Position numbers and translations under genes: made by a program | DNA from: Patescibacteria group bacterium | Lineage (GTDB): Bacteria > Patescibacteriota > Minisyncoccia > Sungbacterales > HO2-52-23 | Length of the DNA: 46,650 bases | Assembly: GCA_038063315.1 (NCBI GenBank) | Contig: JBBTVI010000006.1 | Location: forward strand, 1 to 46,650 | Direction of reading: 5' to 3' | In this document: positions 1-46,650 of the stretch, piece by piece | Layout: the number at the start of each line of letters is the position of its first letter | Numbering within the stretch: the stretch's first letter is position 1 | Notes under the pieces: model-generated | Databases searched by the model: none | Told to the model about the DNA's origin: nothing | The model's input: the letters and a program-made list of their open reading frames with translations, nothing else

Positions 1-119
1 GAAGGCGAAGCAATCCAGAATTTCTGTATTTATGGATATGGATTGCTTCGTCGTCCTGTAGCAGGACTCCTTGCAATGACACATATGGCGGTAGTCGCGA
101 TAAGGCTGTGAGGGGTTAC
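1..119. repeat. Palindromic repeat family A, copy 1 (truncated by the window start), with outer end CTGTGAGGGGTTAC
   Basis: GAAGCAATCC...GGATTGCTTCGTCGTCCTGTAGCAGGACTCCTTGCAATGAC. Positions ~76-119 are close to the reverse complement of ~898-941. Confidence 0.8.
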
Positions 120-141
120 CGCCGCGGTTGGCCCCGATGTG

Positions 142-855
142 TCATACGTCAGCAGGAAAAAACGTCTTCAAAACATCGGCCATATCCGCGGGCAATTCCG
201 CCTCAAAACGGAAACCCCTCCCGCCTTCCATGCTGAATGAAAGCCCCGCGGCGTGGAGAAGCTGACGCCCCGCGCCCGACGGGCAGCAGACATTTTGCCC
301 GCCGTATAACCTGTCGCAGGCCACCGCATGCCCGATCGCCTTCATATGGACGCGCAATTGATGCATGCGTCCGGTGAGCGGATGGAGTTCCACAAAAGAC
401 AGACCGTCCGCGTCTTTCAAAACCCGGAATTCCGTCCGCGCGGGCCGCTCCCCGCGGATGCGCGCGCCCGCGAGCCCGACCCCTCTAAGGCGTGGATTCC
501 GGGCGTTGCGGCCGATGGCCAAGTCCACCGCCCCTTTTTTGTCTTTGAAAACGCCGCAGCAAAACGCGAGATACGTTTTGCGGACACGCCGGTCCGCAAA
601 TTCTTTCTTGAGCCATCCAAAAGCCGCCGGATTGCGCGCGACCACCATGACGCCGGACGTGTCCCTGTCCAGGCGATGGACTAGACCCGGGCGCGCCGGA
701 TCGTCCCCGATCCCCGCGATATCGGGAAATCGTTCCAATAAAAAATCCGCGAGCGTGGGCTCGCGTATACCGGGACCTCCGTGAACCGTCAGCCCCGCGG
801 GTTTGTTAACGACGATAATCTCGTCGTCCGTATAAATAATTTCGGGAGTAGACAA
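142..855 (-). CDS. RluA/RluD-family pseudouridine synthase
   Basis: Motifs VVNKPAGL, GLVHRLDRDTSG and TGRMHQLRVH. Start is uncertain (TTG 855 or ATG 897); the ORF-track extension to 954 runs into repeat DNA. Confidence 0.92.
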   Translation of the reverse strand: MSTPEIIYTDDEIIVVNKPAGLTVHGGPGIREPTLADFLLERFPDIAGIGDDPARPGLVHRLDRDTSGVMVVARNPAAFGWLKKEFADRRVRKTYLAFCCGVFKDKKGAVDLAIGRNARNPRLRGVGLAGARIRGERPARTEFRVLKDADGLSFVELHPLTGRMHQLRVHMKAIGHAVACDRLYGGQNVCCPSGAGRQLLHAAGLSFSMEGGRGFRFEAELPADMADVLKTFFPADV

Positions 856-859
856 AAAG

Positions 860-887
860 AGTAAAGAGTAGCGAGTATGGAGTAAAG
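860..887. repeat. Degenerate 7-mer tandem array (AGTAAAG-type) x4
   Basis: AGTAAAG AGTAGCG AGTATGG AGTAAAG; complementary to the array at 1073-1093. Confidence 0.75.
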
Positions 888-897
888 AAAAAAACAT

Positions 898-1051
898 GTA
901 ACCCTTCACAGTCCTACCGCGACTGCCGCCATATGCGTCATTGCGAGGAGTCATGCTGCAGGACGACGAAGCAATCCAAAAAAATCATGGATTGCCGCGC
1001 GCCCCCTCGACGGACTCGTGGTCGCTCGCAATGACGGCTATAAGGGATTAC
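898..1051. mobile_element. MITE-like element: imperfect ~14-bp TIRs enclosing family A hairpin (937-1035)
   Basis: GTAACCCTTCACAG ... GTCATTGCGAGG...CTCGCAATGAC ... CTATAAGGGATTAC. Related copies at 1-119, ~3958-4100 and 9820-9963. Confidence 0.65.
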
Positions 1052-1072
1052 TAAAACGCATCGCGCAAAAAT

Positions 1073-1093
1073 CTTTACTCTTTGCTCCTTACT
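1073..1093. repeat. Degenerate 7-mer tandem array (CTTTACT-type) x3, containing the stop codon of the 1089-1487 gene
   Basis: CTTTACT CTTTGCT CCTTACT. Confidence 0.7.
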
Positions 1094-1487
1094 CTCGATT
1101 TTTCACGCTCTGGAAATAATTTTCCCGCACCAAAATCCAGCGCAGCATCCCTTGCGTGAGATGGCGCAGAAGAAAGGCAATAAACACAACCGCGGCCAGG
1201 CTCAAAAATTTCTCGCCAGCCGATGCATGCGTAAACATGGAGACCGCAAATGCCGCGATCCCCTCGGGACGCGCAAAAAAGACCGTCAGCGCATTCTCCG
1301 CGATCCGCTGGACAAAGGCCGCCCGGCCAATCTGAAACAAAAGAAACGTGAGCGCCGCGACCTCGACGATGAGCACCGGCAGGAGCCGCCGGACAAGCCA
1401 CACCCGATAAATTTTCTGGACGATCCGCCCCCGATGTTCGGCCGGAATTATTCGCGGCGCGGATGCCAGTTCTTGTGCTGTGGTCAT
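1089..1487 (-). CDS. Small membrane protein (about 2-3 hydrophobic segments), candidate anti-sigma partner
   Basis: ATGA overlap with the sigma gene stop. Hydrophobic stretches LLPVLIVEVAALTFLLF and FLSLAAVVFIAFLL. Confidence 0.7.
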   Translation of the reverse strand: MTTAQELASAPRIIPAEHRGRIVQKIYRVWLVRRLLPVLIVEVAALTFLLFQIGRAAFVQRIAENALTVFFARPEGIAAFAVSMFTHASAGEKFLSLAAVVFIAFLLRHLTQGMLRWILVRENYFQSVKNRE

Positions 1488-2104
1488 GATGTATAGATGG
1501 ATTCGTCAGTCAGTTTTTTGAACAATTTTTTTGCGCGAAAGAGCCGCATCTTAAGCGTCGGAATACTCATGCCTTCCTGTGCGGCAATCGTCTGATACGA
1601 TTGATCCTCAAAATAGTAGAGTTCGAGAACCCGCCTCAAATGCCCGGGCATCTGGTCAAGAACCCCAGCGACCGCGGAACGCGCATCCATCTGGGTGCCG
1701 ATCTCCTTCTCCTCGGCAACGCCCCCCTCCGCATCCTGAAACACGGACGGATCTTCCGTTGAAAACTCCCCGCGCTTCAGCTTCCGATAGTGCGTGATTG
1801 CGGTGTTGATCGTCACCTTATACGCCCAGGACTTGAATTCGATCCCTGCATATTTCTGGAACTTCTCGGCGTTTTTATACATCTTGAGAAACGCCTCCTG
1901 CACGATGTCTTCCGCCTCCTCCCGCTGCTTGACAACGCGCCACGCCGCGCGCAATAGCGGCTCGTGGTAACGCTCGACAAGCATCTCAAACATGGCTGGC
2001 TCCTCCAGAGACGCCCGCAAAATATCCTCGTCTTTTGCCCGATTTTCCGGCAAGGCCGCATCTTCTGCGGCCAAAAACTGGAAGTCGCGCCCGTTGTCGT
2101 CCAT
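1484..2104 (-). CDS. ECF (sigma-70 group 4) RNA polymerase sigma factor
   Basis: Region 2 (EAEDIVQEAFLKMY, FKSWAYKVTIN) and region 4 (LYYFEDQSYQTIA...TLKMRLFRAKK). Probable start MDDNG at 2104. Confidence 0.92.
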   Translation of the reverse strand: MDDNGRDFQFLAAEDAALPENRAKDEDILRASLEEPAMFEMLVERYHEPLLRAAWRVVKQREEAEDIVQEAFLKMYKNAEKFQKYAGIEFKSWAYKVTINTAITHYRKLKRGEFSTEDPSVFQDAEGGVAEEKEIGTQMDARSAVAGVLDQMPGHLRRVLELYYFEDQSYQTIAAQEGMSIPTLKMRLFRAKKLFKKLTDESIYTS

Positions 2105-2236
2105 ATCGGAGAAAAAGAGTAAGGACCGTCTATTAGAACGCCCGATCCAGGCAAACGGTCTCTCCGACATTATCAATAGCACACTTACCGGATTGCGTCA
2201 AAAATCGCCGGAGATGAATGCGGCAGCCGCGCCCTC

Positions 2237-3130
2237 CTACCGCCGCTTCGCATCTTCCGCGAACCTGGCGAGATACGCCCGAAACTCACGGCCGATATCC
2301 GGGTGTTTCCTGCCGTAATGGATAACGGCCTGCAAAAAACCGAGTTTGCTTCCGCAGTCATGCCGGATGCCGTCGAATTCGTACCCGTACATCACGCCGT
2401 TGTTTTTGATATAGAGATTAAAAGCATCCGTCGGATAAAATTCCATGTTCTCTTTGGGCGTCATACCCGCGAGCGTCCGATACAATTCCGGAGTGTAAAT
2501 ATATTTGCCGATCCCCGCCAGACGCGACGGCGCCTCACCCATTTTGGGTTTTTCCACCATTTCATGGATTGTCCAAAGTTTTTTATTCCTATTTGCGCGC
2601 GCGCCGCGGATCATTCCGTACTGCGTCACGTCCCGCGACGCGACGCGGTACAATCCGCAAACCGGCGCGCCGTACTCTTCATAGACGTCCATCAGCTGAC
2701 GCAGGCACGGCACTTTGGCGTCCACCAAGTCGTCTCCATAGAGAACCGCGAATGGCTCATCCCGCAAAAGATTGCGGACGCAAAGCAATGCATCCCCCGG
2801 ACCGCGGGGTTCGTTCTGGCGCACAAAAACAAAACGCGCAAGCCCTTCAAGGCGGCGCAGTGCGTCGGCGGTCTTTGTTTTTCCGCGCGCCCGCAGCATC
2901 TGGTCAAGATCCGCGGAATAATCAAAATGGTCCTCAATCGCGCGCTTATTCCGGCCCGTGACGAATATGATTTCTTCGATGCCGGATGCAACCGCTTCTT
3001 CCACGAGGTATTGGACGACCGGCTTGTCCACCACCGACAGCATCTCCTTTGGCTGAGCTTTGGTCGCCGGAAGAAAACGGGTTCCGAATCCCGCAACGGG
3101 AATAACGGCTCTGCGAATAGGTATGGGCAT
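2237..3130 (-). CDS. galU: UTP-glucose-1-phosphate uridylyltransferase
   Basis: AVIPVAGFGTRFLPATKAQPKEML, VRQNEPRG, EMVEKP, HDCGSKLGF. Confidence 0.93.
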   Translation of the reverse strand: MPIPIRRAVIPVAGFGTRFLPATKAQPKEMLSVVDKPVVQYLVEEAVASGIEEIIFVTGRNKRAIEDHFDYSADLDQMLRARGKTKTADALRRLEGLARFVFVRQNEPRGPGDALLCVRNLLRDEPFAVLYGDDLVDAKVPCLRQLMDVYEEYGAPVCGLYRVASRDVTQYGMIRGARANRNKKLWTIHEMVEKPKMGEAPSRLAGIGKYIYTPELYRTLAGMTPKENMEFYPTDAFNLYIKNNGVMYGYEFDGIRHDCGSKLGFLQAVIHYGRKHPDIGREFRAYLARFAEDAKRR

Positions 3131-3134
3131 AAAA

Positions 3135-3170
3135 ATTAGGCGTTAGCCGCTAGGAAATTAGGCATTAGGA
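3135..3170. repeat. Degenerate 7/8-mer array (CGTTAGG-type) between the regulator stop and the galU ATG
   Basis: AATTAGG CGTTAGC CGCTAGG AAATTAGG CATTAGG. Confidence 0.7.
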
Positions 3171-3910
3171 ATATGGGAGGACGAGACGTCTGATGCGTCC
3201 GTATTGATGCGGTAGACAGTCCGCTTCTTTGTCCCACCCTTCTCAACCACCCTCTGCTCGATCAAATCAGCCAAATCGCGCTGGAGCGTTCGCGCGCTCA
3301 CGCCGTTGAACGCCGAGGTAAGATCGCCTATTTTAACGTCCCCATGACGCGATAAGTATTGCAGGATCTTTTTACGGCGATCAAGAAGCGCTGCCAAAAT
3401 CGCCGCATTTGATACAATACCGCTCTTCTGACGTTTTGACGCGAGCCTGGCGCCACGGGACGTCGCGACTCCGTCAGCGGCGTCCGGACCCGCGCGACGC
3501 GCCCCGCGCCGCTTCGGCAAAACCGCTCGGCTATCGGAGATGGCGGTTAAGGGCGCTGCAGGAGACACCGGAACGTTACGACGCAAGGCCCGGTCGAAAT
3601 AATCCCCTATAAGGCCATAGACATGGGTCATTGAGGAAATCGCCCGACGATCATCCGGCCGTTCGGCCGAGGCGAGATCGAACAAAGCGCGGATGACGGC
3701 GCATGCGCTGCGGATTCCGACCGCTCGATGGCGGCGCGCCTCTCCCTCATCCGGCGCATACGCGTATTCGATCGCAAGCTCCAAAATCTCGCGCGCTTTT
3801 TCTTTGATGCGCCCGCGCAGCATATCGGACACCCGCCGGTTGTCGGTGAAACGGCACACCGACATGGTTAGTGTAAAAATTTTTTCCCGCAACGCGGTGT
3901 CGGACAACAT
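3158..3910 (-). CDS. DeoR-like winged-HTH regulator with N-terminal helical domain
   Basis: C-terminal RRKKILQYL...VSARTLQRDLADLIEQRVVEKGG. Likely start MLSD at 3910. Confidence 0.75.
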   Translation of the reverse strand: MLSDTALREKIFTLTMSVCRFTDNRRVSDMLRGRIKEKAREILELAIEYAYAPDEGEARRHRAVGIRSACAVIRALFDLASAERPDDRRAISSMTHVYGLIGDYFDRALRRNVPVSPAAPLTAISDSRAVLPKRRGARRAGPDAADGVATSRGARLASKRQKSGIVSNAAILAALLDRRKKILQYLSRHGDVKIGDLTSAFNGVSARTLQRDLADLIEQRVVEKGGTKKRTVYRINTDASDVSSSHIPNA

Positions 3911-3974
3911 ACGAAAAGACCATAGCACCGATTGGGGTATGGCGCAACACTCGCAAATACAACTCCTCACAGGT

Positions 3975-4075
3975 GTCATTGCGAGCGACCCCGAGTCTGC
4001 CGAGGGGGGGGCGCGGCAATCCAGTGTTTCTTCTGGATTGCTTCGTCGTCCTGCAGCAGGACTCCTCGCAATGAC
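3975..4075. repeat. Palindromic repeat family A, copy 3
   Basis: GTCATTGCGAGCGACCCCGAGTCTGCCGAGG...GCAATCC...GGATTGCTTCGTCG...CTCGCAATGAC, preceded by the TIR-like AACTCCTCACAG. Confidence 0.85.
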
Positions 4076-4132
4076 GCATACAAAGACGAGGCTGATGCAC
4101 TACAAGAGATGATTCGCAAACAACAAGGGTTT

Positions 4133-4141
4133 TGCTATAAT
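4133..4141 (+). promoter_or_regulatory. Extended -10 promoter (TGcTATAAT) for nth, probably leaderless
   Basis: Consensus TGnTATAAT ends 6 nt before the GTG at 4148; no Shine-Dalgarno in between. Confidence 0.65.
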
Positions 4142-4147
4142 GAAGCG

Positions 4148-4864
4148 GTGAAACAAAAAAGATATCCTGCATTCAAAGACGAAACGGACGCGGAACGCAG
4201 GAAGCGGACGCGCCTGATCATATCCCGCCTCAAAAAAGCGTATCCCAACGCGAAAATCGTCCTCAACTTCTCCAGCAACTGGGAGCTTCTGGTTGCGGTG
4301 ATCCTTTCCGCCCAATGCACGGACAAAAAAGTGAACGAGGTGACAAAAAAATTATTCGCGCGCTACCCCGCCATCGCCGATTATGTCCGGGCCGACCCCG
4401 AAGAATTTGAGCGCCTGATCCGGCCCACGGGTTTTTACAAGGCAAAAGCAAAAAACATTCTGGCATCCGCCAAAATCATCACGGAACGCTTCGACGGCAA
4501 AATCCCGAAAACAATGGAGGAGATGCTCACGCTCCGCGGCGTCGCGCGTAAAACCGCAAACGTTGTTCTGGGCAACGCCTACGGTGTGGTTGAAGGAATC
4601 GCCGTGGATACACATGTCCGGCGCCTCGCAACGCGCCTCGGCCTTTCCCCTGCGGATAATCCCGAGAAAATCGAAAAGGACCTGATGATCCTTGTTCCGC
4701 GCGGCGACTGGTTCAACATCACCTATCTCCTCATTGAGCACGGCCGCGCGGTCTGCGTCGCCAAAAAACCGCTTTGCGACATCTGCCCTCTTGCGGATCT
4801 CTGCCCGTCCGCATTTCAATTCCCGCATTTTAAGGACAAAAACCTCAAGCCAACAAACCGTTAA
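4148..4864 (+). CDS. nth: Endonuclease III ([4Fe-4S] DNA glycosylase)
   Basis: LLVAVILSAQCTD, HhH LRGVARKTANVV, AVDTHV and the Fe-S motif CVAKKPLCDICPLADLC. Confidence 0.95.
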   Translation: MKQKRYPAFKDETDAERRKRTRLIISRLKKAYPNAKIVLNFSSNWELLVAVILSAQCTDKKVNEVTKKLFARYPAIADYVRADPEEFERLIRPTGFYKAKAKNILASAKIITERFDGKIPKTMEEMLTLRGVARKTANVVLGNAYGVVEGIAVDTHVRRLATRLGLSPADNPEKIEKDLMILVPRGDWFNITYLLIEHGRAVCVAKKPLCDICPLADLCPSAFQFPHFKDKNLKPTNR

Positions 4865-5142
4865 GAATCTGTTGAAAAAGTCATTACAACGAGCCACAGT
4901 GATCCTTCGCTTCGCTCGGGACAGGCTCCATAATCCATCAGGCATCGTCATTGCGAGGAGTTAGACGACGAAGCAATCCCCGCCTTCACAAGGTTTCGGC
5001 GGGCAAGCATGAGGTAAACATGCTGAGATATAGAGGCCTGCTTGTCCGCCGTAGCCTCGGCGGAGGTGGAGATTGCCGCGCGCCCCCTCGACAGACTCGG
5101 GGTCGCTCGCAATGACGGATGGTGGTCTTTTTCGACGGTTTC
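4865..5142. mobile_element. MITE-like element with 16-bp imperfect TIRs, TTAA flanks and nested repeats (family A copy 4 at 4947-5116)
   Basis: TTAA-GAATCTGTTGAAAAAG ... CTTTTTCGACGGTTTC-TTAA (13/16 match). The left TTAA contains the nth stop codon. Confidence 0.65.
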
Positions 5143-5146
5143 TTAA

Positions 5147-5185
5147 AAAAATGCGGCCTACGGAAAACCCGTCAGCCGCATTTTT
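5147..5185. terminator. Bidirectional intrinsic terminator between convergent nth and clpB
   Basis: AAAAATGCGGC...GCCGCATTTTT stem with A and T tails. Confidence 0.65.
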
Positions 5186-5199
5186 GGCGTCCGAGACTT

Positions 5200-7896
5200 C
5201 TATGCGCCTCCGACCGTTGCCGCCTCACGCCGCGATACCGCCGGCTGTTTCCTGAAGGCCGCGCCGTCTTTGGCGAATATGACCTCCGTGCCGTCTTTGA
5301 CGTCTGCCGTAACGCTCTCCCCGGACACGATGCGATGAGAAATGATTTCCGTTGCAAGAGGATTGAGAATATGCGTCTGGATCGCGCGCTTGATCGGCCG
5401 CGCCCCGTATTGCGCGCTATACCCCTTCTCCGCGATAAACGCTCTCAGCGCCGGTGTAAACGACATTGCGATCTCCCGCGCTTGCATTCGTTTTGCCAGC
5501 TCGCCGAGCTGTATATCCACGATGCGCTCCACCACCGCGCGCGTGAGCGACCGGAAAATAATAATCTCGTCGAGCCGGTTCAGGAATTCCGGGCGGAAAC
5601 GCCGCTCCAGGGCCTTCCTGATTTTCTCCTGCGTCGCCTTCTCCTCTCCATCCGTCGTGTCCTCGCCTTCTCCGAGAAAACCGATCCTGCCTATCTCCTG
5701 GACATACTCGCTACCCACATTGGACGTCATAATGAGAATCGTGTTTTTGAAATTCACCACGCGGCCTTTTGCGTCCGTCAGACGGCCGTTGTCGAAAATC
5801 TGAAGAAGAATGTTAAACACGTCCGGATGCGCCTTTTCGATTTCGTCAAAAAGAATCACGGAATACGGCCGGTGGCGCACCATCTCCGTCAGCTGCCCGC
5901 CCTCCTCATAGCCCACATAGCCCGGCGGGGAGCCGATAAACTTGGCCACAGTGTGACGTTCCATGTATTCCGACATATCAATACGGATAAGCGCTTTTTC
6001 GTCGCTGAACAAAAACTCGGCAAGCGCTTTTGCAAGCTCGGTCTTTCCCACTCCTGTGGGGCCGAGAAACATGAATGATCCAATGGGACGGTTCTCCTCG
6101 CCAATGCCCGCGCGCGCGCGACGCACGGCGTTGGCGATCTTTTCGATCGCCTCGTTCTGACCGATGACGCGGCGCGTCAGCTCGTCTTCAAGTTTGGTCA
6201 GCCGCGACGCTTCGCTTTCCAAAATCTTTGTGACCGGAATCCCGGTCCAACGCGCGACCACGTCGGCGATGTCTTCCTCGGTCACGTCGGTCCGCGCCGA
6301 CCCCTTTTCTTTTTGCAGCACCGTGAGCTCCTCTTCCGCCGTATGCAACGCCCTTTCCGTCTCCGGGACCTTGCCGTAACGCAGCTCAGCCACTTTTCCA
6401 AAATCGCCCGCGCGCTCGGCGATATCCGATTCCTGCCGCGCCGCATCGAGATCCCGCTTGACCGCCCGTACCCGCTCGATCAATTCCTTCTCGCGCTTCC
6501 ATCCGGCGCCAAGGCGCTCGGTCTCGACCTGAAGTTCGCCGATTTCTTTATCCAGCTTTTTAAGGCGGATTTTCGCTTTCCGGTCCGTTTCTTTCTTCAG
6601 AGCTTCACGCTCGATCTCAAGATGCATGGCGCGCCTGCGAGTTTCCTCCAGTTCCTTCGGCATGCTGTCCATCACAAGGCGCAAGGATGAGGCCGCCTCG
6701 TCCACAAGATCCACCGCCTTGTCCGGCAAGAACCGCTCCGTAATATACTGAGATGAGAGGCGCGACGCGGCCTGAATCGCCGCATCGGTAATCCTCAGCC
6801 CGTGATGCGCCTCATACTTCGGCTTGAGTCCGCGCAAAATCGCAATCGTATCCTCGATGCCCGGCTCATCCACGCGTACCGGCTGGAACCGACGCGCGAG
6901 ACCGGCGTCCCGCTCGATATAGCGTTGATATTCTCTCAGGGTTGTCGCGCCGATCGCGCGGAGTTCACCGCGCGCGAGCGCGGGCTTCAAAATGTTGGAG
7001 GCGTCCATCGCGCCTTCGGCCGCGCCCGCGCCGACAATCGTATGCAATTCGTCAATAAAAAGAATGAATTTGCCCTCGGCGCGATTGACCTCGCGCATGA
7101 TGGCCTTCAGGCGATCCTCAAACTCGCCGCGGTATTTGGTGCCAGCAACAAGCGCCGCAAGATCAAGCGCGACCAAATCCTTGCCTTTCAGCGTTTCCGG
7201 CACGTCGCCCGAGACAATCCGCTGGGCCAGGCCTTCGACGATTGCGGTCTTGCCCACTCCGGCTTCACCAATAAGCACCGGATTATTTTTTGTCCGGCGC
7301 GAGAGAATCTGCATCACGCGGCGCACTTCATTGTCGCGGCCGATGACCGGGTCCAGTTTCTCCTGGAGTGCCAGACGCGTGAGATTCCGCGCGTATTTTT
7401 CCAGGACATTGTATTTGGTCTCCGGATCCTGATCCGTAATGCGCTGGCCCCCGCGGAGTTCCGCAAGAGCGCGCAACGCCGGCTCCTTCCGGATTCCTTC
7501 GCGCTCAAGTATTTCTTTGGCGCGCGTCGGCACCTCCAAAATCGCAAGAAAAAGATGCTCTGTGGAAATAAATTCGTCCTTGAGCTGCGCGGCTTCGCGA
7601 TGCGCCTGCTCCATGATTTTGGCAAGGTCCTGCGTCAAATACACCTGGCCCAGCGGAGTTGCCATCATGGCGCCGCGCGGAAGGGTCTCGAGTGCCTGCA
7701 ACAGGATATCCGCAAAGCGCGGGATATCAATTTCCAATTTCTCCAGAATCGCGCCGACGGTGCCTTCTTCCTGTAATGCGAGAGATGTCAAAACATGCAG
7801 CACGTCAATCTGGTGCTGCGAGCGCTCAAGCGCGAGGTCATGCGCTTTTTTGAGCGCTTCCTGCGCTTTAATCGTGAATTGTTGAAATGGAGGCAT
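5200..7896 (-). CDS. clpB: ATP-dependent disaggregase ClpB
   Basis: Clp N domain, two AAA+ modules ([16 protein letters not shown]), coiled-coil M domain (AELRYGK) and GARP motif. Confidence 0.95.
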
Positions 7897-7897
7897 G

Positions 7898-7932
7898 AAT
7901 AGGCGTTAGAATTTAGGCGTTAGGCGTCAAGG
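7898..7932. repeat. Degenerate 7-mer array (CGTTAGG-type) between the DUF2283 stop and the clpB ATG
   Basis: AATAGG CGTTAGA ATTTAGG CGTTAGG CGTCAAGG. Confidence 0.7.
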
Positions 7933-8169
7933 CTTTTTGGAATAGACGCCGGATGCACTCGGTATCTGCAGTATTTTTCCCCGCAAAATCGCATCTGTCA
8001 TCTCACGGGAAAATTTTTGCGACGCATCAAGAATCTCAATTCCCACAATCTTTCCCTTTGGATCATAGTCAAAAATCACCCCGTCTCCCATTTCCACGCT
8101 TTCCTCATACGGAGCGTCATTCAAACGTATATAAAATGCATCAACATTTTTGTCGTAATGGAAACGCAT
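7927..8169 (-). CDS. DUF2283-family protein (putative antitoxin)
   Basis: MRFHYDKNVDAFYIRL...GVIFDYDPKGKIVGIEILDAS signature. Confidence 0.85.
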   Translation of the reverse strand: MRFHYDKNVDAFYIRLNDAPYEESVEMGDGVIFDYDPKGKIVGIEILDASQKFSREMTDAILRGKILQIPSASGVYSKKP

Positions 8170-8177
8170 AAATGAAA

Positions 8178-8447
8178 TCACTTAAAATACTTCATAAGCT
8201 TTGACGTCATAAATACAGTGACAACCGTAATGACTCCTCGCACCTCACTGTATATCACAACCAAAGCGTAATTCTTTTTGTTTCGGCGAACCAATTGAGT
8301 CGCCCTCTTACGACCGTCGCTTTGGACGACAACGCGCTTGTACATTTTCAACGTCTCAATAACCGCGTCGTGTGAAATTTTCCGTTCCGCCATTTGCGCG
8401 ACCGCGTGACGACTGAACACAATGTTGGATTCTTGCGCCTGCGCCAT
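8178..8447 (-). CDS. DUF4258-family protein (RelE-like fold, putative toxin)
   Basis: IVFSRHAVAQMAERKIS...LVVIY...ITVVTV; adjacent to DUF2283. Confidence 0.8.
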   Translation of the reverse strand: MAQAQESNIVFSRHAVAQMAERKISHDAVIETLKMYKRVVVQSDGRKRATQLVRRNKKNYALVVIYSEVRGVITVVTVFMTSKLMKYFK

Positions 8448-8461
8448 ATTTTTCTATGCTC

Positions 8462-8470
8462 ATTATATCA
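8462..8470 (-). promoter_or_regulatory. Extended -10 promoter (TGaTATAAT) for the DUF4258-DUF2283 (and possibly clpB) unit
   Basis: Consensus TGnTATAAT 14 nt upstream of the ATG at 8447. Confidence 0.6.
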
Positions 8471-8554
8471 CAAAAATTGCGGGAATCAAGTTTGAGTTAG
8501 CAAAAAGCCGCCGGATTTCACTCCATTATTGCAAAATCCATCAGCAGAGACAAG

Positions 8555-8579
8555 AAAAAAGGCCTGCGAAAGCAGGCCT
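8555..8579 (-). terminator. Intrinsic terminator after the PLP enzyme gene
   Basis: AGGCCTGC-TTTC-GCAGGCCT followed by a T-run on the minus strand, overlapping the stop codon. Confidence 0.8.
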
Positions 8580-9777
8580 ATAGGGCGTTGAACGCAATCT
8601 TAAAAGCATCAAGAATATCGTCGGTGTCTTCCAAACCCACCGAGACGCGGAGAAGAAACTCCGGAATGCCCATCTCCTTCCAGCACTGGCGGTGCGTCGT
8701 ACCCGCCGGACGACAAATATGCGTCTTTGGCGAGCCCAAACTGACGACCCCCTTGACGAATGTTTCCTTACATAACACATTCACAAATTTCTTCCATACC
8801 GCCGCGCCATCGTGCAGTGTAAAGGATAAAGTTCCTCCGCATCCGTTGGTCAGTTGCAACTCCACTATCTCACGCGCTTCGCCGCGTGCAAGACCGGGAT
8901 AATAGACGCGTTCCACGCGGGGACTTCTCGCCAACATCCGCGCAAGAGTCGCCCCGCTTCTGTTATGCCGGGCCATCCGCAAACCAAACGTATCCAAATG
9001 GCCCGTCATGTCGCGTGAGTCCGCAGGAGACGGAACCGCGCCGAATGTCGCATACGCGCTTCTGATCGCCGCATATTCGCGACGCCGCGTAAATTCTTCG
9101 GAGAAAATTGCAACGCCGCCGATAATGTCCCCGTGGCCATTGAGATACTTGGTTGTGCTGTGAATCGCAATCGGAATCCGGAACTTCTCAATCAGCCGCT
9201 GGTTGTACGGCGTGGCAAACGTACCATCCACAATAGTGATAATCCCGTCTTTCTCCAACAAATCTCCGAAACCCCGAAGGTCGGTCATCTCAAGCAAAGG
9301 ATTGGACGGCGTCTCAATAAAAATGCAACTCGTCTGCGGTTTGAAGTGTGGAGCAATATCCGACAGCGCATAAAATTGCCTGCGGTAAACCGGAATACCA
9401 AGACGCCTGAAATCGCGCGTGAGCAAATCATACGTTCCGGAATACAACACTTCTTGCGCGATAACCTCATCCCGCGCGCCGAGAAATCCTAACAAGCAAC
9501 ACGTGATTGCCGCCATACCCGAAGAAAAAACCAGCGCGGCGGCACCCCCCTCCAACGCGGCCAATTTCTGCTGCAGATCGCGGTGATTGGGATTGTGATC
9601 GGGAAGACGGCCGTACACATGGCCCCCGCCCGCCATCGCTGTCTCAAAATCATCCGCATCATCAAACACCCCGGTTGTCGTCCGAAACGCCGGCAATACT
9701 CCGGCATTTGGCCTGTATGTGACATCATCCCCCGTATGAATCGCACGCGTATCCAGCCGCAAATCTGAAAAATCCAT
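8578..9777 (-). CDS. PLP-dependent Cys/Met metabolism enzyme (cystathionine gamma-lyase/synthase or methionine gamma-lyase family)
   Basis: DTRAIHTG, FSSGMAAI, FIETPSNP, VDGTFATP, HSTTKYLNGHGD (PLP Lys), LLRVSVGLE. Start MDFS at 9777 with GGAG upstream. Confidence 0.9.
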   Translation of the reverse strand: MDFSDLRLDTRAIHTGDDVTYRPNAGVLPAFRTTTGVFDDADDFETAMAGGGHVYGRLPDHNPNHRDLQQKLAALEGGAAALVFSSGMAAITCCLLGFLGARDEVIAQEVLYSGTYDLLTRDFRRLGIPVYRRQFYALSDIAPHFKPQTSCIFIETPSNPLLEMTDLRGFGDLLEKDGIITIVDGTFATPYNQRLIEKFRIPIAIHSTTKYLNGHGDIIGGVAIFSEEFTRRREYAAIRSAYATFGAVPSPADSRDMTGHLDTFGLRMARHNRSGATLARMLARSPRVERVYYPGLARGEAREIVELQLTNGCGGTLSFTLHDGAAVWKKFVNVLCKETFVKGVVSLGSPKTHICRPAGTTHRQCWKEMGIPEFLLRVSVGLEDTDDILDAFKIAFNAL

Positions 9778-9819
9778 TGTCCTGTCTCCTATCCCAAAAA
9801 TTGCCAAAGAACAAAAAAT

Positions 9820-9963
9820 GTAACCCCCTCACAGGCGTCATTGCGAGCGACCCCGAGTCTGCCGAGGGGGGAGCGCGGCAATCCAGGACTTGGATTGCTT
9901 CGTCGTCTGACTCCTCGCAATGACGCATGCAATGGTGATCTTGATGGGGCTGTAAGGGATTAC
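9820..9963. mobile_element. MITE-like element enclosing family A hairpin, copy 5 (9837-9924)
   Basis: GTAACCCCCTCACAG ... CTGTAAGGGATTAC ends around GTCATTGCGAG...CTCGCAATGAC. Confidence 0.7.
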
Positions 9964-9981
9964 TCAAAACGCAAAATCAAA

Positions 9982-10230
9982 TCATTCACCCACCGCCTCG
10001 ACTCTCGTAACTTCAGGAAACTTTTTTTTCAAAAATTGCTCGATTCCCATTTTGAGCGTCAGCTGCGACAGCGGACAGCCGCGGCACATCCCCAGCATCT
10101 TGACCGATACGACGCCATCTTCAAATTTAATAAACTCCAGATCCCCCGCATGCAACGCGAGGGCGGGCCGGATATCGTCTAATGCATTCTTGATCTGCTC
10201 AACACCCTCAACGCTATCTCGAGACATCAT
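9982..10230 (-). CDS. NifU C-terminal / Nfu-type Fe-S carrier
   Basis: IRPALALHAGDLEF...LGMCRGCPLSQLTLKMGIE (CxxC). Confidence 0.9.
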   Translation of the reverse strand: MMSRDSVEGVEQIKNALDDIRPALALHAGDLEFIKFEDGVVSVKMLGMCRGCPLSQLTLKMGIEQFLKKKFPEVTRVEAVGE

Positions 10231-10244
10231 ATGGAATACATCGC

Positions 10245-10320
10245 GAAGTATGGGTATGAACTATGTATTATGGGACTCCGAACCCATAATACATAATACG
10301 AGCCCCATAATTCATATTTC
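10245..10320. repeat. Inverted pair of 7-mer arrays (GAATTAT/ATAATTC-type) filling most of the ferredoxin-nfu spacer
   Basis: Perfect 13-bp IR TATGTATTATGGG (10262-10274) / CCCATAATACATA (10283-10295) with periodic extensions. Confidence 0.8.
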
Positions 10321-10603
10321 ACGGGTATATCTGCTCCCCATTCTCATCGAAAAGCAGTATCGCCCGCGTCGGGCAGCTTTGCGCCGCAAGAAGTATGCTC
10401 TCGTCATCAGCTCCTTTATCGTTATAGACCACGGCTTTGTTTTCGCCGTCCAATTCAAACACGCCCGGCGCGACCGCGATACAAGATGCCGCGCCGATGC
10501 AGAGATTCCGGTCAACGACAATTTTCGCGATCTTTCGCGGTCCGTCTGGCGCCGCCTCCGGTTGTCCCGATGGTTTGTCCGTTTGATCGCTCGTCATTGC
10601 CAT
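10319..10603 (-). CDS. Single-cluster ferredoxin, probably [3Fe-4S]
   Basis: VDRNLCIGAASCIAVAP...AAQSCPTRAI (CxxAxxC...CP). Confidence 0.9.
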   Translation of the reverse strand: MAMTSDQTDKPSGQPEAAPDGPRKIAKIVVDRNLCIGAASCIAVAPGVFELDGENKAVVYNDKGADDESILLAAQSCPTRAILLFDENGEQIYP

Positions 10604-10609
10604 CCTATA

Positions 10610-10966
10610 TTACACCGCTTTTTTGACTGCTTCAAGAAACAGAGCCGCGCATTGGTAGCGCATGGGCATGAGTGTAACGCCGAGGAGTGCGGCGATGTTT
10701 TCCCTCGCCATGCGGCGGATCTCAGCAATATCTCTTCCTATTATATAAGAAGACCCCAGAGACGCGGCGGCGCGGCTGATCACGCATCCTTTATTCTCAA
10801 AAGAAACGCCCGAAATAATGCCGCCATCCATTTTCAGCCGGATGGCAATAGAATCCCCACACGACGGATTGTCGCCCCGCGCCTCAATGTCAAAATCATC
10901 CCGCAGGCCGTAGTTTTGAGGATGGCGATAATGCGCAAGAATATGATCGCGGTATAATGAATCCAT
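10610..10966 (-). CDS. sufU: SufU/IscU-type Fe-S scaffold or sulfur acceptor
   Basis: LYRDHILAHYRHPQNYG, NPSCGD, GCVISRAAAS, RYQCA. Confidence 0.88.
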   Translation of the reverse strand: MDSLYRDHILAHYRHPQNYGLRDDFDIEARGDNPSCGDSIAIRLKMDGGIISGVSFENKGCVISRAAASLGSSYIIGRDIAEIRRMARENIAALLGVTLMPMRYQCAALFLEAVKKAV

Positions 10967-10970
10967 AAAT

Positions 10971-12320
10971 ATGCCCCGCGAAAATAACAAAACCTATGCG
11001 GGCGCTCTCGTATTCCTCATCGCCGCCTCAATACTGATACACATTGCGCCGTTTGTCCTGTACGAAGCGCACCCCTTGGGTTACGATACCGGTTTTTATA
11101 GGAGGTATATCGTCCAACAGCCGGATTTATTTCTTAATGCTTCGGTTCCTGGGCTGGGCGCTGATGCATTTGTGCCGCGCGTTTTTCTCGACATCCTGCG
11201 CCTAACCCATCTGCCGCCTGACCTTCTTCTATATGGAGCATATATAGCGCTTTTCACCACTCAAGCAATCGCGCTTTTCCTTCTCATCAAAAAACGCTGG
11301 GGCGCAAAAACAGCGCTATGGGCCGCACTCCTCCTCATTGTCTCACCAATCCAATACACCGCCTACTGGTTTGTGCTCTTCAAAAACGCCTTTGCGCTTC
11401 CGCTTATGCTCCTTGCATTTTTCGCGCTCGAAAAAGGGTCGCGGTGGGCAATACTTCTCGGCGTCCTCCTTGCGTTCAGCCATCATACGACGAGCATTAT
11501 TTTTCTTGCCGCAATATTAATCTATGCGGTGCTGAGACGTGAGCGGCGGCGACTCGCTCTCCTGACCGCGGCCGTGGCAATTCCGGCGTTTTTATACCTC
11601 CACTATCCCGCTATTCCGGACTATGTCAATGCGCCGGTCGCCGTCTTCGTCCAATGGAAAGAATACCTCCTCCTGTCGCTTCCGCTTTTTATACTCGCCT
11701 CCTTCGGCATCAAAGATGCGGTCAGAAACGCATCACGCTCCACCGTGGCCGCATTTTTTATCGTCTCCGCCGCATTTCCCCTGCTCGGTCTTCCGTTCTA
11801 CCAGCGCATTTTTATTTTTACCGATATCGCGCTGATTATTCCTGCGGCAGTCGGCCTCGTCAAAATCGCCGAGGCGTTGAAGAGCCGCGACCGCTCGCCT
11901 ATAAAAATCGCAGCCGCGCTGATTGCAATTCTATCCCTTGCGTGGTTTGCCGCCAATACAGAAAGCCGGATATATCATCTTCGGCCACTCGTCTCAACAA
12001 AAGAAATTGAAGAGTTAAAATACATGGCGTCAAACATCCCGGCGGACAACGCGATTCTCACCTCGACACCACTCGCGCCGTGGGTCCACGGATGGACGCG
12101 AGTCCGCGTTATCGCTCCGGGCCTTCTTGGCGATACGCATAGCGCTCAGGAGTGGATTTCTTTCACCCATGGACCAGCCGGGGCTAAAATTGATTTTCTC
12201 AAAAATTTCCCGCGGCCGCTTTATATCTTCCTCGGGCCGCGGGAAAACGAAGAATTTTTGTCCGACATCAAAAACTGTGTAGACCAAAAATCGGACTACC
12301 TTTTCCGGTATACCTGCTAA
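10971..12320 (+). CDS. Polytopic membrane protein, possible GT-C-fold glycosyltransferase
   Basis: About 10-12 hydrophobic segments, PLGYDTGFY acidic motif after TM1 and a soluble C-terminal domain. Confidence 0.6.
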   Translation: MPRENNKTYAGALVFLIAASILIHIAPFVLYEAHPLGYDTGFYRRYIVQQPDLFLNASVPGLGADAFVPRVFLDILRLTHLPPDLLLYGAYIALFTTQAIALFLLIKKRWGAKTALWAALLLIVSPIQYTAYWFVLFKNAFALPLMLLAFFALEKGSRWAILLGVLLAFSHHTTSIIFLAAILIYAVLRRERRRLALLTAAVAIPAFLYLHYPAIPDYVNAPVAVFVQWKEYLLLSLPLFILASFGIKDAVRNASRSTVAAFFIVSAAFPLLGLPFYQRIFIFTDIALIIPAAVGLVKIAEALKSRDRSPIKIAAALIAILSLAWFAANTESRIYHLRPLVSTKEIEELKYMASNIPADNAILTSTPLAPWVHGWTRVRVIAPGLLGDTHSAQEWISFTHGPAGAKIDFLKNFPRPLYIFLGPRENEEFLSDIKNCVDQKSDYLFRYTC

Positions 12321-13729
12321 TCGCCTCCGAATAATGAACGAAACGCCTTCCAAATTCTCCCGAAGAAGCCGGGTTGTTCGGGCGGATTTGACAATGGCAC
12401 GATTGCTTTTTCTTTCTCAGGCACCGGGGCGGGCTCGGCCGCCTTAATAGCTGGCCCGGAGCCGTTGACAATGCTGAGGGCCGCATCGCTGTCGTCCGTC
12501 CGACAGCCCCGACTCGGATAATTCGGCGGATAGTCACAGCCGATGCGCACATAGTAATCATTTCCTGACGCGATGTCGGCGGGTATGCTCCACGCTTCCT
12601 TGCCATCATTCTTCGTTTTATACGCCGCATTAGCAATCCAGACATAATCGCGCCCTTCGGCCGGCTTTTTCATAAAAACCGTAATGCTCACCAACATTTC
12701 GGACGGCGCATTTTTTGCCATCCATCCGATCTCCATCGGCGATCCGGCACGGAAACTCTCACCTCCGTTCGGAACCCTCACCGTCAACGCCGGAACGCCT
12801 TCGTTTGCGGAAGCGGAAGTCGGAGACGGCGGACGCGTGGCGGTTGTTTTTGGCTTAACCGGCACGGGCGCCACGACTGCGGGTTTTTTCGGCGCCGCAG
12901 TCGGAGCCGGCGCAGATACAACCGCAGGCGATGGCGGAGTCGCCGACGCCGGAGGAGACGGCGCGGCTTTTATCATGAACGTCCCGTCGCTTGCGTCAAG
13001 ATTGCACGGGCGATCCGCCCATGTGCAGTAGTCGCCGTCAGAATTTTCGGAGACGACAACGGCGCGTATGACCCCGCTCGGCTGCCAGTACGACACCGGA
13101 CGGCAATCATTCGCCACCACGCACAATTTTCCGTCCCATGAAACGGAACCGTCCGGAACACCGTCTTTTGTCACCCATGCCATCAGAGGATCGGTTGTAC
13201 CCTGCCTGTATTCTCCATTCGCGATGCCGACCCATACTTTATTCCGCCCTCCGCTCCAGAAAATACGGATGGGCTCTCCCGGCCCGAAGACCTCTCCGCC
13301 ATTGGGGCTTTTGACCGTAACGGGCGGGGGCGCAGACGGAATAATGCGGATGGGCGAGGTTCCTGTCATATCTCCGCCCGACGTCGCGCTGTAAATGATA
13401 ACATAATAATCCCCGACGGGAACTCCGCGCTCCCTCGGAGTGAACGTGTATGAACCGCTCGTATCGTAAACCGGATAGCCGAAAACGCTCACCTGGTAGA
13501 GAACGATCGGAACGAAACTTTGCGGTATCAAATCAATCTGGCGTATGCCGGGGTTGCCCGGGGTCCAGCGAATCTCGATCGGCTTATCCACAAAAAACTT
13601 CTCGCCGCCGAGCGGCGCGATAATGGCTGCCGGCTGCGACGGCGGGTATGTCCAAAATACAATCCCCACGAACACAACGGCAATGACGGCGCCGATAATA
13701 TAAAATGGTTTACGCATAAGAGATTTCAT
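12317..13729 (-). CDS. Membrane-anchored surface protein with PNGGE Ig-like domains, Pro/Ala linker and GFFGRIW tail
   Basis: N-terminal TM helix, PLGGE/PNGGE x3, PAPT-rich linker. Confidence 0.8.
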   Translation of the reverse strand: MKSLMRKPFYIIGAVIAVVFVGIVFWTYPPSQPAAIIAPLGGEKFFVDKPIEIRWTPGNPGIRQIDLIPQSFVPIVLYQVSVFGYPVYDTSGSYTFTPRERGVPVGDYYVIIYSATSGGDMTGTSPIRIIPSAPPPVTVKSPNGGEVFGPGEPIRIFWSGGRNKVWVGIANGEYRQGTTDPLMAWVTKDGVPDGSVSWDGKLCVVANDCRPVSYWQPSGVIRAVVVSENSDGDYCTWADRPCNLDASDGTFMIKAAPSPPASATPPSPAVVSAPAPTAAPKKPAVVAPVPVKPKTTATRPPSPTSASANEGVPALTVRVPNGGESFRAGSPMEIGWMAKNAPSEMLVSITVFMKKPAEGRDYVWIANAAYKTKNDGKEAWSIPADIASGNDYYVRIGCDYPPNYPSRGCRTDDSDAALSIVNGSGPAIKAAEPAPVPEKEKAIVPLSNPPEQPGFFGRIWKAFRSLFGGD

Positions 13730-13747
13730 AAAAAAGAAAATTAAATA

Positions 13748-16042
13748 CTATTCGCTGGCCGACCGCAAGCCGAAAAATCGTAGAATGAAATGCCACATAC
13801 GCCCGAAAAAGCCGCGCCGGGGCTGAACCGGCGGAGTCGGCTCCTCCTTCGGCGCCGATACCTCTTGCTCCTTTTCCTCCGCTGGTTCCGGCGCGCTCAT
13901 CTTCTCCTCTTTCGCTTTTTTTAACTCCTCCACTTTCCGCCATGTTGCCTCACCGACAACACCTGTGCCCCGGGACAGTCCCGCCGAACGTAAAATCTCT
14001 CCCGCATACTTTTCCTGAAAAAGAATGACCGCTTGCCTGGTATATTCGTCAAAATATCCGTTGACAAGCCCCGCGGGATAGAGCCCCTCGTCAGCGAGAA
14101 TCCCCTGGACGATCCGCACGTTCTCGCCTGAACTTCCGACGCGAAGATTTTGAAATGCGCCGCCCGGTTCCACAACGGCCGCGGGTTGGCCCTCTGCGCG
14201 GGCCGCCAGCTGCGCCGCATTGAGCGATTCGTTGCCCGCCGGATCCACGGCGCGCACGATATAATAATACGTCGCGCCACCGCCTGTTTGTCCGTCAACA
14301 AAAATTTCGGACCGAATGTCGCTCGCCACCGCGACTCCGCGCGCGCCGCTTTGGCCGGAGCGGTAAATCTTGACATGGTCAAAATCGCGAAGGGGATTAT
14401 CCCATGTCAGCCGGATCCGTCCGTCGTCCAACGCCTCTATGGAAGTATTGGCCGGAGCCAATGGAGGAGTAATGTCCGCCGCAGCCACAACCGCAAACCG
14501 CGTGAGGTGCCGGACGCGCGCCGTCACAATATTTTTTACTTTATCAACGGAAAAATTGTCTATCTTCGCCCACGTCTTTTGTTCCTCATCAAAATAACTT
14601 GGATAGATATCGTCCTCAGTCGCGCCCTGCTTCTTCAATTCCGTCTCTTTGTAGGGAAGCGCAATCTCAATCTCGCCCTGCAAATCGCGAATCGCCGCGC
14701 CCGCTTGATCCCTGATGGCAATGTCATAGACCGCGCTCAAAACCGCCACTGTTGCAATCTTTGGGGGCGGCGCGGCCGCGGGATTGACATCCACCGTTAC
14801 AGTACCAGCAGCAAGCGCCGCTGCCGGCGCAAGCGTCACCCGCGCGCCGTCCGGAATCGCCACAACAATTTCTTCGGTTGCGGGCTTAGTAACGGTAACG
14901 CTTTGCGTGGCGGCCATCGCCGCGACTTCGACAATGACAATCGGATCTGTCCAAGCTGAGCGGCCGCCGCGGACGTCTTCGGCCATAGCGCGGATCTTAT
15001 ATTTCCCCGGCGTTGTCCACGCGTGCGATCCCTGATACCCATAATTGGACGGCATAAAATGACTCTCGGAGGTAGTCCCGTCTCCCCAGTCAAAAACGTA
15101 TTTAAGCATATCGCCGTCCGGATCATCCGCGCTCGTGCCGTAAAGATGCATCTCCCCTGGCCGCACATAAAACGCGCCGTAGGGATAACCCGGAGTATTC
15201 GGAGGACGATTGGGTGCGGGAGTCGGCTCCACGATTTCTCCGACGCGGAACGTATGCACCGGCGAACCCATGGAAATATAGGGCACCCCGCCGTATGACG
15301 CTGTACCGACGACGGATACCGTATAGGTTTTTCCCGGATCCAGTTTCGGCCCGTCATACACATAAGAATACTCCTGAGGCAAAGCGGAGCGCATCAAACC
15401 GATGCCCTTGTTGTAGACCTGGCGCGTACCCTCAAAAATATCCAGAGAGTAGAGAACCGTCAACTTACCCGACGGCCATCCGGACGGAATTGACCAACGG
15501 AACGTAACCGTCTCATTTGCGGGGCCGCTGAATGTCGCGGGAAAAAGAATGCTCGGCTCAAGCGCATACTGAGACGCGGTCTCGGAGACGGCCGCCTCGG
15601 CGCCCGCCGCGTCAATAGCAACCAGATAAAAATCGTATTGTCCGGCGGGAAACGCCGCCACCTCCTCAAGTGTGGCTTTATGGACCGTCCAAAATCCGCC
15701 GGAACAAAAATGGATCAATTCCCAATCCCCCACGCGTATCTCCTTTCCTGCGCTTGAGGTCGCGCCGGGACATTCGCTGTAGATCAAGGACGGATTATTG
15801 AAATCCGCCACCGGCGAAAAAGCCGTCTTAGGCGGCGACTTCAGATAAAATCTAAACGCCTTAACCGAGGGAAGAGCGGATGCATCGTACGCAAACCGCA
15901 TATCGTATCCATACTGGCCCTCGCGGGCGATAATCCAGCTTGGCTCAAGATTCGTCGGCGGCGGGAGAGCGGCGTGAGCCATACCGACGAAAAATCCGAT
16001 GCTCATCAAAACAACGAGGAAGAAAACAAAGTTTTTTATCAT
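13748..16042 (-). CDS. Secreted multidomain surface protein (unknown module, PKD-like, ZU5/GPS-like, FN3, peptidoglycan-binding)
   Basis: Signal peptide ending AHA; DPDGDMLKYVFDWGDG; VRHLTRFAV; YYYIVRAVDPAGNES; LRVGSSGENVRIVQ...TRQAVILFQ. Confidence 0.85.
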   Translation of the reverse strand: MIKNFVFFLVVLMSIGFFVGMAHAALPPPTNLEPSWIIAREGQYGYDMRFAYDASALPSVKAFRFYLKSPPKTAFSPVADFNNPSLIYSECPGATSSAGKEIRVGDWELIHFCSGGFWTVHKATLEEVAAFPAGQYDFYLVAIDAAGAEAAVSETASQYALEPSILFPATFSGPANETVTFRWSIPSGWPSGKLTVLYSLDIFEGTRQVYNKGIGLMRSALPQEYSYVYDGPKLDPGKTYTVSVVGTASYGGVPYISMGSPVHTFRVGEIVEPTPAPNRPPNTPGYPYGAFYVRPGEMHLYGTSADDPDGDMLKYVFDWGDGTTSESHFMPSNYGYQGSHAWTTPGKYKIRAMAEDVRGGRSAWTDPIVIVEVAAMAATQSVTVTKPATEEIVVAIPDGARVTLAPAAALAAGTVTVDVNPAAAPPPKIATVAVLSAVYDIAIRDQAGAAIRDLQGEIEIALPYKETELKKQGATEDDIYPSYFDEEQKTWAKIDNFSVDKVKNIVTARVRHLTRFAVVAAADITPPLAPANTSIEALDDGRIRLTWDNPLRDFDHVKIYRSGQSGARGVAVASDIRSEIFVDGQTGGGATYYYIVRAVDPAGNESLNAAQLAARAEGQPAAVVEPGGAFQNLRVGSSGENVRIVQGILADEGLYPAGLVNGYFDEYTRQAVILFQEKYAGEILRSAGLSRGTGVVGEATWRKVEELKKAKEEKMSAPEPAEEKEQEVSAPKEEPTPPVQPRRGFFGRMWHFILRFFGLRSASE

Positions 16043-16068
16043 GAAAGCAGGCGCAAAACGCGAGAGGC

Positions 16069-16211
16069 GAGTTTGGTGAATAATTCTAAAACAAGCCGTT
16101 TCCTGTCATTCCCGCGCAGGCGGGAATCCAGGCTTTCTCCCTCGTAGAAGCAAGAACCTGGACCACCGCCTTCGCGGGGGTGACACTAAAAAAATATTAT
16201 TCACCAAACTC
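16069..16211. mobile_element. MITE-like element with perfect 16-bp TIRs enclosing family B hairpin (16105-16184)
   Basis: GAGTTTGGTGAATAAT (16069-16084) / ATTATTCACCAAACTC (16196-16211). Core GTCATTCCCGCGCAGGCGGGAATCCAGG...CCTGGACCACCGCCTTCGCGGGGGTGAC. Confidence 0.7.
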
Positions 16212-16238
16212 AAAGGCTATCGCTTTTCATTTTGCGCT

Positions 16239-17114
16239 TTATTCCGCATTGTACGCTTTCTTCAAGTTGTCCATCGCCGTTGAGACGCGGAAATACAAAT
16301 CAGACATCTCGACCTGCGAGGTGCCCAAAAAATACCTGCCGCCCGCGATATCGCGCGCATTCATTTTTTCCAAAACGGCGCCGAGCTTCTTTTCAAATTC
16401 TTCAACCTCTCTGAGCGCTTTCTCCGCGCGTTGGTTGTCGGCGCGCGGTATCGTACTCTCGATTTTCGCAAGCGGCATTGTCGGCGCAAACGACATCACG
16501 AGGCCGCGCACAAATTCAATGTCCGGTCCGACCGTGGACCACGACGATTTGAGATCCGCCAGAGAGGAATCCATGAAATCCGGCACGGGACCTCCGAATA
16601 ATTCACTACCCAATGCGACGGACTTTTCCAACGGCTCTCCCCAATGCTCCTGCAGAATGGAAACAGTCGCGGTTTCCGGCCGCAACATTGCCGTGGCGGC
16701 GGGCGGCGGCTCCCGTGAAGTTTTAAGCGCGGCGCGTAACTGGGGAACTTTTTGGAAAAACCGAAGAAGCGTCTCGCTGTGATCATTTGCCGCGGACGCA
16801 AGCGTGATTAAACGGGAAAAATCCGTATGGATCACCGCCATCTTTTTCGGAGGAGTAATTTTTGCAAGCGCGTCCTGAATTTCTTTACCCGCGCGACGAC
16901 GCGCTTCAATAACGCGCAACGCACCATCGGCATCAGCCGCATCTTTGATTCCCGCATCCGACGTCAACTCCGGACTGCGAAATTTTTCGTAGATCGGCAG
17001 AACCACACGGGCGTATTGCATCGGCAAATATGATTCCGTGTAATAGTAATACGCCCCGCCGCCCGCGGCTCCGAGGATCAAGATGACCAAAGAAATAATG
17101 ACGAATGTTTTCAT
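16239..17114 (-). CDS. Membrane-anchored helical hypothetical protein
   Basis: N-terminal TM MKTFVIISLVILILGAAGGGAYYYY; helical-looking body. Confidence 0.75.
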   Translation of the reverse strand: MKTFVIISLVILILGAAGGGAYYYYTESYLPMQYARVVLPIYEKFRSPELTSDAGIKDAADADGALRVIEARRRAGKEIQDALAKITPPKKMAVIHTDFSRLITLASAANDHSETLLRFFQKVPQLRAALKTSREPPPAATAMLRPETATVSILQEHWGEPLEKSVALGSELFGGPVPDFMDSSLADLKSSWSTVGPDIEFVRGLVMSFAPTMPLAKIESTIPRADNQRAEKALREVEEFEKKLGAVLEKMNARDIAGGRYFLGTSQVEMSDLYFRVSTAMDNLKKAYNAE

Positions 17115-17124
17115 GAAGCCGCCT

Positions 17125-17733
17125 TTACCGCCCCCGCACATTCCGGCCGCACTCCTCACGCATCATCGGCTGCGTGATGTCATTGCAGAGCGCGGGGTTA
17201 CGAAACGCAGTATTCATGTAACACTGATCGCGCATGCTCACATTCGCGATCTGCCGGCACATCGAACCGTCCCCCTGCCGCGATGCCGCATTGGACAAAC
17301 ACGAGTCCTTTTTATCCACAGTCCGGATTTTCGTGCACGCCTCAGCCCCTAATTTCTGCGCCACGCCGTCATAGCATCTGTCGCGCGCCTCGCCTATTGC
17401 GCCCTCGCACAATGTTGCATCGCCTTTCTTGAGTGCAACGCCGGCAACGCATTGGCCCTGGAGTTCCGGTGTTCTGATCTTTGCGCAAATTTCCGAATCT
17501 CCCTTCTCGTCCGCGAAGACAATCCGACACACGTCCTGAGCGATATAGGGCATCTGCCCGCCGCTCGAACCACCACCGTCAAGCGACCCGCTGTAAAGCG
17601 GCAGAATATCGCAGACCTGTTGATTTGTCTCCGGCGCCAAAACCAACGGACCTTTACGCGCAAAATAAAATCCTGCGCCGATTGTCCCCACCAAAGCAAT
17701 GACCAAAACAATAATGAGAATGTCTTTTGTCAT
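17125..17733 (-). CDS. Membrane-anchored Cys-repeat protein
   Basis: N-terminal TM, then ~25-aa repeats of the form D..C..I.....(D/Q)C. Confidence 0.8.
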   Translation of the reverse strand: MTKDILIIVLVIALVGTIGAGFYFARKGPLVLAPETNQQVCDILPLYSGSLDGGGSSGGQMPYIAQDVCRIVFADEKGDSEICAKIRTPELQGQCVAGVALKKGDATLCEGAIGEARDRCYDGVAQKLGAEACTKIRTVDKKDSCLSNAASRQGDGSMCRQIANVSMRDQCYMNTAFRNPALCNDITQPMMREECGRNVRGR

Positions 17734-17777
17734 TTGAGTGAAAATTAATTTTTATTGTGGCTACCCCTCCATAATCC

Positions 17778-17786
17778 AGTATACCA
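17778..17786 (-). promoter_or_regulatory. Extended -10 promoter (TGgTATACT)
   Basis: Near-consensus motif in the spacer upstream of the 17733 gene. Confidence 0.45.
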
Positions 17787-17815
17787 TAAAGGATATAACG
17801 CATGAAACCGCATCT

Positions 17816-18298
17816 TTAGACGGAATTCGCCGGCAACACGGAGTTGCTCCGGCCGCGCCCACGCCACATCAGGAAACCCGCCGCAAGCGGAAGCAAAAGC
17901 ACGAGTGTATTGAACATAAAATGGAGATAGACGCCGTCAAAATACTTCCCCAAAATTCCGGGGCACGGCTCGCACGCTGTCCGAACATGCTGGACGATTT
18001 TAACGGTATGCTCAAAAACGTGATAGCTCTGAATGATAACCGTACTATCGAGCAGTCGCGAACGCAGTCCATTTTTTCGCCACAACCACCACGCGGCCCC
18101 GAGCAACAAAAGATACCCTGTGTTGAACACAAAATGATTCCATTCCAAATCCAGAAAAAAGAGAATACCGTGCGATGCCTTCGCGGGCAATCCCAGCCAC
18201 CAATGCTGGTATACTTGCGCAATGTGTTCGATCCAATGAAGAATTTGATAAGCGAGAGCGCCTGCAAAGAGATATGCGGCGAATTTCGATACGCGCAT
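17816..18298 (-). CDS. His-rich four-helix membrane protein
   Basis: HWIEH and HVFEH motifs, NHFVFN and LHFMFN, CEPC. Confidence 0.75.
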   Translation of the reverse strand: MRVSKFAAYLFAGALAYQILHWIEHIAQVYQHWWLGLPAKASHGILFFLDLEWNHFVFNTGYLLLLGAAWWLWRKNGLRSRLLDSTVIIQSYHVFEHTVKIVQHVRTACEPCPGILGKYFDGVYLHFMFNTLVLLLPLAAGFLMWRGRGRSNSVLPANSV

Positions 18299-18310
18299 AA
18301 AAGGCCATCC

Positions 18311-18889
18311 TTAATTGTTTATCATCGGAGAGGAAATCGGAGAAGGCGGTGGAACTGCTGATCCCCGCTTGTATTTTTTGAATTGAAAGAAACCGCCGAC
18401 GAATCCGAGGAGGGTGAAGAGAAGGCCGATGCCCGCAACCATAAAACTGCTCCACCCGGCCCCCGACTCGAGCACGGATTTCGCCGGGTCATCGGGGTCG
18501 TAAAACACGCGGACCTGCTTCCCCACGGGATATCGGCTCACGATCCCGCGGCCGTAACTCGGATCGCTCGTGCTATACTGCCCGAAGTGCACTGTGCTTC
18601 CGGTATGCGCGGCGCCATTGACCGTATAATCATACGCAATGCTCGCGCCATAAGTAACGCTCCCGTCATCGCGGTCCTGATTGGTCGTGAAATTGGATAC
18701 CGTGATAACACCGTCCACTGTTGGCCACCCTTTACTCTCAAAGGCATTCGTGGCCATGGGGATCCCCAGAAAAATAGTCAAGAGCGCGCCCACGATACCC
18801 ATGATAAACAGCGCGATCGTCGCCTTGCCCGGGGTTAACTGATGAACTTGCGGCTGAGGACTATACGACAAACGAAATGGTAATGCCAT
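18311..18889 (-). CDS. DUF3592-family membrane protein
   Basis: TM - SKGWPTVDGVI...YDYTVNG...YPVGKQVRVFYDPDDPAKSVLE - TM. Confidence 0.85.
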   Translation of the reverse strand: MALPFRLSYSPQPQVHQLTPGKATIALFIMGIVGALLTIFLGIPMATNAFESKGWPTVDGVITVSNFTTNQDRDDGSVTYGASIAYDYTVNGAAHTGSTVHFGQYSTSDPSYGRGIVSRYPVGKQVRVFYDPDDPAKSVLESGAGWSSFMVAGIGLLFTLLGFVGGFFQFKKYKRGSAVPPPSPISSPMINN

Positions 18890-18957
18890 AGTTATTTTGC
18901 TGTGAATTATGAAACGCGCCAAGCGGCGTTTCGTGGTTCACGGCGCTTAAAACGAAA

Positions 18958-21900
18958 TCATTTAGTGATCCAAAACCGCGGAGTCGCATCCATCATCGCA
19001 ATGTACGACACTTTTGCGAACGCCACGGAGTCAAAAACCGTCGTGTTGACTGCCACATTCGCGACATATTTCTTTGTAGAATCCAGCTCCGGACCGTTAT
19101 AGGTTGTTGCGGCCGTCGGCGCTCCGACGCGACTATAGACCCACTTGTAATAGACGTAGCTATACGACCCTTCGGGCATCACATACACCAAGAAAGGCAT
19201 CTGTGATACGCCAGAGGGCCAACCGCTTAACGCCACAGTCCACTCAAACGCGAGCGTCGTTGACGCAACGGGAGATTGCGCCTCTGTCGGACTCAGAATC
19301 GTTGTCCTCTCAAGCGCAAACTGCTTCAAGATCGGCGTTATCGCACTTTCCGCGCCGTCGCCTCCGATCGCCGCGACATAATAATCGTATTCTCCGACCG
19401 GAAACGCGGAAGACGTTGATGCGACTTTAAGAGACGATTGCCAGTAACGATAAGTTGTGCCGCAATTAAAGTACAAACTCCACAAGGAATCCGCAGGGCT
19501 GTAGTTCACTCCGCAGGTCTCCGCGACACCGGTAAACATACCCGCTGCGCTAAACGCGGCATCCCCGGGCTTTTTCTGATAGAGCTTGAAGCTTGTGACG
19601 TCGGCGGGCTTACCATTGGCGTAGCCAAATCGCACATATTGCGAATACGTCGGACTCGACCCACTTCCGCCGCTCCAATATGCGCCGGTGTCGGGCTTCA
19701 CCTCGATGCTTAACTCCTTTGTCGCGGCTCCGCCGAGGTAATCCGTCACTCCGACCGTAAATTTGAAAATCCCCTGCTGACTGGTCCAGCCGTATATCCT
19801 TCCGGAAGAATCCACGTAGAAACCTTGCGGCAACGCGCCGGAGATCAAACTCCATTTGTACGGCGCAAGTCCCCCTGCGGCAGCCAGTGTCGCGGCGTAC
19901 GATGTCCAAATCATTGCTGCGGGTAAACTCTCCGTGCTGATGCTCACGGGCGGAGGCGGAACGTATTGGTCGAACCAAAACGTCGCAGTGCCTGCGCTCA
20001 TCGCCATATGTTCGGTGCGCTGTGCCGATGTCGAATCAACGACACCGCGACGATAGCTTGCATGCGCCGTGTATTTTTTCGTCGGGTCCAGCGTCGGACC
20101 GTCGTATGTTCGGAATCCCACAGTATCGGTCGGCGCAGAAAGTCCCCACATCTGATGCACTTGTTTGCCCGTATATGCTTCCTGGATGACGACGCGGTAT
20201 GGTTTCTCAAGCATTGGCGGCCAATCTTTTGGAATGGTCCAACGGATTGTCGGCGCGCCAGACGATGATATCGGCGCATCGGCCGCCGTGGGATACGTGA
20301 TGGACGTCGGCTCCAATGCCCGTAGCATCCACCGCGCGAGAACGACCTCCCCGCCCGCGCTATCCGCCGCGCGGAACTCATAGCGATATTCCCCCGCGGG
20401 AAATTCCGATGCCGGAACATAGGTCGAATACTGCAGGGACCATTGCGGATTGGGATACCACGAAGAGCAGCTGAGATACAAATACCACTTACCCGATGAG
20501 ATGCTTTGATAACAGGCCGGACTCGCAAATGTGCCGACAAGCGTCAAAGACGTCTCGCCCGGGTTTTGCCGGTAGAGCCGGAATGTCAGCGCTCCGGGAT
20601 TGGACGATGTCGCATACTGAAACGATAGAGACGGGCTGTACTTTGCGCCGCTATTTTCGCTCCAACTGGCGTTTTGTTTGCCGAGGATGAGAAATGCATC
20701 GCTCTCGCCGTACACCGCCGGATTATTTACATCGGAAATGCGGATATAGTAGTCGTTGCCCGCAGGCAAGTCCTGATGAACCAGCCAGTTGTAGGAGTAA
20801 CGGCCGGATTCTGCTCCTTGCGCAAACCCTGCGATTTTGCGCACAAAACGCCCGGCCTGGTACAGATCAAGCACAACGGAGTTTCCGGTAATGCCGAAGC
20901 TGTCCCACGAGACAGTGTAGGTGCTGCCCGGATACATCTCGACTCTCGCCTGCGGGTCAATCACTTTTATTGCCGCAACCTGGACGCCTTCCGTGGTGCG
21001 GACATCAAAACGGAGGGAATAATTGGGAACATAGTACGGATAGGTATTCGTCCGCGTGACGCCATTGACTTGTTGTGAATCTCGTGCGCGAAACACGGTA
21101 TCATACACGCCGGCTTCTGTCGGCGCGCCAGACAGCGCTCCCGTGGATGACAATGTGACGCCGGGCGGCAAATTTCCGGCGAGCATACTCCACGTATAGG
21201 GCGCAACACCGTTCCACGCATATGCTGCTCCGGAAACCGGAGTGCCGACTTTCAAGATTTGCGGAGAGTATGACGCCGACGCATCAATCGAATACGGTTC
21301 CCATTGCGGCGTTTGATTGAACAACGACAAGGTTTTCGACCCAACACCCGGGCTCGCAGGGAGATTGAGCAACGGAGAATAATAGACATTGCCCGGTTTA
21401 TCTTCTAAACGCACCCAGACATCGAGCGCCTGCGGAATCGCTTTCCATGCGTCGTGCGTATGACGGTACTGCGATCCGGTCCACAAATTCGTGGTTGATT
21501 GCCCGGTTTGGGCATTGCGATAGTTCAGACCATACTTCACGGGCATATCGGAAATAACGTAACTCCTGTCTACAACGGGCCAGAAAGGAATCTCGCCCAT
21601 ATCGATTTCTCCGGACGACACCGGAAAAGTAATATATCCTTTGTTTATGAAAGGAAAGAAATGGATATACGCATAAAGACCGTAGGCGTTGGAGTATATG
21701 TAGAACGATCCGTAGCTATGCCCGGTCGGATGCATCCAGAAGCTGTGCCCGCGCGACAAAAGAATGTCGGATGTTGTGGCTGTAATGTTGAATTCGCCGT
21801 TGGCATTCGTCCAATTATTGTACCAATTATATGATCCGTCCCAAGTGCCTATTGTTGTCGTGGCGAGCGGGACTTGAGTGAGATAATCGAACAACCTGCC

Positions 21901-24900
21901 TCTTACGGTCAAACGGGAGGGATATTGAACCACCGTAAATTTGCCGCTAAAGCCGCGCACCGATGGATTTCCGGCGTCAACAACTTCCACCGTATAATCC
22001 GTGCCAAAGGGAAGATCGCCCGGAATTGCGACTTTACGCCAAAACCAGCCGGTGGAATACGCGGTGCCGCCGTAGTAGAGCTGCGGGACATTGGACGCCA
22101 AACTCCGGTAGAAAAATCCTCCTTTCCACAGATTAATGCTGACCGCTTTTGACGGGACATTGACGCCATAGTAATAGACCGGGCCGTCAAAGCCGGCATA
22201 CCAAATGCTACTCGCGTAGGGTTCATACACCTTGATTGCGGACGAGGCGGCGACAATCGAAAACGGGCCATCACTCGTATCGTTTTGCGCGGGCAAGGCA
22301 ACGTCCGACACTTTCATTTTGTAATCCGCGCCTTCCGGAATGTCGTCCGGAATCACCCAGTTGGTGATGAACGCGCCGGTTTCCGCGCTTTGCGCGAACG
22401 ACGGATAAACCGTCCGATACGGCGCGTCGTTTTTCAAAAGCTCGATTTTGACCGCTTTGCTTTTGAGATCAATGGTGGCCCAGCAGACGATGAAGGCCGA
22501 ATTTTTTGAGCCGATCTCGCCGCCGTTCGGCACCACCACGGTCAACGCGGCGGACGGACTAATGGTGAACGCGCGGTCGGACACGTCCCAGTTGCCGGGG
22601 GTATTATCCACATCATTCCAGATAGTCAGCGCTCCCAGTTCATCTTCCGACAGCGCCATGATTTTGTAGCGCCCGGGGCTCACGGTCGTACAGACCGTCC
22701 CGTCCGCGCTGCAGACGGTCTTTACGTTCCAATTGACTGTGCTATTTGGTGCCGAGGAGGTCGCGATCCAGCCGACGATAAACTCACCCGGATCAGACCC
22801 GACCGCGGCGGCCTCTTCCACCAAAACGACATCAACGCGATCCGTGCCGCCGATCCAACTGAGAGTGAAATCAACTCCCTGCACCAGATTCTCTCCGCCG
22901 TTCGGAAAAATAACCGTCACGGGAGTGATCGTCTGAATGAGCAAAAAGGAAACCGCGTTTGATGTTCCGTTCGCATTCGACACCGACACACTGCACGCTG
23001 CGCCGATTTTACACGAGGTCCCGATCGGAACGGTAAACGTCAGGGTCTTTCCGTCTGCGGACGCGAGATTCGTCGCCGCCATCGCACCCGCAAAAGAAAC
23101 GGAGTTTCCCGTCGCGGTAAATCCGGATCCGGTGATTGTCACGACTGTGCCGACTATTCCTTTAATCGGCGCGAGCACAGTGATCACCGGTTTTGGCGGA
23201 GACGCGACGCCGAAAGAAATCGCAAAGTCGTCTCCATTGGCGTTGCCCATGACATCGGCGCACCGCACATAATAGTTGTACGATTTTCCCGTCTCAAATC
23301 CGCTCACGTTTGACGAATGAGTTGTTGACGCCGTTGTCGCAAATGAGAGCGTCATCGAGGAATAACTCGTTCCGGCAGTCAACGCGTATTTGCACGTTGC
23401 GGTTTCATCGGTCGTGAGCGAAAGCGTTGCTTCTTTAGTCGTATACGCCTGCTCGCCCGTCGGCAGACCGCCGAAGCGCGTCGGCGGCGTCTTGTCGGAA
23501 AGGGCCGCACCGGTCCAGAAGGTCGTCGCGTCAACAGGCATAGCGCCATACACATCCAGGCTCAGTGAATCCTGATTAAAGATGTTCCGGCCGGTGTAGA
23601 CAAAGGTGATATATTTTTTCGTGAGATCAAATGCCGGGCCGTCGTAGACAACCGACGTCGTGGTTGCACCCGTCGGCACGGAATAAACATATTTTTTCCA
23701 GTAGGGACGCTGCATATCGCCCCCTCCCTCGACAAAGACGCTCATGCCGTAGGTGTCGTAGAGAGATCCGTTGGGCCAGTTGGTGAGCGTCCAGGTGAAT
23801 GTCGGGGTCTCGGGAGCGAGCGCCTGATCCGCCGGACTCAACACCTGCATCCTGGGCATTGCGTACTTTCGCAGTATTTTCAACGGAGCGCGCGTTTGTC
23901 CTGAAGGGGGAATAATGGTCTCCTGTCCTCCGGCGTCCACTGCGGCGATATAATACTCATAGGTGCCGACGGGATAAAAAGAAGACGGGAAGTTGGTGTT
24001 GCGTCCTATGGACCACGTATCCAGCGTCTTCGTCAAAGGATCAGAATAGCCGCATGTGAAGAAAAGTGTCCAGTCGCCGACACTCCAGCTGCGGCATGTC
24101 GGCAGAGATGGGATAGGAAACGTCACCAACGCCTGAAACGCGCTGTCTCCGGGACGTTTTTCATACAGGCGTAACGACGCGGCAGTCGGGTACACAGACG
24201 GGAGAAAGTAAAAACTCACGTTATCCTGAAACACTCCCGGCGGCCACTTCTCTGTCCATGTGGCGGCGGCGTTCAGATAGCCCACCCTGAACGGCCCGTC
24301 GCTCGCATCCTTTATCGCCGGATCAGTCGCGTCAGCGACTTCTATGGTGAAGCCGGTCTGATTTTGAATTGAGGCGGGCACATTCCACTCAAAAGTGAAT
24401 GTTCCGCTCTCCGTGCCTAATAAGAATTGTCCGGACAATGTGGTGTGGAGTACGCCGTCTTTCAGGAGCCGCACGGATACCGATCTCGAAGCAATGCTCG
24501 CCGTGCTCCATGAAATCTTGACCGCTTCATTAACCGTCAGGAGTTCCCCGCCATTCGGATAAACAACAGTTATCGTGGGTGTTGCAGGAGGCGGAGTAAC
24601 ATTCGGCTCAGGCACAGGAGGTGGCGGAGGAGGTGGAAGGGGTGGTGGGGGTGACGTCGTATCCACGCCCGGGGGAATGAGCAAAAATTCAGTCAGCTTA
24701 AACGGCTTGGCATTGGAGATACCGTTTGCGTTGACGACTTTCACCGGACAGGCCTTTTGTGAGCCCACAGGGCACGGGATATCCGACGTCAAAAGAAAAT
24801 CGATCTGCGTGTTATTGTCATACGATTTGAGACCGGTCGCAACGATTTTTCCGCGCACCATGATGAAATTTTCTTCATCGGTAAATCCTTTGCCGGTGAG

Positions 24901-26034
24901 CGTAACAGTGATGCCGACGGAACCCGACGAGGGCGTTACGTCAGTGATTTTCGGCGGCTTTTTCTTCTCGCCGGCGATCAAAAGCAGATTCAAAACCTCT
25001 TTGGTCTTCTCGTCAATCTCGCCGGTTTCTTTCAATCCGACTTTCCTTTGGAATTTTTTGACGGCCTGCTCGGTTTCGACGCCGTAAAACCCGCTTGCAC
25101 GACCATTGGGATAGATGTCCGGAAACATTCCCAGAAATTCTTGCACTTTCTCAACGTTCTTTCCTGAAGATCCCCGCGTTACGGCCTCGTCAATCTCCAC
25201 ATTGCGATACGGATGGACGCGGGCCTCATCGGTTTCCAACCGTATCGGCCTTTTCGATTCAGCGGTCAGTTCCGCGAGTTTGGCGCGCGTTTTCGGACCC
25301 ACAACGCCGGCCGGTTCAATCCCGTGCTTTTCCTGAAATCGCCGCACTGCGGCGTCCGTCCGCGCTCCGAAATACCCGGTCTCCAATCCTTCGGGATAAA
25401 TATCCGGAAATTGCTTCAGGAATCCCTGCAATTGCCGCACGTCGTCTCCGGATGAACCGAGTCGAAGCGTCCGCTCTAATCGAAGCCCAACCGCTACGTC
25501 CGGAGCTGGCTGCCCGGGCCGCTCACCTTGCGTTGTTGTGCGCAGTTGCAACACTTTGTCTTGCAGGACTCTGATTTTCTCGCGTACGTCTTCAATAATG
25601 ATGGTCTGCTCCTCAATGGAATACGGGGCAATATCGGGCGTGGCGGGTGTCGCCAGCCCCGCAACAGGAGCAGGCGGTGTGACGGCGGATGGCGGCGTGG
25701 AGAGCGAAGGTTCAACCTGCGGTGGCGTCGGAGAAGGTAACGGCGTAGGGGCTGCCTGATACGTCGCAGGCGGCGGAGGCGTCACTTGAATCGAAGGCGG
25801 CGCCAACGTTGGAGCCGGCGGAGGAGCGATGGGCCGTTTTTTTACCTGCCCCGGCGCCTCGTCCGGTTTTGCCGCAAGGAGCGACGCGACCGCCTGCTGA
25901 AGCGACGCCAACTGCGCCTGTAACTGCTGAATCATGTGCGCGTCCGAGTGATCCGCGAATGCGATCACGGGCACAAAAATAACGCTTACAAAAAGAGAAA
26001 GCGCCAATGCAATGGATGAGAAAAATTTTTTCAT
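18958..26034 (-). CDS. Giant secreted surface protein (2358 aa): 2 peptidoglycan-binding, IPT/TIG, PNGGE Ig-like and He_PIG-like domains plus 3 copies of an unknown module
   Basis: Signal peptide ending AFA; LRLGSSGDDVRQLQ...TDAAVRRFQ; VTLTGKGFT; GGLAPYKWSLISGALP; uninterrupted 7-kb ORF. Confidence 0.9.
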   Translation of the reverse strand: MKKFFSSIALALSLFVSVIFVPVIAFADHSDAHMIQQLQAQLASLQQAVASLLAAKPDEAPGQVKKRPIAPPPAPTLAPPSIQVTPPPPATYQAAPTPLPSPTPPQVEPSLSTPPSAVTPPAPVAGLATPATPDIAPYSIEEQTIIIEDVREKIRVLQDKVLQLRTTTQGERPGQPAPDVAVGLRLERTLRLGSSGDDVRQLQGFLKQFPDIYPEGLETGYFGARTDAAVRRFQEKHGIEPAGVVGPKTRAKLAELTAESKRPIRLETDEARVHPYRNVEIDEAVTRGSSGKNVEKVQEFLGMFPDIYPNGRASGFYGVETEQAVKKFQRKVGLKETGEIDEKTKEVLNLLLIAGEKKKPPKITDVTPSSGSVGITVTLTGKGFTDEENFIMVRGKIVATGLKSYDNNTQIDFLLTSDIPCPVGSQKACPVKVVNANGISNAKPFKLTEFLLIPPGVDTTSPPPPLPPPPPPPVPEPNVTPPPATPTITVVYPNGGELLTVNEAVKISWSTASIASRSVSVRLLKDGVLHTTLSGQFLLGTESGTFTFEWNVPASIQNQTGFTIEVADATDPAIKDASDGPFRVGYLNAAATWTEKWPPGVFQDNVSFYFLPSVYPTAASLRLYEKRPGDSAFQALVTFPIPSLPTCRSWSVGDWTLFFTCGYSDPLTKTLDTWSIGRNTNFPSSFYPVGTYEYYIAAVDAGGQETIIPPSGQTRAPLKILRKYAMPRMQVLSPADQALAPETPTFTWTLTNWPNGSLYDTYGMSVFVEGGGDMQRPYWKKYVYSVPTGATTTSVVYDGPAFDLTKKYITFVYTGRNIFNQDSLSLDVYGAMPVDATTFWTGAALSDKTPPTRFGGLPTGEQAYTTKEATLSLTTDETATCKYALTAGTSYSSMTLSFATTASTTHSSNVSGFETGKSYNYYVRCADVMGNANGDDFAISFGVASPPKPVITVLAPIKGIVGTVVTITGSGFTATGNSVSFAGAMAATNLASADGKTLTFTVPIGTSCKIGAACSVSVSNANGTSNAVSFLLIQTITPVTVIFPNGGENLVQGVDFTLSWIGGTDRVDVVLVEEAAAVGSDPGEFIVGWIATSSAPNSTVNWNVKTVCSADGTVCTTVSPGRYKIMALSEDELGALTIWNDVDNTPGNWDVSDRAFTISPSAALTVVVPNGGEIGSKNSAFIVCWATIDLKSKAVKIELLKNDAPYRTVYPSFAQSAETGAFITNWVIPDDIPEGADYKMKVSDVALPAQNDTSDGPFSIVAASSAIKVYEPYASSIWYAGFDGPVYYYGVNVPSKAVSINLWKGGFFYRSLASNVPQLYYGGTAYSTGWFWRKVAIPGDLPFGTDYTVEVVDAGNPSVRGFSGKFTVVQYPSRLTVRGRLFDYLTQVPLATTTIGTWDGSYNWYNNWTNANGEFNITATTSDILLSRGHSFWMHPTGHSYGSFYIYSNAYGLYAYIHFFPFINKGYITFPVSSGEIDMGEIPFWPVVDRSYVISDMPVKYGLNYRNAQTGQSTTNLWTGSQYRHTHDAWKAIPQALDVWVRLEDKPGNVYYSPLLNLPASPGVGSKTLSLFNQTPQWEPYSIDASASYSPQILKVGTPVSGAAYAWNGVAPYTWSMLAGNLPPGVTLSSTGALSGAPTEAGVYDTVFRARDSQQVNGVTRTNTYPYYVPNYSLRFDVRTTEGVQVAAIKVIDPQARVEMYPGSTYTVSWDSFGITGNSVVLDLYQAGRFVRKIAGFAQGAESGRYSYNWLVHQDLPAGNDYYIRISDVNNPAVYGESDAFLILGKQNASWSENSGAKYSPSLSFQYATSSNPGALTFRLYRQNPGETSLTLVGTFASPACYQSISSGKWYLYLSCSSWYPNPQWSLQYSTYVPASEFPAGEYRYEFRAADSAGGEVVLARWMLRALEPTSITYPTAADAPISSSGAPTIRWTIPKDWPPMLEKPYRVVIQEAYTGKQVHQMWGLSAPTDTVGFRTYDGPTLDPTKKYTAHASYRRGVVDSTSAQRTEHMAMSAGTATFWFDQYVPPPPVSISTESLPAAMIWTSYAATLAAAGGLAPYKWSLISGALPQGFYVDSSGRIYGWTSQQGIFKFTVGVTDYLGGAATKELSIEVKPDTGAYWSGGSGSSPTYSQYVRFGYANGKPADVTSFKLYQKKPGDAAFSAAGMFTGVAETCGVNYSPADSLWSLYFNCGTTYRYWQSSLKVASTSSAFPVGEYDYYVAAIGGDGAESAITPILKQFALERTTILSPTEAQSPVASTTLAFEWTVALSGWPSGVSQMPFLVYVMPEGSYSYVYYKWVYSRVGAPTAATTYNGPELDSTKKYVANVAVNTTVFDSVAFAKVSYIAMMDATPRFWITK

Positions 26035-26042
26035 ATACTTCT

Positions 26043-26048
26043 ATTATA
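26043..26048 (-). promoter_or_regulatory. -10 element TATAAT 8 nt upstream of the ATG at 26034
   Basis: Consensus hexamer with near-leaderless spacing. Confidence 0.5.
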
Positions 26049-26091
26049 TGCCACCCCCCCCAACATAAACAGAGAAGGTTTTCCACACCAT

Positions 26092-27330
26092 CTACGCCTT
26101 CAAGATCCGCATCGCTTGTTCAACCCCCTTCCCCAGTCGTTCCACATCCTCCGGCGTATTATAAACCCAGAAACTGACGCGGGCCGTTGCGGGAACGCCG
26201 AGATAATCGTGTAACGGAATGGCGCAGTGATGTCCGGCGCGGATGCAGATATTGTCGCGATCAAGAATCGTCGCAAGATCGTGCGGATGGATGCCGTCAA
26301 TGGCAAAACTGATCACGCCGCTCCGATCCTTCATATCTGACGGGCCGAAGATTTTGATTCCTGGGACGGCGCGTAAAAAATGGAGCGCACGGGACGCAAG
26401 ATCCTCCTCAAGGGCGCGAATCTTCTCAAATCCGATCGTCTGTATGTATCCGATGGCCGCCGCAAGCCCGACGGCTCCTTCACCGTTGGGCGTGCCGCCC
26501 TCCAGACGATCCGGCAAATCCTTCCAACGGATACCGTTCTCCGTCACCTTCGCCACCATTCCCCCGCCACGGATAAACGGTCCAAATCGCTCGAGCAATT
26601 CCTCGCGGCCGTAGAGCACGCCGATACCCATGGGTGCGCCGAGTTTGTAACCGGAAAACGCCAGGACATCGCAGCCGATGTTCTCTACGTCAATCGGGAG
26701 ATGCGCTGCGCTTTGCGCCGCATCAATAAGGAACAAAACGCCGCGGTCACGCAGGAGCCGGGCGATCTCGCGCACCGGATGAATGGACCCAAGCACATTG
26801 GAGACCTGCGCCGCGACAAACAATTTTGTCTGCGGTTTAAGCGCGCGCTCCACGGCCTCAACCGTCAAGAATCCCTCCTCATTCATATCCACCGTATCAA
26901 CGAAGACGCCGCGCTCATCGGCGAGCATCCGCCAGGGCAGCATATTGGAGTGATGCTCGGCGCGCGGAACCAAAATGCGATCTCCGGCTTTTAAGATGCT
27001 CCGTCCGAGAGAGTAGGCCACAAGATTAATGCTCTCGGTGGTGTTCCGTGTAAAAATAATCTCGCGCGTGCTCCGCGCATTGATAAACCGCCGCACGGTC
27101 TCGCGGGCGTCCTCGTATGCCTCGGTGGCCCGGCCCGAGAGCGCATACATGCCGCGATGGACATTGGCGCGCGACGTCTCCCAAAAATTCCGCACCGCGT
27201 CCATCACAACTCCGGGCATCTGGGCGCAGGCCGCGGTATCCAAATAAATCAGGGGCGTCTCCCGCTTTTCAAAATGGGCGAAGATCGGGAAATCCTCTCG
27301 GTAATTTTTAGAACGATGGATGCTTGACAT
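26092..27330 (-). CDS. sufS: SufS-type (class II) cysteine desulfurase
   Basis: LIYLDTAA, FTRNTTESIN, EHHSN, IDAAQS, FSGYKLG, IRAGHHCA. Confidence 0.93.
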   Translation of the reverse strand: MSSIHRSKNYREDFPIFAHFEKRETPLIYLDTAACAQMPGVVMDAVRNFWETSRANVHRGMYALSGRATEAYEDARETVRRFINARSTREIIFTRNTTESINLVAYSLGRSILKAGDRILVPRAEHHSNMLPWRMLADERGVFVDTVDMNEEGFLTVEAVERALKPQTKLFVAAQVSNVLGSIHPVREIARLLRDRGVLFLIDAAQSAAHLPIDVENIGCDVLAFSGYKLGAPMGIGVLYGREELLERFGPFIRGGGMVAKVTENGIRWKDLPDRLEGGTPNGEGAVGLAAAIGYIQTIGFEKIRALEEDLASRALHFLRAVPGIKIFGPSDMKDRSGVISFAIDGIHPHDLATILDRDNICIRAGHHCAIPLHDYLGVPATARVSFWVYNTPEDVERLGKGVEQAMRILKA

Positions 27331-27441
27331 AAAAAGTGTATTTTGCTACTAATATATTCAGATCTTCCCATCTTCCCACAACCGATCTACGCAACGGACC
27401 GACCCTCTGAAAGGGGTCACACAAAAAGAAAGTGGAACCCA

Positions 27442-27852
27442 ATGGCTGCCACGCTTAAGGCCAACGAAATGCCGCAATCCGCGCCGGAAAACACAAGCCA
27501 ACAAACCCATCGTTGCATCGAGACCAAAAGTGTCGATTTTAACGGGGGACAGGACACCATCACATTATCATTATACAGCAATGGAGATATCAAGGCCCGC
27601 CATAGTTGCTGGGAGTCGCATCATGGAATTGGCATCGACATCCCGGAAATGGCTATCCGAAGACTCCGATCAGGATTTCGCCATTACGACAAGCCCCTCC
27701 ATCGCAACATACGTCTTGCATGCACTGCCTGTTTTTGGAGCATAGACGTTGCGCTGTACGCTCCTCTCCTACAAACAACAGGACAAGCCGGAATCCAAGA
27801 TTACGACTTTACTGAACTCAAAGCGGCTCTCTATGCATTGTCAGACCGCTGA
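27442..27852 (+). CDS. Hypothetical protein, antisense between sufD and sufS
   Basis: Fills a ~490-bp gap and contains CTAC. Start uncertain; the 3' end overlaps sufD by 35 nt. Confidence 0.5.
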   Translation: MAATLKANEMPQSAPENTSQQTHRCIETKSVDFNGGQDTITLSLYSNGDIKARHSCWESHHGIGIDIPEMAIRRLRSGFRHYDKPLHRNIRLACTACFWSIDVALYAPLLQTTGQAGIQDYDFTELKAALYALSDR

Positions 27853-28411
27853 GATCTCCAAAAAACCCGTTCAACACGACGCGCTCGGCGTCGTGTTTTT
27901 TCATGCCTCGGCTTTGGAGATAAAAGAGCGTCTCCGGATCAATCCGCCCGATGCTTGAACCATGAGACGCCTTGACCGCGTCGGTCTTTATTTCCAGATA
28001 CGGATAAATTTCCGCGCGCGCTTTTTCTGACAACAAAAGCGCTTTTGCCGAAAGATAGGAATCCGCGCCAATGCCGCCTTTCTTTATATCAAGCAATCCG
28101 CGAAACGTAAATCGCGCCTCATCGTAAAGCGCGGCGCGCGCGGTCACACGAGCATACGTCTCCGGCGCTTCATGCATCACCGTAATATCCATGTCGGTTG
28201 CGTCTTGCCCCTTGCCCAAATATGCAATCACTAAATCGACGCGCGTCCGCGGCGCAATAAGACGAATGGCAAGACGCACTGCGCGAGGTAGTCGTTCCGT
28301 GAAAATCGCGGTCCCGCTCCATTCTTTTCCCGGTTCCGCGAGCACGATTTCCTCATTCCATTCGTCGCCTAAATTTTTAGAATCAATAATCACACCTGAA
28401 TTACGAATCAT
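27818..28411 (-). CDS. sufD: Short SufD (C-terminal beta-helix part)
   Basis: KALLLSEKARAEIYPYLEI...VKASHGSSIGRID...LFYLQSRG. Start ATG 28411 or GTG 28393. Confidence 0.85.
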   Translation of the reverse strand: MIRNSGVIIDSKNLGDEWNEEIVLAEPGKEWSGTAIFTERLPRAVRLAIRLIAPRTRVDLVIAYLGKGQDATDMDITVMHEAPETYARVTARAALYDEARFTFRGLLDIKKGGIGADSYLSAKALLLSEKARAEIYPYLEIKTDAVKASHGSSIGRIDPETLFYLQSRGMKKHDAERVVLNGFFGDLSGLTMHREPL

Positions 28412-28425
28412 AAAGTATGAATTAT
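28398..28425. repeat. 7-mer array (GAATTAT-type) x4 at the sufD start
   Basis: GAATTAC GAATCAT AAAGTAT GAATTAT. Confidence 0.7.
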
Positions 28426-28433
28426 GGGAGAGA

Positions 28434-28605
28434 TATAGCAATGTTAAAACAAAACGTCCCTTTTTCTTCTGTCATTCCCGCATAGGCGGGAATCCAGGTT
28501 TCTCTTTTTGATAAGGCAGAACCTGGACCCCCGCCTTCGCGGGGGTGACAACTAAAAAGAATCTTTATTCTGTAAAAACAGTCGTTTTGTTTTTACAGGG
28601 CTATA
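28434..28605. mobile_element. MITE-like element with TATAGC termini (IS630/Correia-like ends) enclosing family B hairpin (28471-28549)
   Basis: TATAGCAATGTTAAAACAAAACG / CGTTTTGTTTTTACAGGGCTATA (20/23 match). Confidence 0.7.
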
Positions 28606-28635
28606 ATAATAGAGACCAATCTTATCACTTCTTGT

Positions 28636-28670
28636 CCATAATACATAATTCATATTCCATAATTCATCTG
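28636..28670. repeat. 7-mer array (CATAATT-type) x5 abutting the sufB stop
   Basis: CCATAAT ACATAAT TCATATT CCATAAT TCATCTG. Confidence 0.75.
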
Positions 28671-31208
28671 TCACCCCACCGCCCCATCCATCTGCATCTC
28701 GATTAAGCGATTCATCTCCACCGCGTAATCCACCGGCAGTGTCTTGGTGAGCGCTTCAAAAAAACCGGAGACGATCAAAGACGCAGCCTGCGTCTCGGTC
28801 ATGCCCCGCGAGCGGAGATAAAACAATTCTTTGTCCCCGATTTTTGACACCGTCGCCTCATGCTCCATGCGCGTCTCTTCCTCATCTATTTTCAAGGTCG
28901 GATATGTATCAGACCGCGACTGCGGATCGAGAATCAACGCGTCGCACCGCACTGAGAGCCGCGCGTTTTTTGCACCGCGCACCACGCGCGAAAGACCCCG
29001 ATACGAAGTCCGACCGCCGCCGAAAGAAACCGATTTTGAGACGACGTTAGACCGCGTCTCCGGCGCAACATGGATCATTTTCGCGCCCGCATCCTGCACC
29101 TGGCCCGGGCCCGCAAGCGCGACCGAAAGCGTATCCGCGCGCGCCCCGCGTCCGGCCAGAATAACACTCGGATATTTCATCGTAATCTTACTATTGTGCA
29201 CAAGTATGCCATTCGCAATAAAGTTATGAGATCCGCCAATCTCGATATCATAAACATCTTTTTTGCCAATCGGAGTTATCGAGGCCACCCTCACGAATTT
29301 CAAAAGTGGAGTCCGGCTCCCCATCTTCCTGCCACGAATTTTATCAAGATTTTCTCGCAGATTAAGGCAAAGATAATGGGTGGTATATTCTTTCAACCTC
29401 CCTTTGTATAATTTTCGTTCCTTCACGTATGATGAAATTCTCAACGGTTCCAAACCAACCGAGATCATCAGAAGTTTTAACTCCTCCAGCAAGAGCTTAT
29501 TGCAACTGGCGAATATAATCTGACCATATTGAACATTGCCCACCATCTTCGATTGACGCGTGTAACCGTCTGCATCCAAATACCCTTCAATAAAGGCCAT
29601 TTTTTGATCTTCCGGAAGAGAATAAAGCCACGCAGGAATTTTTTTAGTTCTGGCCGTACCAGCAAAACCCATAGAGATCACGAACTCCGCGAAAACCGAC
29701 GACGGTACCGTTACACAAATTCCTTTTGGCTTCGGCACAACGGCGAAAATATCAATCAATAACCTTTCCAATTTGCTTCGCGCCCGATCCCCCGGGGGGA
29801 CGGCGAAGTAAACCCGATTCGGCCTACCCCCACGCGATCGCTCAAGATAACCATCGCCGAGGTATAATCCGAGAAGCCACATCAGTTCTACCGTCGTATA
29901 TTCAGGAATCTTCGGCCATTGTTTTATTCGTTTCCTTTCGCATATAAAATTTATTCGCCGTGGCGTCCCATCATCGGGCAGTTGATCGGCGATTGCAATC
30001 CAATCGCCCGTCTTTCCTGATTGCAAGTTACGCAATGGCTGCCATGAAAGATACTGTAAGCCCGATTGGTAAAAATGCTTCAAAACAAGAAAGGGGTGAT
30101 TATCCGTCGCCTCAATTTCCCGGTGATTTGTCGTGACAAGTTTGAATGCCTCTCTTTGACCCTGGTACAATACCGCATCCACTTTTTGCTTAATTAAACA
30201 CATATTTTCCAAATCAGAAGAATAAATCGAATCGCCCGGCTTCAATTCTTTTATGCTGATAGGGCCCCTAGGGTTTACAAAAATCTTTGCGTTTTCGGTG
30301 AGACATCCCAAATTACAGTCAACCCATTCCACAAACGCTTCCTCCTCGGCGCGCGCGCGTTTCGTCACCAGATTATAGACATTGCGCGACCAATTCTGCA
30401 CCGTGGTGTACCGCACGCGCGCATGTGCCTTGACAATAATCTCGACGACCGCCGCGTGGAGCGAGTCCGTCGTATAGACCGGCGCGGTGCATCCTTCAAG
30501 ATAATGCACGCTCGCCCCCTCATCCGCGATGATCAGTGTCCGCTCAAACTGCCCGAAGTTGGCCGAGTTTATGCGAAAATAGGCCTGAAGGGGCATATCG
30601 ACGACAACGCCCGGCGGTATATAAATGAAGGAGCCGCCGGACCACACTGCGGAGTTGAGCGCGGCAAATTTGTTATCCCCGACGGGAATAATGGTCCCAA
30701 AATACTGGCGCACAAGATCCGGATACTCCCGTACCGCCGTATCCATATCGCAGAAAATTACGCCCTTCTCCGCCAGATGCTCGCGGAGCGCGTGATAGAT
30801 CACGTCCGAATCGTACTGGGCCGCGGCTCCGGCAAAAAACCTCCGCTCGGCTTCCGGAACGCCGAGACGCTCAAAAGTGTTTTTGATATCCTCCGGTACC
30901 TCGTCCCACGATCGCGCGGTCCTGTCCCACGGCCGCGCGTAATAAGTGATTTTTTCAAAATCAATTCTGGACAGATCAGCGCCCCATTCGGGCATTCGCT
31001 TTGCATAAAATACTTTCAACGCATCATGCCGAAACCGCCGCATCCACTCAGGCTCTTTCTTAATCGCCGACATTTCATCAATCAGTTCGGGCGACAACCC
31101 CTGTCTTGCCCGATATTCGGGACGGCGTTTATCATAAAACCCGTACGGATACGCACCCGCGAAATCCGCTGCATTGGCCGAAATCTGAAATGCGCCGTTG
31201 TCCCTCAT
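28671..31208 (-). CDS. sufB: Fe-S assembly scaffold SufB (~474-aa extein) containing an intein
   Basis: FAALNSAVWSGGSF, GQFERTLII, YLEGCTAP, YNLVTKRA, EHEATVSKI. Confidence 0.97.
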   Translation of the reverse strand: MRDNGAFQISANAADFAGAYPYGFYDKRRPEYRARQGLSPELIDEMSAIKKEPEWMRRFRHDALKVFYAKRMPEWGADLSRIDFEKITYYARPWDRTARSWDEVPEDIKNTFERLGVPEAERRFFAGAAAQYDSDVIYHALREHLAEKGVIFCDMDTAVREYPDLVRQYFGTIIPVGDNKFAALNSAVWSGGSFIYIPPGVVVDMPLQAYFRINSANFGQFERTLIIADEGASVHYLEGCTAPVYTTDSLHAAVVEIIVKAHARVRYTTVQNWSRNVYNLVTKRARAEEEAFVEWVDCNLGCLTENAKIFVNPRGPISIKELKPGDSIYSSDLENMCLIKQKVDAVLYQGQREAFKLVTTNHREIEATDNHPFLVLKHFYQSGLQYLSWQPLRNLQSGKTGDWIAIADQLPDDGTPRRINFICERKRIKQWPKIPEYTTVELMWLLGLYLGDGYLERSRGGRPNRVYFAVPPGDRARSKLERLLIDIFAVVPKPKGICVTVPSSVFAEFVISMGFAGTARTKKIPAWLYSLPEDQKMAFIEGYLDADGYTRQSKMVGNVQYGQIIFASCNKLLLEELKLLMISVGLEPLRISSYVKERKLYKGRLKEYTTHYLCLNLRENLDKIRGRKMGSRTPLLKFVRVASITPIGKKDVYDIEIGGSHNFIANGILVHNSKITMKYPSVILAGRGARADTLSVALAGPGQVQDAGAKMIHVAPETRSNVVSKSVSFGGGRTSYRGLSRVVRGAKNARLSVRCDALILDPQSRSDTYPTLKIDEEETRMEHEATVSKIGDKELFYLRSRGMTETQAASLIVSGFFEALTKTLPVDYAVEMNRLIEMQMDGAVG
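29193..30305 (-). mobile_element. Intein (371 aa) with LAGLIDADG homing endonuclease
   Basis: NLG|CLTENAK...ATDNHPFL...WLLGLYLGDG...AFIEGYLDADG...VYDIEIGGSHNFIANGILVHN|SKITMK; visibly more AT-rich than the exteins. Confidence 0.95.
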
Positions 31209-31226
31209 AATGCGTTCAGTATATAC

Positions 31227-31235
31227 TTATCCACA
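31227..31235 (+). promoter_or_regulatory. Perfect DnaA box in the divergent sufB/pilin promoter region
   Basis: TTATCCACA. Confidence 0.4.
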
Positions 31236-31319
31236 GAAATTGTCTTGACAAAGCAGTCCGCCATACTCCACGAAGCCGCAAGAGGTTGTGTGTTTCGATA
31301 TTCAAAGTATCATAGAGTC

Positions 31320-31823
31320 ATGACTACCCCTCACATTGTGCGTATGCGCCGCGGCTTTACGCTCATTGAACTCCTTGTCGTTATCGCCATTATCGGCATT
31401 CTCGCCTCCATTGTTTTCTCATCCATCAACCAGGCGCGCCGAAAATCCCGCGATGCGCGCCGCCTCGCCGACCTTAAACAAATTCAACAGGCGCTTGAAT
31501 TATATTTCGACGATTTCCGACAATATCCCGCCGACATCATCATCCCGACGTTATCGCCGACATATATGACGACGGTTCCCGACGATCCCCTCGGCAACTC
31601 CTATGATTATTCCCTGTGTCCGGATCTCAGACACTATAATTTAGGGGCGGAACTTGAGGATTGCGGCCATGCGGCGCTCCGCAACGATCTAAATGGACCG
31701 CCGGACAATTGCGCGGGTGTCGCGTGGGGAGCCGACGGGTCCTGCCCCACCACTTACGCGATCTGCGATACGGGTGTGGCCATGGAAGGCCAGGGCGGGT
31801 TTTGTTTTAACGTCGCCCCATAG
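31320..31823 (+). CDS. Type IV pilin / GspG-like prepilin
   Basis: RRG|FTLIELLVVIAIIGILASIV...RDARRLADLKQIQQALELY; Cys-rich C-terminus. Start ATG 31320 or 31344. Confidence 0.92.
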   Translation: MTTPHIVRMRRGFTLIELLVVIAIIGILASIVFSSINQARRKSRDARRLADLKQIQQALELYFDDFRQYPADIIIPTLSPTYMTTVPDDPLGNSYDYSLCPDLRHYNLGAELEDCGHAALRNDLNGPPDNCAGVAWGADGSCPTTYAICDTGVAMEGQGGFCFNVAP

Positions 31824-31968
31824 GGATTCGTTTTTCGTTTCTTGACGTTCCTGCCGCCGCGAACTCAAATGTCGCCGGATATGGAAATCCGGCGGCCGTC
31901 TGCAAAAAACAGTAAAGGCGCGACCCCCCCCCCTCCCGCGTCTGGCCTACAGGCAAAATTTGTCGGAT

Positions 31969-32003
31969 CAGCGCGGGATTAAATCTAAGATTTAACTCCG
32001 CTG
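31969..32003. terminator. Stem-loop between the convergent pilin and cassette ORF
   Basis: CAGCG..GGATTAAATCT-A-AGATTTAACTCCGCTG, directly adjacent to the stop at 32004. Confidence 0.45.
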
Positions 32004-34008
32004 CTATCTGCTACGAATGAGAGATGGCTTGAAGCGGATTTCGGCCGTGCCCTCGCCGCCGTTTATATATGCCCAAATGTCTAGGTTCCCACCGCTAGTT
32101 AACTTAAAACAACTCCACAACTCATCGAAGGTAAAAGGTAACTCGGCTGTCCCAGTAAGCCAGTCGTCAAATAAAACGAAATTTTCGATATTCATGAAAT
32201 CCATCCGGCTAAGAATGATCGCCGTTTTGAGATGCACAATACTTCCCTCTTTGGAAGTCAAGTCAAGACGCGCTGGAAGCTCATAGAGCGGCGGAGTCGA
32301 AGAACCGATGTAACCACTGACAACATCTCTACGATTTATATACGAGGTAAACTGTCCTGCCGCCGAACGCGCCGACCACGCCGCCACAGATCCATCAATT
32401 TCAATCAAGCCATAGCCATAGTTAACGTACGGACACCTCCCAAACCCACCTACGTTAACATAACCATTTGGAGATGAACGCGGAAGAGATGCGTCATCTT
32501 TTTGAGCTATAAAAAAGGGTATCCCAATGTCGAGCATCGTCTGCCCTGGAAGGAGAGATTGAAGAAGCTGATGATGATCAAAGATAAGATCGATATCTGC
32601 ATTGAGTATGGCCTCACCGTAACCCGGAGTACTCCATCCATTTACCAAAAGATCTCCATCTGCCTCAGATTTACCATAAAATTTCAATTCTTCCTGTTCC
32701 GATAAATATGCCGCCTTGGCAATGCTTCTGACTATTGGAGCACCACCGTCCTTCGCCTGACCCGAAAGATCAGGCATGGCCAATTTTTCAATCGGCATCA
32801 GAGGTAGTAGTGTTATTTCAGTATAGCCTGCTACTTCATTGATACCGCCAAGTCCAAGGACCGCCCCATACGCCTTTATAGTCACCTCCGCCTGACACGA
32901 AAACGGCACTCCGGTCTCCGTAGCGCACACGCGCAGGGAGATCGCATCTGCTTTGCTGAAATCCAGGTTCACTACGTTGATGACGAGCTGTTTGCCTGCT
33001 TGATCGCCGAGACCAATCACAGGTTTGCTGTTGCTGAAATAGCGCTCGGGAGGGATTGTCTTCGGATCGGGATAGGCACCTCCTTGGCTCTTGATAACGA
33101 CGTTGCCCAGAAACGTTTTGCCGTCTGCGCTGATTTGGATGTCTCTTCCTACAAGGTTTGAATCAATGTTAACGACGTACGATCTGCCCGCGAGCGGCAA
33201 CACGTTTTCATTATCCACGAGTTTGAGCATTGGCGCGGCCTTGGTGAGCGCCTGCGGCTCCACCGTAAAATCAATCGGCAGCGTGCTCACCTCGTCCATC
33301 AACGAGTCGCTCCGCGCCACGTTGTAGATGTAGTTGAAGTCGAGGACTTCGTGCGCAAGATATGCGGACGGCGTACCTGGAGAGTCACGTTTCGTTGCAA
33401 GAAAATTGTCCAGCGCAGAAAATTCATTACCCCCTGCGAGCATAGAGGGAACGCTGGAGTTCCAGAGGAATTTTATAGTATCGGGGGTACTGTAGTAGAT
33501 GAGTTCAATACGGCCAGTTGAAAAGAGTGTGGCGCTCATAGTGTTGGCACCGGTGGTTGAGTATTCCGGCGTACCTTGCCAGTTGAGGATGATCTTATCC
33601 TTGAATTGCATCGTTGTCACCAGTCCGCCGTTCTGTGGACAAAGGTCGTCAAAGAGCAACGCGATCTGCGGCTGTTCGTTGAGCTCCGACGCACTCTCTC
33701 CTGCCGCACCGTCACCTGTATTGAATGTTAAACGTCCATTGGAGCTCACAAAGAGACGTGTGCGGGTGACGCCGTAGAACGGGAACGTGAAGCCGTTGGT
33801 GAAAACCACGTCTTGAAAATTGTCGTCTCCGAGGGTGAGAGTGATCGTGACTGGATTGAATTCATCCGTATCGCTCGGACCAGTGCACCCCGGGTCTGCG
33901 GGATAATCAATGAGCCCGTCACTGTCATTGTCGAGGGTGTCGGAGCATTGGGGGGATGCGGCACTATCCGTTACCGTGATTGAGACGTCCTCCGAGGCCG
34001 TGAGGGCG
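32004..34008 (-). pseudogene. 5'-truncated, internally deleted paralog (orphan cassette) of the giant surface protein, with a different C-terminal region
   Basis: Open frame but no ATG, RBS or signal peptide at the 5' end. Begins mid-domain (ALTASEDVSITVTD) and contains two blocks homologous to distant parts of 34204-44214. Confidence 0.7.
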
Positions 34009-34203
34009 AGGACGGGGAGGGGGGGGATAGCAGATGGATGCAAGAGAGGCGGTAAAGAAAAAGAACGAAAACACAACGGCGGCAACTGTAACGTTGCTCA
34101 AATGCGCTGAAAGGCATTTGTGGTGAGCGGGGTATAGAAAAAGTGAAAATTTGTTTGTAGTCAGGGAATAAATAACGTTTGAAGTTCGAGAGATATGGTT
34201 CAA

Positions 34204-37200
34204 TCACTGCGTCGTCATTTGGGCGCTGAATTCTATGACACCTTCCGCATCCGGTTGACCCATAAGATCCATCGCCACTGTAGCGATATGCATACCAACC
34301 GTAATGGTGCGCATTGTACATGCACATGCCGGGAGAGAAACCGTCCAGCTTTTTGTTCCTCCGTTTTCTAGTCCGGATAGATCTCCTGTCGCTGTCCGGA
34401 ACGCAGATTCGTAAGGCGGCTTGTGCGCTTCAAGATAGCCAGTTCCCGATCTACCTGCGCCATCACTCGTCGAAACGGAATAATCCGAATTCAGCGCAAC
34501 TACTGCTTGATCGAAAACCGAAGTCCCCAACTGCGGAACATATAATCTCGGCACCGACACGGTAAGGCGTATGTTCACCGCGCGCGATCCATCAACGATG
34601 AATTTGGTATTCATGCGCGAATCGCCGTCGGGTCTCCAAATTCCCGTCGTTGAACCCCACGCTCTCCCCGTAACTCTAAAAATGGAAGCAGAGCCAGACG
34701 AAATCCGATTGGCGTCTGAATCGATTGCGTTTACCGGATTGCCGTTAAAACTCTCACTGCCGACTAAGTCATTGCCCTGCGATCGTCGAACCGCAACAGA
34801 CGTATACGCGGACTCGGTAAAAGCACTCCGCGGCGTAGTTGTGCCCGTCGGATCAACGGGCAGTGGGCACTCCGCGTGAGAGATCAATTTTACCGTATAG
34901 TTCTGCACTCCTGAAAAATTCGGGTTCACCGCGCTCACGACAAGGCGCTTCCCCGCCACGTTGCCAAGTTGAATATTGTTGCTGGCTTGGCTGAAGTAAC
35001 GATTTGGAGGTATGGTGTTCGGGTTCGGGTATGGGTCGCCTTGATTCATCACCACAACGTGGCCGAGCGCTCCGCCGGATGACTCCACGTCAACATCTTT
35101 TCCGGCGCACTCCGACGGATCCACGATGAATGACCGGCCTGAAAGCGGCGCCACGGCCTCTCCGCTCATGAGCGTCACCGTGGGGTCATCGTCGTTGAGC
35201 GGCTGCGGCTCCGGAATGGAAAAATCAATCGGCACCGTGCTTATCTCTTCCATGAGAGCATCGCTGCGCGCCACATTGTAATTGTAGACGTAGTCCAACA
35301 GTTCTCCGGCGACCTCCCTCTCGCCCAACGGCTTGCTGCGTTTCGTTGACAAATAAATGTCGAGCGTCTGCAATGCGCCATGCGATCTCCAAAACGGTTT
35401 GTTGTAAATGGGGCGCGTGTGTATGAGCCAGAGTTCTTTTAACAGGTCTCCCTCACTTTGCGCATAGCGCGTCGCAAGCTGCTTAAAAAAAGACATTCGC
35501 TGGTAGGGCGGCTGGATGTCGGCAGCCATGTAGCGCGATTCGATGGGCAAGGTTGTCAGTCGAGCATCCCACACCCTGCCTGCCGGTTCTGTCTTCCAGA
35601 CATTCGCTGAATCAAACACCGCCTCCTCATTCAGTACGGCTGTGGATTCAACCATCCAATAATTCGTATCGTGCCCCCAGCATTCTTCGAAGGTAAATCT
35701 GTCAATCCAGAATGCCTTACATCCCATAAGATCCAGTTGCCCGAGATGAAACAGCTCGTGTGCCGCCACGCTCTGCATAATGGCGGCTGATACCGTAACT
35801 ACGTTTCGGTTCAGACGCAACATCCGGTTCCCTAACGTCCGTAATTCGTTGGTTCGCGCGAGTATCACGATAATTGGTTTTTCCACCGTACCCGGCATCG
35901 GTACATACTGCATGGTGGTGTCACGCGCGGTGAGAAGCGTGTTATAGAATGTAACGAATGCCGTAGATGGAGGTACAGCCGCGTCGTCTCTAAAATAGTA
36001 CATACAGATAATTTCGCCGCACGTTGCCGCACTGAAGGGATTGAGGTCCCCGGTAGAAGTCACATATTTGAGGGCGCCCTGGGGCACGCTCCGCACATGG
36101 ATCGGGATTGCAGGACCCACTTTCGCCTTTACAGAAATATTGTCGTCGCTTGTCCAAGAGAAAATCGATCCCCAGGAAGCTTTGCCTGAATCGTCAGAAG
36201 GATGAATGCCCGGGCCCGTACCCCCTGCGTCCACAGATTCCAACAGGACATTCTCGAGTGTCGTGCCTTGCGGCAAAGCGCAATTATTGGCTATGGGAAT
36301 GGACAATTCGAGAGCGTCGGATGTGGTCGCCGTCGGCAGTATGATGAACGGTGGGATGAGAGAAGTTCCAAGACCGCCTGCAATTTGCGTCTCATATGAT
36401 GCGGGTAGTGTGGCAATCTGTACTGTTTGGTCAGACTGAAACACCCCCGCAGGAATGGTGAGCGTCGCTCCGTTAAGACAACTCCCGGTAGCAGAGACCG
36501 TGATGGTCCCTCCGGTGGCCGCGGAGATGAATTGGGAAGCGAGGAGCGTGGGGGCTTGGACAGTGACAGAAAATTGATGCGTTGACAGTATGTTGTCGGT
36601 CGTCGTTGCATTAAATTTAACGATATATGTTTTACCCGCGTCGGCGCTTAGCGGTGTCCAGCGCACCGTGAGGCCGGCTATGGTCATCCCCGGAGGGCCT
36701 TGGGTGAGTTTCGCCGCAACGGGGATTTTGTTGGAAGAGCTTGCGGTAAATTGAAGAGCGTGCACATACCCAACACCCGGCAGAGCGACCGCGGGCGGGG
36801 CCGTGAACGTCAAACCCGCATAGACAAGCTGCCAGTTTTTCACCCATCCGTCAGGGCCGGAATCAAAATCCACTTTGTAGTATGCCCCATAACCAATTCC
36901 GTCAATATTTTTCCAGAATGGTCCGTCCACAATAGTCCCTTGCACCGATCCGTTAGGTGTCTGATTACCTAAAATCGTACTCAATGGCGCGGCGTATACA
37001 ACAATTGGTCCGACGCTGGTTGGCCCCGTCGCTACTCTGTCCCCTTTGACGTACTGCGGATTATCCTGTTTAACCATGAGCAGGAACTTGGTTTCGTGGC
37101 GCACACCATTTGACGCAGTACCCTCAACCACTATCGGATATATGCCCTCCGAAAGATTTGCGGGAACGGAAAATGCAAGCGCAATACTGCACTTTGTGCC

Positions 37201-40200
37201 GTTGGCTGCAATGGGCTGCGGGGTGCAATTTGCAACATCCGCACTGTACGTTACCCCGAGCGGCAAATTACTCACCCGCACCTCGACCGGAAGGGAAGCG
37301 CCGGGAGCTGACGAGATTTTGGTGACGTAGGCGATGTTCCATGCGGTTGACGCGCGGCCCTTGAGAACAGCCGCTCCTTGGTCACCCCATGATGGCCAGG
37401 GTATTTCCGTTGTAAGCGAAAAATCAAACGAGTCAAATGCATATTGCTCAGCCAGTTCTTCCGCGGACAGGGCGCGTTTAAATACTTGCACGTCGTCTAT
37501 GACTCCGCGGAACGGCGCCGATATCGCCGGGTCGCCCGCCCAGCTGGCGCCAATCGAGACGTCCGTGTCGCGGTGCGTGAAAGAGAATGGACGAGTCCCC
37601 ATCGCATCGTTCCATGGTGCCTGAACGCCGTTCACATGTAAATTCGGCGTGCCGGAGTCATCCACGGTCACCGCGACAAGCCGCCACCCGCCCGCGTCGG
37701 TGGTGCTCGCCCTTCCCCATTCCCCGCCCGCGCGAAAATCAAATCGCCTTCCGCCGGGCGTGCTCGTTGAGTAGAGATCATATTGATCCGCATCTCCATC
37801 CTGCTTCGCGATGATCGTACCGTAGCTAAGCGAGCATAAAATTCCACAAATATTTTTGGGCTTTACCCACGCCATTATAGTGAACGGTCCTGCGGTTAAA
37901 TCAAGAGGATGGCCCGCGATTCTCGAACCCGCAATACGAACCACATCGTCTGTTCCGTCAAAGTATAACCCACCGCCGCGTAAGCCGGTGGTCCAGACCG
38001 GACCATTTACAAGCATTCCATTGTTGTTAGGGGATACGGAATCAAGGGCGACTGTTCCGGTCGCATCGTCGAATGTCCAATGCGCAATAAGGTTCGCGGA
38101 CGATACTGGAGTGATAATATTGTTCACGGTGATAAGAATCGGTGTGGATGTTGCGATGTTTCCAACCAAATCTTGTGCCACGGCTGTAATAGTGTATGCT
38201 CCATCTCCTCCGGTTGTCGTATCCCAGGATAAATTATACGGCGAGGCAGTCAGTCCCTGTCCAAAAAGCAAACCGTTTACGTAAAATTGCACTCTGCTCA
38301 CAGTGCCGCTATTGTCTGTGGCGGAAGCGGAAACAGTAAGAATACCAAATACAGCGCTGTTGTTAATAGGAGCTATAACCGAGATAAACGGCGGCTCCGT
38401 ATCTCCGGCAAACGCCGCAACGTATAGATCAAGGATTTCCGTCGGCGAGAGCGCGCGGTTATAGATGCGAACATCATCAATGGCGCCCTGAAAGTATCCG
38501 GCCTTTGCGCTTAACCTCCCGACTTCGCCGATCGAAAAGAGTCGGGGCGTATTCGCCGGCGGCGTTGTGTAGGGTTGAGAGGCAATCTGAACGCCGTTTG
38601 CAAAGAGGCGCTGTGTGGCGCCGTCCCATGAACAAACAACATGAATCCAATTTATGCCGTTGGCCGCGGGAAGCGTACTGCCAAACTCGCCCCCACGAAT
38701 AGGTCCCGGCGCGCAAGAAATATCCCGATTGGTGGACTGCGTGAGATAGAGCGAAGGCAAGCTGCCGCTCAAAGTATCAAAATCTCCGGCAATGCCATCA
38801 ATCGGCAGAGAGCCGCTAAATCCCTCTAACTCGCGTGTGGGCCGCACCCAGGCGCTCAATGTATACGCCTCAAGCGCGGCATACTCTTCAGGAGCGCCGA
38901 TAGAGACATAATCATCCACACCGTCAAATGATACCCCGTTTCCTATTTTCCCTGGCGTCCACGCGGTTCCACCGGTGAGTGTTCCTATGTTCCCCGCGCC
39001 GGACGTGTCTGTAGTGCTAGTACCATTCCCTTCGCTCATTGGCCAATAGCCGATGAGCCCCTGGGTTAAAGAAGATGGCGGAACCGCATTACTTACCGTA
39101 AACACGACAGACGCGGAAGTCGCAGTATTCCCCGCCTCATCACGTGCTACGGCCAAAACAGTGTGGGTGCCGTCAGCGATCACGGAAGTGTTAAGCGCGA
39201 TAGAATAACTCGGGGTTGATGTATCTTCACGGCCAACCTGCGCACCATCAATAAAGAATTTGACCCCTGCAACCGCAAAGTCATCAGCAGCATATGCGGT
39301 TAATTTTGTGGTGCCGAAAACGGAAACCCCGGGCAGCGGATAGGTTACCGACACAGCCGGGGGTACAAGATCTGGAGGGAAGGTTCCCACAACATCAAAT
39401 CCCCCGCTGCCGTTCGGCGTGAATGCGAGTGTGCTATTGCGAAGATCAAACGGCGAGGTCGCAGTGAACTGCTCAAAGATTGGTACGACGCCCGTGGTAC
39501 TAAAAGTAGGAGTAGCGCTGAAATTAACAGGCGTAAGCGTCGGAGAGCCGCCGGGAGCAATGCCGACGATGCCGTTTTTAGCAGTAATGCCAGAGTAGAC
39601 GAGCTCTATGCGGCCGTTATTGTACAGCGTGGCGCTGAATGTATTGGATCCTGAAGTCGCATCGCCCGGATATTCCGGAATCCCATTCCAGTCAATCACG
39701 AACTTATCTGGAAATTGCGTGTACCTCATCGTGCCAGTTGCGTCGGGAGACAAATCTACAAACAGAAGTGCGATCTGCGGCTGTTCGTTGAGTTCTGCCG
39801 TGCTCTCCACATACCCCGTGTCTCCCGCGTTAAACGTCAGCCGGCCATTAGAGTTCACAAAAATGTGAGTGCGGGTTAGGCCGTAAAACGGAAAAGTGAA
39901 ACCGCTTGTAAAAATGATGTCTTTGAAATCGTCGTCTTCGAGGATGAGGGTTTGAGGAGTGAGATTGAATTCGTCCGTGTCGCTCGGGCTCATGCATCCC
40001 GGGTCTGCGGGATAATCAATGAAACCGTCACTGTCGTTATCGAGGATGTCGGAGCATTGTTGAGGTGGATTCGTATTATCCACTCGCACACTGACAACAG
40101 TCGAGGTCGCTCTGTTCCCTGCCGCGTCGCGGGCCACAGCGAATATGGTGGAAGTGCCGTCAGAGACCGCGGTCGTATTCCATAGGGTTTGATATGGCGG

Positions 40201-43200
40201 GGCTCTGTATTCTGTGCCAAACGGAACATTGTTTATGTAAAATTGCACTCCGGCCACGGCAACGTTGTCCGAGGCGGAGGCGATGACGGTGGTGGTGCTT
40301 GATGCAATACTGTTATTCAATGGGTCAATTATAAAGATAGAAGGGGCTGTAGTATCAAAAACAACATCCGTCACCGTAATCGCTATGGTCTCCTCGTCCG
40401 TTAGGGCGCCGTCCGAGACCGAGAAGGTCGCGGTGTAGACGCCGGCCTGTGTGAAGGACGGAGTAAACGAGAAAATACGGGTGAACGGAATGAACGAGGC
40501 GCCTGTGGGAAGGTTCGTGGCGCTGTAGGTGAGTGTCTGGCCGTCCGGGTCTGTGGCAGAGAGAGTGAAAGTGAGAAGTTGATTCTCCGGAATGGTCTTC
40601 GGGCCGATTGTGTTGAGCTGTGGCGGCTGATTTGCGGCAATGGAGAACGCGATGTTCCAATCATCGGCATTGATGTTGCCGTACCGGTCTACGCAACGGA
40701 CGAAATAGAAATAACTCCCACCCTCGGAAAGCCCTGAGATAGTCGCTGTCTGCGTCGTTGTGCCGAATGCCCCAGAAAACTCATGCGCCATTTGTCCGTA
40801 AGGCGTATTGACCCGCGTATCATACCGGCATGTTGCCGCCTCATCTGTCATCAACGCGAGGGTTGCGGCGCGCGCCGTCTTCGGTAGCACGCCGGACGGA
40901 ACACCGCTCAATCGCCACGGTGCCGTATTGTCAACAATCACCACGAGATCCGCAGATGTCGCCGTATTATTACTTGTGTCCGCCGCGACCGCCATCAGCG
41001 TATGGCTGCCGTCGCTGATGGCGGTCGTATCCCACGATGCCTCATACGGAGCCGCGCTATCCGCGACGCCCCACAAAATGCCGTCCGCAAAAAACTTTAC
41101 GCCGGCTATCCCGACATTATCCGATACTGATGCCACAAGCGGCACCACGCCGGCGACGGTTACCCCGGATTGCGGGGTGGTCAGCGCGATAGTCGGACGC
41201 ATTGAATCCCGATAACCCACATGAAGGGTCGGCGCCTGCATCGCGGATGATTCATACGCAAACGCCGTGCGGCTCCCCGAACCATTCGCGAGCAAAGCGA
41301 GAGAATTCCCCGGCGTCCAGCCCGGACGATCAACGACTTCCTGAATAATCGCCGACAGATCAGGCGAGCGATATCCCAAACCCGTTCTCCACGCCCCGGG
41401 CAGCCATGAAATACTGGCCGATGTTCGCTGCCGCAGAGAAATATTCTGAGCAGTTGCCGCGAAAGCCGCCGCCGTATCCGCGTCATCGGCCGCAATCGTC
41501 ATCGCCGTATTTTGCGAATCATTTTTCCCTGCGGTCAGCGAGAGATACGCATCCGTGATCGCCACTCCGCGCGGGATCGCCGCAAACGGAAATCGGATCC
41601 CGATGATTTGATCATTCCCTTGATCCCGGAAAAAATCCAGGGTCGGATCTACAATCTTCATCGCGCCGCTCGCAACAATCTCTTCGGCGTCGTCCGATCC
41701 CGAAGCAACGCGCGCATCCAGAGAAAATGCGCTCGTCGCCGGACAATCCGGATCTTGCACATCAATCAGACCGTCCGCATCGTTATCCGCGCCGTCCGCG
41801 CAAAGCGTCTCGATGCCTGCGATACCCCCGGCCCTGTAAATAAAATCACTGTACCTCCATTGATCCATCTGATACCAGATGCGGACGTACAGCGCCCGGC
41901 CATCCTGCGGAATACCCGATACAGTGGCCGTTGTCTTTTTCTGTGTCGCCTGATTCGCAATATCGAAAGCGCCCGGAGCGCTCCCCAGATAGATCTGATA
42001 CCGCGCGGAACCCGGAATATCATTCCACGAAAATGCTGCGATAAGAGGCAGAACCGAACCGACGGCCGGTGAGACCGATAACACGGTACTGACTCCGGCG
42101 GCATTTTTTACACTCACGGAGATCGGCAATGTGCCAGACACGTTTTCGGCCGCATCGCGGGCGATGGCGGTTATCGTATGATTCCCGTCGGCGACAGCCG
42201 TCGTATTCCACACCGTTATGTAGGGCGCGATCACATCCTCCTCGCCGATCCAAAAGCCGTCCACGAAGAAACGGACGCTTGCGACCCCGATGTTATCGCT
42301 CGCTTGAGCCGTTATATCAACAACTCCGGCAACCGTGGTTCCGCCCGCCGGGGCGACTATGGCAACCGTCGGAGCTATCACATCCGCCGTCGGTACGAAA
42401 AGGATCAAGAAATCCTCTGCGCCCCAACCGTCCGGCGCAATGTCAAAATCAATATTCCACCAAAAAACCCCGTTCACATATTGTGAACTGCCGATGACTG
42501 TCCCTAAAGCTCCGTCGTTCTGCTGGCCGATCAACGCGCCGCCCGCGCCGCTTCGGACATTCAATCTGGATCCATCACCCGTCTCTACGCGCACGCGATC
42601 GCCTATCCGGAATTTTCCACTTGATACCGGAAACGTTACCGCGCTAGCAGGGAGATTTATCTCATCCGCGTCAATTGCGCTCGCGCAACCCGGATCAGCC
42701 GGATAATCAATCAGATCATCGCCGTCGTTGTCAAAACCATCAGCACATTGTGGCGATGGAGGAGGAGGTGGTGGTGGTGGCGGAGGAGCAATGATAACAT
42801 TGATCTCGTCGTTATCCGATGCATTTGCGCATCCGGGATCTAAAAGATCAATCAAGCCATCACCGTCATTATCACGACCGTCTGAACATTGAGGTGGGAT
42901 AATATTCTGAACAGTCGCGGCGATTGGCGTTGATGTTGCATGATTCCCTGCTGCATCGCGCGCAACTGCAAGAAGCGTGTATGCCCCATCCACCCCTGCA
43001 GTTGTATCCCAAATCAATCCATAAGGAGCCGCCGCATCTTCCGCGCCGAAAGGCACAAGAGAAAACGTCGGGCCACTGATCCAAAATTGCACCCCCATCA
43101 CCCCCGTATTGTCCGATGCATTCGCCGCGACCGCGACCGACGCCCCCGAGATCGTTGCGCCATCAACGGGCGCACTCAATGAAACGGACGGTGGCGTCGC

Positions 43201-44214
43201 ATCCGTGTCTGCAATCGTCACCACAACAACTTCACTATCCGTCAACGATCCATCCGAAACCGCAAACGTCACATTGTACGTCCCCGCCTGTGTTAATGTC
43301 GGCGTCCAGGAAAAAATGAGGGTTGAGGAATTAAAGGTCGCGCCCTGCGGCAGACCAGTCGCCGAATACGTTAATGCATTACCATCAGGGTCTGTACCCG
43401 AAATCGCAAATGAAAGAAGCTGACCCTCGGATACGCTCTTCGGGCCGATCGGCGTAAGAACCGGAGGATTGTTTGCTCCGACCCCCGCATACTCCACATG
43501 CAGAAGCGGTCGAACGCCGACGCCCTCATACGAATCGGCAACACGTCGCCCCGAACCAGTCACAATGATGGTCACCGCATTACCCGGTGCCCATCCCGTC
43601 CGGTTAATAACTTCCTGGACGATTGAAGAAAGATCGGGCGTTCGCTGTTTTGCACCGATCAACAGCCAGGGCGCCGGAGTCCATGAAACCGCCGCGGCTG
43701 TCCGTGCCCGCAATGAAACATTGCGCGCAACGGAAATAAACGTCGCGGACGTATCCGCATCATCGGCCTGAATCGTCAGTGCGACAGGATCAACATTTGC
43801 CGTCTCGTCAACGGTGAACTCGATATACGCGCTGGCAATGGCTGTCCCCTGCGGTATCATCACATCAGCAAACCGCATGCCGACAACCTGCGGCGTCGCG
43901 CCGTCTGTCGTCAGCTGAAGATCGGACGACGTCAAAAATACGGCCCCGGTCGAGACGATTTCCTCAGCATCATCCGAACCGATCGCAATGGACCGCTCGA
44001 GCGAGGTCACGGCCTGCGCTGAGGCCACTGGCACCCATGCTTGATTCTCTAGGAAGCGCCACGTATATCTCTCGAAGTGTCCCCCGCACAACAGAAATAA
44101 GGCGAGCGCAATCGCCGATCCTATCCGCATAATAGAAAAACCCGGCCCTCGCACACTTTGTCGCCGAAAATCTCTTAACAAGCCGTTACGATACAGGTTA
44201 TAAGACATACTCAT
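34204..44214 (-). CDS. Giant surface protein (~3340 aa): DDAEE domains x2, cadherin/He_PIG-like, multiple bacterial Ig-like, QCxDxxDNDxDG repeats, SH3-like x2, nidogen-like, LamG x2, HExxH metallopeptidase
   Basis: Continuous 10-kb ORF. Motifs SDDAEE, NNPPVLTPIG, DTTAPS, LIGYWPMSEG...IDDVRIYNRALS and AAHELFH...WMVESTA. Start uncertain (44214, 44208 or 44130). Confidence 0.9.
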   Translation of the reverse strand: MSMSYNLYRNGLLRDFRRQSVRGPGFSIMRIGSAIALALFLLCGGHFERYTWRFLENQAWVPVASAQAVTSLERSIAIGSDDAEEIVSTGAVFLTSSDLQLTTDGATPQVVGMRFADVMIPQGTAIASAYIEFTVDETANVDPVALTIQADDADTSATFISVARNVSLRARTAAAVSWTPAPWLLIGAKQRTPDLSSIVQEVINRTGWAPGNAVTIIVTGSGRRVADSYEGVGVRPLLHVEYAGVGANNPPVLTPIGPKSVSEGQLLSFAISGTDPDGNALTYSATGLPQGATFNSSTLIFSWTPTLTQAGTYNVTFAVSDGSLTDSEVVVVTIADTDATPPSVSLSAPVDGATISGASVAVAANASDNTGVMGVQFWISGPTFSLVPFGAEDAAAPYGLIWDTTAGVDGAYTLLAVARDAAGNHATSTPIAATVQNIIPPQCSDGRDNDGDGLIDLLDPGCANASDNDEINVIIAPPPPPPPPPPSPQCADGFDNDGDDLIDYPADPGCASAIDADEINLPASAVTFPVSSGKFRIGDRVRVETGDGSRLNVRSGAGGALIGQQNDGALGTVIGSSQYVNGVFWWNIDFDIAPDGWGAEDFLILFVPTADVIAPTVAIVAPAGGTTVAGVVDITAQASDNIGVASVRFFVDGFWIGEEDVIAPYITVWNTTAVADGNHTITAIARDAAENVSGTLPISVSVKNAAGVSTVLSVSPAVGSVLPLIAAFSWNDIPGSARYQIYLGSAPGAFDIANQATQKKTTATVSGIPQDGRALYVRIWYQMDQWRYSDFIYRAGGIAGIETLCADGADNDADGLIDVQDPDCPATSAFSLDARVASGSDDAEEIVASGAMKIVDPTLDFFRDQGNDQIIGIRFPFAAIPRGVAITDAYLSLTAGKNDSQNTAMTIAADDADTAAAFAATAQNISLRQRTSASISWLPGAWRTGLGYRSPDLSAIIQEVVDRPGWTPGNSLALLANGSGSRTAFAYESSAMQAPTLHVGYRDSMRPTIALTTPQSGVTVAGVVPLVASVSDNVGIAGVKFFADGILWGVADSAAPYEASWDTTAISDGSHTLMAVAADTSNNTATSADLVVIVDNTAPWRLSGVPSGVLPKTARAATLALMTDEAATCRYDTRVNTPYGQMAHEFSGAFGTTTQTATISGLSEGGSYFYFVRCVDRYGNINADDWNIAFSIAANQPPQLNTIGPKTIPENQLLTFTLSATDPDGQTLTYSATNLPTGASFIPFTRIFSFTPSFTQAGVYTATFSVSDGALTDEETIAITVTDVVFDTTAPSIFIIDPLNNSIASSTTTVIASASDNVAVAGVQFYINNVPFGTEYRAPPYQTLWNTTAVSDGTSTIFAVARDAAGNRATSTVVSVRVDNTNPPQQCSDILDNDSDGFIDYPADPGCMSPSDTDEFNLTPQTLILEDDDFKDIIFTSGFTFPFYGLTRTHIFVNSNGRLTFNAGDTGYVESTAELNEQPQIALLFVDLSPDATGTMRYTQFPDKFVIDWNGIPEYPGDATSGSNTFSATLYNNGRIELVYSGITAKNGIVGIAPGGSPTLTPVNFSATPTFSTTGVVPIFEQFTATSPFDLRNSTLAFTPNGSGGFDVVGTFPPDLVPPAVSVTYPLPGVSVFGTTKLTAYAADDFAVAGVKFFIDGAQVGREDTSTPSYSIALNTSVIADGTHTVLAVARDEAGNTATSASVVFTVSNAVPPSSLTQGLIGYWPMSEGNGTSTTDTSGAGNIGTLTGGTAWTPGKIGNGVSFDGVDDYVSIGAPEEYAALEAYTLSAWVRPTRELEGFSGSLPIDGIAGDFDTLSGSLPSLYLTQSTNRDISCAPGPIRGGEFGSTLPAANGINWIHVVCSWDGATQRLFANGVQIASQPYTTPPANTPRLFSIGEVGRLSAKAGYFQGAIDDVRIYNRALSPTEILDLYVAAFAGDTEPPFISVIAPINNSAVFGILTVSASATDNSGTVSRVQFYVNGLLFGQGLTASPYNLSWDTTTGGDGAYTITAVAQDLVGNIATSTPILITVNNIITPVSSANLIAHWTFDDATGTVALDSVSPNNNGMLVNGPVWTTGLRGGGLYFDGTDDVVRIAGSRIAGHPLDLTAGPFTIMAWVKPKNICGILCSLSYGTIIAKQDGDADQYDLYSTSTPGGRRFDFRAGGEWGRASTTDAGGWRLVAVTVDDSGTPNLHVNGVQAPWNDAMGTRPFSFTHRDTDVSIGASWAGDPAISAPFRGVIDDVQVFKRALSAEELAEQYAFDSFDFSLTTEIPWPSWGDQGAAVLKGRASTAWNIAYVTKISSAPGASLPVEVRVSNLPLGVTYSADVANCTPQPIAANGTKCSIALAFSVPANLSEGIYPIVVEGTASNGVRHETKFLLMVKQDNPQYVKGDRVATGPTSVGPIVVYAAPLSTILGNQTPNGSVQGTIVDGPFWKNIDGIGYGAYYKVDFDSGPDGWVKNWQLVYAGLTFTAPPAVALPGVGYVHALQFTASSSNKIPVAAKLTQGPPGMTIAGLTVRWTPLSADAGKTYIVKFNATTTDNILSTHQFSVTVQAPTLLASQFISAATGGTITVSATGSCLNGATLTIPAGVFQSDQTVQIATLPASYETQIAGGLGTSLIPPFIILPTATTSDALELSIPIANNCALPQGTTLENVLLESVDAGGTGPGIHPSDDSGKASWGSIFSWTSDDNISVKAKVGPAIPIHVRSVPQGALKYVTSTGDLNPFSAATCGEIICMYYFRDDAAVPPSTAFVTFYNTLLTARDTTMQYVPMPGTVEKPIIVILARTNELRTLGNRMLRLNRNVVTVSAAIMQSVAAHELFHLGQLDLMGCKAFWIDRFTFEECWGHDTNYWMVESTAVLNEEAVFDSANVWKTEPAGRVWDARLTTLPIESRYMAADIQPPYQRMSFFKQLATRYAQSEGDLLKELWLIHTRPIYNKPFWRSHGALQTLDIYLSTKRSKPLGEREVAGELLDYVYNYNVARSDALMEEISTVPIDFSIPEPQPLNDDDPTVTLMSGEAVAPLSGRSFIVDPSECAGKDVDVESSGGALGHVVVMNQGDPYPNPNTIPPNRYFSQASNNIQLGNVAGKRLVVSAVNPNFSGVQNYTVKLISHAECPLPVDPTGTTTPRSAFTESAYTSVAVRRSQGNDLVGSESFNGNPVNAIDSDANRISSGSASIFRVTGRAWGSTTGIWRPDGDSRMNTKFIVDGSRAVNIRLTVSVPRLYVPQLGTSVFDQAVVALNSDYSVSTSDGAGRSGTGYLEAHKPPYESAFRTATGDLSGLENGGTKSWTVSLPACACTMRTITVGMHIATVAMDLMGQPDAEGVIEFSAQMTTQ

Positions 44215-44556
44215 TAATTTAATTTTAACAAGAAATGCGACCAACAGCGATTCCAAAAAGCCTGAATATTCCCGATTAAAAAAAGCGCGCCCATGCGCGC
44301 CGCAGACATAAATGAAACATACACCTTGAACAAATCGGACAATCAATCAAAAAATTCATTATGATCTCCGGTCTGACAGGTCTATGTATAAAAACCTTAA
44401 TACTTTTTGACGCATCTATTCAGAAATATCAAACTATTATCTCACTGCGGAATTCTTACGCGGCACATTTTCAGGGCTTGACGAGAGTAAAAATAGCACG
44501 ATGCAACGCCCTATTCGCCCACATACGGCGTCATCTAGTGTATTACAAGTTCCCAT

Positions 44557-44616
44557 TTATCCACAGCCGAATTTACGATCGCAATAATAGCGCAGACTCC
44601 GAGGCATTTTTCCACA
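44557..44616 (+). promoter_or_regulatory. DnaA box (TTATCCACA, 44557-44565) plus a 1-mismatch box (44608-44616)
   Basis: Direct sequence match in the sufC / giant gene spacer. Confidence 0.35.
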
Positions 44617-44624
44617 GCGCCTTC

Positions 44625-45392
44625 TCAATTCCGAGACGCGCTCTCCCACGCGCTAAACCCTTGCCGTTCAATGGCGCCGAGTATAGATCCGTCGCCCTGT
44701 TGGGCGATCCGACCGCCTATGAAAACAGAAATTATGCGCGGCTCCAGCATTCTCACAATCCGGGGCGAATGACTGATGACCATCACGCCCGTTCCGCTGT
44801 CGGCAAGACGCCTGATAAGCGATACCACACCGCCGAGCGCATCCACGTCAAGGCCCGCGTCCACTTCGTCGAGAATTGCGATCTTGGGACCACGCGCAAT
44901 CATCTGCAGGAGTTCGCTCTTTTTTTTCTCTCCGCCGGAAAAACCTTCGTTGAGGGACCGCGCAAGAAACGCCGTATCAAGATGCAATTCGCCGAGCAGC
45001 GGACTCATTGCATCTTCGGCAATCGGCCCGTTTCCGATCGTCGCAAGAAACGTCTGTAGAGAAACGCCTCCGATTTCCGGCGGTTCCTGAAACGCCAAAA
45101 AAAGACCGGCGGCTGCCCGCTCCTCCGGTTTCATCGCCAATAAATCCGTCGCGCCCAGCCGCGCGGTTCCCGATGTTACAATGTATGCCGGATGCCCCGC
45201 GAGCGCATAGGCAAGAGAGCTCTTGCCGGAACCATTGGGTCCCATGACGGCATGAATCTCTCCCGCTTCAATCCGCAATGAAGCATTACATACAATGGGC
45301 TTCCCTTCCGCGGCAATCGAGAGTTGCTCAATAACGAGGTTGGTTGACGCCTCGTTCTCCTTTTTGTCCTCCGCTCCGGAAATATAACTCAT
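44625..45392 (-). CDS. sufC: Fe-S assembly ATPase SufC
   Basis: MGPNGSGKSSL, LFLAFQEP, LNEGFSGGEKKK, ILDEVDAGLD; ATGA overlap with the upstream desulfurase stop. Confidence 0.95.
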   Translation of the reverse strand: MSYISGAEDKKENEASTNLVIEQLSIAAEGKPIVCNASLRIEAGEIHAVMGPNGSGKSSLAYALAGHPAYIVTSGTARLGATDLLAMKPEERAAAGLFLAFQEPPEIGGVSLQTFLATIGNGPIAEDAMSPLLGELHLDTAFLARSLNEGFSGGEKKKSELLQMIARGPKIAILDEVDAGLDVDALGGVVSLIRRLADSGTGVMVISHSPRIVRMLEPRIISVFIGGRIAQQGDGSILGAIERQGFSAWESASRN

Positions 45393-46630
45393 TTCCATTT
45401 CCGCAATTGTCCGACAACTGCCACTATGGCGTCAAGTGTTGCATCAAGATCCTCTTTTGTCGTTGCGCGGCCGAGCGTCAGACGCAACGACCCTTCGGCA
45501 TAGGCGCGTGGACGCCCGAGCGCCGTTATCACGTGCGACGGCTCAATGGACGCCGCGCTGCACGCCGATCCTGTTGAACAATAAATTCCCCTCGCGTCCA
45601 AATACAAAACAGCGGCTTCTCCCTCAAGTCCGGGGATCGAAGTATTGATGTTATTCGGCAAACGCTTCTGGGGGTGGCCGTTTAACACCGCATCCGGAAT
45701 ACGACGCAACGCCTCCGCGATAAAATCATCGCGAAGCGCAATCAGACGCGCGCTCTCCCGCATGCGCTCCGTATCTGCGATCTCAAGCGCCCGCGCAAAA
45801 CCGATAATGCCCGCGACGTTCTCCGTGCCCGAGCGCCATCCTCTTTCCTGCCCCCCGCCGTATACCAAAGGCCGCAACGGAGTTCCCCGCCGCACATATA
45901 AGCACCCGACACCTTTTGGTCCGTAGATTTTGGACCCGTTGAGCGCCATCATGTCTACGCCGAGATCGCTCACATCGAGCGAGAGCGCGCCCGCGGCCTG
46001 GCATGCGTCGGTAAAAAGTAACGGCCCGTCTTTACTCTTTATTCCCGAATCCTTACTCTTGCCCTCTCCGCTACCTTCCCCGCGCACGCGGCCAAGCATC
46101 GTCCCGATCTGGGCTATCGGCGCGATTGTCCCAATCTCGTTATTCGCATACATCACCGAAACCAATAATGTCTCCGGCCGCATTGCCGCCGCAATATCCT
46201 GCGGACTCACAAGGCCCTCACGATTCACCTTTACCTCCATTGTCGCATGGCCGTCTTTTGCCAATTCCGCAAAAGAATGCGAGATCGCGTGATGCTCGAT
46301 ATTGGTCGTCACGAAATGCGCCTTCGCTGCTCCGTCACCGCCCCCCGCCCGCGCAATCGCCTCCGCATGATACCGCGCCATGCCGAAAATCGCGAGATTA
46401 ATCGCTTCGGTCCCGCCTCCGGTAAAAATAATCTCGTCCGGCCGCGCATGAAGAATACGCGCGACGGTTTCCCGCGCATTTTCAAGCGCTGAACGCGCCT
46501 CCCTGCCCTTCTCATGAATACTCGATGGATTGCCGTATTTTTCGGTAAAAAACGGCTCCATCGCTTCGCGCACGCGCGGATCCATCGGCGTCGTCGCCGC
46601 ATAATCGAGATAAATGCCTTTTGTCTTCAT
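45389..46630 (-). CDS. iscS: IscS/NifS-type (class I) cysteine desulfurase
   Basis: IYLDYAATTP, YGNPSSIH, ANNEIGTI, NGSKIYGPKGVG, STGSACS. Confidence 0.93.
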   Translation of the reverse strand: MKTKGIYLDYAATTPMDPRVREAMEPFFTEKYGNPSSIHEKGREARSALENARETVARILHARPDEIIFTGGGTEAINLAIFGMARYHAEAIARAGGGDGAAKAHFVTTNIEHHAISHSFAELAKDGHATMEVKVNREGLVSPQDIAAAMRPETLLVSVMYANNEIGTIAPIAQIGTMLGRVRGEGSGEGKSKDSGIKSKDGPLLFTDACQAAGALSLDVSDLGVDMMALNGSKIYGPKGVGCLYVRRGTPLRPLVYGGGQERGWRSGTENVAGIIGFARALEIADTERMRESARLIALRDDFIAEALRRIPDAVLNGHPQKRLPNNINTSIPGLEGEAAVLYLDARGIYCSTGSACSAASIEPSHVITALGRPRAYAEGSLRLTLGRATTKEDLDATLDAIVAVVGQLRKWK

Positions 46631-46650
46631 CTTTGATACAACGCCGAAAA

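Follow-up and report, generated by a model that had tools for sequence, protein, structure and literature searches.

The Correia/NEMIS elements of Neisseria, REP/REPIN-RAYT elements and cyanobacterial STRRs are small palindromic repeats of intergenic regions, transcribed together with the adjoining genes; RNase III acts on Correia hairpins, and STRRs consist of arrayed heptamers. In the Coxiella burnetii 23S intervening sequence (IVS) a terminal stem of ~28 bp is cleaved mid-stem by RNase III, tandem GACAGAT heptamers, variable in number between strains, stand directly before the S23p ATG, and the element is viewed by its authors as selfish (Warrier et al. 2016, PMC4990558; this and the other papers are cited from excerpts). 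The G-rich heptamers of Xanthomonas/Nostoc (GGGAATC / GGGGA(C/T)T) form 70-75 convergent pairs per genome, with four units preferred, mostly between aligned and rarely between divergent ORFs, and their G-rich strand is sense in the 50 bp that follow a stop or antisense in the 50 bp that precede a start (Rehm et al. 2015, PMC4692102). The excerpts of that paper report no link to mobile elements and contain no reference to PF05635 (xcc0516, S23 and intervening each occur 0 times). Direct TAACTGA heptamer repeats occur in marine Beggiatoaceae, some Cyanobacteria and Bacteroidetes (MacGregor 2015, PMC4679880), and PF05635 resembles Avd of phage BPP-1 (4DWL versus 2GSC; PMC10053308).

An ultra-small groundwater bacterium is host to cassettes related to these rRNA-gene intervening sequences. 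In the window, the whole 46,650-nt stretch of its DNA that was analysed, four spacers lie between co-oriented minus-strand genes according to Pfam annotation: from a 132-aa gene of unknown family to an RluA-like gene (junction a), from Fer4 to a NifU C-terminal-like gene (b), from a gene of unknown family to a PKD/PG-binding protein (c), and from SufB, which contains an intein, to SufD (d). We consider that these fold-back spacers are probably inserted copies, mostly gene-less, of an IVS-type hairpin cassette whose full-length form holds a PF05635 gene in its loop. The features of the window, including a fifth junction absent from the earlier sequence-only reading, are as follows, where H1 denotes the element family to which the arrays of b and d belong.

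859..887, minus strand: junction a, 3' arm, CTTTACT-type (17/21 matches at lag 7; fold)
1073..1094, minus strand: junction a, 5' arm on the mRNA, GAGTAAG/GAGTAAA-type heptamers (sequence; pairs with 859-887 in the minimum-energy structure, z -5.06)
898..1051, no strand: junction a, nested inserts with an outer GTAACCC..GGGATTAC inverted repeat (sequence)
937-1035, no strand: junction a, inner MITE GTCATTGCGAG..CTCGCAATGAC inside the 898-1051 repeat (sequence)
7897..7926, minus strand: fifth junction, solitary CGCCTAA-type array (lag-7 scan)
10245..10319, minus strand: junction b, bare H1 element, arms 10245-10274 and 10283-10319 with an 8-nt loop (nhmmer, fold)
16043..16068, minus strand: junction c, 3' arm, directly before ATG 16042-16040 (fold)
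16213..16238, minus strand: junction c, 5' arm on the mRNA, AAAGCG-type units, directly after stop 16241-16239 (fold)
16069..16212, no strand: junction c, nested insert, GAGTTTGGTGAATAA..TTATTCACCAAACTC inverted repeat (sequence)
16106-16184, no strand: junction c, insert core, GTCATTCCCGC..GGGGGTGAC (sequence)
28398..28428, minus strand: junction d, 3' arm, degenerate H1 (sequence, gene call, fold)
28636..28670, minus strand: junction d, 5' arm on the mRNA, H1 family (nhmmer E 1.6e-8; fold z -10.69)
28429..28635, no strand: junction d, loop with a further inverted repeat 28442-28455 / 28584-28597 (sequence, fold)
28471-28549, no strand: junction d, loop MITE core, GTCATTCCCGC-type (sequence)

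Sense-strand folding of the complete spacers, each compared with 200 dinucleotide shuffles, gave -93 kcal/mol for junction a (0/200 shuffles as good), -32.1 kcal/mol for b (z -3.59; 1/200), -92 kcal/mol for c (z -7.79; 0/200) and -103.4 kcal/mol for d (0/200), and in all four minimum-energy structures the outermost helix joins bases after the stop to bases before or over the next start. The sequence-only reading had claimed this stop-to-start fold-back, and the shuffle check bears it out, with its junction coordinates correct to within a few bases. In a stricter automatic end-to-end test, which took only the outer 45 nt and our own start calls, z fell below -3 for junction c alone (a -0.70, b -2.49, c -7.64, d -1.96; dE for c -37.7). 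Periodicity is weakest in c, as had been remarked, and lies below the threshold of at least 15/21 matches at lag 7.

The arms sit close to their genes. In junction a the stop of the upstream 132-aa gene (1091-1089) falls within the 5' array, and the RluA-like gene (Pfam PseudoU_synth_2, 3.2e-30) may start at TTG 855-853, the next in-frame candidate after the array, or at ATG 897-895. The bare element of junction b (nhmmer E 7e-3 and 8e-9 for its arms) has the Fer4 stop (10321-10319) 3 nt away on one side and the NifU-like start (10230) 12 nt away on the other. In junction d the 5' arm begins 3 nt past the sufB stop (28673-28671), and the called sufD ATG (28411-28409; SUFBD_core 4e-41) is within the 3' arm, buried in the stem. 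The array of the fifth junction occupies the entire 30-nt stop-to-start spacer. Inverted-repeat elements are present in the loops of a, c and d, which confirms the MITE-like inserts with which all three had been credited. The GTCATTGCGAG-type family has 175-206 copies genome-wide, nested as in junction a at many of them, and the composite insert of c recurs at C51:2986 and C33:18376, its TIR word having 41 matches genome-wide (at most 2 mismatches, both orientations counted).

The 7-nt periodicity is real genome-wide: 113 regions, including 2 runs of N, have at least 15/21 matches at lag 7, as against 9-18 regions at control lags of 4, 5, 8, 10 and 11 and 41-50 at lags of 6, 9 and 12. Of the period-7 arrays outside H1, 40/71 lie inside called ORFs. 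Arrays before starts have more C than G on the sense strand in 23/25 cases and those after stops more G than C in 21/25, and the mRNA of the fifth junction carries the C-rich strand, as this orientation rule predicts. The sequence-only reading was right that the starts at these junctions lack a Shine-Dalgarno sequence, which is nothing special here, as GGAG, GAGG or AGGA is found at -20 to -5 of only 118/868 called genes.

The GAATTAT/GTATTAT arrays of b and d are arms of one dispersed palindromic element of ~75 bp, H1, whose 14-mer CCATAATACATAAT occurs exactly 38 times in the genome. An arm profile detected 119 arms at E<1, forming 46 facing pairs in the 0.99-Mb genome, commonly of 73-77 bp, with 27/119 arms left unpaired under the pairing rule applied. 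Several loops have a common TTCGGA(A/G)TTT core, whose direction with respect to the genes varies, and four copies have an almost identical 29-mer in common. The H1 word has 104 matches in this genome, and the 35 other family genomes have 0-8 each. Co-oriented genes flank 41/45 pairs versus 363/511 spacers of at least 60 nt (binomial p 0.0011), with a median of 2 nt from stop to element and 8 nt from element to start, distances that are approximate at the level of a few nt, as the genes were called with a crude caller of our own. The most abundant MITE lies at median distances of 60.5 nt (stop) and 74.5 nt (start), and 0/122 of its copies are anchored on both sides versus 15/41 for H1. The predicted bias of arm pairs towards stops and starts thus holds genome-wide. 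Junction b had been taken for the empty state, and the bare form is indeed common (loops below 60 nt in 37/46 pairs); larger loops contain 7 nested MITEs versus about 1.5 expected by a rough estimate (Poisson p 0.001), which favours the view of these spacers as landing pads. Direct repeats of at least 3 nt flank 16/45 elements versus 0.40 in controls, giving no target-site duplication above control, and no transposase tied to H1 was found, so we infer the mobility of H1 from its distribution. Contigs aligned to the window, none of which spans these junctions, revealed no presence/absence polymorphism.

One H1 pair (C42:3663-4147) encloses a PF05635 gene (C42:3715-4119; 114 bits) whose start codon is the arm's innermost ATG. 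The closest solved structure to its protein is 2GSC (E 1.3e-19), deposited as XCC0516, which we take from that locus name to be an X. campestris protein. The genome has two PF05635 genes, on contigs C42 and C14. PF05635 is present in 27/36 genomes of the family, and among the 27 usable of 28 family loci, arrays with at least 13/21 matches at lag 7 lie on both sides in 18 and the arm duplex reaches -20 kcal/mol or lower in 24. From 306 relatives across the Patescibacteria 80 loci were kept; the 77 usable ones had at least 14/21 matches at lag 7 upstream in 39 and downstream in 39, versus 0-2 for lags 5, 6, 8, 9 and 10. In family and phylum loci alike, inverted heptamer arrays border PF05635 on either side, adjoining its start codon and its stop, and GAATTAx/GTATTAx-type units, as in H1, are frequent among the 40 phylum loci listed. 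The arms co-vary, a point that the sequence-only reading had proposed to check across relatives: out of 27 candidate 3' arms, a locus's own ranked first as partner in 12 loci and third or better in 20 (Mann-Whitney p 2e-11), and two loci with very similar PF05635 proteins and apparently the same downstream gene show a compensatory change, their arms being TAGCCAACAG/CTGTTGGCTA and TAGCCAATAG/CTATTGGCTA.

Orthologous junctions in relatives are empty: G008 has 9 nt between sufB and sufD and 5 nt between Fer4 and NifU, and G017 has 10 nt between sufB and sufD. Given these 5-10-nt junctions, the hairpin is an insertion rather than a native coupling structure. After Fer4 homologues in metagenomes (68 distinct junctions), 23 spacers were of at most 25 nt and 28 of 60-150 nt, and many of the latter contain hairpins of unrelated heptamers.

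The sequence-only reading had proposed that the stems bring a stop beside the next start for reinitiation, preserving translational coupling across inserted DNA. The tight anchoring, the rarity of Shine-Dalgarno sequences and the co-varying arms would suit such a device, as would the conserved 5' terminal ATG of H1 (A 32, T 37, G 39 of 41) beside a degenerate 3' partner CAT (A 19, T 21 of 41; Fisher p 3e-5), an asymmetry that follows gene direction. However, sense and antisense strands fold equally well (14 versus 19 of 33, Wilcoxon p 0.39; G-U pairs 83 versus 91), which leaves a reinitiation device unsupported; a mini-ORF relay from the first ATG is inconsistent, its ORF often having just 5 codons; the start of junction d is inside the stem; the empty junctions of relatives make the hairpin an addition; and in full-length cassettes the same arms enclose a cargo gene 120-130 codons long. 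We regard coupling as unlikely. Hardly less doubtful is an origin of the arrays in place, by replication slippage or template switching, with neither function nor common descent. Units vary between loci and are homogenised within arrays (in G018 one arm is all GAATTAA and its partner CATAATT, one mismatch per unit), copy number is variable, up to about six GTATTAT-type units at C38:622, heptamers are described as the most frequent class of long repeat in prokaryotes (Mrazek 2007, cited in PMC4679880), and a similar origin has been proposed for long simple-sequence and STRR-like repeats. Slippage probably remodels the arms, but it leaves the cassette unexplained: the 29-mer and loop core recur between copies, the H1 word is concentrated in this one genome, and arrays abut the PF05635 ATG and stop precisely, with lag 7 alone enriched.

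Least probable, and in our view very much so, is that the arrays are regulatory sites such as G-quadruplexes, the proposal made for Xanthomonas, -10-like CATAAT boxes of leaderless mRNAs, or S1/Csp/CsrA-type sites, the proposal made for TAACTGA repeats. The orientation rule agrees with that of Rehm et al. (PMC4692102), and by our own reading CATAAT resembles a -10 box, ending 9-14 nt before the start. Against this, GAATTAT and GTATTAT are without the G-tracts needed for a quadruplex, and units elsewhere (CGCCTAA, CTTGTCT, CTGTTGG and others) are unlike a -10 box and have no common motif, so no single sequence-specific reader fits. A reverse order of events, with PF05635 genes entering hairpin loops that were already there, in the manner of the MITEs, is conceivable.

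Together these data, namely a dispersed family anchored at stops and starts, one gene-bearing copy, the same layout across family and phylum, empty orthologous junctions and co-varying arms, form the direct basis for the inserted hairpin cassette. As only 1/46 H1 pairs bears a gene, and 0/4 junctions in the window, descent from the cassette is suggested by arm similarity for b and d and by architecture for a and c. The cassette would consist of two inverted arms, each of about four 7-nt units, its full form carrying one small loop gene, the PF05635 '23S rRNA intervening-sequence protein', an S23p/Avd-like four-helix bundle. Junction b would be the bare gene-less form, and a, c and d gene-less forms whose loops were later invaded by other palindromic MITEs, the insertion sites being former gaps of 5-10 nt from stop to next start inside operons. 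The elements may be selfish passengers that spread without target-site duplication, with the PF05635 protein possibly acting in trans to help them. For RNA processing sites, the other option of the sequence-only reading, the Coxiella 23S IVS, alike in architecture, offers an experimental precedent (PMC4990558). The genome encodes an RNase III (135.7 bits), and by analogy with 23S rRNA IVSs the enzyme probably cuts the 25-35-bp stem in the operon transcript, which we infer to be the likeliest RNA-level effect of the hairpins. Such a cut would excise the loop with its nested cargo and part the two cistrons, leaving the downstream gene a short G-poor leader in a genome that seldom uses Shine-Dalgarno sequences. 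The polarity, G/U-rich arm first and C/A-rich arm second, is probably retained because an ATG-rich arm just before a start codon would be harmful.

The sequence-only reading knew of no named system with this layout; in this it was mistaken, as S23p/PF05635 IVS cassettes and the convergent heptamers of Xanthomonas share it (PMC4692102). Like the Xanthomonas/Nostoc repeats, the arrays have 7-nt units, aligned-ORF spacers, a strand rule and inverted pairs, whereas the H1 units have no G-tract and the quadruplex reading is thus inapplicable (PMC4692102). As with TAACTGA repeats, arrays stand a few nt before starts, over the expected ribosome-binding site, in Shine-Dalgarno-poor genomes; those repeats have one fixed unit and are direct, with one indirect set, in contrast to the inverted pairs, many units and cargo gene seen here (PMC4679880). 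PF05635 belongs to the same fold family as the DGR accessory protein Avd (PMC10053308), but its hairpin-cassette context is not a DGR layout, and the single RVT_1 match of the genome is on C47, a contig without a PF05635 gene. Unlike Correia/NEMIS, REP/REPIN-RAYT and STRR elements, the arms are tandem heptamers rather than a fixed TIR and target-site duplication is absent; a palindrome other than H1 flanks the genome's RAYT-like gene. The 23S IVS lies in helix 45 of a 23S rRNA gene (PMC4990558), whereas the cassette and 45 gene-less relatives here lie between operon protein genes, with H1 amplified within one 1-Mb genome, hosting nested MITEs and presumed by analogy to be cleaved. With the IVSs of Coxiella burnetii and Leptospira that carry an S23p/PF05635 ORF, the cassette shares the inverted-repeat stem, the heptamers at the ATG and the gene in the loop (PMC4990558).

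Each whole spacer was folded on the mRNA strand and compared with 200 dinucleotide-preserving shuffles. At each of the four junctions the genes are on the minus strand, hence the stop is at the higher coordinate and the start at the lower. The resulting z-scores were -5.06 for junction a (unknown gene to RluA-like), -3.59 for b (Fer4 to NifU-like), -7.79 for c (unknown gene to PKD/PG-binding) and -10.69 for d (sufB to sufD). As the sequence-only reading had proposed, all four spacers fold back to bring the stop beside the next start: the outermost helix of each MFE structure pairs stop-adjacent bases with bases next to or over the start codon. A long terminal stem (about 25 bp or more), as in cassettes of the intervening-sequence (IVS) type, was found at every junction. 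Gene boundaries were taken from a home-made caller, and for the RluA-like gene the start could be either TTG 855 or ATG 897. We also applied a stricter automatic end-to-end duplex test, which looked only at the outer 45 nt of each spacer and relied on the home-made gene calls. This returned z < -3 in 47/337 co-oriented spacers of 60-600 nt, in 5/63 convergent spacers and in 1/69 divergent spacers; junction c alone of the four passes it.

The genome comprises 993,010 bases in 54 contigs with 53% G+C, the window being one whole contig (C6), and the genomes of its relatives span 0.5-1.2 Mb. DNA runs containing the window are labelled as groundwater or aquifer metagenomes. An Rfam search of the window gave no family at gathering score. 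Two giant minus-strand ORFs, 18958-26034 (2358 codons) and 34204-44346 (about 3300-3380 codons), jointly fill more than a third of the contig. Period-7 arrays are a genome-level property: 113 regions genome-wide, including two N runs, have at least 15/21 matches at lag 7, against 9-18 regions at the other lags that are not multiples of three. An insensitive, strict-scoring search for inverted partners of the arrays outside the H1 family described below placed 8/71 above control. A crude caller put 40 of these 71 arrays inside ORFs (for example ACCAACT, CCCACTA and GAGTAAA arrays of contigs C50 and C51), which may represent genuine in-frame inserts or errors of gene calling.

The arrays of junctions b and d belong to one dispersed palindromic element, termed H1 here, of which they form the arms. 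Junctions a and c use other units (GAGTAAA-type and AAAGCG-type) and were assigned to the same class as b and d on architecture alone. The 14-mer CCATAATACATAAT occurs exactly 38 times in the genome, and an arm profile detected 119 arms at E<1, giving 46 facing H1 pairs and leaving 27 arms unpaired by the pairing rule used. The usual element is 73-77 bp long with a loop of 10-13 nt and, on either strand, a G/T-rich, ATG-bearing arm always comes first and a C/A-rich arm second. H1 arms are C-poor and not self-complementary, and their consensus has one GGGG run and a GG at the end. A TTCGGA(A/G)TTT core recurs in several loops and can face either way with respect to the genes; this recurrence points to copying rather than independent origin. 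The H1 word gave 104 hits in this genome; the 35 other genomes from the family had 0-8 apiece.

Placement of H1 is closely tied to gene ends. Pairs lie between co-oriented genes in 41/45 cases, compared with 363/511 among spacers at least 60 nt long (p 0.0011). The median distance from the upstream stop to the element is 2 nt, the stop being the TGA of H1's own first ATGA or CTGA in seven cases, and that from the element to the next start is 8 nt. Anchoring on both sides was seen in 15/41 H1 elements but in 0/122 copies of the commonest MITE (GTCATTGCGAG type). These figures bear out, genome-wide, the earlier expectation that array pairs are anchored at the stop and start codons of co-oriented genes. 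All four junctions and the H1 pairs sit between protein-coding genes and not in a 23S rRNA helix.

The H1 hairpin is an insertion. In relatives from sister genera, the sufB-sufD gap measures 10 nt (G017) and 9 nt (G008), and the Fer4-NifU gap 5 nt (G008), with no element at any of these sites; in a third relative, G018, a different hairpin of ACGAATC-type follows Fer4. Among 68 distinct junctions after Fer4 homologues on metagenome contigs, 23 are of 25 nt or less and 28 of 60-150 nt, and many of the longer spacers consist of hairpins made from unrelated heptamers. The family's other genera have inverted heptamer arrays of their own, and in 7/9 array pairs inspected there a long ORF ends or starts within about 20 nt on both sides. 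The sufB gene itself (28671-31208, minus strand) is 845 codons long because it is interrupted by a LAGLIDADG-bearing intein (Intein_splicing, 5.6e-15; LAGLIDADG_3, 8.7e-9); the G017 and G018 homologues align without it, residues 20-301 and 673-845 being contiguous. In the neighbouring sufD-sufS gap (27331-27817, 487 nt) we saw no called gene, evident MITE or operon-strand open frame; the same junction is short in G017 and G008.

Target-site duplication was not evident, direct repeats of at least 3 nt flanking 16/45 H1 pairs (control fraction 0.40) and those of at least 4 nt flanking 3/45 (control fraction 0.09). Among the transposase families searched, no autonomous element with matching ends and a transposase was found, and the sole ORF-bearing H1 copy encodes PF05635, the "23S rRNA intervening-sequence protein" (S23p/Avd-like). 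PF05635 is not a known transposase. A RAYT-like Y1 transposase gene is present at G000:C27:46004-46744 (1255-1995 of the extracted locus L014; NF047646, 34.5 bits against a cut-off of 80). About 10 genomic sites carry the TTACGAAG..CTTCGTAA palindrome found on its flanks, where copies of the TTACGAAGTTAAGCTTCGTAA palindrome lie in or near the 5' end of the gene (one) and just downstream (two). We rejected RAYT as the mobiliser of H1, the flanking palindrome being a different repeat. Nor are H1 arms short palindromes in themselves, as REP/REPIN units are. A DGR context was likewise discarded: the sole RVT_1 match is at C47:337-960, and the PF05635 genes are on C42 and C14.

The PF05635 profile has two matches in this genome. 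One, an ORF at C42:3715-4119 (114 bits), falls exactly within the loop (421 nt) of the H1 pair C42:3663-4147, and its start is the innermost ATG of the arm and forms the arm's last unit; among solved structures the closest is 2GSC (deposited as XCC0516; E 1.3e-19). The other (C14:4889-5386, minus strand, 107 bits) has no obvious heptamer arms and adjoins a 1314-codon gene. Only this C42 pair, 1 of the 46, holds PF05635 in its loop. Of the window junctions, b has a loop of 8 nt, and a, c and d have MITEs in theirs; because all four are without PF05635, we file them as ORF-less derivatives rather than full members of the cassette class.

PF05635 is present in 27/36 genomes of the same taxonomic family, from which 28 loci were examined and 27 were usable. 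Period-7 arrays lie on both sides of the ORF in 18/27 loci, and the arms pair at -20 kcal/mol or better in 24/27. The heptamer differs by locus, and a locus's own 3' arm was the best partner among the 27 in 12 loci and among the top three in 20 (p 2e-11). Compensatory change runs through the units of two loci (..CCAACAG/CTGTTGG.. versus ..CCAATAG/CTATTGG..) that encode very similar PF05635 proteins and apparently share the same downstream gene. In some relatives the two arms of a heptamer array pair are made of different unit variants throughout, as at L047 13091-13172 (G018; GAATTAA versus the complement of GAATTAT) and L048 15144-15232 (G039; GTATTAT versus CTTGATA). Such stems contain one mismatch or G-U pair at regular 7-nt intervals, a pattern suggesting that each arm homogenises its units without regard to the other arm. 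In 77 kb of a further relative, G001 (L036-L039), lag-9 arrays were also common (14 regions, with 17 at lag 7).

We extended the comparison to the phylum by scanning one genome per species with a 4-sequence PF05635 alignment as query, which gave 306 relatives. Of these, 80 loci were examined and 77 were usable, with labels across Patescibacteria and some others. At least 14/21 matches at lag 7 were found upstream in 39/77 loci and downstream in 39/77; lags of 5, 6, 8, 9 and 10 gave 0-2, and upstream alone the other lags gave 0-1. In these loci tandem heptamers stand directly upstream of the cargo start, as in an IVS cassette. Many among the 40 loci listed have GAATTAx- or GTATTAx-type units, as in H1.

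The loops of junctions a, c and d contain MITE-like elements from two abundant families. The commonest MITE, a GTCATTGCGAG..CTCGCAATGAC palindrome, has about 175-206 copies, roughly 2% of the 1-Mb genome. Its median distances to gene ends are about 60 and 75 nt, and copies are often nested in a GTAACCCCTCACAG..CTGTGAGGGGTTAC repeat or in one another. Two examples in the window are:

937-1035, palindromic GTCATTGCGAG..CTCGCAATGAC MITE
9830-9925, palindromic GTCATTGCGAG..CTCGCAATGAC MITE

H1 loops contain seven MITEs (six H1 pairs and junction d) against about 1.5 by a rough proportional estimate (p 0.001). This excess lends some support to the earlier suggestion that the spacers are landing pads, but may reflect tolerance of insertion and not targeting. 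In four groundwater runs, bins with repeat copies (about 9860-9925, 16100-16190 and 28470-28550) far exceed the contig depth of their neighbours, the highest depth, about 1200, being in the bin that holds a GTCATTCCCGC-type copy near 16100. The high depth indicates that these repeats are probably common to many organisms in those groundwaters. Over 9500-29400, contigs of the four DNA runs are short, low-depth pieces that do not span the junctions, together with chimeric joints between copies of repeats; no presence/absence polymorphism was seen among them.

The sequence-only reading had further proposed that the stems preserve termination-reinitiation coupling, and of this we found no sign. 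Among 33 short H1 elements, with a mean sense-strand MFE of -30.8 kcal/mol, the sense strand folded more stably in 14, the antisense strand in 19 (Wilcoxon p 0.39), with 83 and 91 G-U pairs, respectively; the structure is thus not specific to the mRNA strand. The start codon of junction d is buried in the stem. We also rejected a mini-ORF relay running from reinitiation at H1's first ATG to termination within the 3' arm, since this ORF often has only five codons and a stop of variable position. It is true that no clear Shine-Dalgarno sequence precedes these starts, but this is the rule of the genome, where only 118/868 genes have one. H1 does show an asymmetry in the direction of the genes, the 5' terminal ATG being kept (T in 37/41) and the 3' CAT degenerate (A in 19/41; p 3e-5). 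In our view it reflects the downstream initiation region adapting locally, but it is compatible with coupling too.

Given the precedent of the Coxiella IVS and the presence of an RNase III gene in this genome (C23:3972-4364), we infer that operon transcripts may be cut by RNase III at the hairpin stems, which would discard the loop with anything nested inside it. These observations allow us to formulate a wider reading, which we consider improbable as a whole, in which heptamer-armed PF05635 cassettes form one class of "RNA-neutralised" selfish inserts in many bacterial phyla. The cassettes could settle both in rRNA helices, as classical IVSs, and in operon stop-start gaps because RNase III would excise the hairpin from whatever transcript carries it. 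It would fall to the PF05635 protein to recognise its own heptamer arms and to help the cassettes spread, acting in trans on gene-less copies as well. Remains of such cassettes would make up the unexplained heptamer repeats of Xanthomonas, cyanobacteria (STRR) and Patescibacteria, and the loops would be tolerated landing sites where further MITEs pile up.

If true, this would link 23S rRNA IVSs and their S23p gene, the intergenic heptamer repeats of several phyla and the standalone Avd relatives, all three loose ends being testable within one system. Layered selfish palindromes would then account for a large part of the non-coding sequence in a streamlined 1-Mb genome, and many Patescibacteria operons would be predicted to be cut into monocistronic pieces at hairpins. 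For annotation, the reading would draw attention to spurious ORFs and wrong start codons arising from the arrays.

Our literature search, which covered main texts, turned up no account of such cassettes in Patescibacteria or between protein genes. Known systems share parts of the layout. As described by MacGregor 2015 (PMC4679880), TAACTGA arrays lie just upstream of starts. Rehm et al. 2015 (PMC4692102) report G-rich Xanthomonas heptamers between aligned ORFs, with four units per array preferred, strand polarity at stops and starts, and 70-75 convergent pairs per genome; a link to PF05635 is absent from that paper. The 7-nt units, the approximately four units per array, the aligned ORFs and the stop/start polarity described there recur here, the polarity rule holding in 23/25 and 21/25 arrays, but the G-tract in every unit, with its quadruplex potential, is lacking from the H1 arm consensus. 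A further parallel is the Coxiella IVS, which according to PMC4990558 has a 28-bp terminal stem and tandem GACAGAT heptamers just before the S23p ATG; its unit number varies among strains, and RNase III cuts it mid-stem. As described there, its layout is that of the cassettes reported here, with the difference that the Coxiella IVS resides in 23S rRNA and these cassettes between protein-coding genes.
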